Source: Mizuhopecten yessoensis
Taxonomy: Eukaryota
DNA length: 62,857 nucleotides
Direction: 5' to 3'
NCBI RefSeq assembly: GCF_002113885.1
Contig: NW_018408801.1
Span: 1-62,857 of the forward strand
A program made the position numbers and the translations under genes. Below are positions 1 through 62,857 of this stretch, piece after piece. The notes under the pieces were generated by a model. That model was not told where the DNA came from, made no database searches, and worked only from the letters and a program-made list of their open reading frames with translations. Position 1 is the first letter of the stretch. The number at the start of each line of letters is the position of its first letter.

Positions 1-229
1 GTATAGAGTTATATGTATAGGTAATACTGTATAGGTAATACTGTAGTAATAGGGTGAACATGTCAGCAAATGTCCCAGTATATACATTATGTATGTAGTA
101 TTCCTCTTTAATTATTTTATTTTGTTTATATTTTATAGATGCTTGAAAAATAAACAAGATGTCTTCTATATTAATGCTGCGATTGTCATTACTTCCTTTT
201 TAATTGTCATCTGGGTAATTAATAAAGAC

Positions 230-347
230 ATTATTGATTGGTTATTTCTGTATTGGCCAAGTTATTGGTCCTTGGCCTGCTACATTGGCCTGAGGCGAGG
301 CCTCGGACCAACAACTTGGCCGCTACAGAACTTAACCAATCAATAAT
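230..347. mobile_element. Foldback/MITE-like inverted repeat (~50-bp arms, ~19-nt loop)
   Basis: 230-278 ATTATTGATTGGTTATTTCTGTATTGGCCAAGTTATTGGTCCTTGGCCT is the near reverse complement of 298-347. Confidence 0.6.
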
Positions 348-1001
348 ACTATAGTGTTGAGAATATGATGATTTAAATTTATGTATTTTTATTTTTAACA
401 TCTCCATGTACCTTCTGTGATATCAATATCTATTTTAAAAAAGCACCCATTTTTTTCATTATGCTCGTAAATAAACCATGTGTTTTCATTATAAAATCCC
501 CGGTTATTTCTTTTAGAACGCGGCAATAATTTGATTTGACCCAGATTTGACCCAGCCTGTTCCGCCTGACTCAGAAGACTTTTCCTATCCTGGAACACCT
601 GCTTTTATACTTCTTCACCTTCCTTTTCTTAAGGTATTCGTGTAAATCCTTTTCTCGCTATAGTTTCGTCGATTTTGAGTTCAAATCTCAGTTATATTGA
701 CACCGCGGTGTTTTATCGTCTTATGACTGCCATTCAGATACCTAGAGTTTTAAGCCTATTTCGAAATCACCTGTTTGTAGTTTAATATCCAAAGAATGGG
801 TACACATACCCAGCGTTCTGGTATTGACGAATCATGTATGAATTACTTTATGTTTTACAGTAAACGTGCATGATATCAGATTTACAGTACAAAAAAGCAT
901 AACTTGTAATAGACATTCTTCAAATCTGCTTTAATCATTCATAAACATAAAAAATAACAAAAACGGAACAGGACTATTCAGTTGAGGAGACGAGTAGTTG
1001 T

Positions 1002-2226
1002 TTAGTAGACGAGACCTCCCTCTGTAAGAAACAAGATGTATCATCAGTAATGAATAGCCTAAGAATCCTCATAATACCATTTAGTCTTCTAAATATAGAG
1101 ACTTGGTTTTCATATTAATGTACTCATAAATTAAACCTCTAATAAATTCATCATGATAATCAAATACAGAAATATTCAACATAATACCCTTTTAAATGAA
1201 ATCTCTAATAATTTAATCATGCTTATCAAATATAGATATATTCAACTTAGTAAACTAATAAAATAAACCTCTCATAAGATTAATCGTAGAAAGATATCAC
1301 TAATAAATTAATCATAATAATAAAACATAAAAAAATATTCAACCAATACAGTTCAAAAAGCTAGTTGAAGTAGGTTTTGCATTAATTATCCTTTCCTGTA
1401 TGATATCAATATTAACGTTTAGACGGATGCTTTTCTATTTCTATAATTCTTTCCGCATGTTCAGTTTTACTGATGCCAGGGAACCATACGTACTTCCTTT
1501 GCCAAATCCACGACCTCCCAACCTTATGCCGCCTCCGAATCCTTTACCACCACCGTATGATGGATATGCATATCCCACATTTCCATATCCGCCACCCATT
1601 CCTCCGTATCCTCCGCCTCCGATTCCGATCATGTTTCCACCATATCCCTTTCCGTAGGAGGATCCGACGAATCCGCCTTTTCCTCCCCAGTTGCCTCCCT
1701 TTCCATAACCATTTCCCCATCCGTTGCCGCTGCTGATGATAACATTTCCTCCTTTTCCGTATCCGCCATATCCCATGTTTCCTCCGTAGCCCATGCCTTT
1801 TCCACCTCCAATGATGAGTCCTCCTCCGTAGCCCATGCCTTTTCCTCCTCCAATGATGAGTCCTCCGTTTCCTCCCCCGTATCCACCATACATGTTTCCG
1901 TATCCCTGACCGCCATAGCCTTTGCCATAACCGCCATAACTGCTAATCATACCTCCATAGCCTTGACCTCCGTAGCCTTGACCGCCGTAGCCTTTACCAT
2001 ATCCGCTCTGGATGAAACCGCCGCCATAGCCTTTACCATAACCGCCATTTCCGAAGCCACCGCCAAAGCCACCGCCATTTCCAAAACCACCGAATCCTTT
2101 ACCATATCCGCCACCGCCTCCTGATACGATAATGGTACCACCTTGGCCGCCGCCGCCGCCGCCATAGAAGGAGGCGCAGGCTACGCCCACCAAGGCAAAG
2201 AGGACTGCGATTGAGGCGTTCATCAT
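1002..2226 (-). CDS. Secreted Gly/Tyr/Lys-rich structural protein (shematrin/chorion-like), ~250 aa; coding exons 2226-1494 and 1021-1002
   Basis: Signal peptide MMNASIAVLFALVGVACA, then a mature chain that is about half Gly, has 7 YGKG motifs and no Asp/Glu. Acceptor TTTCAG lies just before the ATG (exon starts 2237). The phase-1 donor A|GTACGT at 1494/1493 joins acceptor TTCTTACAG|1021 to give the C-terminus ...GRGFGKGKGGLVY*. ATTAAA at 935-930. Confidence 0.88.
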
Positions 2227-2338
2227 GTAGATAATTTCTGAAACAGTACAATAGTTCACTTTATCATAAAGGATTGCACAGTACAATAGTCCATCCTCAA
2301 CTTAATGACAAATAAAGGATTCATCCTGGTTTATATTC

Positions 2339-2540
2339 CTAATAGGGACTTCTGTCAAACATCCTTATATATATATAACAAATACAGTATTAAGTCAAAC
2401 ATCCTTGTCCGTATACTTAATAGAGACATCAGTCAAACATCCTTAATAGAGACTTCAATCAAACATCCTTGTACGTATACTTAATAGAGACTTCAGTCAA
2501 ACATCCTTGTCCGTATACTAAATAGAGACTTCAGTCAAAA
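2339..2540. repeat. ~38-bp tandem repeat in intron 1 of the Gly-rich gene
   Basis: Recurrent unit TTAATAGAGACTTCAGTCAAACATCCTTGTCCGTATAC, with some copies truncated. Confidence 0.85.
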
Positions 2541-3705
2541 ATACAGGTATATATAACTAAGAGATGATTCAGTTAGTCATACAGGACTTTAGCCCTAAAC
2601 AGGAGGTGATCAAACATCCTTATCTATATAATCGAAATAAGACTCAGTCACCCATTCTCATCAACTAATACAATTGATCGCTATGTCACTTGTAATTCAA
2701 AAAAGGTTATACAAATTTTTTACCTATAACTATAGGTACCGATTTAGGAAAAACTTTGATTTGTACTAGAATCATTAATAATGCCCCTGTATTATGTTAA
2801 TGTATGTAAAAATAGCGAAATAACAGCATGTGCGTCTGCACATTATGGTATTGACCATGCAGGATGAGTTATATATATATAAAAAATAAAGCTATTTAAT
2901 CAGTTTTCTTTTGCATACGATTTTTATCAAAGAAATTCTATCATTTAATTGGCTAACACTGTGAATAAATCTTAGAAACAAAACCGATTATTAGATTTAA
3001 ATAACAGGTACGTTAGTATTTCATTTAAACAAATTAAATACAAATTCATTTTATCATTCAATACAATTCGTCGAAATTTATACTGTAGTCAAAAATCTTA
3101 AAACAGAAAGTATATAGCCCAGCTTAATTAGTCGAACCCTTAACTTAAGTAATGTTATATCTACTTTAAGTAGTTTGAATTTTAACTTAATGAGTCCAAA
3201 ACCTTACTTACTAAAGCAGCATAAACACTAATTTGTCAAGACCTTGCTTTAGTAGTCATATATCTAGTTAAATTAATCTTGAATCGAACGTTAGAAGTCA
3301 CAAATTTAACGTTAGGATAACTGAAAGTAAGTAAATTCTGATATGAACAATATCTAACTCAATACCAAATTGTGAGTTTTACAGTAGAAGCTTTGATAAA
3401 TAATCTCACTCTGAGACAGAATCAATGAAATAGTGGGTTTATAGTGTAGACATCGGTAATCTTAGTACACCATATTCATAAAATTGTTCTAGTGTATGTT
3501 GAATATAAAAATCTGTCAAAATGTGTCCTCTTAACAGAAATTTAACAACATTCTACTACAATTGAATTTCGAACGAAATAATTTGAACACAACCTTGATT
3601 TTTTTTAAATGAAGCCCAAAGTATACATTTTCCAACTAAGCTACTTAGGATTTACCGAAATATAGGAGTATGTTACCGACTACTGTTACAAATAAGTGTA
3701 CTTAC

Positions 3706-3764
3706 GTGCAGGATAGAACAGCTGGAGTGGAGTGCTACTACAGTGCGCACACACAGTATATATA
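3706..3764 (-). promoter_or_regulatory. TATA box (TATATATA 3764-3757) and short non-coding exon 1 of the Gly-rich gene
   Basis: The TATA lies ~25-30 nt upstream of a pyrimidine-rich start region that ends in the donor CAC|GTAAGT at 3706/3705. This pairs with the acceptor at 2239-2238. Confidence 0.6.
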
Positions 3765-6700
3765 CAGGTCTTTGACGTTTTAATGGTTCAATCAAGATTC
3801 GTCTCACTGGACATCAGGATAACCTTCGCCGGAACACGGAAGGTGTGATGACTAACCGCAATCAACAATGACCGGTGACACTCCTATATGCTAATGCAGG
3901 TATCTGTGTCCAAATGTGCATTGACAATGCAACAATCAACATCAAGTGATGAGCAAGCGATGACAAGTTTATTGCTGACGTATGTGAAGCAGAACTCAAA
4001 AATATATCTGTCTGTCAATCAGTACCCAGGAAACTATATCGATTACATGCCATTCATCTTCACTATAGTTCTTTTTGCCTTGACAAGTTGTCACATAGAT
4101 ATTATTATTAGCGACATGCTTACTGACCGAGAGAAACATGATTACTCGTGGTGCAGTCGTCACTGGGGTGTTTGACAGAATTGTTGACAGCCGTAATTAG
4201 ATTATTAATAAAACTCTGAGCCAAAGTTATATTGATGTACATTTTTGTTCTCTCGTACAAAAAGTTTGATATTTTATAGCTGAAAAAGATCATCCACGTT
4301 CTGGAATAAATGATCACCGTAATTTAATTTAAAATGAAAGCACTATAAAATCAGTCGCTCAGAAAAAGTTAGCAACAATGACAACCGGAAACGAAGACAC
4401 ACCAAAAAAACCCCGGGAGATGTCATTGTCCCTTCCCCAATTAAAAAAGTAGGAAGAAAAAAGGAAGTGATGTAAGGTGTCTAGAAGAAGAAATGAAGGT
4501 GCTTATACTACAATGTCTAATTCATTATCTACACTGTCAGTAAGTCATTTGATTTCTGTCGGATCATGATAGACATCAATTATCATTCTTTTCCATAATA
4601 TGGAAAATGAAAATGTTTTTGGTGTATTTAACCTTGCCTAGACGGTCATCAACATGTTGTTAGCTGACCGAATATTGTATTCATTTGAAGAGTAAGAAGG
4701 TCGTCTCCGTTCATTTCTCCGGGATAATCATGTTAAAGACCTTTCAGAAGCACACGTGCTTTGAATTGGTGTCAGTCTGGATGTAGTATTTACAATGGGA
4801 CAAGCCTTAAAATAACCCAAGTGTCAATAGAACCGTAATTCTAACACTAGGTCAAACTATGATGAACTGTTTTTAACAAAAACGGATGTACATAAGCTGT
4901 TACAATTTATTTTTTAAGACATTATCCATCAGAAATGGGATGTATGAGGTAGCTGTTAATCACAGTACATTAAGAGGGAGGTGTTAGTATGCGCTTAAAC
5001 GATAGTGCCGTATGAATGTTGTATCAATAGCGTATTCATGTTAATCAGTGCAAACTTTTCAGCATCCAACATAACAATATTATCAATGGAACATAACCAA
5101 TATAAAATGTTCAGCACCCGACATGACAATGTCATGCTTGGAAAATTACAACCCCTATAAACTGGACATAGATCAGCTTCTAATTGGCATACTAGGTATT
5201 AGTTCATCAGGAAAAGCTCGTAGCATTCCCTCTTTCATTTACAATTTTGATAATAAAAGTACCAGCTTTCCTTTTACATTAAGTTATATCATGCATAAAA
5301 ACAACGTCAATGTAATTATGATGAAAAATTATTTCAGCTGAATGATACTAATCCCATATGATCTTATTTGACAAAATACAAATATCTCTTTTGTAATCTA
5401 TTATATATTTTCAATTTTGTTGAGAAAATATTCTTAAGACTGATGGCAGTGACAACTAACGATTTATGACGGCATTAACCTGACAAATATTTTTTTCAAT
5501 GTTGTTGGTATTTTTGTGTGCTTTCATACCTTTGAATCAACAAATAAACCAATATTCGTCCATCTATCATTAGATGTTACTAACCCATAAACTAAATTTA
5601 ATCGTGAAATTTCCCTTTCTTGACAGTAAAATCCCTAGTTCCCCGACCTACGATGTTTGCCAGTCGCAGTTGATATGCTATTAACAAGTGCCCGAACATC
5701 CGTCATCCATGAAATATTTCAATGGTTTCGAACTTCCAAGACGTGCAGATTAATGAAGATTTTGGATTACTTTCATGGTCTCCATTGTAGTCTAATAACA
5801 AATAACTTTTATTCATTATACGATATGTTGACTATGTTCATTAGTTTGTCCTGTGGATTAGTTGTCAGAACCCTGGTTCTCAGTATGAAAATGTCATAGT
5901 AATTCATTTTACATAGATAGATATACAGGGCAATTGTTGTCGATGAAGCAAAACTGGCTCATCTTTCCGGAACACTTGGTTATACTCTCCTTTTACCTGT
6001 GGAAGGGGCTCCGTGTACATGTTCATTGATCAGTGACCTCTATTTACAGGTAACAACTCTTTGCTCTTGTTTTAGTTTGAGTTCGAATTACGTTTATTAC
6101 ACTACGCGATATCCTGACTTTTGTTTCATTTTGTTTTATTTTTTTTATTCAGAGCAAAAAAATCATTATAAAAAATTATCCAATGGAAGAATAGTACTTT
6201 TCAAACGTTTGTGGCATATTATTGACGGCGTTTGTTTATTTCGTTTTAAAACATCAATTGATGTAAGGAATATTTATCCTTTTTTGAAGAAATCTTTTAC
6301 TACTTTGCACTGTCAAATGCTATGGTTTTATGTATATAACAAACAAATATACCAGTATACATCACGTATACATACGTTTGGAATGTTTTGGCAACCATTT
6401 GACTTTCTCCCCCTAACTATATAGGAGGAATTTTGTTGTTTCCTCGTAGAAGTAATTTGCTTTCTCTTGCCTTATTGTCGATATGGTTCCATTTATGCAA
6501 AACATCCCAAAGTTGAAATACCGCTTTTTTCGTGAACACTTTGTGATAATAATCACCGTCATGATGTGTGAATGATATTCTTTCTGTGAACTTCACATGA
6601 ATTTGATAGAAAGACAAGAATAATTTACGGTACAAAAAATAATAAATGATTGGAACAATTTTGTTTCCTATTGTCTCGAAAAATAGTAGCTATTTGCAAT

Positions 6701-8018
6701 TCTAGTTGTGTTTCAAGCTGTCCATCCTGCAGTTTTAGCAATATAAAGGACCAGATTATCATTCCTTTCTTATTCGCTTGAAAGCAATGAATTTTTGCAA
6801 TAGTTGGAAATAGTGTAAGAACAGCAATGCGGTTTAATATATGCAGTGACATCTATATTTTACGTATGATGTGTGAGTTTCGCACCACATAAATATCAGG
6901 TCCGTTTCATCTCTGTGGTTTTTCCTAGTCATTGCTGGTCTTACATATGTCATCGCACATAAACGCGCGGCCTACTTACAGCTTTAGTGCCGCCATCAAT
7001 CACAGCTGACCGACGAATACTGATGACGGAGCATTCAGAATCGTATATATATATAGCGATCGCACTACATGTAACTTTAAAGTGTTTGTCAAATGTTGAA
7101 GATTGCACGAAACGATTAAAGGATTTTAAATTGGTTTTACTTTTTCTAAAGCATACTTTAAATACCTATGCACTTATGCACTAAAACTTATCAATATTAT
7201 AAAGAAATTTGACTGATTTCGTTTATTAAAATTACGATTGATTATCAACATTTCATTACTATATTTACGACCCAAAACTATGTAAGATAAGGAATAACAA
7301 ACCTTAGCGTTTTTTATCTTTTGGGTTGAAAATTATTTGACGTGCAACCATGTCGTTTAAATTCGCAAAACATACACGTAAAAGGTAGATACCATAAAGG
7401 CACGAACGATAACTTTATAATTAATGATGCACCCCTTCACTTATGTTTAGATTAAATTTATTTGTTTATGAATCGTTATTGAAACATTTAAAACCGTAAA
7501 AGAAGAAACTTTGAGCCTAAAATGATATAATTAGATAGAATCGGTCCTATTTTATAATATATAAATAACCACTATAAGAATCCACATAGCTTACATGAAA
7601 TTCAATTTGTCGAATAACTGCAGTTCGTTTAGCGTTTATCTATGTATCACTTCTCTAATTATATAAGGTTTCGTCGAATTATCGAAATAGTGACAGATTC
7701 ATAATAACAGGTGGTTGAATCTGCTGGTCGACTACGAGTACCCGAGTTTTTTTCTTGCACAGTTTAAATGAAATATTGTTTCAAGAAAACATAATCAGTT
7801 GTATTCAAACGGTGTTGATTTGTTAGGTGACTAACTAATAAGTGGACAGCTCCCCCAGTTTGCTATATGAATTATAAGCTTATATATCGATGTGAATGTA
7901 GAACACGCTATCGGTTTTATTTTTGTTTCTTTCTTGATTCTGTTGTCATCCGTATTCTCTTGTCGCTCCTCTTTGAGAATTATGTAAACACCTGTTACCA
8001 GGTCATATCATGTACAGG

Positions 8019-8213
8019 AGTTAATTTAAAGCATTCCAATTATACGGAATGTCTCTGTCATACATAGAAGTTAATTCAAAGCATTCCAATTATACGGAAT
8101 GTCTCTGTCATACATAGATATTAATTCAAATCATTCCAATTATACGGAATGTCTCTGTCATACACAGAAGTTAATTCAAATCATTCCAATTATACGGAAT
8201 GTCTCTGTCATAT
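8019..8213. repeat. 50-bp minisatellite, ~4 copies
   Basis: TATACGGAAT recurs at 8041, 8091, 8141 and 8191. Each unit contains CATTCC-N8-GGAATG. Confidence 0.95.
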
Positions 8214-10035
8214 ATTCCTTGTCAATCGATCTATTGATAAAGGTACATGAAATTAAAATAAATATCCTACATTGCTTAGCTTATCCAGATATAATCTTTT
8301 TAATACAAAAAGTATAAAGAGTGAATAGTAGACGGCTCCATGTTCATACTATATGACAATGTCGACAGCCACCTTTCCACCGTTATTGGACTCTTATTGA
8401 TAGTTTTGACTGAATTTTCACCAGAGCTAGGGTCAACAGTCAGGTTTTCGGGTGTTATATTTCATCGTGAAATTCACGCGTGCACAACGCTTACAGCATA
8501 ATCATGACACAGGCATAAACATAGTCAAGAATACCTCTGCTCGCCGTTTCGAAAAAAACAACCTTTTTTAATTGTTGGAAGCAAAGCGCCTTTCATAAGT
8601 GTAAACGATTCACTGACCAAAACCTATTGATAAGTTCAGCACACCTGTTTTATAGCGTGCAGCATGTATTGCACGAAGGTAAATATTCTATTTACCCCTT
8701 CGTGGTCATGACGTTTTAACTATTGCGTCCATTAAAGTAACCTTTTTTGTAAAGCACAGACATTTGAGGTCTTTTTCATGTAACGTTGATTCCTTTTTGT
8801 CAGCTTTTTTATTCAAAAGCACCAACAGTTATAACATAAAATATTTAACTCTAAACAAAAAAATGCATTTTCTTACAGATCTATTGGAGTATTCTAAAAC
8901 ATTTGAGTCTTTTAATTTGAATGGAGGTCAATGTATCATTTTTTCCGGGGAAAAGCAATTATGTAATTCCAAAAACACCTTAAAAATGATTTGGAAGTGG
9001 TAAGGCATATACAATGTACAACAAAATAATGTACATAGATGCGCAGTGGCTATAAGGACGAGATTAATTGTATGCTACTCTTGAGATGTTTTGTCGTTAT
9101 TCTACCTGACTCCAGTATAAAACGTACAAAACCCGACCCTACCGCCTTTCTCCCTCTCCTTGTATTGGCTTGACTATACTGTCAGACAAAATATATCAAT
9201 TTGTTTATTAGAAAAGCAGTCATTTAATACCTACAGACCAATTATCAAGATCAAGATCTGGTGTCTTTTGTCTTCAAAAAGGAACTTAACAGAACAATTG
9301 AATAAAATTGGAGAAACATTGAATGTATTCCGTTTGTATTTACTCTTTTCTTTTACAACTTTACTTTTTTAACTCTTCATATTTTATGCTTCATGAAGCA
9401 AAAGAAGCTAACCCTTCCGAAACACCTGGTCTTATTATTCTTGTACTTGTACTTGTTCAAGGATATCCATTTAAAACTTTCTCCTGTTCATATTAAGCCC
9501 TAGTGTTTTCGATTTCGAGTTGTAATTCTTGATATTGTTTTAAAGATATAATTAGTTGCCAAGTTGTAGAAGTACGAAAAATCCACCACTGTTTAGAAAT
9601 ATACAAATCGACGTGTACAAATTCAGAATACTCTAATTGGTATAGAAAATTTCACATTATTTCCTGAACCAATCTCGAATAAATTTCTGTTTAGAGTATA
9701 TGTAAGTCATTTTCACACTTTTTAATTTCAACATATAATATTTAGGCCTCCGATTCTATCGGTGTGTTTTTTCCAAAACAACATGAATGTCAAATGTTAA
9801 AATTTGGTCAATGTTTCATTAATTAAGGCCTCAAATATCGTTGTCCAATGCTAAAATTTGGTATTCCGTGTATTTCACTTCTTCTACTAGGTCGCTGTCG
9901 CTGCCAGTGGATCCTATGTCCCCGTGGGGATTATCAACATATAGTTTGATTTATCGACGTAATGAATATAAATACCATTATGATATTCGAAAGAGGCCCA
10001 GGCTATAGATAGAAACCTTTGGCACACTCTCGTAC

Positions 10036-10124
10036 TTGAGTTGCTTGTTCCGTACAAACTCTCACATTTGAGTTGCTTGTTCCGTACAAACTTTCACATT
10101 TTATTTTTTTGTTCCGTACAAACT
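10036..10124. repeat. 32-bp tandem repeat, ~3 copies
   Basis: GTTCCGTACAAACT at 10047, 10079 and 10111. Confidence 0.85.
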
Positions 10125-13100
10125 TAACTAATTATTAAGTTTTATTCTTCTACTTTATATAATGATAATTATAAACTTCATAACACTGACAAATCACTTA
10201 TAATCACTAACGTTTTCCTTTCCAATGATTAGGATATGTATGTGGCTTTTATCTCAAGCCACATCTTCTTAGTCGAATTATAGATGGCCGGTGGTCACCT
10301 TCACTTATTGTTACAATTGTTTTATTAATGTTTTTGTTTAAAAGAGAACTTAAGCATACAAAATTAGCATTAAAATTTGGTTTTGATATCACGAAACCTC
10401 CTATATTTTGTGAATCTTTTACTGGAATGATAATGAAAGCTAATTTATACAGATATGCTTGTGGCAATCCCGAGGAACAATATAACAGAATATCGCTTGT
10501 TTGGTTACCTTGTAGTCTTAGATGATGCACGCCGATTTAATTAATGACATTGCAAATGTCCATGCTATACCTTTTCCGCATTACCTTCACCTCGGCCATC
10601 CATAGCTTAGGTATAACATTCTTACTGACAAACAACGGAGTGTCGGCCAGGTGACACGTAATGGCCTTCAGTATCACTGCTGTCACGGTGATTGTTCTCC
10701 CTTCGGACAATCGTTGTAATGGTCAGTATAGTGTTGGTCAAGGTAAGTTTAGTGTTACAACCTAACCGTCCAATATACATATTATGTTACTATCAATCAA
10801 GTAGGGGTTCACTGCCAGTAAATATATTTTCAGGGTTGTAACAATAAACACAACTGGCGTCAGGTCACTTGTATACGATACACATCTTTCCCGAGGCGAC
10901 TTTACCGAGGACATATATTTGATGTTTGATAGGAGGCATGAATTAATAACACCGTACGTCATTATCACTGCTTATCGTGTTCAATATATGATATATATAC
11001 TTTTTCATATTCAATATTGACATCGCCATAATTATAATTATAGAATAATAGATTAACATACTCTTAAAAACAATTAATCAATTATCCATGACAATGTTTC
11101 CACGAAACTTGCAAAGTGAATAGATAAGTTGCTTCTGTAGGTTCTTAAGTCTAAGACACATTTCTGTGTTTGAAACTTTTGATAAATATGATTTAAATGT
11201 AATAAATGACAACGATTGACACTTTATTCAATTGAAGTAAAATCGATCGGTCATTACATTCGAGTATCCTTGCTCTGGTACATCACAGACATTTTTGACT
11301 AACAATATTTACAACTGAATTTTTGAAAGTATGATATTTTTTTCTTTTAATGTAACAACATAATTATCGAATGTTATAGATTGTGTAAAACCAATATAAG
11401 GTATTATGTTTGAATGTTTTCCAGCGTTGCGGTTCATACAGATCTTTTGAAATTTTAAGCACATAAAAAGGCCACATGTCAAATCTATTTTTATGTTGAT
11501 TCTGATGTTACCTGTTAGAAGTACCGTTTCCTGTATTGACAAATATGTTGTTCCAAGGACTATTTCCGGCCCGGGCCAACACGAAACCAAGACACCAAAT
11601 AACCCGGCCAATACGAAAAAGGAAGTTACTGTTACTTCATTAGTTAAATATTGCCTTTATGTGTAAAAAATATCCTTTATTATTGTATTTCTATCTTTAC
11701 TGTAACATTTGTGTGTAAAGTCAAATAGTATACACCTATCGAACGTGGAAATTATGCCAATATGACGCCCAATTGATGTACTTTTCTAAGTGAGCAGACC
11801 TCAAGCCTTATCGGTGAGCTTCCATTATAAGACAGTTGCAGACCTATTTAGTAGATAGGTATTTGCTAACCGTATGACTGTCAATAAACAGGTATTTAAT
11901 TAATAATGGATTAGCGTACCACTGCGTTAACCTGAATCGCCCATGGTATATGTGTATTGTTAATGGGAGAGGGCAGATGTTGTATGTTTGAGCATAGAAA
12001 GCATGCCTTACACCGAATAATGTTTGCAAATGAACCACACTTGTTATACAAAGTAAAAAGTCATTTGATTGTTCATTAAGACTGGATTGTAAAATGCCTA
12101 TATTTGCATTACGAACTTAACAGATGACAATCTAACTTATTTGAGTAGAGTTGATGAGATAAGCTTTATTTTGAATTTTAATTTGCTAATACAGCCAAAG
12201 GCGACACGATGTGAGCATCGTCTGACTGTCATCATCTAACTCCTATTTTTTTTCTCATAGTAGGGAGGGTCGTACAGTTTCAAAGCAACACTTTATTGCG
12301 TCCAACTTCCTTCCTACTTTGATGGAAACTATGTTGCCTTTATACTTATATAGGATACATACATGGGATTTCGTTTACTTTTTTTTGTTATTATGTTTTA
12401 TTAGCAAATCGACTCTGGCTATGAAGTATGATTTTATATCATTTGGATGGAAGCATGCATTTCTAGAATGGACTTTTTATTGCTGCATTTTTTGTTGTGT
12501 TGTTGTGTACTATTTTAAGAATAGTTAGGCTACACATTATAAATAGAAATTAGGATGGTTCTTTTAAATGCTTTTTACGAGGACAATACAAGCATTAAAA
12601 TGTTTTGAAAAAAACAGACGTGATTAACAAAGATAATGTTATACTTCACTGTGTAATTGCAGAATCTGCCCCAAGATATGTTTCTTCAAGTTTATAATTT
12701 ACGATCTTTACGTACATCTGTGTTATGAAATGAAACACAATTTTGCCATCTGACGTTGAAGGATCCCATGAATAACAGAGAGTTACCATAGGAAATATAT
12801 CAACTGATCTCTGGTTGTTTTCAGTCAAAATCCCGTTTCCTGAAGCTAATGTGACACCCATTATTACATCTCCAGTCAAACTCATGAAAGTATATAGGTC
12901 TCCAATAAACAAACCCACTCTACATGTGCATATATCAATTCATTAAACTGGAGATCCTGTAGTATAATTACTTCATGGTAGTTTTAAGTTTCTCGAGAAG
13001 AGAACTGTCTATATCAAATATGTTAACTCCATCAACAGACCGCTCCTATGAGGGGAAGTAAGTATGCTACTACTGATTAGGGAAAGCAGGTATGTTACAT

Positions 13101-15186
13101 TCGACATATAGATGTGAAGCTGCAGAACATTTCGTGATGACACAAATTATATCATTACATCTCTAAACTTTCTGTGGTTTTCGCGCAAAACAGCCTCTAT
13201 AATACGAATGTTAAGTTAGACTATTGGGATAGTGTCGTGTCTTTCTTTATCTTTCATATTCTGATGGTATACAAGCGGTATATTTTTGTATTGTTCATTA
13301 TTTCTTTGATAAGCAAATTTATTCATAACGTTGTGTTCCATTCAAAAGCAAAGCATTATCGAAAATAAACGGGAATAAATACAAACTGTAATATTATATT
13401 GGCAAATAGATGCAACCTTTACTCAGATATGACTTCATAACTCCGCAAGCACCGTCACATATATCACAATCATGTAGTGTCATGTTGTCGAGCACAGAGG
13501 AACGTCATTAAAAAAATGTCGAGACAAATGATTCGATTCCACAATACCAGACTGAGCCACAATAAGATTGTAGACTGGAGATCAGAGTGAGATATCATGT
13601 TCTGTATAAATATGTCGTACTTGACATTGTTTTGATTAATGATATTGAATTAACAACGCAAAGAACCAACTGAATAAAACTATTGTTAAACAGGAATGTT
13701 AAACGCATATAGTATGAAGTTTATTTGTTTGAAGTTTAAATATAAAGAAAAAAAGGCATATACATTTCTCAAATTTTATTAATGAAATACATTGTTTTGC
13801 TTTACAAAGATCGTAAAGATAATTTAAATATCAATATGTGCATTTACCTTGATATTTCTATTGATTGATATTCTTGTATTGTCTTACTTACATGATGATC
13901 TATAAGAAAAAAAAAATGAAACTCTAAATATGTAATTTGGTTCTAGTAGTCGTTGACAGAACATGTATTGCAATACATTATTTGGAGGGATATTTAACAC
14001 AAACGTGTATGGTCACTTTCGTAATTAATTGTAATATCACTTTAGTAATTAATTGTCTTTCATATAAAATCATGCTAACTAAAGAAAAATATAACAAGGC
14101 GGTATAAATGTATGATTGTGCTGATTAACACAATGTTAAATAAAACAGGAACGTAATTGCCATTGTCATATCATGTCAATGTTCTCTTTGTTATAAAACA
14201 TTACAGAATGATATTGCCACATGTTACTGATGTCGTACACATGTTAAACACATCTGATTTAATAGTAATTACAAAGAGCGTATATTTGTCGAAATTTCTA
14301 AGATGGGTGCGGCGTCTTCATGTTGTAATAAGTATCCACGCGTGGTATACGATAGTGTTACATTATAAATGATCTAGCATTAGCCGAGTGTTGTCAAATT
14401 AAAATCGATAGGACAAATACGGATATGTATACTCCGGATCGTACTATTATATTATTGTTAAGAGGACGGATCGATATGTATATATCACTGTGTGTCACTA
14501 GCAAAGCACCCCTATATGTATGTGAGCACTATAACGTATTTTCTACAAAATATTTACGTGTTAGGATGAACCAACGTAGAGATAAGCATATGGGTGTCTG
14601 AAACCAATCCAAATGAATGAAGTGCATCTTTACATTGTTGAATATTGCATTATCTAACTATAATATCAAATTAAGATAAAATAAATTCATGCTCCTTAAT
14701 CAAACACATATTTTTGAAGGTGTACATTAATTACTGGTCCTTTCTGCATGTTTACTGATAATCATATTTTTAGAAGATGAGGTATTACATTGATAAAAAA
14801 ATGAACTTAAGACACACACTTGGGACTTCACCTATACAATTTGGTAATAGATACAGCATGGCACAAATGAATTACACAGAACCATACAGCTGTTTCGTCC
14901 TTCTACCACTCATCGTTGATACTAGGGTCAAACAATTGGAAATCCAAGTTGGTTTAAACAACTGTTGGAACAGAAGGAATGTGCGTAAAACCCCTTTATT
15001 TATGAGTTTCGAAAAGGAATACTGGTTAACATCAAAGAAAAGTGTACATACACAAAGAATATATTACTTACGTGAACTTAGAAAGGTAAAAGAAAATGTC
15101 TTTTACATAATACAAACGTTTATTAAAGGTTTACTTTCCATTTACATATTTTCCTTCGAAAATTACAAATGACAAATCTCGATTGA

Positions 15187-16230
15187 CTACATTCTGTAAG
15201 TATTGTCCGCATACATTTTGTTATCGTAGGCTACTTCCGGTATATTCTCCGTTTTCTCTTCATGAACTGTGTACTTTTTGTGGTTCGGCTTCTTCGTTCT
15301 GTCGCCAAAGTAAGGAATACAACCAAATTAAAATTATTTTGAATTTCTTAATACTAGTCAAATGTATACAAAATACTACTACATGGCATTGGATAGTCCA
15401 AATGTGATTAAAACAAACATACATCTTAGCAGGTGTAGAAACCAATGATGATGTGAATATAAATTTAAGTTGTCCTAAAGGATTGTGAGAAACCATTTAC
15501 ACAAGCTGTTTACTTCAAAATTGGAAAAATGTTATATTTGTCCGTGATTTTTTATCCTTTATCTTTGACCGATGACCATCGATATCAAATCAGGTAAAGA
15601 ACTCGATATTAACGTACTATGGAGTAAATAGGAACTAAAATATGTTCAGGGGTTCATGAGATTTCATTTCAACAAATTTTATTGGTTAGAAAACAAATGG
15701 ATTGGACAACAGGCAAGCCTATATAAGTCCTCTCCAATAGGTACCACATATATACAAGTCAAAGTGAATAAAGTAAATAATAGATAGCATAGATAGTAAT
15801 GTATATAATTTATATAAAGAGATTTTAACATGAAAGCATTGATGGTAGTATTACACAATATTCAGAGAGTAGAATGATTACTTCGGGTAATATATAATAA
15901 TTAAATATGTAAACATCTACTCAAGCTTATACATACTTGTATACTTTCATGAGATATTATGTACACAAGCTTTTCACTACATACGGACACATGAACACAC
16001 AAACCAACCATCGCATACACGCACAAACGGACGTACAGACAATTACTATATACCTCTCTCTCCGTACATATAGGGGTATAATTACCTGTTTTTCACAATG
16101 TATCCGATGGCCACGAGTAAACAGAATCCAAGGATTCCACACACTACTGCTAGGATAACGATTTCCGTCTGGTCGAAAGTGCTGTCCTCGTCCTGTTTTG
16201 AGGCCTGTACTGATGGACTACAGGCGGGGT
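15187..16230 (-). CDS. Giant gene transmembrane and cytoplasmic-tail exons
   Basis: IVILAVVCGILGFCLLVAIGYIV, then basic KNRTKK, then ...VAYDNKMYADNTYRM*. Confidence 0.82.
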
Positions 16231-19200
16231 CTGTAACACATACACGTCATAGCAGTGATGATGCTGAGAATATGTCAACTTTATTTTTACAAATATAGCA
16301 AACACAAAATCATTTCATAAATACAATTATTTATTGTACAGTATTTACAAAGACCGATATCAAGCTCTGACGTAAGCCGACGATACAGTTCACAGTTGCT
16401 TAAACAAAACGAACTGTTCAGGTACCGTTAAATTTCTTATTTAAGCGAACTCAGCTGTTAGTGTTTTATCGAATTTAAACATATAATCGCATTGATGAAT
16501 TGGCGTAATCAAAATATATGCAATAGAAGCTTTATACAGAAATCTCAACTAGGGCAATCATAATTTAGCGCATTATTTAAAGCATGAAAAGCGGTAAAAT
16601 AAGAATTGCGCAAAACATTATGATTTTGCAGTGTACTCATTAAGTTGTCGTAAAGTTTCGAAATTGTTTAAACAAATTAGCAAATTGAAAGATGGATAAA
16701 CAAATAAATACCTGAATTACATGTATCAGTCCACGAGGATTCGCTCTTGTCAGGCTTGCAAACCTGATACTTCTCCCCGGGTTTAGTTTCGTCTTTACCA
16801 TAACAGGCCTCGTCGATAACACAGCTATCACCCTAGAACATTATTTGAGAAAATGAATTTAGAAAGGGGTGAGGGAAAAACAACAAATCATTATATCAAT
16901 ACTACCACTTACGCTATCACGTGACTTTATAATATAGCAGGTAACTATTACAATTCTAAATATACTATTTTTTTCCAGTTGAAATAATCATTGTGACTAA
17001 CCTTAAAGAAAAATATGAGATAATCTAAGTGTGAACGAAAATTTAAATGGAACTGAAAACAGATTTAATCAGAGCAGTAAAGCAAAAAGAATAAGACCAT
17101 GTACTCCTGCAGGTTAAGTGACTTCTATAAGCATATTGCATTATTATATCAACTTCATTGCCTCGCTATAAAATCCTCTCATTCTGGATTTAAATAACTT
17201 TTATTCCACAACATTCAGTTCCTGAAGTTTGTAATTTACCTTTCGACTGCACGTGGATGCCGACGTATCATTAGCGATCGAACATTGGTAGCAGATTGAG
17301 TCGAACACAAGATGGAGGTACTGATTGGTGCTCTGTGTAGCACCATCATTGCTCACTCTTATCAAGGCTCCAGTATTAGCATCGGGCAGACGACATGATA
17401 CTTGGTACATATTCGTGAAGTTTGCAGAAACTGTAGTCTCGAGTCCAATTGATTCTACTGAAGATGTTACCTGTGTCAAGGAAATTACGTTATAGATATA
17501 ACTTTAAACATACATTGTAATTTTCATAAGTTTTGTGTTCAAATCGTTTTCTGTTTGCCCAATTTTCGAACAAGTCCAACAACTCCGCGAACTTTTTGCA
17601 GTATTTCCTTTGGTTATGTCACAATTGGATATATAATAATGTTAAAATAATACCTTGATATACGTGTAGTGACAAGTCAGGGTAGGTGATTCAACAAAGT
17701 TTTGTCCCAGGATCATGACTGTCTGACACCTGTCGCTAGAATGTCTCACATCACATCCGACATTGTTTACTGGCATGGCGTTTACCGTCGGTGTGGTGTT
17801 TCTGGCGGATACCGAGCAGTCAGTTCCGGCGAATCCAGGCTCGCACTGACACACTCCTTAATAAGTTAACGAAGGTTTGTAGTGGAGAACATTTCTACTG
17901 TTACTTCACAATGCGTGAAAACTTTGATATAACTCGACATCAACTACAAGGGCCACCAATATCTATACAAATAACATTATTATCGACTATGTATTAGGTA
18001 ATAGCAAAATAGATAAGGTAAATGCTTTAATCAAATGTAAATATGTGTAATGTGTAATTTATTTTTTGTGCTGTACAACACGTGATAACAGTAACGTTAA
18101 ATAACATAAAGTAAACATCATTAAGACATGTAAGGATCCTCGTACCACTGTCAATAACTGTAAATGAGTATTGGAAACTTAAATAATTTCTGGAAAGAAG
18201 TCCATACCTTGCAAGACGTTTATTAGAATTAATAAAAATGAAATAAACAAAATATCAATCAACAAGTGTTCTGAATATAAAACTTCAGCGGGGCTAGACC
18301 GGGAATCGAACCCTGGACTTCACTTTCTTATACAATCGCTCTAACTTAATAAGCTACCTTGTTGACAGAAGTGTCTTCGACAAACTATGCGAGAGTTATA
18401 TCCAAACGGAGGAAGCTAATGAAGGTAACTGTATATAGGAAAACCACATTGCAGTTGGACAGGTATTCTTACACCACGACATAGAATGCTAGTATCATAC
18501 GCCGCAGGTTTGACCAAATGTAACAAGAGAGGAAATATGCACCGCCTGACCGGGGTTCGAACCCCAGACCCTCCGAGTCCAGTTCCGCTACACTCAGTAA
18601 AACCGTTAGATATTTGGAAGGATGCTAAGTATTATTTTGTATCGGCACCGAATTATCTCTTCGAGCAAGAAGGATTACTCAACTCATATGTGATCGATAT
18701 ATTTAGACACATAATCAGTCGTTAGTTGCTACTTAGATGTTAATTAATCAATTGAGTAGATTAAGAATAAATATACTAAAACATATTAAATCACTCAATG
18801 AAAATGAGCACAGTCAATGACTGCTTACCTTGAGTACAGTTTCCATTTTGGCAGTCCTCACTACAAAGACTAGAGGTATCAATGACAGGTACACTGGAGT
18901 TCGACCCGTTCACTGGAGTCTTGTCCACCTCTCCCAAACATTCCTCCATGATGTCCTTGATTGAATCAAGTGCCCAGACGTCGTCACCAGTAGACTGCGA
19001 AAGGACACAATTATTTTTAAAGAACATGGTCATTTACAATGTTAACANGAGTAACGTCATCAATTTTTGAGAAAACGACGTAATTTTCTCACACAAACAA
19101 ATGACGTAACAATCAATACCTGCTCCCAAGAGAAGATAACTCTGCAATACGCAAAGACGGAAAAGTAAACCTTTCACGAGACAAACATGGAGGAACGTAT

Positions 19201-22200
19201 GTTAATATCATGTCCTCGTCAGATTTTGGAATATATTAAGTGTCTTCTTAAAACGTTTTTTAAAATACCAGGGACTTAAAGTATGGCATCATCATATATT
19301 ATCAAATTGTCGGTACATTATGAACTATTTGATGGAGGAAAAGCAACATACAATGTAGCTATTTTCTGCATCAAATGAAATTCTGAACATTCATAAATAC
19401 TACTGGTGAAATGAACTATAAATATAAAAAAGGAGACATAATGCATTTGCCGTATCCATGACAACGCAGTAAAGCTAACATTTTTAGTCAGGCTCATAAA
19501 AGTTAGCTGAATTATTATATATTCTGAAATATTTCGGTAGCTTACGATTGTGTGATAGTTAAGCTAAAAACCTTTTGGACATAAGAAGAAAATCTGTAAA
19601 TCACCTTTAACCAAACAACAACATATATTATTAGTGTCAGACGTACGTATAAGTCGGCCGCACAGTTGTCTATCCTCTCTGAAATGTCGGAACCATTCAC
19701 CACGCTGTCACACTGGACGGTCACCGAGTTGTTATAGATCGCATTAGAACATACATCTTTAGCTTCATCCAGTGTGTAGTTCAAAGTGTTCTGAGATCAA
19801 TTTAAGAACACACGGGTAATCATGCAGTCAGACATGTTGACATTTTACTATTAAAGTATATAAGAACAAGAAATCCATTCTTTAATCCTTGCGTATGCTT
19901 CTGTTCTCGAAACACTTTTTTGAAATATTGATCAAGATGATGTCAAGATGATTTGTTTATACGTACACTTCGTTTGTTTATAGTTATTTATTGATTAAGC
20001 TTTTCCTTTCTTGCTCTTAATCGTCCAACGAAAATTGAAGTGAAAACGACCCAAACAATGCGATGTAAACAATTTGCAAATATGTTATCCCATTTAATTC
20101 TGATACTACTATATACAGATATTTTTTTATAATAGATACTGTAAATGAAATATATACTGTAATTGTTATATACTTTATGTTATATATACTGTGATTGTAA
20201 TATACTTTATGAAGTACATACTATGATTGTAAAAATAAACTTTTGAATATGTACTGTAATTGTGTTATCCTTTATTACTGTATTATTTGCTGGTATTATA
20301 CTTTATGTAATATATACTGTAATTGCGATATTTACTGTTTATATGATAAATACTATGGCATACCTGCGGCAACACCTCTGGTGTGACTGGGGTAATTGAG
20401 GCCTGACGTTTACCTCTGCCCCTACCACCAAGCTGAGGTAGTCTGGCCTGGGATTCTATCGTCCTAGTGATGTCGTAACCTGTATATTAGCAACTCGATC
20501 ATTAACGTAAACGATGTTTCTGTTTATAAAAAAAATCAAAACTTGGACTTCCTCCTGGAACAGATAGGGTACAACTGCTATGATACAGAAAAAAAATACC
20601 ATAGCGACAACAGAAAACGAAGTAAGAACACAACAAAGTAAATAGAAGATGAAACCAACTTGAGTTTGAAATAAGGTTATAATGGCGGCCATCAGATTTC
20701 TACTGTGTAGATTGTATTCAATCTTGGTCGTATCACACCGGTTAAAAGTATTGATAGGTCGCATTGAATCCCTACAAATCATATGTAGTTAGTTTCATTC
20801 CATCAATAATATCTAACTTCAACACAATTACCAGGCCCCAATTCTATCATACTGAATAAGCTTGACGATAAATAAGGGTAAAAGAAACCTTTTACACAAG
20901 AAATATATATGTATCTTATCTTCATCGAAAACTTTCATAAAATTAAAACTTTATTAAGTACTAGTTTCGCAATTTATCAAATCAATAATACATTTATGTC
21001 TTAATAAGACCAGGTTTAGCCAACACGTACGTGTTTCTAGACACCTCATGGTGCCGTGACTGTTAACACAAAACACCTGGCGACCCTGGACACAGCTACA
21101 GAAGCGAGTGATTCCAGGAACGGTGGCTGCTGGTACTCCAGTGAAAATACTCGCTCCCGAACTGACGCTGGAACAAATATAACAACATAAAAAGCCATTG
21201 TCAAGAAACCATTAGACACGCAAATATAATAGATAGAAAATAATTTCTAGATATCGTAAACCATTTAACATACTAATATAACCCCCGGTCCCCTAAAACA
21301 TACTACTTCTGAATTTGTCAGGCCGTTGTATACAATTAAGCAAGGACAAAGTGGGTCAAATATAGACTTAAATATATTAATTATATCAATGTTTTGGCTG
21401 TTAGCATTTAGGGTATTGATTTGATAAAAGAGTGAAGTGTTGAATGGCTTCCCAGATCTCGATAACCAGGAATTAACAAGACTTACTGCCATTTCATCGA
21501 GAACTCATCTGGATGGCGGTTACTTTCAGGAATGGGTCTACCACGATTGTCGAGGACGTCATTTCCCCTATTTCGGTCGTAAACGCCACAAAGACCTGCG
21601 GAGTTGATAATTTGAATGCTGTTTAACATTGTCATATATAGTTATATTACAAAAGATACTGTTATACATGTCAGTAATTCCGACGTTCTTGCAAAACATA
21701 AGTTCGAATTTCGGGGCCTTCAGAAAATCAAAACTCTAAAATTGCATCTCTGTAACGATGATATAATCGTGTATATTACAGTATAAACCATGTTCCATGA
21801 TCATAAAGTAATGATACATCATAAACCGACCTCTTCAAACATAGCTAGATTTTAAAACAGCACCTTCTCCTAATATAAAGCTTTCTCGTTTTAACCAGAG
21901 CATTTTGTGAAAAGCATTAACTATCTAACAGTCCAACTAGGAAATTGAAATATATATATACATATATTCTCTAACCACAGAAATAATCAGTATCTTGCTT
22001 GGTTATCGTGACAATCTTACCTTCCGTTTGTGAGTAATCCAAGCTGGAAGGTTTAACCCAGATGTTGAGGAAGGGTCGCGCGCTGGATTGGATTGTTACG
22101 ACAGTGCCGGTAGGTAGATGTACCTAAGGTATATCAGTTGAGTTTAGTTAAGAGATAATTGGTAATAGTTTAAAACGATCAAGTTCTAGGTAATATCGCT

Positions 22201-25200
22201 TTAAAATTGTTTCAGTTTTCAAACGTGTTTAACATCATATGCGAAAGTAGTACGGATATTAGGTAGAAGTTAGTTTTGCTTACCTCATACTTTTGTCCGC
22301 ATCCCAGTCGACGGATGACAGTGCCGGGAGTGAGTTTACCGTTCTTAAACATCTGTATCGTGATTGGAGTTGGTGCCGGTTGGTGGTGGTGGTGACGGTC
22401 ATGACCATGGTGGCCATGTTGGGGTTGGGGTGCCATGACGCCATGACTTCCACAGCTCGAAAACGTTATTACATCGTCACCAGATTTTATCGCGACTGCG
22501 CAGTTACATGAGGGATTAGAATGTCTCCGAGTACTGCATTTTTGATACTGTGCTCGGACCTGTAAATAAGAGACATTTGTTACAAAGATAATTCACAGTG
22601 ATTAAAATGGAATGCATTTAGTTAATGTTTGTTTTAACTTACTTTCGGGTTTGTTTTAAATACCTGATGATAAATAGAATGGAATTCGGAAAACAGGAAT
22701 AATCGCTTAAGCAGACTACCATTCCATTTAACACCAATAACTTAAACAAAATAGAAAGACATCAATATATCGATATTGTATTTTTGTGTTTGTCAACACT
22801 TCTCTGTCACATAGCAATATTATTCCTCATTTACTTCCTTTGCAAAATAACATCTTCAATATTTGTTTTATGAACATCTAGTTGAAACAAGCGCAGAATT
22901 ATCTTGCAATTTTATGCTTAAAAATCCGTCATTTTAAAAGGACTATTTCGCAGAAGGATCATGTAAACACTCTATGTACATATTACTACGCGCACGAGAC
23001 TGTCTAGCATTGTCGAGTGACCGAAATAATGGGCAAGACAAAGGTTACAATTACACTTCACACTGTAAATATATACGATATTACCGTTTTATGTTACCGT
23101 AATGATATTGATAACGTTATTTACTGGCAAATTATAATGACATTACTGTTTAGTGATTTTTGTTGAGGAAATATTACGTGCTTGACAAGGTATATGAAAT
23201 GAGAGTGTTCTGAATAAGTTCTAGAGGTTGTGACGAGCCAAATTTAATTGTTATTCACCAGTTAAATGTTATGATATAGAGCGGAAGCATAATTTTGTAT
23301 TCATGAGAACCAACCTCATATGGAAGTGTCTTATGTCGGTACAAAACAAATTCTCCGGTGTTGAAATTGTCATATCGTCTGTAAAAAAAGGAAATAGATA
23401 TCGTAAGAAATCATACATGCAACCTTGGATTTACGAATAAGTACTATTATGAAAAAAACATAATTTAATAAAAAATGAATTCCTAAATGTTGGCACTAAC
23501 CATGCTTATCGTTGCTTTTGTTAAATATGAAACTGTTATTTTTGAAGAATTCATGTTGTAATACATAATTTTTGATAATGATGATTTGAATCCAACTTTA
23601 GTGTAATTCTTTCAGATATCGTATACCTTGTCGTAATTGGCTCATACGTATTAAATAGATATATGTCTGGATTTTAAATAAGCCTTTAATTAGGGGAAAC
23701 AGTTCTTACCTGCCGTCAAACGTTGTGATATGAGGATCATTTAATGATGTACACATAGACTTGTGGTCGTTGTCCTTAGCAACCACCTAATGAAACATAT
23801 CAGAAGTCACTCGTCAATATTCAATTTTATTCATGATATCTATACCAAAGTTAACCTTACAAGATGTAAATGCCCATCCTTTTTTTTATTTCCTATAGCA
23901 TGTCCTACACTTAATTAATAATTATCTTAAGAATTGATTTATATTTTTCTATCTTAATTGTTAAATAATTAATTGAAAAAAATGACACAAAATCTTGAAA
24001 TGCATCATGTTACATCTCTACATGATATTAAATTCATGCAATGGTTAGAAGGACCCTTACATCAATGCGACCGATATTGAGAGTAAGCGAAGTACTGGTC
24101 ACTATCGGGGGTTGCCGGGGAAACGTCACTAGGGCCTGGACGGTCACGTGGGTATTGTGGTCGCGGTCGTACATGTTATCCACCATAGCGGTGATGGGGA
24201 TCTGAATTAGGCCTTGCCAGTTGGATTGCGACAGAGAGGCTCCGCATGACTCCGCTTTTGTGGTCTGACTCGGACCTTTCCATCCGATAATAACTTGTGG
24301 TAGAACCAACTGTCCACACTTTTTGTCACGCCGATCGTAGTCAGTATGAGTCTGAATGACTATAGTACACTGTCCCTTACAACCTTGACAACAGAACATT
24401 TGTGGGGGAGCTGTGGAATTGATGGTGACATACTGGGGAGTCCGCCCCTCGGTCAATACTAGCTTGCCAGTAGTGATAAGCTAAAACAAAAACACAGGGT
24501 TGTGCTTGTTAATATAGATATTCTGTACAGAATGGAATGCATTTGCAAATAAATATTGATAATACATGTAATAATGCAATCATAAGACGTGTTTTAAAGG
24601 GGTTGATTGAAAAAGTGTCAATTTTATACCTGTCTTCGAGAACACTTCTTAGGTAAATGTACGGTTTAATGTTATAAGTGGCTGGGTCATTACAGTATCA
24701 TAAACATGATCCTACCTTGATGGTGGGGATGAAGAGTGCACTGGTGAGTTTACTCGTCAGTCCACTTTGACCTTTGTACCGAGCCTGGATGGAACACGTC
24801 ACCTGGAGAGATGCAATTCGTAAATAATTTATTCATAAATATTAAACAGGTAATTCATCTCTAAGGGACTGTAGTAACTTTGTTAGAAAATATTACAAAT
24901 AATGTCACAAGAGTTATTTCACAAACTTGTCACCTTTTCCTTTACTTAATTTTGTCATACTGCAACTCCATTTCAGTTATTCAAAGTTCCGAAACCCTAG
25001 AATTGGTAAAGGTTACACAAGTATGTAAAAACGCTACTAACATGTACACACTTTATCATACCTAACCTGTTTGTAATTATACCTTTTTGTTGAACAGGTT
25101 GTCATTGATGCTGGCAACTGTAAACTTATAACTATCCGTCAATCCAGACACGATGTTCATTAGTTCACAATTCCCATTGATGTTCAGGCAGACAATAAAT

Positions 25201-28200
25201 TCAACATTTTCCTGATATGACTTTTCGAAAGCACATGTGAAGAAAGCAGACCCCTGCCCGTCAACTCCAGGTCGGATATGAGGATGCACGTTGTAAATTG
25301 GCAGGCCGGGTTTAGTTGGGCGCGGTGTAGTTGTGCGAGGTGTAGTTGTACGAGGTGTTGTAGTTTTAGGTGTAGTGGTCGCCTCTGTTGTGGGTTTCGG
25401 AGTAGTTGTCGGCTTTGGTGTGGTAGGTTTCTTTGTTGTCGTTGGCTTAGGTGTTGTTATGTCGTCTGGTTAAAAGAGCAAACAAAAATATATTGAGGCG
25501 AAAAGTTGACTATTTTTTTTTTACATTACATGTTTGTCATAAAATGTTTATATACTTTAATACATTTCTTTAGAATGGCAGATAATCCAAGATTGACAGA
25601 CAACATACGTAGAGTTCCCCCGCGCTTGTAATTTTGACCTAAAATGACTTAAAATATTGTAGGCAGTAAAAAGTAAAAACAATCATTTGTTGTACCTATT
25701 CACAAATTGATTGTATTTTGCAATTGTAGGGACAAAAAGAAAATCCCAAAAGAAAATTTACTTAATAAAATAAAATCAATAATAGATTATCTATTGTTCA
25801 CATGTTTAAAATGTCTTATCCGGTATATATATGTATGAGGCGGAGATATTAGGTGTGTACCTTTACAGATCCAGCCTTTATTACAAACGTCTGTGGTACT
25901 GGCAGGGGGAGGTAATGTTGTCGGTGCCTTCGTTGTTGTTGGAGTTGTCGCCCTTGTCGTAACGGGTTTACGGGTTGTGGTCACTAATACAAAAAAAACA
26001 TTAAGAAATGAACATGACAGGCTCGGTATATAGTTTCATTAGAGATAGTAGAAATGGTTTCATTTTGCAGGGGGACATAACGTTAACAAATGTATTTTTT
26101 ACGCTATTCAGTTGACCAAAAAGTGGTATTTGAAATGCAAATCAAAATATCGAAACTGAACGAAACAGCAACATAAAATCGATACCCTTGTATATATTTC
26201 ATACATTTCGAAATGCTACTCTTCCTGTAAGAAAAAGGTAATACTTATAGCGATAACTTCTTATTAAAAGAGTACCACGTCTGATTATTAGAGGATCTAG
26301 CTTCGTGGGTATTAAAGTGTATGTGTGTGATGTTGACGTTTGAATCATAAACAAACGTAAGTAACATTTTATAAAGGTTAAAAATGTTTCTTTTGAATCG
26401 AAAATAATAACTTACCTTAATTACAATGAAATACTGATAAGATCTTCCCCTTTTTTTAATGGAAAAAAATAACTTACCTTATTGAAAAAGATTCTCGTCT
26501 CAGATATATAGTGGAATGTTGCTTTATACCTAACCAGTTGATGTGCAGCCTTTTGCGTTTTCGTAGTGAGAATCAAAACCAGTGGGATTCAAGATACTTA
26601 TATATGATCTTGCTATGCCTTTAATGTATCACGTGTATTTACATGAAGTCACTCGGTAAGAAAAACAGAGGAAGTGCATGCTGTAAGTCTTCTCTTAAAT
26701 CACTGATTACCTACAAAAAGTCTACAACATTTCTTAAATCATTTTATAAGACGACAATCCATCCCAGAACAAAACTTTATAAGACAAGAGCACCGCAAAC
26801 GGATGCATAATACGCCCGTCAGACCCTATCCAATGATTTTTTTTGTTTATTTGATATTCAAAGTACCTAGTAGCTAGTGTCATGTCTATGTGATAAAAAT
26901 GCTTGCAGTGATGCTTTTGTTACCAAGGGTGATTGTCATCACTGTAATGTTCACATTTATGTAATTGGTTCTTTGTTAATGTACTGCCTCGTGCCTCTTA
27001 ATCAGGGCATGATGTAGACCATTGAGAGTAAGTTTTTTACTCCCCTAAACTTTATTTGACTTATGGGTTTATAGGGACATGTGTACCATAATTGGCTACG
27101 ATTATGCAATTTACAAAAATAGGAATTATTTTCCCAAATCAAATCCATTTTGTCCTTGTTAGACCCCACATAAACATCGATACCAAAGGTTAGGACAATA
27201 ACACATGATCTGATTGAACTGTAGACCACTGAAGAAACTTGCATCCAAACTTTAACCGGACGGACGCAAACGCTAAACATAATACCCCCGTCGAATTTCG
27301 ACGGGCGTATACAAATAATGCTTTTCATAGCATAAGACAGGACACATATAAGTATCGAAAAGTGGTATATATGTTGCAAAAACCGTAGAAAGAATGTATG
27401 ATCATTTTTCTTCTTTAATGATCACGAACCACGTGAGACCGGTTGGGATCAGGAAGCACATAACACAATGTCCTTACTTACCTTTACTTGGCGGGAAACC
27501 GATGATTATGTCGATGTCAATAATGATGTCGATCCAGACTTGCCAGCAGTGGATGGACTTGAGGTAGAAGTCTACCTTTGTCGTGGACGAGACTGTTGGT
27601 GGCTGTCCTACGTAAAGATGCTGGTTCGAGCTGTTGACCAACTGATGGGATATTTGTGTCGTACTAAAATCTACAATCTGCTTGTCTACATACAAAATCA
27701 AACCCTTGTCAAGCGCCCAAGAGACTACGATGGAATTGAAGGACGAGATGGTAAGTTTGTCGCGGGGTACAGACACGTACCATGATACAGTTGAAGTGGA
27801 GACAACACACTGGATTTGGCCAAATCTATAGACGAGGGCAATTCCTGTTCCATCCGTTTTCTCTCCTCCACTTGACATGATTATAGTATTTTCCTGGAGT
27901 GATTCAAACGCCACTTCAACCTCAAACGTGATCCCAGACTGACACATATCAAGATTACCTAAACATGTGTTCTTGTGCATGCCGAAGTCAATGTAGTGGG
28001 TTGTTTGTGTGATGTGGAGGGCCATCTGTTTGGGGTCCACCGTAGCCCCACCGTATACATGTAGCGTAATGTTCTCAGACGTAATCAGATTCGTCTGGCT
28101 GATTTGTGTGAACGACCAGTTGTAGGAAACTATATTCTTGGCTGATGTAGTAGTCGGGGGCTTTGTTGGTGGCAGTGTTGTTGTTGGCGCCTTTGCTGTT

Positions 28201-31200
28201 GGTGGTGTTGTTGGCGCCTTTGTTGTTGGTGGTGGTGTTGTTGGCGCCTTTGTTGTTGGTGGTAGTGTCGTTGGCGTCTTTGTTGTTGGTGGTGTTGTTG
28301 GCGCCTTTGTCGTTTGTGTTGTTGGGGCTGCCGTTGGTGCTAAATAAATATCGAAACCGATCGTTATTTCTGATAATCAGTATTGTTCTGTAGATTAATA
28401 TAATAATAATTAGAGTGCACTACATGTATCAATCATTGATATAATACATGTACTTAATGTAGTGATGACATTTCTTTCTTAATCAAACGAGCAATTCAGT
28501 TACACATACTATCAGTTGTTTATCAATATTTAGAATGACTGCAATAGTTGTACCAAGTGGAACTACAAAATGATGTCTAACATTGATATTTAGGGAGATA
28601 ACATGTACTGAAGGCAGCATCAGTATTGAAGGTGATAATATTGTTTAACGATCAATTAATAAAGAATGAACGGATAAAGAATTGATGTTTAAACTACGGT
28701 GAGACATGTCGCTTTGTCGATATTCGATGCTGATGCATAATTTATATTAATAACAAGAATAGGCTGTGAAACTTTGAAAACAATCTGACAAAAGTTGGAG
28801 ATAAACCTTTCACACAACACATTCACATTTAAATAGTTCAAACACACTCAATCATTATACAATTATACAACGGTTATAAAGTATCTTTATCTTAACGTAT
28901 CACATGAAAAAGTCGCTGTGTATTTACTTTAATGGTTTTCGAGGATTCAAGGAACCAGAACTATTATTTTAAACTGAAAGCGACATCGAACATTTCTATT
29001 TAACTTAAAATAAATGTGTTCATTACAAATTGAAATGATTTAAAGACGAAATCTTAAGTCCAAATGTTTAATGAGTATTTTAGAGCGCCATTAGAACGGT
29101 TTTTTTCAATAAAAATGAAGCGCCTGCGCCGTCTGTAGGCCTTTTAGGATGTATTCAGTAAGCGCAAATCAAGCAATTATTGTGTGGTCTACCGCGCAGC
29201 TATTGATCACTATCACTATTTGCATATTAAGTTGATTGTGCAGTTATTAATATTTTCAGGATTTCCATCAATAAAACACAAACACGAATTCTTTCCATAA
29301 TTGTTACAATACTGATCTGTTAAAAATGTTATGGACAAATATCACGTTTAACATACCATCAGAACGCAAACGTGTTTATCAACTCATTGGTTTGTAATTG
29401 TAAAACCAGCACACAGTAATATTATGTGATACTTAAAAGCGGGTTATATTTTATACAATATGTAGAAGTCTGTAATAATGATAATCAGATTTAGAAGTAA
29501 TAATGTTATATAGTATTTTGAAGTACACAATATTTATTTGCAATACTTAAAGTATTCAATATTTCATACAGTAAGTAGCATGTCATCAGTATTAAAAGGT
29601 AATGATATTATATAGTGTTTAAAAACTTCAAAACAAATTGTAAATATTTATTTAAATGTAACATTGATATACACTAATTAAAAATATGTTATATTGTTAG
29701 TATGTGATATTCAGCATTGTTTTACAACTGTGTACAGTGTTTTCAGGATTTCAGGGTTTTTTAACCACTACGCAATAACCGATATTGTTAAACAGTTTTT
29801 AGAAGTATTTAAACTTGTTACACATTATTTAGAAACAATGTTATATATGTGATGGCACGAATTTTCCCAACATCGTCATCGGTTGATTCATATTCACGTG
29901 GAGGTCAGTCATTTTATATACTTACTCGATGTTTCTAGCTCCATCTTGTTTAATGGTAAAACGTTATAATTTCATATCTCCGTTAATGTCGCTTTCTCAG
30001 GTCCATATAACCATATTTTCACCTCAATAAAAGTCCATAATTGATGAAATAGTTTTTCAAATAATATTACAATTAACTCACATTGAAAATAATGCACACA
30101 TTTCTCAAAAATGTTCACTAGAAAACCAAAGTTAGATAGCGATGATAAGTACTCACGTTTAGGTTTTGTTGACGTTGGCTTGATTGTGGTGTAATCTACA
30201 AAAACAAATGAAAATATGATCCAGATGCTAATAGGAAACATGCGTACGATTATAAAATGAAATAAAACCAGGTCCCGAACGTTTTCTCATTATTTTAAAA
30301 GATATCTTTCCATGCTGTTTAAGGTTACCTATGTATCCCTGTGTATTTGCGTGTTGCAGTTACTTCGGTATTCAAGAGCTAGCTCTGAATCTTATTGTTT
30401 CCGTGATAGATGTGGACTGCGGACGAGGTAAAAGAGAGATGAGGTAAAAGAAGATTATAGGCTATTTCAATGTTGCCAATACTATTTCATTGGAATATAT
30501 TTTACTTCCCTGTGTGATATAAAGGTTAACTTTAGAGTATGCTAATCAGACTGCTTTGTTGTTTCGTTCTAACTACACCTGCTTAAATGTCACCTTAATG
30601 TTCAAGAAAGGTGTTATCTATAAAGCAGGGATCCTTACCCTTCAAAAACGCCTGGTCATGTGTCTAATTTGTATGTAAGTTATCAAAGGTTTGCAGGTGA
30701 GTATTTCCTTTGTTGATATTTTTCCTTACTTTTATCGATTACGAATTCGAATTACAGTTTTTGCGGCATTTAGTTGCCAGTTAAAATACTAAACCAAGAA
30801 GTAGGATGAAACATTTAACGGATATTTAGATCCATGTTATAAACAAATATTGTCTTTGGCAACAACACCATTAACATATTTGCATTATAATGCAATTCTC
30901 CGAAGAAAACACCAAATATCCTGATGCCATAAACTAGTAGGGTCATGAAATGGGCGGAACTCAGTGGAAAACAAAAGCTTAACTATTTATTCCTTCACCT
31001 TGAATAATATGTTCGTGTATGAGAACATCACGTGACGCTGTCCATGCAAACAAGTTTCTGATATCAAGGAATGAAGTGCTGGAGGATCCATGACCTTTCG
31101 CAATCAGTAAAGAATGAATATCCGGTTGTGTTGGGTTGGGGAATCTGAGTGTATGATTCATAAACAGCTGACCGTCAATGTATACTATAAATCCATCGAC

Positions 31201-34200
31201 ATCATTCCAGGACACTTGATAGGTATGCCACTCAGTATGACTGAAATGAATTTTGGATTTCGAAGCCCATAAGACTTTATTCCACTTCACAGAACAATAC
31301 AACTCCCCCTTCCACAGGTACAGTGCAATACCGGAAGTGTTCAACTGGTCGCCTCCACTTGAGAAGATGTACTGTTTATCCGTGATTGAAGAGTTAAGAA
31401 ATTTTATTTCTAAACTCAATGTAAAACCGTTGTCACATGTAGTTAGATCTTGCAAGCACTGCATGCCGGTATTTGGCAGTTCCACATACTGTCCAGTCGT
31501 ATTGAGTACAAGTATGGCACCTCCGCTAATTTCCGGTACGATGCTAGGCTTCCCATACACGGTGAAGTTGTGCAGAGGTGTCACCAATAAGTTGTCCTTT
31601 ATCAGTATGAATGTGAAGTTTAAAGACTGGATGGTTGATTTCGTTGTAACTGTGAAATCAGAATAGATTTGTTACATTGGCTTATAGCTTTTTTAAAGCG
31701 TCCTTTAATTCATCTAACTTTTATAACTTGTTTCGTGTCTTGTCTAGAAGAGTGAGACTGTACAGGTGTATGGTACATATATCGCTTAGCTAAAACATGG
31801 TTTGGATATAGATGTAGATTTATTTGTGCATCATAAGTTAGATACATTCAGTTCGTTAATATAGCCACAACCTATCAGGTTTACCCACTAATGAGTCGGT
31901 GAGCATAACTTTTCTTTTTATGTATCATAAGTTTATTATACATTAAAGGATTGTTGGTAGTGTGTCCATACCTGCAGTTGATGCTGGCGTTGACACAGCG
32001 ATTGGGGTGGTACTGGGCTTTGTTGCTGAAAGGACATTGCACCGACATTAATCACGATATAGAAAAGAATAAAACATTACTTAAAATCAAACGTAGATTT
32101 GTTTTCGTTTCGGGGACATTTGATATTTAAATCAAAGAGAATTTATTAATGCGTCATGCTATATTGTTTTTTTGATAAAAGTTATTTTTTTTATCATCTT
32201 TGTGCTGAAAAATGTGTTTTTCATTATCCTTATTAAATAAATATTTTAGAATACCTAATGATATTTTCTACGCACACAGATCAGCTGAACATCCTAATAT
32301 AGCATGTGCATTGTACGTGTTTCAATATAATTTTGTTTAAACCTGAAACCTAAAAATTAACTTTTATTAACTAGCAGTTTCTAATAACATGCAACCACAC
32401 TGACAGGCCCAATAAATACATGTATCAACGTATATGTAAATATGAACATATTGTAGATAGTACATTTTAATTTGTTTTATTTATGATGTTAAAATGTTAA
32501 AAATGTATTATACATTTACTACAATACAAAATTTACTCGTTAGTCCTTCTTTTGAATGCATACAGGCTGCCTAGGCTCAAATGCAAAATGGTATGAAGCA
32601 TAAATATATCAGAAACATGGAATTGATATTAAATTGGGCGGACTCACTTGTCCAAATGCCTTGTTGTACAAGATACGAGCGTTCGTAATCTATTACCAAC
32701 AGACTGTATATCTCCATGGAAACGGTCGTGTGTACCGATGAGAAACCGTAGCCAATCGAAAGTGCGTTAATCGAATTCCCCGGTGTTACCCGGATGGACT
32801 CCATTGCTTCCCCCACCAGCAAACCGTTAATGTACAGCTTTGATCCTAAAGTTTTGCTCCAGGATATTTCCATTCGGTATATGACATTCGTTTTAAGAGA
32901 ACTCTTGACCTCGAAGTTCCAGATCTGTGAACTCGTACTGATGACCAGTTTAATTTTATTGTTAATATATAGCAACGCTACGCCCATACCACGATCCAGA
33001 TCACCGCCATTAGAAAGGAAATAGGTGTTGTTTTCAAGCTGTTTGGTTAAGACAACAATGGCTAGGCTGAATCCGTGGGAGCATGTATCAATAGCTTGCA
33101 GACATGATTGGAATGTTTTGTTGACAATAGTTATGTAGGAATCAGTCCCATTCAACATCACCGCCTTCCCTCCTGATTGGGAGGTTGATAGTGTCACGTG
33201 ACCATGTATATTAAGCGTCAAGTTCGAAGTGGTTTGAATGACGTTTCCAACAATACTTTGAAACTCAAATGTTTCTTGAATCAACCCTGCAAATACGATT
33301 TGATTATTAATTAAACGTATTTCCGCCTTTCCCAAAACATTTAAGGTATGACACTTACAAATAAGCAAATTTCTCACATATTTTCCATAAGACATTTTTG
33401 CAGATAGTACGAGTATGCAGTACGAAAGACAACATCAATACATGTGCATTAACACGTCCGCATGATCGACAAGCGATATGTCCAAGTCAGGTCAACAAAC
33501 ATCTAGGGTAAGATTGTGTTTAGTAACCTAAAACGGGAGCTAAACAATCATAACTCTCAAAGAGTCACGTGACCATGGATGTTTTGCTTCAGTAATGAAG
33601 TGGTCTGCATGATGTTTCCAACAAGCTGTAATATTTATTGAAACACCCTGCAAATGCAGTATCATTTATTACTTAATGAAACGTATGTTTATTTCTAAAA
33701 CATGAAGCAATATTCCATATGACGCCTACATTTTTTTTTTTTTTTACATCCACGTTTGCGAGTACGTGCGAGTATATTTACACATCCCCATATTCAAGGA
33801 GTGAATTCTCCGACGTAAAATGAACACATATTGGCGGTAAGTATTGTTATCATAAGACCACGGTAGCATGATGTTAAATACACACCCACAAAAAGGGATC
33901 CGAAAACAATTGCGCTCAAATCGCGAACCGAACAGTTCCGGTCATTGAAAAGTCACAAATCAGCATTTATCACAAATGTATTAAGTTAATGCAAAAAAGC
34001 CAAATAAAGGAAAACCTTTACCTGCACCCGTGGCCATTCCGTCTATTTAAGAAACGGCGGTGGTTCTTAAGGTCAAACTATTTCTAAATTGGTCTGAGTT
34101 ATATATAGAAAATGGAACAAATGGAAACGGGTTTTTAAAACCTTTTATAACTTTGCATTTAACGGCTGGAGGAGATTATCTATCGTTTAACTAGCATTTT

Positions 34201-37200
34201 TATATAAATCTTGCCACAATTGAATGCATAAATATATAAAGTAGTTGTATAATTTATAAGTACAGTGAGAAGCTTTGGAGTATGAAATATATTTCGCAAA
34301 GTGAAATAACATGGGTATATAAAACAGTTTTTAGTAAGGTGGGATGAAGAAAGATAGAAATGCAGGTGTATGCGTGTATTAGTAACGACAATTCTAGACC
34401 ATTAATCATGTTCTATCGCATTTTCTAGAAAAGGTGAACTTCAAACATAAATGGTTTTGATACAAATGTATACTGTCTATATTTCTAGAATAAATATCAG
34501 ATACAGTAAAGCTTTGTAAAACTAGCCACAACTTATTATGCTGTCCATCTATCGAGTTTGGTTACTTATCCCCCTCCCTTTATATATGAGTGTGTCTTAT
34601 TTGTCATCATTGGAATGATATCTTATAGTTCTTCACCTAGTTTTCATAAATCCACATTTTACCAAAGACTAAATTTAGTGTCGAGATTAACGAGGTTCTA
34701 CGAAACAAGTGTGTCAATACACTGGCGTTTTGCATAATATACTAACTAGGTCAATTGACTTATCTACTTAGTAAGTGTCAAACCCAAAAAGGAATTCGCA
34801 TACTATAGAATAGTGTAGATTCAAATTATTTTTATCGCAGATGCATACATTTTGTAGTACATCGTTAACAGAACTATAATATTATTTACAGACGGACGAC
34901 CAATACCATGCTTCAGTATGATACGAGAATGCGTCTGGTCGGAAAATCAAACCTGATGAATATTTCTTATTTTAACACAATTTATAACAAAAAATCGTTT
35001 TAAAAGGCATTCTTTAAAAATAACTTATTTTAACATATGTTAAATATTAGGAATAACTACACCGTTTTCTGTATGTAACCAATAAGATATAATTACATTT
35101 CAGGTTATCGCAATCTCTATTCTGGCATGCCTAACTGATGACAAACAAATAAAATCATTTATGACATTAGTCAGTTTATAGAATAGGAATAATGTTTATA
35201 GCTCAGATAATCAAACAAACATTTACCTGACGATGGTTTCGTTGGCTTAGCAGTACTTGTTGTTGTGGTTGGTACTGAAATGAAATGAAACTTGCACTTA
35301 AAGACGAGTGAACGAGAAAGTGAGAGATATTTAGTATGTAAGTTACAATAATAAATTTGACATGGATACACTGATTGTTCGATTTCAAGAAAAGATCACA
35401 GAGAATGTCAAACGAAAACGCTGTATTTAAAGACAGTAAGGTATGGATATACATTAAGAATAGTACATAAGGACAGAAACATACATACTATATTAACTTT
35501 TAAATTAGGCAATTTCGGAATTGCTTTATACATATATAACGAAAATCGATGAAAAGGACGAAAAAATAAATCAATAATATAAACATCACTTTAGTTCTGC
35601 TTACCGGTGATGACACCTTGGGTCACTAAATCTGTCCTCTTAGCGTCGTATGTTTTCAGACCGTTGAATGTCACTGATACCTCAGAAGACGTGCTAACGT
35701 AGCCATAACCCAAAGTTAATTCCCTTGGTTTTATCTTAAGCGCCGTTGGGCGGGGCTGTGGTCGGGTAATGCTACCGATCAGCTTGCCGTTGTTAAGGAG
35801 TTCGATTCCGAGAGAAGAACTCCAGGAGATCTCGAGGTGCTGCCAAACGCCTGTGACCAGACTAGTGGTTGTTGTGAGGCTCCATATGAGGGTCTCAGTC
35901 GTCACTATATAGTGTAGCTGTTTGGAAGCGTAATACAGCGTTAAACCCATGCCGTCAGGACGATCACCACCATTAGAAATTATATAGGTATTCTCCTCCA
36001 GTTTGTTGAACATGACATTCAGGTTGATTGTAAACCCAGAGCTACACGATCTTATATCTCTAAGACAAGACGGAAACACAGCATTACTGACTGTTACGTA
36101 ACTATTGGCGCCGGTCACGTGCATTGCCTGTCCGAGAGATGAATTAACCAGACTCACGTGGCCTTGGATGTTAAAAGTCAGGGCTGTCGTCGTATGGATC
36201 ACGTGCTTGATGATAGTTGTTATTTCAAAAACAGTCGTTGTAAGTGTCGTAACTGTTAACAGAAGATATGAATAAAAAGTAATTATATTGTACAAAGCTA
36301 CTCAAAGGGTACATCATTACGATTCTTTTAATAATTTCCACATTTATTCTGGATATTTCGTTTTAAATTTGTGGAATAACTTAAATTTCTTTAATTGATA
36401 CCCTTCTGTTTAAAAAGCAGGAATTCAAAAAGTATCGTTAGAATTATATATAAACAAAGCTTTAAAGTACTCACCACTGCAGTCCGATCCGTAAAACCCA
36501 CGTGTACACGCACACTGTTGCTGGCCGACACATGTTCCGCCATTCTTACAAAAACCCGAGGAGCACAGCTCTGTCAAGTTCAAAAGATTCATTATTACTA
36601 GTGACATGCCAAAAACATGCAATGGATAATCCATATGAAGAAAAAAAGCCACATGTTTGGCTGGAGATGAAAATAGGGGAACCACACACAGAATTGATTG
36701 ACCAAACTGTGCAATGCTACTAATTCCTCTATGTTAATGAACGTTCGCTTTGTGTTCCTACATGTTACCACTGACAGGCAATAAGTAACTTTTTAAAAGA
36801 TGAAATATCATAAAATGAAACAAACTAACAAAACCTACAAATTACACATTTGAAGGAATTTGCAATGCCATTGTACACTATCATAAAAACTTCAGCAAAA
36901 TTGAGATGTAGATAGGAACCATTGCCATAATGTGTAAAAAGAAAAAATAGATGTCACGACGTCCATCTTCGATGACTGAACGATAATTCAATCACGTTAC
37001 TCCTATCTACATATGCCCATCAAACCTATTGTATACGTTCATGTTATAGTATCTTACAAGTAGACTCTGAAGAAACGTCAGGAAGCCATTTAGCAGAAGG
37101 AAAATAAATAGAAGAATAAGAAAAAAGAAGGATTAGAAGAAAGAGACGTAAAACAGGTGGGGGGGGGGGATATTTGTGAAATATGTAGATTACCTGAAGG

Positions 37201-40200
37201 TTCACAGCCCAGGACGTCGAACCGAAAGCAGGGATTTATCTCACTGGTGAGAGGATATATCCTCAGGGCATCTATGGCAACGTGGGGGTTAACACTCAAC
37301 CAGGACTTGCGGATGGTACTGTTGGATATTGCGTCAATCGTCTACAGCAGAGGTAAGCTTATTTATAGACTTTTCGCCTTAAGCTTTAATTCATTATCTT
37401 AAAGTTCACTTTTATAAATTTAAATGGCCTTCCCTTACGACAGTTTTGTATTCTTAGTATTTTTGATTTTTCTGGGGATGACATTTTACCATGTGTATTT
37501 TAGCAAATGCCAATTTCCTCCTTGCATATCACTTTAGCATGTATTATATGAAATAAATGCTTTCGTAACTTGCAAAACGTTGTAAAGTACACTTTTTTTC
37601 TGTGTAAAATCCTTTATGACTAGACCATGTATTCAACATTCCATACATATAAGTGTACCTCTATGAAAACATAATCAACGACATCACAATTTTCCGATAT
37701 GAGTTATTACTCTTGATAATTACATATCCCGTGAAATGTGTACAGGAGTAAGGACACATATCTTTTGGTTCTTTTTTTTCCAAAATGTAATACCTACTGG
37801 TGCTACAACCCTCCATTGCTTGAGAGAATCTTCTGATAAGATGATCTCCAGGCGAAAGGTCTTCATAAAGAAGGTCGGTGGGATGAGAACTCCCAGCATA
37901 GACGGAGGCTGGATCTCAAGTCCACCAAAGGCCACAGGTGATGGAAACATGACCTCGTACCACGGAGTGAGATCAGCGTGAGCAGGGCACCAGCCGCCGA
38001 TAACATCACCTGTCAATAGGTGTACATCGTCTATACGGTCTAGTTATCTAGATATAGCTATATGTGGTTAACATTGAGATTATGTATTTTAGATGTAATG
38101 AAACTATATACAAACTATCTAAAAATAAGCTTTCAAATAATTTTAAATTTTGAAATTTAGTTTTATGTATCGTGCGATGTATGTACATTTGTCACGTTTT
38201 CTTAACATGATTTGGATGTTACATCTTGACCACACACATTCTTACCTTTGCAACAGTAGTTCAGCCTCCCCATATCCTTGGATTGGTTTTTGGCAGACGT
38301 GGACACTCGTAGATGATCCGACGATAATGTGTTATCACCTAACCCTTGCCTAGCCATGCACGCTAAAATATAAACCAGACACTTGGTCAAATACTGTATC
38401 GGATTTTCAAGTTTGTTTATATAACTTGGCAGGTTCTATCAAAATATTTCTAAAATCCACCAAACGAAGTAATGATGACAGTTCACCACCGATCAATAGC
38501 TTTATTCATTTTGTTTAGATATTGACTTGTCTCTTAACTCGACCTTTATACCTGCCTAGAGTTATGGAGTTAGGACAAAATTCCGAAATTAAAATATTAA
38601 TTTTGTTATCAAAATAAAGCTAAATAATCTCATGAGAGACAGTTACTTTGACATATCCAGTCCTCTTCACGCGTAATAAATAAGTTATATTTTGTGATAT
38701 GTTAAGCAATCAAGATTGTATCTCAGAGATAGCGACAATGTTACATGCAACTCGGTGAAATAAACGTATGAGTGGTGATACATACCGTTTGCAGGTGGTT
38801 TACCTGAGATAAAACATAAAAGGCAATGATAAGTTCAGTGCAAAGATGTCATTGGAAAGTTGAATTAAAAATGTAATTATAAAAGAGTACCATGTTCACC
38901 ATTGATATTGTTGTTATTTAACAAATGAATTTAAGAAAATGATTATAATGAAAACATATCCATACAAAAAGTTAAAGCACGTACTCGTTTCAGTTTCACA
39001 GAGATTACCACTGAAGCCGTAGGGACATTTACATACTGCATTCTGTAAACATTGTCCTCCATTCTGACAGTCAGGGCAGATGTCTGGACAAACAAAATAA
39101 CACAAAAGTTTACTAATTTGGTCTAACTTAAAATGGCCTCCATCAGACATGACAATATTGCATTCTACTTGTTCTACGTGTATGGCAAAAACCGTTATAA
39201 TGGCATATCTAACATTTTTGTTTTCACATACAATGATAAAGTTTACATAACTAGATTTTTATTTTTATTTAGAGTTGTTTGTAAAATATCACTGTTTCTC
39301 ATAGTTGTCTTCATCGTTTATTCGTTGACAATTGCTTTATTATGATGTAAGTTTGGCCTATCCCCTCTTGATATACCTTTTTTTCAAAATTTTTGCATTT
39401 TGTCACAGTGCTATAGTATTTATACCTTTAGGAGAACATCCAAAGAGTTGTAGCCGCATGCATGGACTGTGGTCAAAAGATACTATGTTTATCCTCATCT
39501 TGATAAGGTTACTGCCTCCTGCATCCATAACAGTTGCTGAATGATTATTAAGCTGTGTATCCTGATAAAAGAAAATGGATAATTGATAGATTAGAATTGA
39601 TGTAGAAACAAACATTTTAAAAACAGAATGATTATGATTAACGGTATATGTACTTAAATGATTAATTGCTTACTTTATTAGCTCAAAAACCTAATCTATG
39701 TGTATAGTATGTAATTTGAAATATTAATTTGTTGGAGAACAATATGAAAATATGTACCATGTGCATAAGAAAATTATGGATAATAGTTAGAACTGATACT
39801 ATACCATATTCACAACAATTCGTTAATAATGATCCTATGGTCACGTCCAAGCAATTTATAACCGTTTTGCAATGCCTTTTGGAAGACAACCGAGTTCTCA
39901 CAGACATACCGGTATTTTCATCACGCACGTTCATTAAAAAACCCTTTTACTTTTATATATTTCAAAACGAATATATTTTTTTCTTTTTTACAAATACATA
40001 AACAGTCTTTATGACATTAATCTTGCTCACAGCTTTTTGCGCTTCCCATTTTGAATTTTCCTTTGAAGAATTTGTGTTGGTTTCAATCAATTTCATGCTC
40101 ATTTTTACATATAGCCACTGTGATAACATTATTATAAAGTAATCATATGATACAGATGGATAAATTTGTTTTTCCTATTAACATACGTAAATGTAGAAAG

Positions 40201-43200
40201 AAAAAAAATGACTGCACACGCTAGACTAGCTATCAGTCTCTATGATTATCCCTTATTTCTTATTCATGTAAACTAACTTAAACCAGTCTACATGCTCCTG
40301 ACGATCAGAAACACACACTCGAGTCCATCAACAAGACATTTTACACGTGCATGTAATTATCAGTAAAGTATCAAAGTAGATTGTCTCAGGAAGATAGTCA
40401 TTCCAACACATACAACGTAGAATTGTTTATTGAATTATATTCCTAAAGTTTCATCTTTACGCTTACAATAGCAGATGTCTTACTCGTTCAAGTATTATCT
40501 ATCCAATGGTTTACAACAATATGCGGTTATTTTGATCATGTGATTGAGTATCATCATAATAAAACATCTTACAAAGGTTGCTACGAGTTGGTCCCAGGCA
40601 GAATGTTTATCAAATGTTGTCAAGAGCTGTATCTGTCTAACGTTGCCTTTACCAACACTGCTCATTATCTGGATCTGATGCACGACGGTCGGTTCAGCAA
40701 AGACGATTTCGATTCTGTTGTTGTTAGTTGTGTTGTCACCACACCATCCCTGTCCTTTTGGGTAACATAGGAACATGATTACCAGTTGTGTATTTATCAG
40801 CCGGACAGTCAATAAAACGATAAAAAACAATGGAGATTAAAGAGAAAAATACATTCGCTAAACTATGTGATTTTGATGAGATAATCATATATCTGATATT
40901 TTCGTTCTCCTTATTGCATCATAAAAACATTCTCAAATCTCTAACGCATGACGTCATCATTATTTGGACATTGGCACTAAGTTGTCACACATGTGCGATT
41001 TGAACCTCTTAGATTCTTATTCGAGCGTAAAGATGAAGGAGAAAATGAACTTAAAGTATATTCATAGTACGTTCCGTTTTGAATGTACAGAGCAACTGAT
41101 CCCATACTCGTATAGATGTACGTATTTCCGTGAAGGTTTGATGAGAACAATGATACATTAAAACTTTATAAAGTACAATGAAGTGGAACCGCACCAGCAT
41201 TATGGACAATTGATGTCTTCCAAAATGTAAATAAATAGTTGCCACGTTTGTTTGCTATACAACCGACGACATATCAACAGCTTCCTGATCCTATTAACAG
41301 AAAACGTTATCAAAGATAAATGAAAAGATGCAGAATAATTGAGTTTTTCCGGAAATCATCTATGTACTTACCATCAGGTGTGATTTGTGCTTTGTCGGCG
41401 TTATGTGAAGACACTGATATCATGGCCAGAGAGAGTTTCCCCTCCTTCCATAGGTCGTCCATACAGTCTGTAAGAATGAATATCAATTAGTGAATAGGAC
41501 ATAACATCTTCTTTTAGAACACATAGACAGATGAATGCAACATGAACGATTCAGTTGCAACAAAGCAGAACAGCTACTATGGGGGGGGGGGGGGGGGGGG
41601 GTTCTTATAACAACTAGTTTTTAAATTCACCCAACCATGATGAAAGATTATATTATAATATGAATAGTTTCAATAAATCAGTAGATATGGTTCGATTAAT
41701 TAATAGTTATTAATTAATTCTGTTCCCAAGTGGTATTATAAATTAGTTTTGGCAGTTTCCCCAATGATGGTCTTTATCAGAACGATTTCTCAGAAAAAAA
41801 TGACCTTGTTTACCACAGTGTTTAGCTGCAATGTTTCAATATAATTGTGATTTCTGCAAGACTTGAAGTGAGCCTAGATAAAATTGTCCCGGTCCATATT
41901 AATTATTAGTACTTTAGTATTGTGTTTAATTTGGAACATACTTATAAGTTATGACACATTGTCAACTGAATGTAATAGTGTGATGTACATAAACGGCGTA
42001 TTTAATATTCAATTAACTTTTTTTAAAGAGTGTATATACTTTTGACTTGTTTTTATGTATTTTAAGTCGCATGGCTATAACAATGAAATGATCTGTTTTA
42101 ATGAATGGGAAATTATTTTGAATTGTTTGGAAAAGGTGACATTAGCACAATACTTCTAATATTTACACATGTCAAAATAAGAATAAACCACTGTAGAGCA
42201 TCATTAATTTATCTAACACTAAAACAGTTATCCCACTGACCAGACCTCGTTTAGGGACATATTGAAATTTTCCTATACAAAATTGCCCTAGTTATACAGT
42301 CGTGTTAATGTCGGGCCGGGTAACAACAAAGCATCTCTTGCTTGAAATTAAGACGACCGGATTTTCAAGGCTCCAAATAACGTGAGGTGTCTGTGTGTAA
42401 ACAATAATATACGGATCTGGCTGTTGCATGTATTCTAATAGAGGAATCGCAACTGTGTAACCATATAGGATAACACATTTCATCTCCGTGCATCGTATCT
42501 GAGCAACCAGTAATCTGTTTTATTCGAATCCCTTTCAGTCATTTTGATATTCAAACCCATTTATCTTCCATGATGAAATGATTCGTTTGTAGATACCTAC
42601 AATGGTTCCTTTATACAAAGAGCCGGGTCTTATCAGTATCAACACACCTATAGATAAGAATATCTCACATGACACATATTGGTATTTAGCAGTGAGGTCA
42701 TACATATTTGTACCATTCATACAATTATCACGCTGTTTACAAATTATTTTTCGTATATCAAATCTCTAAAAGAATTGTTTCATTTTGATCAGTATCAATG
42801 TTAAAAATGATGGTTAACAATTATATACTGTACAGAGGATAGCATGTAATAACTGGCAATTATTTGACGAAAATAAAAGGATTAAAGAACACGAAAAAAA
42901 TACTTTTAAATTGAATTTTAAATTGAATGATAACAAACGTAGAGATAACTTTGTTATTGGCCAGTAATATTTCTTCTTGTTCACGTGATCCATATGATTA
43001 TATCATCAATATAATTTATATGATTCATGATGTCGTCACTCCGTCATAATAACGTTTGATATCAATCTCTAATGCCTTATAATAAATCGTTGTCCCAGCA
43101 TGCGATGTATGCACCACGTACACGCTTATCTGTTGATGTGAATTGTTTTAAATAGTCTCTTTTTCTGTAGTATACTTTACTGTGTGCTTACTGCCAACAT

Positions 43201-46200
43201 CGATAGCCTAACCTACCAACCGTTATTAGAGGTTACTATTTACAGGTAGCATTCCATAGTGTCAGATGAAAGGCGGATATTTTGTTTACGATCTACATAA
43301 CTACATGCGTGGGAGGTGCAACGACGTCTATGATCCCCCGTTACCTATTGGTGGCAAAGGTTGGACTACCCGTCGGACACACAACCAATAATGGAACTGC
43401 AATCTTAAATGTATGTTAACCATACATTTCATTACAAAGAATAATTATAATGTGGTGCAGGAAACGCCTACCCTTACAGAACACCTGGTTCCGTTTCCGG
43501 TTTGTGAGATTTTCTGATGACATTTCCTTTGTTTCTGTGGTTCCCTGTCACCGATTATTTTCTATTTCCGTCTATATTGTAGACTGCCCTTGTGTATCGA
43601 AATGATAATAATGACATGTCTTTAAACAGCGGATGTTTTGCAGGTATTTACCCCTCAACTGATCACTTCCGTCTTCATAACACTATCTAACTCCGATACA
43701 TGCGAGAAATCCTAATAACCTCATCAGTCTTAAATCCTACGACATGTCCTAGTCGGTTCCCATCATTGTGCCCCAACTCGTGAAAGGCGTACCTCACCTT
43801 TGGGTATACAGGTCTGGGTTGCTTGGATTCCTGTACATGTGACGCATCACGTTTTCTGTTACGAAGCATTATATATATTTTTGATATTCTACTACCACTG
43901 CCGCGAACAATATTACATGTTCTTCATAGTTGATGTGACAATAATACCCCACTGCCAATCAACTCCTGTACAAATCAGCTATGTAACTCCACAGTGGTTA
44001 ATCAATTGGTAAACAAACATGTATTGGGCGTTGCTTTACCTTTAAACAGCCGACTTTGGACAAATCTGCCTTAGCATTCTTTTAAAGCAGGTCAAAAGAC
44101 GAAAATGTTATCAACACTCAAATCGATGCTTATAATGTTACTACCAAACACTGTGAAATACCACAACGATTCTGAAAAAAATGAAAATAACAAGTTGTTT
44201 TTCATAAAAACACACTGAAAAGTCGTGAAATGTAAATGATCAAAATGATGCGAAACCACCAACACAGAAGACACAGTTGATTAGAAAGAGCAGAAAACGT
44301 GGAAAACAGTTAAAACAACCGTAAGAAAAGCTTGTTGCTTATTTTCGGATATAACCCAACAACTGACTTTCACAACCAAGCAAAAATTAACACCGGATGC
44401 TATAATCCCATCAAACTGAAGATGTATGATCCCGTGCTCTGTTCCATTTTGACCTTGACACTTGTATATATTGATGGTGCATACATATTCATTACATACC
44501 GCACAACTTGTCTTATACAATTATGCAATCAATGTACTGACATCGATATCACATATTTTGTATCGGTACACAGTTTGTTTATATCTCATTCTGAAACATT
44601 TACGTAATACTATCCTTTTTATGAAAGATGGACTTTACACACACACAGGATTTAAACCTTTAAGATTTAGCTATAGATACAGCATGCAAAAAACCGAATT
44701 ACACTCTGTCTCTGTAGAACTCTTAGGTGATCCTAATTACCTGAACATACTAAGACAAAATAAGACATCAGTAGGGAAGTAAAACTTGAACTAAAAGCTG
44801 CATACTATGGACAGAAAGATTTATATATCGTCCTTGAAAACTTATGGGTGGATAAGAGCAGGTCTTTTGAATATATCCGTCATGCAACTCTTGGTCAATT
44901 CAAGAGATGTCACATCATGAGCATCATTAAAAAGAAGATGTTGATATATGAAACGAATTCGGATGAGGTCATGATGACGGCAAGACAACTTGCCCTAACA
45001 CTAAATCAGCCTGCATGTCTCGAAAAAAAACGTATTGTAAGGTTGTCTTTCATCCTCTTTCATGGAAATGTAAATAATTATCGCATACTAAATACTGCAG
45101 GAATTTATCACATATTCTGGAAAAGAAATTGAATGACTTGTAAACTGTTCTGTTAAGCTTTTTGAAAATTTAAGCCTCGTGTGAAAACAAACGACAAGGC
45201 GACTAACAAATGGGCATAGACTTTTGGCCTTTTCCAAAACACAAGATATCCCCCTTAATTGTTCAAAACCATTGATTTATTTTGTCGATTGCATTTTACT
45301 GAAACGAAATCTCCAACAATAAAAGAACGAAGGTATTCCTTTAGTTTTGTATAAGATGCATTAGTGTAGAGAAATGAAAGATCAAATGGATATTGGCTGG
45401 TCGGGTGACACAGTGGTTAGCACAGGTGCCTTTCGCAAAGGCGACCTGGGTTTGATTCCCGAAAAGGTGAGGGGTCACCTTCCAGATAACCAGGGTTTTC
45501 TCGAGGAACTCCAGGTCCCTCCTACATTAAGACCCCTCGGGCGCTAGCATGAGAGCTATCAAGAGTAAGTGATATAAGTTAAGATGATTTGTTTTATAAT
45601 TGTTGTAAAATAGATTTACAGGTTAAAGGAAAGGACTTCATCAAATTAAACTGCGTGTTTGGAAACCCTGTGTCGTAAGTGTATCTGTCGACAGTTGACA
45701 TCCTTGCATTTTTTTTAACAAGAACATTTTAACACCGCATGTCGGGGAAACAGGGACTTTACTATTAAGAAAAGAATATTTCACGATCGTAAAATCGAAG
45801 TAGCCAACCGTCCTTGACGGACATTTTGTTAGTAAAGATCGAGGAAAGCAGCTGAAAGTTGTCCTTGGGTATATCGTTTATGATCGACGCTTTTAATATT
45901 TCTTTTCCATTAAAAGAAACCCAAACGCCCATATAGTTTAAGGTGCAATTTAAGGACTAGCAAGGTTTTTGTCATAAGCTCTGATATACGCTCAAGAAAT
46001 TATCAAGATTGATTGAAATATCCGTTGAGATCATCAACTCCGAAATCTGTTTTATTCCGCTGGACTAAACAGTGTCATAATACAACTGTAGCCAAGACTA
46101 AATAATAGTAAGTATGATTGTAAGGGGTTTGGATAATAGTTTGGTTGAGCAAATGTCAGAGCTAGTAAGCAAATGCTCCTTGCATGGATTCTTGTGAAGA

Positions 46201-46981
46201 TTCGGGATATATTACACACGGGACATGCCCGAATCCTTATCATTAACAAACAGTTGGAAATGATTGTAACATAGAAACATAATCTGTTGATAAAAATGGG
46301 AAATATTGAAGTAGGACTACCTTTGTTTTCCAGCAAGTTTGTTTACATAATATAAATGTGTTTGCAACCAAAGATAATGTTATTAGACTTTGTTTGCCGA
46401 CACAGCCAAATACTTATCTTGCAGATCGGTCAGTGTGGTTCATACATACCGACTTGTGTGTGGTTTAGATTTCTGATTTCAAGCTACTTAATCAATTAAG
46501 AATGACGACCTTGATATAACTGAACCCACGTTGAGAGTGAATCGATTTAAGAATGCTTTCAGTTTGCCCATTGTCTAGCGTAGTCTTCAACAAAATGCAT
46601 AAGTACTTTGAAATCATTTTCGAATTGATGGCAAAAGTCTCTCAATACTTTGAATACATACGATTATTATTATTATATGGTTATAGCATACCGATAAACT
46701 AAAGCCCTGCTGAATATGTGATTGTAAAGTCAAAAGGATTCCACATCATTGCATAATTCATTTGAAATGTTAATTTTATCATTTTGCTCTTTTCCCCGAT
46801 TTATTGTGCATAGAAATAACGAAAATGCCTGTATAAAACACTTGTCAATAACAACCACTAAAACTGCGTTTGTATATCCAAACATTAATTATACAAACTA
46901 ATTGGACTCACCTGTTTTTTCCATCTGGCAGGCCGCCAATCCAATAATGGCGAGGAAGAGCAACGGTCGTGTTGCAAACAT
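15187..46981 (-). CDS. Giant type I membrane protein, VWDE-like (VWD + EGF) with N-terminal F5/8C, EGF, four LamG/pentraxin-like and mucin modules; 35 exons, 7128 nt, ~2375 aa
   Basis: Hand-spliced, phase-consistent GT-AG exons: 46981-46912, 41467-41372, 40754-40573, 39561-39426, 39083-38985, 38803-38786, 38362-38246, 38009-37798, 37341-37194, 36570-36475, 36252-35605, 35274-35227, 33286-32648, 32025-31972, 31649-30999, 30195-30157, 28339-27482, 25983-25861, 25465-25083, 24802-24716, 24480-24061, 23786-23710, 23378-23315, 22559-22284, 22123-22021, 21595-21487, 21167-21031, 20479-20364, 19790-19647, 18994-18829, 17856-17654, 17470-17240, 16832-16712, 16230-16086, 15298-15187. The frame is open throughout. 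AATAAA at 15124-15119. Confidence 0.85.
15955..16083 (+). mobile_element. Degenerate HINE-type 3' end
   Basis: ACAC/GGAC microsatellite-like run, then CTATATACCTCT...AGGGGTATAATT, abutting the donor of the TM exon. Confidence 0.45.
16712..20479 (-). CDS. Giant gene post-VWD region: RGKR site, Cys-rich helical segment, EGF and juxtamembrane Cys-rich domain (6 exons)
   Basis: GRGKRQ...EAKDVC...IDNCAADL...CSEDCQNGNCTQGVCQCEPGFAGTDCS...GQNFVESPTLTC...CVIDEACY. Confidence 0.85.
18287..18600 (-). mobile_element. Two degenerate tRNA-derived (SINE-like) heads
   Basis: Minus-strand B boxes GGTTCGATTCCC (~18315-18300) and GGTTCGAACCCC (~18565-18550), with an A-box-like TAGCTTATTAAGTTAGAGC. No complete cloverleaf. 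Confidence 0.5.
21031..23786 (-). CDS. Giant gene von Willebrand factor type D (VWD) domain (6 exons)
   Basis: [28 protein letters not shown]...SCNCAVAIKSGDD...FLNIWVKPS..D...TEGLCGVYDRNRGND...FSMKW. Confidence 0.92.
24061..25983 (-). CDS. Giant gene mucin-like PTT(K/P) stalk and Cys-containing pre-VWD region (4 exons)
   Basis: TTPKPTTTKKPTTPKP...TTTPR repeats, then FTCAF...VTCSIQARY...INSTAPPQMFCCQGCKGQC...W..LIQIPITAMVD. Confidence 0.8.
26779..27314 (+). mobile_element. Non-autonomous Helentron-associated (HINE/DINE-1/pearl-like) element in an intron
   Basis: ACAAGAG start. Sub-terminal inverted repeat ATACGCCCGTC (26810-26820) / GACGGGCGTAT (27300-27310). (GGAC)n microsatellite remnant. 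3' hairpin CCCGTCGAA-T-TTCGACGGG (27287-27305). Confidence 0.7.
27482..28339 (-). CDS. Giant gene Thr/Pro mucin repeat (TTKAPTTPP) plus LamG/pentraxin-like domain 4 (858-nt exon)
   Basis: Minus-strand reading PTTKAPTTPP repeats, then CLGNLDMCQSGIT...MSSGGE...GIALVY...VSWALDKGLILYVD. Confidence 0.88.
30999..31649 (-). CDS. Giant gene LamG/pentraxin-like domain 3 (651-nt exon)
   Basis: CLQDLTTCDNGFT...FSSGGD...GIALYL...WHTYQVSWNDVDGFIVYIDG. Confidence 0.88.
32648..33286 (-). CDS. Giant gene LamG/pentraxin-like domain 2 (639-nt exon)
   Basis: CLQAIDTCSHGFS...LSNGGD...GVALLY...EISWSKTLGSKLYING. Confidence 0.88.
33562..33735 (-). pseudogene. Relic (pseudo-exon) duplicate of the 5' end of the LamG-2 exon
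   Basis: Retains the TTTGCAG acceptor. In a shifted frame it encodes LVGNIMQTTSLLKQNIHGHVTL versus the real IVGNVIQTTSNLTLNIHGHVTL. Confidence 0.7.
35605..36252 (-). CDS. Giant gene LamG/ConA/pentraxin-like domain 1 (single 648-nt exon)
   Basis: CLRDIRSCSSGFT...ISNGGD...GLTLYY...WQHLEISWSSSLGIELLNNG. Confidence 0.88.
36475..36570 (-). CDS. Giant gene EGF-like exon 2
   Basis: CSSGFCKNGGTCVGQQQCACTRGFYGSDC. Confidence 0.9.
37194..38362 (-). CDS. Giant gene F5/8 type C domain 2 (3 exons)
   Basis: CMARQGLGDNTLSSDHLRVSTS...GRLN...GGWCPAHADLTPWYEVMF...ALRIYPLTSEINPCFRFDVLGC. Confidence 0.85.
38985..39083 (-). CDS. Giant gene EGF-like exon 1
   Basis: [28 protein letters not shown]. Confidence 0.9.
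39426..41467 (-). CDS. Giant gene F5/8 type C (discoidin) domain 1 (3 exons)
   Basis: CMDDLWKEGKLSLAMISVSS...GQGWC...IEIVFAEPTVVHQIQI...KMRINIVSFDHSPCMRLQLFGC. The ending CMRL.L.GC is typical of FA58C. Confidence 0.8.
41581..41601 (+). repeat. G21 homopolymer in intron 1
   Basis: Directly visible. Confidence 0.95.
45395..45612 (+). mobile_element. tRNA-derived V-domain SINE (BivaV-like), degenerate
   Basis: A box TGACACAGTGGTTAG and B box GGTTTGATTCCC. The core GGGTTTTCTCGAGGAACTCCAGGTCCCTCCTAC (45493-45525) resembles the V-SINE core GGGTTTTCTCCGGGTACTCCGGTTTCCTCCCAC. Confidence 0.7.
46912..46981 (-). CDS. Giant gene exon 1: signal peptide MFATRPLLFLAIIGLAACQMEKT
   Basis: CAAC-ATG context, hydrophobic core and phase-1 donor CAG|GTGAGT. 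Confidence 0.8.
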
Positions 46982-48730
46982 GTTGCTATTCTTTTTAATA
47001 AATCCTCCTTTTGGGCATCAAAACGAACACAAATTATAACCTTAACACGAAACAATTATTTTTCGGCGAATATAGTTAGAAGAATATCAAATGTCAAACT
47101 ATGTTCAAGCAATCAAATAACCGTATGCTAAATTATAAACCTATAGTTTATTACTGTGTCTTATCCACGCTCTTGGTATTCAGTTCGAAAAAAGAAATCT
47201 AGTTAACATTCTGGATTCTAAAGGAACATATTCTCATAACTGATATGTAACGAAAGGATGATGAAAAGATATGAGACATTTTTTTTGTGATACCTACATC
47301 AAAACATTTAATTCCAACCGTTTCTTCAAAGCCACATGTACCCACAAGGATATTTGTTCCTATTCTTTCTTTTATATAGACTTTATATTATTACCACACC
47401 CATATCTACTATTTCAATTTTGATTTGGGTACGTCATACCAAAGATATATGTCTTAGCAGGTCGTTTAAAGTTCAGAGGGGACCCAATCCCCACTGAGAC
47501 GTTGCCTCTATCAGAGAGTACAGGTACCTTTTGTAGCCGGGTGATTTATAAAGATGCCCCCTTTCACGGTAAATATTAGCTGTGTGGGTGCCTGTCGCTT
47601 GGAGTAGATAACGTCTCAACTTAGCGTATGAATTCCTGTGCCGAATTTATCCATCTGTAATCGTACGCTCGACACAGCCGAATCAATAAGGTCGATAAAA
47701 TCCAACCCTGTACATCGCTAGTCATATATTAAGGATCTAGTGTAACCAGTCTTATCGATGATAAAACCATTCGTAAACATTTAGATGTGTCAAGATTGGA
47801 AAAAGTTTAGCCGCATCGGTTACGCCCAAATCCTCCTTATAGGAATATTACTTTCGTCAAAATTAACAATTGTATGTAAAAGAAATTTCTATTAAGCTTA
47901 TTCCATTATACAGCCGCACTATTTACTTTCATATATAATAAGATTTACGGATCCCATTATATTCATTTTAAATTTATTTGCTGGTGACATTTGACAATGT
48001 TTCAGTGGCTACCCTTAAGGCTAGAATCTTGTAAAAACCTAATAAGGTTTCTCCAAACTGTAGTGCTTCAAATTGAAATGATATTTCCCTATCATACACC
48101 AATATATTACACTTCAATTTTTAAAGACATTTTAAAAGGGTACAGAGGCATAATTACGTGATCAGTTCAAAATAATTCCTATGGATGTTATCACAAAATG
48201 GTATCATATTATTGCTGGTTACAAAGTCTACATCTCAGTTGGTTAGCAACTCCAGATTATTTTCAAAATATTCAGGAGTAAAGTGTTATATGTGCAACAA
48301 GAAGTAAAGATAAACAAAATGCTACAATTTGAGACATTAAGATTTCAAACTCGTGAGTACTGAAAACAATATGTTTTGAATCCAAATTTGGAAATGACAA
48401 TTTGTGATATATATATAATTACATGCTGTTATAGTGCTTGAAAACCTGTTTACTGTTTACTGTGTGAAACAAATTATCAATTTAAAATCCTACATCTCTT
48501 GTTACTCGTGTTATAAGATATGCAAAACTAAAACCTCCCTGGTAAGTTGAACTTTATAAAAAAAACTCTCAGAACAGTATCAGCAAAGGGGCAACGCAAA
48601 CACTCCCATCGTGACGGGATTAACAGATTAATAATAAAACATTTTAAACAAGTTTGAAACTAGGCAGTTTTTAAACATATCCCTTTCCCCAAACCCAAAC
48701 CATTATTAGTAGGGTTTATTGCATTGAATG

Positions 48731-49099
48731 TAATTATTAACGGCTTTCAAACTATCTAATTAAATTAAAATTCATACCCTTTTCATATCATGAATAAGAA
48801 CAGTTACAAGTATATGCCAATACATAACGAGACTACCAAGATATATTAGCCATTGTCATTTTCAGCAGGTAGCAAAATATCTTATTTGTGAGGTAGTTTA
48901 GACTGAGTCAGGCTGGTAAGATAACCCTCGCCCACTCAAGGTGATATTGCCACAGGTGCAATATCCTCACGTCTTACGATAATCTGTCAATTCATTGTAT
49001 AAAGTTCCGGAAACAGATCCGTTTTCCGTATATGTGTTTTATAATTTTACGATTACGTCTGTCCCATCCTGTCTGACAACTGGTTTATTTTCACTCCGT
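48731..49099. repeat. ~370-bp direct duplication, copy A (upstream of the lectin gene)
   Basis: Near-identical to 50660-51029. Confidence 0.95.
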
Positions 49100-49742
49100 G
49101 CTGGATCTCACTTGACATGAAATTATCCAAACATATTATATCCGTTATAAATTGTCGGTTTGAACATTTAATGAAGTAAAACAACATTGGGAATTTCTAA
49201 AGTATGATGTCGATCATAAGTAAGTGGAACCTGTGCTTGGTGACTGACGTGCTGTCCTAGATTTGACAAGAGATACCATGCTGAGTGTCATGTGTGGTAT
49301 AGGAACAGCAGAAAGAAATCCTGGCCTAACTTTAAACGTTGTTCATTATAGTTCATTGTTCTTTATTTTATATCTCCTCACTTCGTTTTCAGTCTTTTAT
49401 ATCCTCTTAGATGTTGTAGTGTGTGGGTGTTTTTTGGTGTTTTTTTATAAACAAAATAAAGTCATTCATTATATTTTAATAAAATGGTTACTTCATCAAA
49501 TACATTTATTGTTACAGTGTTTTGTGGTCCACATAAGTTTACCTAAATTTAATCAAAACCCGATACATTGGTATTTAGATATTATTATTTCATTCTCAAA
49601 ACAATCCAACTATCAACTTTAAGCCAAATATTTACCTTGGATGTGAACAGACATATGTAGATAACGCACCACGTAGTGTCAGCTATTCATATGAACAACA
49701 TTCAGACAGAATTCATTAAGGGGACAAATTAAGACCACAATA

Positions 49743-52700
49743 ATGACTTGGATGATGAAGAGTGTGTTGGCAGTAATTCTGATATTGGGTAAGAACTCAC
49801 GGCACACATCTAATACCACCCGTGTCTCCTCATTAACATTTGTCATAGGAAACTTATGACTTCTTATCAAATTCATCCATGAAACAAACGAAGATGTAAC
49901 AATACGTGTTTCGTTGGTTAATAATATGTATTACTGTATCAATTAATAAGCTTTGCACGTTCATCTTGCTCTGTAAATATTTGAAAATGTTGCGATTCAA
50001 CCATGAGTGACTTTAGTGTATTGCATTGGCGTTGTCGATTAAGAGTATGGGAGCACGTGTTCATGTACATAGATATCCATTTACACATACGTCTGCGTTG
50101 AACACAACCATTTTTTGCAGCGGGACGAATTATGACATCATATGAACGCTGTTTTTTTTTATTGAAATAAAGACAAAAAACACGCGTATCAGGACAATAT
50201 TATTTAAATAAAATGTCACCCTACCTTAAAGACACTGAAGTTACGATAACCCGGTCGTAGAATAAATGTAATCAGCGTTAGTTTGTATGTAAAGGTGGAA
50301 TATTAAACCCCGGATTAGAATAAGCTGGAAAAATAATAAACTCCGGCAAAAGCAGGTTTTAATTTTTCCGATATTTTTTTCTACCTAACTATTTATTCCA
50401 CTATTGTAAATGTACAAATGTTTATATTTTATATAATCAAGGGATTGATCATTGTTCACCTAAGAAATACTTTCATGAAGCAAAAACAAATACTATGTGA
50501 ATAACATCAATTTCAGGGAAAGGCAAAATTTTCTGAGGCATTAAAGTATGTTTTTTCTTCTTCAAATGTATAAGCAAGAGGTAAAGCACAAGCCCTTGGG
50601 AACAATTTCACCATCGACATGGGAACACCAGGTAAACATTGCTTGATAGTTCGTAGATATAATTATTAACGGCTTTCAAACTATCTAATTAAATTAAAAT
50701 TCATACCCTTTTCATATCATGAATAAGTACAGTTACAAGTATATGCCAATACATAACGAGATTACAAAGAAATATTAGCCATTGTCATTTTCAGCAGGTA
50801 GCAAAATATCTTATGTGTGAGGTAGTTTAGACTGAGTCAGGCTGGTAAGATAACCCTTGCCCACTCAAGGTGATATTGCCACAGGTGCAATATCCTCATC
50901 TCTTACGATAATCTGTCAACTCATTGTATAAAGTTCCGGAAAACAGATCCGTTTTCCGTATATGTGTTTTATAATGTTACGATTACGTCTGTCCCATCCT
51001 GTCTGACAACTGGTTTATTTACACTCCGTCCATTACATATGTAAACTCTTTTTAAAATTTCGTTAGTTTTGTAATTATGGAATTTTTACATATTTCTGCT
51101 ATACCAGTAAGGTTAATGTTAAGGCGATGATAAGGCGGGCCTCTTTTCCACAGAAAAATATTTGTGCACGAGAATGAACACATTACAAACTTTGTTGCAT
51201 CAGTAGTAGCGGTTAAACACACTGATACACAATAGCATTGAGTAACTGATATGTATTTAAAATCTTCTAATGGTCCTGTCGTTGAGTTTTCCTTCTTATA
51301 CTGTAATCAAATTACATTTTTTTTGTTTTTTTTGCGGCATACATTTTGTCAACAAGGCTCATTATATTTAAATCGTCTATTTTTATGACGATATTTCATA
51401 TTGGAGCATATATTCAATTTGATCGCGAGGCCTTTATCTAAACAAACGATAAATACCCATTCTTGTTGTAGTGTTATTTCGCATCAATAGTATTTGGCCA
51501 GATAATCAAGTCCTGGTCAGTAAAACAAATAAATACATTTGTAACAACATGAAGGACGACCGACTTTATATATCAATGTCTTGATCAGACTTTAGAGTTT
51601 ATCATTTTTAATTCCATACCCCACTCAATAGCAGCTTGAGACCCCGTGTCTGCCGTAAATCCCGAAGGATACTGTATACGGGAAAGTTTTGCTCAGTCAA
51701 ATCGCCTGCGAAGGTAAAATCCATTTTCACCCAATATTAAATTCACACCTCACATTTGATCACTGTTTATGATGTTTGTTTACAAATGTTCGCTGTAATA
51801 ATGGTTTAGCCTTCATTTCGAAGAGCAAACAAGTGTAATTAAAACTGCAGCGAAACTTTAACGGGATTCAGTTATACCGGTAGAAAGTTGATATAATAAG
51901 AATATGGAATGTCCATGTGATATCTTTTTCATAGATGTACCAAATTTTGTACCACTCACGGCACGTAGTCGAAAGATTCGTATCAGGCCAGAATTAAATT
52001 AAATATCAGGTGATAAAGTAAAGTTAGGACTATCGAGCGAGCAGAGAGGTGTAGCATGACGGATTGGGCTGACATATAGCGTGTACTAAGGTACCGGTAT
52101 TGCAGATGAAAATTTATTCGTATCGCAGACAAGTTGATGAACACACATTTTGCCTATGGATTGTCATTATTGATTTATTTCAGTCATTGGTGATACCCTA
52201 GTATACCTCCAATAAGAGAAGTTGCAAAACAGTATGCATGTTGCTTGATACATGTACCTTTTCTCGTTTTTAGTAACCCCAATGCCTGTTGTGCCTAGTA
52301 CAACACTGCCTCCGCCTACTTGCACCCACTCATTCGTTCTCCTAGACGGATCCTGCTACAAAGGCATCAAGGTGTCCGCAACATGGCCTGAGGCACTGGT
52401 ACGGCAAATCAGTGTAGTTGAATATTGTTTATTTTTCAACATTCAATCAAAATGAGCTACAATTTGTAAGTCAGTGTAGGTTTGAAGAAAAACATATCAA
52501 TCTCTTCAATCCCAATAACACAAACATGTGCATACATTTCATTGATTGATCTCACAACGTTGTTTTGACAGGACTTAGACAATGATTTAGCAATAAAAGG
52601 ATGCCTCTGTAGCCTTACATCGCAAAAAACTAACGTGCCAAATGAAATATGACGTGTTGTCTTTGTTGTGGTGGTTGTAGGCTTATTGTGAGGTATTCGG

Positions 52701-53732
52701 GGCCGAGCTAGCTATCATTAAATCCCAGCAGGAGCAGACAGCTGTGGAAGGATACCTAAAGACTTTACATGATCGTAAGTATGCGGACGACCATAGCGGG
52801 TGGATCAACTTATGCAATGGCTTTGTTTTAGTTGGCATATATTGCGATCTGGTTCGGTTTCTAGATAATTCTAGCATTAAATGCAAAAATGTTTTTGTAC
52901 CTATGAACATTGCTACATGGCATACATATTTTTTTATTTATATATAGTATATTTGCATAGTTTTCTCACTTTTTGTGTTGTACATATAAATCATGTGTTT
53001 GTGTTTATTCTGTGCAATCCATGTGGAATGCTGTCAGGACAACACATGTCCTGCAAACCAGTTTAAGAAAAAGGACAATAACTTGTAGATGGTTTTGATC
53101 AATGTCACTCGCTCATTAACTATTAAGTGAGCAACCTCTCTTTGCAGCTGAGTATGGTAGTACCGATCATCATCAGTACTGGTTCGGAGCTAACGACTTT
53201 GTAACTGAGGGGGACTGGAAGTGGGCAGTTACCACGGAGACGATCAACTATACCAACTGGCGGCCCGGCAATCCAGACAATGGCGGCGACGACAAGGACT
53301 ACGACGAGGAACACTGCGCGGAAATGTCAGAAGAACACAGCTGGCAGTGGAACGACAATGGGTGTGAGGAGGAGAAGCACTTCCTGTGTGAAATGATGTA
53401 AGCGACAAAGACACGTGCAGAATAGAACTGGTTCAACCGGTCAAACGTTTGATTTTTTAGAAAAAATATATTTGTTTATCACCATGTCGCACATCTATCG
53501 ATAGTTCATATAAAGAAAGCTCCACTTTTAATGATGTCCTTGTTGACATCACATGGACCATTTCATAACAGCATGATTCAGGAACGAACGTCCATGGTAT
53601 AACAATTAGTCCTATTGAATATAAAGAGTGACAATGGCTTACAGCCACCATAGGCTAACATGTCATTTACCTTATCGTTAGTAAATGTTATAACATGATG
53701 CTGACTTCTGTTTCAGTAATGAAGAAAACTAG
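49743..53732 (+). CDS. Secreted single-domain C-type lectin, perlucin-like, ~195 aa; exons 49743-49788, 50575-50631, 52274-52398, 52681-52774, 53148-53397, 53717-53732
   Basis: MTWMMKSVLAVILILARGKAQ...CTHSFVLLDGSCYKGIKVSATWPEALAYCEVFGAELAII...YWFGANDFVTEGDWKW...YTNWRPGNPDNGGDDKDYDEEHCAEMSEEHSWQWNDNGCEEEKHFLCEMINEEN*. Six CTLD cysteines, a WIGL-like WFGA and WND. The last exon is supported by its homologue at ~57974. Confidence 0.9.
50660..51029. repeat. ~370-bp direct duplication, copy B (lectin intron 2)
   Basis: Near-identical to 48731-49099. Confidence 0.95.
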
Positions 53733-53854
53733 TTCACAGCCATTGCACTGGTGCCTAATTATTTGAAGGTAAATTAACAATATTAGGTATTTAGTAATGA
53801 TACTAAAATAATTTGTATTTATTTACTGTTACAGTTTTTAGAAGTTTTACGATA

Positions 53855-53983
53855 ATACCCACAAAGGGTTTATAGAATAATATATATTTTTATCTCTACA
53901 ATTACGTGATTTATATCATATACCCACAAAGGGTTTATAGAATAGTATATATTTTTATCTCTACGATTACGTGATTTATATCA
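53855..53983. repeat. 65-bp tandem duplication
   Basis: ATACCCACAAAGGGTTTATAGAATA... at 53855 and 53920. Confidence 0.9.
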
Positions 53984-55092
53984 GATCTTTAAATTCTTAT
54001 TAAAACACAGAGTAAATACAGTTATTGTTGCTGCTGTCATGGTATTTTCTATCATGATTTTTTTATTTATTATCACAAACTTTTATTCTACGCCGTGTCA
54101 AAATTTCCTACTTCATAATATCAATATATGACACAATGTGTTCCCTAATTATCATCAATATATGACACACATATGTTCCTTAAATAATTTATCAGATCAA
54201 AAAATGTAAATGTTCCCGTGAAATACATAGTGAAGTAAAGATGGGACATACTTGTATAATGTGCAAAACACGTGTGTCCAACTTAATTAGATCAATATAA
54301 TACACAAGTGTGTACCCTACATTATCATTACAGTAGTAACATGTGTCTTCTCCCTGCTTTATCATATAAACATGTTTGTTTCAAGAATTTTCTTCTTTAT
54401 TTTACAGGATGGAAAATTGATAATGAAGATTAAAATGAAGTTTTCATTTTTTTTACAATTGATATTTAAAAATAAAAAAAAACAGATATTGTTCTCTGAG
54501 TTTTATTTTGTTTGATTACGTTAATTGATTCAGTCACAATTTTAATTCTCCGTTGATATACTATTAACTCTAAAACTCATACATTGTAGACATTCGGAAC
54601 ATCTCGCCCCGATTACAGTTCCTTCCATCGAAGATGACCAAATCGGCCGAGGAGATCCGCGTGACATTGTAGATAGTTATGGGTATAAGACACCTGTTAA
54701 TCTGCATTATTATGTATGTAATGTGTTAAATTGACTCCCCCTCTCCCCCCTCCCCCACCCAAGAGGTTTAACTCCTCATTAGCTCCCAAAAGTACCTATC
54801 CAAATCTATATGAAATTTTTGTTTTACATGCATACATTTAACATTAACAAATTGTTTTGGGGGTTAAACTAGATAAGAGTAATAAAAATCGAAGATATAT
54901 GTCGTGAACACTATGATAATATCCTTTTAAATATGAGATGACTTTCTCCAAGCAAACCAGCTAGCCCCTTGAAGATAAATATTTACCTTCGATGTGAGCA
55001 GGCATATGTAGATAACGCATCACTATTGTTAGCTATTCAAATGATTAATATTCAGAAAGAATTTATTAAGGAGAAAAAATCAAGCAGCAACT

Positions 55093-57990
55093 ATGACATG
55101 GCTAATGAGAAGTTTGCTGGCAGTTGCTTTGTTCGTGGGTAAGTATTCACGACATATATCAAATGACGTCCGTGTAAACATGTCTTCCCATTTCCATTTG
55201 TCACAGAAAAATTGTCTTCTTATCAGTTTGAAAATCATGCATGAAACTGATTTCAATTTTCCGATAAGGATGTATATCTATTGTTAAATCTACCACGTTG
55301 ACAAAATAACGATATGAGGTATTAGTTGATATCCATGTAGTATTGGTATAATATACCAAGCATTTGCATGCATGTTTGCTTGCCCTGAACACCATGAGTG
55401 TACAATGCGTTTACAAATCTCTTGTGTACTGAAAATGCAAATAAGGGGCCCGTGAGAGACTTGTTTTGTTTTCTTTCCTTTTTTAGGAAGGGGACACGCG
55501 TGCATGTGCACACCATACATCAGTTTCCTCATTTGACAAATGTTTTCACGCGCAGAAGATATGCACAATTTAAGCAAAAGGATGCTCTTGGTCACAATTT
55601 CTGAAGAAAAGAACGTACGTTTAATTTACGTTAATTTAATTTTCACATGGTAGAATAGATGCAATCAATACATGTTTGTATACTATGGTGGGATATATAA
55701 ATCAGGATTAGAAAACATTTGTAAAATAATGAAATCAGGCTGAAGCAGTCTTCATTTACTTTTGTCAACATTTTCTCACACATTTAAAATATTGCACCGT
55801 AATACATTCACGTATCTTGATAAAACAAAAATTATTGTAACCAACAGGTTGATTATTGATTGTCACGATTTAAAACTTAACTAAGTAACTCTATGCAAAA
55901 AATATGTGTTTGTCATGATATATAAAATAAACTCCACCTTTGAATGCAAATGCCGAAATTCCAGTGAGAGACTATATTTGCAAACTTATGAAAATATATT
56001 CTATCCATTACAACTGCAATAGCAGCAGGTAAAGCACAAACACGTGGAAACAACTTCACCCTCGATTTTGGACCATCAGGTAAAACACCATATCATACTT
56101 TTCTGATCTTAGAATTGTGCATAAAGTGAATAAACACATAAATGTTGAATATACAGGTGTGTTTTTTACATCCATACATTTCTTATGCGTTTATGTGAAT
56201 GTTGCTTTTGGTAACCTCAATGCCTAGTGTGCCTAGTTCAACACTGCCTCTGCCTACTTGCACACATTAATTTGTATACCTGGCCGGATACTGCTACAAA
56301 GGGCATCAAGGAATCAGCTACAACATGGTCCGAGGCATTGGTATGTTATCTTAATGTTGCACAATATCGTTTATTTTATTTTATTATTTTCCTTTTGTCG
56401 TTATTTTTGCATACTTTGTCAGCGAATATGTAAGACAATTGTTTTGAAGAAGTGTTCGATAACAATTCCACAAAATATAATATCCATTTCGCAGTCTTTT
56501 AATTGATTTCAAAACAGTTTATTCGCGAGCTCTTGCTTATGATGTCATATTGAAATGATGCCCTTTTGTCGTTACGCCACAATTAATCGACATTTCAAAT
56601 GATGCATGACGTCCTGTCATTGAAGTTATTGTTCGAAATATTTGTAGGCGAGGTGTTTGGTGCTGAGCTAGCTAATATTGGATCCTAGGAGGAGCAGACA
56701 GCCGTGGAGGGATACCTAGCTTCTATACATGATCGTTAGTATGTGTCCAATATCAGCGTCCAGATACGTGTTTACTGCAGTGCAGATTTGATTTCGGTTT
56801 TAACTCATTTTAGCATCATATTCAACATTAATAACCGATCACCAGTGAAGTTATTAAGAACACAGGACTTGTTTGTTTCTTTTCTTTTAATGGTGTCCTG
56901 ACTTCTTGAGTTTGGATAAAAAACATTTTGACAAAAACGAAGTGAACCAGATTTACGCTTTCGATTAAGTGAGTTATAGCTGGTCAGCGTATTAATCTTT
57001 CTATGTAGTAGTATGGCAGTAGAAAACATCACGAGTACTGGGTCGTAGCTAACGACATTGTAACTGAGGGGTACTGGAAGTGGGCAGTTACCACGGAGAC
57101 CATCAACTATACCAACTGGTACAACAGTAATCCAGACAATGGCGGCGACGACAGTATCCACGACGAAGAACACTGCGCTGAAATGTCATAGAAACGCAAC
57201 TGGCAGTGTAACGACAACGGATGTGAAGAGGAGAAGCACTTCCTGTGTGAGATGATGTAAGTTATGGAACGGAACAGGCTCCGGGTTATTGATTGCATTG
57301 TTTATCAGAGTATCAGTTTTCATTGACATGTTTTGTACCCATCGTTTTTCTTTTAAAGGGTGATTTTACTTTCTATGTCACACATCGATGTTGACATCAC
57401 GTGGACTTTTGTATGTCTGTAAGGTCTGTAAATTATTTAAAAAAGAGATATCCAGCGTACATTCGTATGGTGGAATAAACATCCTGCTTTGCCGAGGGTT
57501 TTGCCCAATTTAAAAAACCCGATGGTGGAATTTCCCTATCCTACACCCTTGTCCATGATGGAGTATTTTTCCCTTATTCCAACCAGCAGAATAAGCTCAG
57601 AAACCATGAAAATGCGTTTGGACTGGTCACCATTTTAAAAAAATATCAATTTTTCCCCTTTAGACAAAAATGAATCAGCCAGCCAGATTTAGCATATATC
57701 GTATTTGCAAGCAATGTTTCCGCAGAAAAATCTTTCTATCGTGTACGGTAAATATATCGTAAAATGTTTTAATTTCATCACGTCGCCGGTTCTGCATTGC
57801 GGCATAGGAGAGTTATAAATTCGTGATGTCATGTTATTGTTGAGGCCTTGTGACGTCACGTCACTTGAAATGGGGTGTAAGAGAGAAATTTCCTAAACCC
57901 CTCTCTTACCCTTAACAGCTGTATCTTACACACAGGGAAATGAGAGAAAACATTGTACCTGTTTGTGTTTCAGCATCGAAGACCATTGAG
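55093..57990 (+). pseudogene. Tandem pseudogenised paralogue of the C-type lectin
   Basis: Exons 1 (55093-55138) and 2 (56023-56079) are intact. Exon 3 has the acceptor AG->GG (~56211), TAA at 56268-56270 and frameshifts. Exon 4 has a 7-nt deletion and TAG at 56686-56688. Exon 5 has TAG at 57189-57191 and WND->CND. Confidence 0.9.
57440..57950. mobile_element. Probable non-autonomous DNA-element insertion in the last coding intron of the pseudogene
   Basis: About 500 bp with no counterpart in the matching intron of the intact paralogue (53398-53716). It contains hairpin-like blocks (CCGAGGGTTTT...AAAACCCGATGG). Confidence 0.4.
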
Positions 57991-60900
57991 TGACGGCCAT
58001 TGTACTAGTGCCGCCCTACTCAATATGATATTTAGTAATGATAACAAAATGCTTATATTAATCAGCCTGATACTTTTTTTACACAATACCAATTGAAGAT
58101 GTATCGAATACTACATGTCTAATGGTTCCTTCGATAAGTTAATATCTTTCTTTAAAATTCGATTTGTTTCCGTTGATACATTATTTTGTTTCCCGTGTCA
58201 AAGTATGTACCATCAAACGTCTTTAAGACAAACTTTAGATCTTTTCACCACGTCATATATATCATTTTAACAGTTGATACAAGTATTTTCGCTACTTTAT
58301 CATATAAGTATGTGACACGTGTGTGTCAATGTAGCTTTCTAAATCATATCAACGTGTGACACATCTGAGGTACCTTTTTGATCCGATCAGTATATTACAC
58401 ACGTTTGTTGTTTTTTTCTCGATTTTTACAGGACGAAATCGGATTATTAAAAATTAGAACGAAAGGCACTGAAATTGATGTTACTGATAATATTGAAAAT
58501 AAAATCATTGTTCCTTTGATTTCTGGTTTGTTTGGTGCATTTTGTGATTCTTTTGACAAACCTTTTTGCTTTCACTGTATATATAACAGTTTTAGATAAT
58601 GACAATAATAGTATTAGAAATGATATCCTAACGTCAGAAAAATCCTTTTGACAAACATATGCTACAATAATTACACAGCTATTTCAACCGTTAAGTCATA
58701 ACGTGATTTAAAAATATATAAGCGGCTGTCCAAAGATACCTCTCTAATCTAGCGCTACCATTCTATCTCCCATTGTTTGACAATGATGACTGCCCAAAAG
58801 ACCTTAAATAACTTCTTCTGAATTATTTTTGTAAGTATTGTTAAACTTTGGTGGCTGTGCAAGAGGAACCTCTTTGCTCAACATTCCCATTGAAAGCTAC
58901 CAAAGCTTATCCCTTTGGTGCCCGTTATACATTTTCAAATGTTATTGTATGTAATGAGTTTTTTGCACGCAAACAGTTATCTTTATGGCGACACATATAT
59001 GGTATAGGGATATGCTTACCATGTGTGCCCTTGAAAACAATCAATTACTCTGAAACCTTATCGAGAAATCTGACACAAAAAGGGACAATAACTACCACCA
59101 GAGTAAGGTCCAAACACTATTAAAAGTAGGTCACCTAGAATAGCATAGATTACTATTTCTGTGTTTAGTCGACATGTGTAGATACTAGTTATGTTAAAAC
59201 TGGGACATGGGTCATGATCTTAGATTACAAACATTTATAAACGAAACCGGAAACAAAGCATGTGTGTGGAAACGCAAATGCATACATTGGCTATATATTG
59301 CTATGTATATTGCTATGTCATGTCCGACAGTCTGGCAACGTTATCGCTGTACCATACGCTGTATAATTCATTTTTAACTGTAGCATAATGTTCATAAGAC
59401 AATACAACGGACATATTGACAAACTACACAATATCAAAGTTTATTTGTATACTTGAAAAATAAAAATAAAACATTGCTCTATAAAAAAAACGAGATCCTG
59501 ATAATCGTTTCTATTCTGTAGGTGCTGTATTTGTTTTTTGTACATGTTTCAGCGTGTTTAATTCTAACGATAGGCCTGGGCCACTAGGGGCATGTACAAC
59601 AGACATATGTACATTCTACGACAAAGGGTCTAAATCATGGGAGACACAGAACTCATAATAAGACTTATTATATATGTTATTAAAGAGGAATAGAAATATC
59701 GTAAATTAGAAATCGTCACGTTCTTCATAAAGCGTTGTAATGAGAAGACGTTTATTGTCATACTGTAAGAAAATGTCCAAAAATGCTATTGACGAAAAGG
59801 AGATTAACGAATAAAGTCTTTACGTGGTTGCCATGTACAAAATATCACTTTTGTTTTTGAAATTCCTTCCACAAGGAGTCGCATCCGATATTACATATAA
59901 TTATTTGAGCACTACTGACAGCGCAAAATGATAATTGACCTAGGCGAGCCAGTAATGACCGAGTAGGTAGGGTGTATAATTTGCATAAAGAAGTTATTTG
60001 TGTCTGTGCAAGATGGTATGATAAAGTTCATTGTTGTTAGCAAATATTTCAAACCTTCGGCAATGCATCTTCATAAAGTACATATACCGTTGATTGCTTC
60101 TTGTTGCAAAGTCATGCTAGCAGATTTAATTATAGTTTTGGCGTTAATTGCTTCATATTGCAACCTTCAAAATATTTTTTTTTCTTTCTCAAACATGTAC
60201 TATGTCTTCGCAATAACAGGGGTCTTGTTGTGTTTTATATAGTATACTATGGTGTTACTGTGTATAAACCGTCAGTAAAGACCTGAGAAGTCATATATAT
60301 ATAACATTCATCACGTTTCTCCTATAAATGTACTATACTGTAAGTTATATTACCTGACGTAGATAGTCCTAGGTCACGTGACGCGACCAATCAAACCTCG
60401 ACAGATCCGTTACAGGTCAAGGATGATGTGTGGCCGCTCACACGTGTGTTGACCAACTTAAGTGGCCCTCGTATTAAAAGTCAACTAAACCAAATCGATG
60501 CATAATCCTTTCAAATAAACAATCGTTTATATCCGTTTAGCTGCCATTTTTATCATAAATAAAGCACTTCAAAAGTAGGTTAGCAAGATGACCATTAAAT
60601 CATATGTGTTTTGTTCAAAAACCAGCATATAATATTTGTATGAGCAGTCAATGAGTATTTACCAATACAAATATATATAACAAAAAAGTATGTGCCGTTA
60701 AAACGAATGAATGTATGAAATAATCAAATTAGGGTTTGTCGCTAGATGGTTGATAACACTAGCAGATTCCTATAGCATATTTGTTCTGCTGTCATTAGTC
60801 CATACTGCAAGGTTTCTTTTATTCCAGAATATAGTAAATCTGTTTTGTCTAAATGTCAAATTAAATGTCAACATGCACAATTTATAATATTAATAATATC

Positions 60901-61536
60901 CAATATTAATATAGCGCCCTTTAAAACTTGCAAAATTACTCGTAGGTGCTTTATATTAATAATGGTATTCCTTCAGTGACAGTTATCGGATATTGGAGAA
61001 AAAACTGACACACAAATCTTCATTGTACATTTCATTACAATTTACAAAAACAAAAATAAAAAAACGAAAAGCTGTTAAGCACGTCAACTGACACAGCTGT
61101 AAATTCGAAGCACACATGTGTTTATAAATATTTAGATTATACGATTAGGCCTTTATATAGCTATTTTATATAGGTATATTGTTTACATGTATTATTTGAA
61201 CTTATGTAGAACTGTAAATGTATAATGATCATATCTTGATCCTAGTTTAATTGATTTTGAGTACGATATAGATGACACTTTTATATTCTCTTGGCACTTT
61301 TTGTAAAACAAAATAATAACAACGAACTAGAAAAAAATAATGTGAACACATAGTACAAATGTTTCACTAAATTCAAATGTCAATACAGTGTACCAGAAAC
61401 CCAAGGTAGCCCCAGATAACAAAGACTAGAGTCATATACGAATATTCTATTTAAAGTAATGAAACTTTGATGGAATATGTCATAATATGATTGTACTGAG
61501 GTGCCCTACTTGAGGCGTACAAGATAAGGATTAAAC

Positions 61537-61591
61537 ATGGCGGCACCAGCACAGTTTTGTATTTTCATTCTGCTCGTAAAACTTGTTGCAG
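61537..61591 (+). CDS. Signal-peptide exon 1 of a further secreted protein (probably a C-type lectin) that continues beyond the window
   Basis: AAACATGG context, MAAPAQFCIFILLVKLVA and phase-1 donor CAG|GTAATA. The downstream repeat units encode VCAECPDGFMLY. Confidence 0.7.
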
Positions 61592-62079
61592 GTAATATAC
61601 CATTGTTTTATGGCTATTTTCTCAAACACACTGGCAATATATCAATGTACCAATTGCCTGCCTCCTTTATTTTTTTGTTGTAATTTGTTTTGTTTACATA
61701 AATGTGGAACTATCAGACATTTTCAATAATGGTTAAAACGCGATTTCTCCTGTGTTGTTTAATAAGCTGTATTTTCTACATATAGATTAAAGTATCGTCC
61801 CATATGTTCTATGTTCCACTTTTTTCCCATCCATTTATTCATATTTAGTTTAATAGCTTGACATCACATGTATGAAAATAAGGGTCGTCGATCTAACAAA
61901 CTATATAACAAACGGGACGACGTATATTTCCCGATCATATATTTCATTTCCTGAGCAGAAACATACCGCCCCTTTCTAAACTTACCCCTACCAAAATAGG
62001 TCAGTGTGCTTATCATTATTTCCTAGGTTGTTGTTGACCTACTTTCATTATATGTGGGTAGCGCACAGTTTAACTGAAT

Positions 62080-62857
62080 GTTTTACAGCAAACACTTACT
62101 GTTCAGACGGTTTCACACTAAATGAGGGTAATAAAGGCCTACAACTTTGACTGTTACATTGAACACTAATTATTCAGACGGTCTAAGTTAATTTGGATGG
62201 CAAAAACCTATAATTAGTGTGCTTCCGTGACTGACTATCCAGACGAGTTCCAACTAAATGGGGAAAGCACAGACCTGTAATCAGCGATGTTACAGGAAAA
62301 CACTTATTGTTAATACCGGCTCAAATTAAAGGAGGTAATACAAATCTAAAATCAGCGTTGTAACACTGATCGCTTATTGTTCAGAAAGTTATAATTAGGT
62401 TGTGTCGTTACGGATAACGCTGAATGTCCGGACGGGTTCATGTTATATAACAGTAGTGTACAGTTGTAATCAAGGTTGTGTTGTTACAGTGTGCGCTAAA
62501 TGTCCGGACGGGTTCATGAATACCGGCTCAAATTAAAGGAGGTAATACAAATCTAAAATCAGCGTTGTAACTCTGATCGCTTATTGTTCAGAAAGTTATA
62601 ATTAGGTTGTGTCGTTACGGATAACGCTGAATGTCCGGACGGGGTCATGTTATATAACAGTAGTGTATAGATGTAATCAAGGTTGTGTTGTTACAGTGTG
62701 CGCTGAATGTCCAGACGGGTTCATGTTATATATTAGAAGTGTAAAGTTGTAATCAAGATTGTGTTGTTACAATGTGCGCTAAATGTCCGGACGGGTTCAG
62801 GTTAAATACATGTAACAGTAGTGTACAGTTGTTATCAAGGTTGTGTTGTTACAGTGT
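62080..62857 (+). repeat. ~76-bp minisatellite (acceptor + lectin-like exon start) with a 207-bp higher-order duplication
   Basis: Unit TTGTGTTGTTACAG|TGTGCGCTGAATGTCCGGACGGGTTCATGTTATATAACAGTAGTGTACAGTTGTAATCAAGG. The block 62312-62518 is repeated from 62519. Confidence 0.9.

Follow-up and report, generated by a model that had tools for sequence, protein, structure and literature searches.

A scallop multi-domain membrane protein with a VWDE-like base, candidate capture or uptake receptor of an unnamed mollusc family

The locus analysed here, a stretch of 62,857 nucleotides from the scallop Mizuhopecten yessoensis (contig NW_018408801.1, below called the window), raises the question of whether its minus strand carries one large gene for a membrane-tethered mosaic protein and what such a protein might do. 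The original prediction described a gene of 35 exons and about 2375 codons. This was borne out by the model that we rebuilt from sequence, in which 35 minus-strand exons (46981 to 15187; Table 1) give 7128 nt and 2375 amino acids with the sole stop at the end, and all introns (34/34) have GT-AG borders. The end of exon 8 was placed at 37798, as required to hold the frame; a donor at 37794 was dropped, as it shifts the frame. An extra 33-nt exon at 43830-43798 was excluded, since the orthologous transcript joins exon 1 straight to exon 2. A lone N, at 19048, falls within intron 29. Pfam domains were called on the window exons one by one and on natural orthologues, the orthologues P0001, P0094 and P0022 were the queries for whole-protein searches and for the long fold, and the joined 2375-aa model was translated and scanned locally.

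Table 1. Features of the gene, by position in the window
Feature	Position	Strand	Evidence or remark
Probable 5' UTR start	47373..47476	minus	91/103 identical to first 103 nt of orthologous transcript
Entire coding span	15187..46981	minus	35 exons; RNA joints and orthologue transcript
Exon 1, predicted signal peptide	46912..46981	minus	Hydrophobic N-terminus; 54% to orthologue N-terminus
F5/8C (discoidin) domain 1, exons 2-4	39426..41467	minus	PF00754 weak on exon 3; orthologue P0094 E 8e-11, two stretches
EGF 1, exon 5	38985..39083	minus	Six-Cys pattern; 77-88% to orthologues
F5/8C domain 2, exons 7-9	37194..38362	minus	Pfam on exons and orthologues
EGF 2, exon 10	36475..36570	minus	Sequence scan; Pfam on orthologues
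LamG/pentraxin-like domain 1, exon 11	35605..36252	minus	PF13385 E 6e-8
LamG domain 2, exon 13	32648..33286	minus	Copy of LamG1 lineage
LamG domain 3, exon 15	30999..31649	minus	Pfam; predicted fold, pLDDT 91
Thr/Pro linker and LamG domain 4, exon 17	27482..28339	minus	Pfam, RNA joints
Intron 17	25984..27481	minus	Partly retained in run X1; read-through gives a stop two codons in
Thr/Pro/Lys mucin-like stalk, exon 18 and start of exon 19	25310..25983	minus	Composition scan
Two Ig/FN3-like beta-sandwich domains, exons 19-21	24061..25309	minus	Orthologue AlphaFold model; Ig/FN3 matches Z 9-11
VWD and following Cys-rich segment, exons 22-27	21031..23786	minus	PF00094 E 1e-11, 5e-12 on orthologues; GLCG calcium-loop pattern
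NDPH, aa 1724-1727	23730..23741	minus	Position of GDPH self-cleavage motif
His-rich loop inside VWD	22383..22445	minus	Disordered in orthologue model
Furin-type site RGKR, aa 1985-1988	20406..20417	minus	Between VWD and helical domain
Vwde helical (C8-like), EGF 3, beta-sandwich (IPT-like, putative), Cys-rich module, exons 29-33	16712..19790	minus	PF26129, model, alignment
Transmembrane helix, aa 2314-2332	16106..16162	minus	Hydropathy 3.19; in all complete orthologues
Cytoplasmic YDNKMY	15211..15228	minus	Scallop form of conserved tail motif [FY]xNxx[YF]

The scallop gene is real and transcribed. Spliced contigs of RNA run X1, which cover 7/34 introns with RNA of the species itself, contained seven spliced joints at the predicted places, from exon 17 to exon 24 (LamG4 to VWD). 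Three further RNA runs contained few reads from the gene. Moreover, a single 7633-nt natural transcript contig from another scallop (L043) encodes the whole layout, and exons 1-5, 7-11, 15 and 17-35 of the model matched it in order at 48-100% identity. As predicted, the LamG and VWD halves are parts of one gene. RefSeq divides the locus into two models in Pecten and Aplysia, as would be expected of two adjacent genes, one for a secreted LamG protein and one for a VWDE-like membrane protein, and partial read-through into intron 17 could be taken in the same sense. However, the joint between exons 17 and 18 is present in RNA, one contig covers all parts, and no signal peptide was found from exon 18 onward. 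In Pecten the split coincides with a frameshift in the homologue of exon 21, and the Aplysia models lie 22 bp apart, the first being marked partial. The two-gene reading is thus largely refuted.

Read depth over most of intron 17 was 10-13 in run X1, compared with 18 at its spliced joint and about 0 in the other introns. Retention of this intron may give a secreted, heads-only form; the observation comes from a single run, and incomplete splicing would also be possible. A stop just inside intron 17 occurs in Pecten and Ylistrum as well, and we discounted it as evidence because GTAAG-type donors in AT-rich introns often yield such stops.

The layout is old and belongs to an unnamed mollusc family already present in databases. 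We found it in scallops, mussels, a freshwater mussel, abalones, a limpet, a land snail and a sea hare, and a two-module form of it in a nemertean relative; the unusual architecture is therefore not unique to the scallop. Signal peptide, transmembrane helix and tail are retained in orthologues from bivalves, gastropods and the nemertean. The database names of all orthologues are uncharacterised or VWDE-like, and, in agreement with the original prediction, no characterised protein with the same layout was found in searchable papers, a set that leaves out most subscription journals. Planarian equinox was considered and rejected, since it has TSP1 domains and lacks VWD (PMC9117669).

We then considered the heads. 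Their positional identity is kept across bivalves and gastropods, and their number ranges from 2 to 7; LamG2 is intact in Pecten, decayed in Ylistrum and missing from the L043 transcript. The suspected resemblance of the LamG heads to ADGRD1 (GPR133) was supported, ADGRD1 being the top Atlas structure match (TM 0.77 over the whole domain). Bacterial LamG_3 domains matched equally well (TM 0.72-0.77), and ADGRG4 and PTX3 matched by profile and structure (PTX3 E 4e-7 by profile). Unlike ADGRD1 and ADGRG4, the scallop protein has neither GAIN/GPS nor 7TM parts: Pfam gave no GPS or 7tm_2 match, and there is a single transmembrane segment. Pfam Pentaxin (PF00354) matched none of 53 repeats. Some Asp/Asn columns of the domain are conserved. 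The Foldseek list for the LamG model was full of N-lobes of botulinum and tetanus toxin binding domains; we rejected toxin kinship because these matches reflect a shared LamG jelly-roll at 12-16% identity, and an arabinanase domain, pentraxins and PAPP-A scored equally. Word-based homologue searches had little sensitivity for the LamG region, with 8 and 3 matches. Elsewhere in the scallop's own genome, one contig with LamG matches (C1259) resembles a PKD1/REJ-type gene, and another (C5162) had no GPCR link within the 40 kb examined. The label "multi-lectin" does not stand as a fact, as the LamG and F5/8C folds are common to sugar-binding and protein-binding domains alike, the pentraxin-like domain of ADGRD1, the closest animal LamG, binds protein and not sugar (PMC7902839), and the related ADGRG4 domain lacks the calcium sites of CRP (PMC10687090).

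In a further step, the membrane-proximal base was compared with known proteins. HHalign of the family base against shark VWDE gave probability 100 (E 3e-68, 687 columns, 26% identity), in support of the VWDE-like base proposed originally. Vertebrate VWDE and the scallop family share a collinear Ig-VWD-helical-EGF-beta-sandwich-Cys block, Pfam Vwde (PF26129), which follows VWD (PF00094) in the orthologues, a basic, cleavage-type site in the corresponding place and a non-Gly xDPH (TDPH in VWDE, NDPH in the scallop family). The second Ig/FN3-like domain aligns with VWDE, and an Ig fold, without a BLAST match, occupies the place of Ig_VWDE. Structure comparison matched the base to the D assemblies of MUC5B, VWF and MUC2 (Z 23); as modelled, the base is made of two Ig-like domains and a mucin-type D assembly. 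The F5/8C pair and the EGF, LamG, VWD and transmembrane parts listed from the sequence were recovered, but that list had omitted the two Ig/FN3-like, helical, beta-sandwich and Cys-rich modules. It had also overlooked three features treated below: the furin-type site, conserved and set in a disordered loop, the substitution of NDPH for GDPH, and the conserved [FY]xNxx[YF] tail.

Given its descent from VWDE, and in analogy to BMPER and RGM, which also contain VWD, a protein with this collinear base might act during development or wound repair as a co-receptor at the membrane or as a store of growth factors. Limb regeneration in the axolotl depends on VWDE (PMC7390686), and expression seems restricted, given the few reads in the three other RNA runs. 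However, D8C (PF23283) and Ig_VWDE (PF25776) are listed for most vertebrate VWDE but for none of P0001, P0094 and P0095-P0102. Vertebrate VWDE is secreted and ends in an EGF array, whereas the scallop family has one EGF past VWD, then a transmembrane helix and tail, and adds an N-terminal F5/8C-EGF-LamG-mucin extension. In a quick tree the family forms a branch separate from vertebrate VWDE, and Mytilus carries other VWDE-like proteins that do bear D8C. We consider a growth-factor role improbable.

LamG and F5/8C domains are typical of neurexin/Caspr adhesion proteins. The protein might thus be a structural membrane mucin or an adhesion or junction protein in the manner of MUC4 and insect Mesh, which would build the epithelial glycocalyx or link cells via its heads, with a tail that only sorts it to the surface. 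It shares with MUC4, SUSD2 and Mesh a type I membrane plan with mucin stalk, VWD with an Asp-Pro motif, EGF and transmembrane helix, and with MUC4 also the short tail. MUC4 is cleaved at its Asp-Pro site (PMC10880436), and the related domain of ADGRG4, carried by a long Ser/Thr stalk, forms homodimers (PMC10687090). Against this reading, NIDO and AMOP gave no Pfam match, two Ig/FN3-like folds standing before VWD instead, and the composition scan gave short mucin stretches, of about 40-100 aa apiece. Unlike these proteins, the scallop family also lacks Sushi, has NDPH and not GDPH, and adds a C8-like helical domain, a furin-type site and six N-terminal heads. A mainly structural role is therefore a serious but somewhat unlikely alternative.

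NDPH, and not GDPH, was present in 26/27 family modules. Self-cleavage is known for GDPH, in which the Gly-Asp bond is cis (PMC10880436); judged by its residues, the NDPH site may not cut. Every complete single-module orthologue has R-x-[KR]-R, always in the same place, aligned with the basic site of shark VWDE, and the RGKR loop is disordered in the orthologue model (pLDDT under 50). Shedding of the ectodomain is plausible, since the furin-type site is conserved.

A shed ectodomain could become a component of the shell matrix, the byssus or a pedal glue, with the His-rich loop providing the cross-links, in line with the adhesive or matrix role first suggested. VWD, EGF and discoidin recur in marine adhesives such as the sea-star protein Sfp1, which likewise contains C8 and is processed into subunits (PMC7037938). 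The loop is His-rich in scallops, mussels and Lottia, and a Gly-rich secreted gene lies within the same window. However, the Lottia orthologue (170497) was missing from two shell proteome supplements in which the positive control worked, a limpet pedal mucus paper mentions no laminin G or discoidin protein, and a nemertean, which has no shell, possesses a family member. The loop is not His-rich in most other species and is missing in most gastropods. Sfp1, compared by description only, is a secreted 426-kDa cohesive protein whose domain table gives no LamG or transmembrane helix, whereas helix and tail are conserved here. An adhesive or shell role thus appears very improbable.

The tail was examined for sorting signals. 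The motif [FY]xNxx[YF], defined post hoc after being spotted in the tails, was present in strict form in 6/9 lineage representatives, another 2 having near variants, and its distance past the membrane was always 30-49 residues; the chance of it in shuffled sequence was 0.006-0.085 per tail. Mussels and Sinanodonta have exact [FY]xNPxY. Counting against an uptake signal, the scallop YDNKMY is without the Pro found in NPxY, and in adhesion receptors PTB adaptors and talin are further partners of NPxY motifs. Retention of the Tyr-Asn motif, with no common PDZ-type ending across the species' tails, argues against the structural mucin or junction protein. (Fx)NPXY and the mannose receptor FENTLY are internalisation signals (PMC5297682). 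By this resemblance, the motif is likely a candidate uptake signal. Mannose receptor and LDL-receptor families are likewise single-pass, with a row of binding domains and a short tail carrying an [FY]xNxxY signal, and shedding of the mannose receptor is known (PMC8551360). They have no extracellular domain in common with the scallop protein, and the likeness is limited to design.

The analysis establishes the gene, its splicing where tested, the order and folds of its domains, and its conserved motifs. We favour, at a probability of roughly 45%, a cleaved, MUC4-like type I cell-surface glycoprotein that acts as a tethered capture or uptake receptor. In such a receptor, O-glycosylated Thr/Pro stalks would hold the six heads (two F5/8C, four LamG) clear of the membrane, where they could bind an extracellular partner, glycan or protein, multivalently. 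A proprotein convertase would cut at RGKR; packing of the helical domain against VWD, in the manner of mucin D assemblies, would keep the halves joined, and the head half could be released later. The tail may recruit clathrin adaptors for uptake or polarised sorting, and intron 17 retention may add the secreted heads-only form. A bolder version is speculative and unlikely. In it, lophotrochozoans would have arrived independently, from a VWDE/mucin D assembly, at their own equivalent of the mannose and LDL receptors: a furin-processed, multi-head endocytic receptor of variable head number, with regulated intron 17 retention giving the secreted form, by which mollusc epithelia would recognise microbes or take up particles.

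The locus defines an old receptor-like family; in databases it has no name, is divided into two or goes under the label VWDE-like. The VWDE block, known only from a little-studied secreted vertebrate protein, also serves as a membrane-anchored base with heads and exists as giant tandem arrays. As it stands, the protein is one among the many mosaic proteins that molluscs carry on the cell surface; if its tail drives uptake, it would be a candidate for the capture of particles, glycoproteins or microbes by mollusc epithelia or digestive cells.

The minus-strand model was rebuilt as 35 exons (7128 nt), joined by GT-AG introns throughout and encoding 2375 aa with one terminal stop, the same exon number and length as in the original prediction. 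Homology searches were run per exon, with natural orthologues used for whole-protein analyses, and the scallop genome assembly comprised 987,588,634 bases in 82,659 contigs. The closest proteins to the gene product were from scallops (84-86% identity).

RNA reads were mapped to 22400-28390, the region linking the LamG and VWD halves. In the M. yessoensis RNA contigs (run X1), seven introns were spliced out here, with all splice ends where predicted. Among the spliced junctions was the exon 17-18 joint, whose shorter flank is just 23 letters in the joint table. One contig runs 725 nt past 22400, which exactly equals the combined length of exons 25-29 and the remainder of exon 24. A second extends 3285 nt upstream of exon 17, compared to 3253 nt of modelled coding sequence, and the likely 5' end of the transcript lies near 47476; thus, LamG2 must be included for the lengths to fit. 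Moreover, one 7633-nt transcript contig from another scallop (L043) codes for the protein in full, signal peptide and tail included. RefSeq splits the Pecten gene at a frameshift within the exon 21 homologue and presents the Aplysia gene as two models 22 bp apart, as would be expected of two separate genes, but the exon 17-18 joint and the 7633-nt contig make such a division hardly credible. The proposed single gene spanning both halves was thus supported.

Raw-read counts in three RNA runs were 11, 1 and 55, and in the last two runs every read fell on an intronic repeat; expression thus seems restricted. Intron 17 was the sole intron with X1 contig coverage in the mapped region, at a depth of 10-13 versus 18 for its spliced joint in one sample. 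Read-through meets a stop two codons past the donor and would yield a secreted protein of ~1372 aa bearing all six heads (two F5/8C and four LamG domains). This single-sample coverage may also reflect incomplete splicing.

The family was found by a search with exon 21, followed by searches with the Ylistrum orthologue. The layout of F5/8C-EGF, LamG repeats, mucin, Ig, VWD and TM was present in scallops, Mytilus, Sinanodonta, Haliotis, Lottia, Bradybaena and Aplysia, and a two-module form in the nemertean Lineus; every member is listed as uncharacterised, hypothetical or VWDE-like. A quick tree grouped the anchored single-module forms into one 12-row branch (SH-aLRT 100) separate from vertebrate VWDE. 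Their LamG count varies from 2 to 7, and the repeats cluster by position (first, middle, last) across species. LamG2 duplicates the first LamG; Pecten retains it intact, and in Ylistrum it has decayed. The LamG subtype of this family recurs in two other genes of the scallop genome, indicating a mobile module. A paralogous array on contig C4479 represents either one giant protein, each module contributing roughly 1000 aa, or an array of genes; tandem counterparts were found in Argonauta, Bulinus and Pecten, the last cut into pieces by RefSeq. Two further relatives share the base: P0103 (Crassostrea gigas), with a C-type lectin and a long tail after an internal TM, and P0133, which carries cadherin and has the tail motif YANPVY.

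Features and their locations (window positions unless a contig is named)
Feature	Location	Strand	Observation
VWDE-like gene	46981 to 15187	-	35 exons
Intron 17	25984-27481	-	several AATAAA/ATTAAA signals, repeat pieces
His-rich VWD loop	22383-22445	-	length varies; kept in scallops, mussels, Lottia
Gly/Tyr/Lys-rich protein	1441-2226	-	one open frame, 261 aa, secreted; no Pfam match; resembles glycine-rich shell or periostracum proteins
C-type lectin exons	52249-57252	+	at least 2 similar domains, oriented divergently from the gene; PF00059 match over 53120-53398 (E 1e-10)
Tandem repeats	62080-62857		contig end; 207 bp and 76 bp
Smaller tandem arrays	2332-2539, 8019-8212, 20130-20325
Tandem array (L023-L033)	G000:C4479:265856-405759	+	at least 9 LamG-Ig-Ig-VWD(NDPH)-helical-EGF modules across 140 kb
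PKD1/REJ-looking gene	G000:C1259:76857-113029	+	same LamG subtype; C-type lectin exons
Six-LamG gene	G000:C5162:387750-403648	-	same LamG subtype
Pecten exons 30-32	L044:15217-17650		present twice, near identical; real duplication or assembly artefact

The predicted model of an orthologue base (pLDDT 83, pTM 0.79) places two Ig/FN3-like domains before a VWD-helical-EGF unit, which matches the D assemblies of MUC5B, VWF and MUC2 (Z 23); the fold search scarcely covered the final beta-sandwich or the Cys-rich module. The whole base aligned with shark VWDE (probability 100, 687 columns), bearing out the VWDE-like base proposed earlier. Vertebrate-type VWDE membership was rejected, since the scallop protein is membrane-anchored and lacks D8C and the EGF array. 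A role as a VWDE-type co-receptor for growth factors appears unlikely. The His-rich VWD loop, weak or absent in most remaining orthologues, is a possible pH or metal sensor.

The predicted LamG3 model is a ConA-like jelly roll (pLDDT 91). Its best Atlas match was chordate ADGRD1 (TM 0.77), with bacterial LamG_3 domains level with it, so that the suggested ADGRD1 resemblance holds for the fold. Solved-structure matches include an arabinanase domain, toxin N-lobes, PAPP-A, PTX3 and ADGRG4. This fold does not make the heads lectins, as had been supposed, since the ADGRD1 domain binds a protein, PLXDC2 (PMC7902839), and the CRP calcium sites are missing from the ADGRG4 domain (PMC10687090). Adhesion GPCR membership was rejected.

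Three conserved sequence motifs suggest a mechanism. First, every complete single-module orthologue has R-x-[KR]-R between the VWD and helical domains, at a loop that is disordered in the predicted model; shark VWDE has a basic site aligned at this position, and the tandem-array proteins lack the motif there. Second, NDPH replaces GDPH in 26 of 27 modules. Known GDPH cleavage involves a cis Gly-Asp bond, after which the fragments stay disulfide-linked (PMC10880436); self-cleavage at NDPH is thus uncertain and would release nothing by itself. Third, the short tails share few features, namely membrane-proximal basic residues and [FY]xNxx[YF], 30-49 residues from the membrane; here mussels and Sinanodonta have an exact NPxY, and M. 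yessoensis has YDNKMY. The shuffle chance of this post hoc pattern is 0.006-0.085 per single tail. Internalisation signals include (Fx)NPXY and FENTLY of the mannose receptor (PMC5297682).

We favour, at roughly 45%, a convertase-cut, stalked surface heterodimer. The stalk would display several binding heads on the cell surface, the cut would make the heterodimer, the heads would capture a multivalent ligand and the tail would drive internalisation or sorting; the head half could be shed. A membrane mucin with a structural role, or a junction protein, is a somewhat less probable reading. A shell or adhesive scaffold, as suggested originally, is very unlikely: the Lottia orthologue was missing from two shell proteomes, both of which yielded a control protein, and a paper on limpet pedal mucus names no laminin G or discoidin protein. 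In its working, the base of the putative heterodimer comes closest to MUC4, and its heads and tail to the mannose receptor; the scallop protein is a member of neither.

The architecture had been called unrecognised. We found no paper describing it in a literature search without most subscription journals, and to that extent the claim stands, but the layout is already present in databases. The gene is genuine, expressed and conserved, an unnamed form of the VWDE/D-assembly type with a layout that is assembled from known parts, was undescribed until now and offers clear tests.
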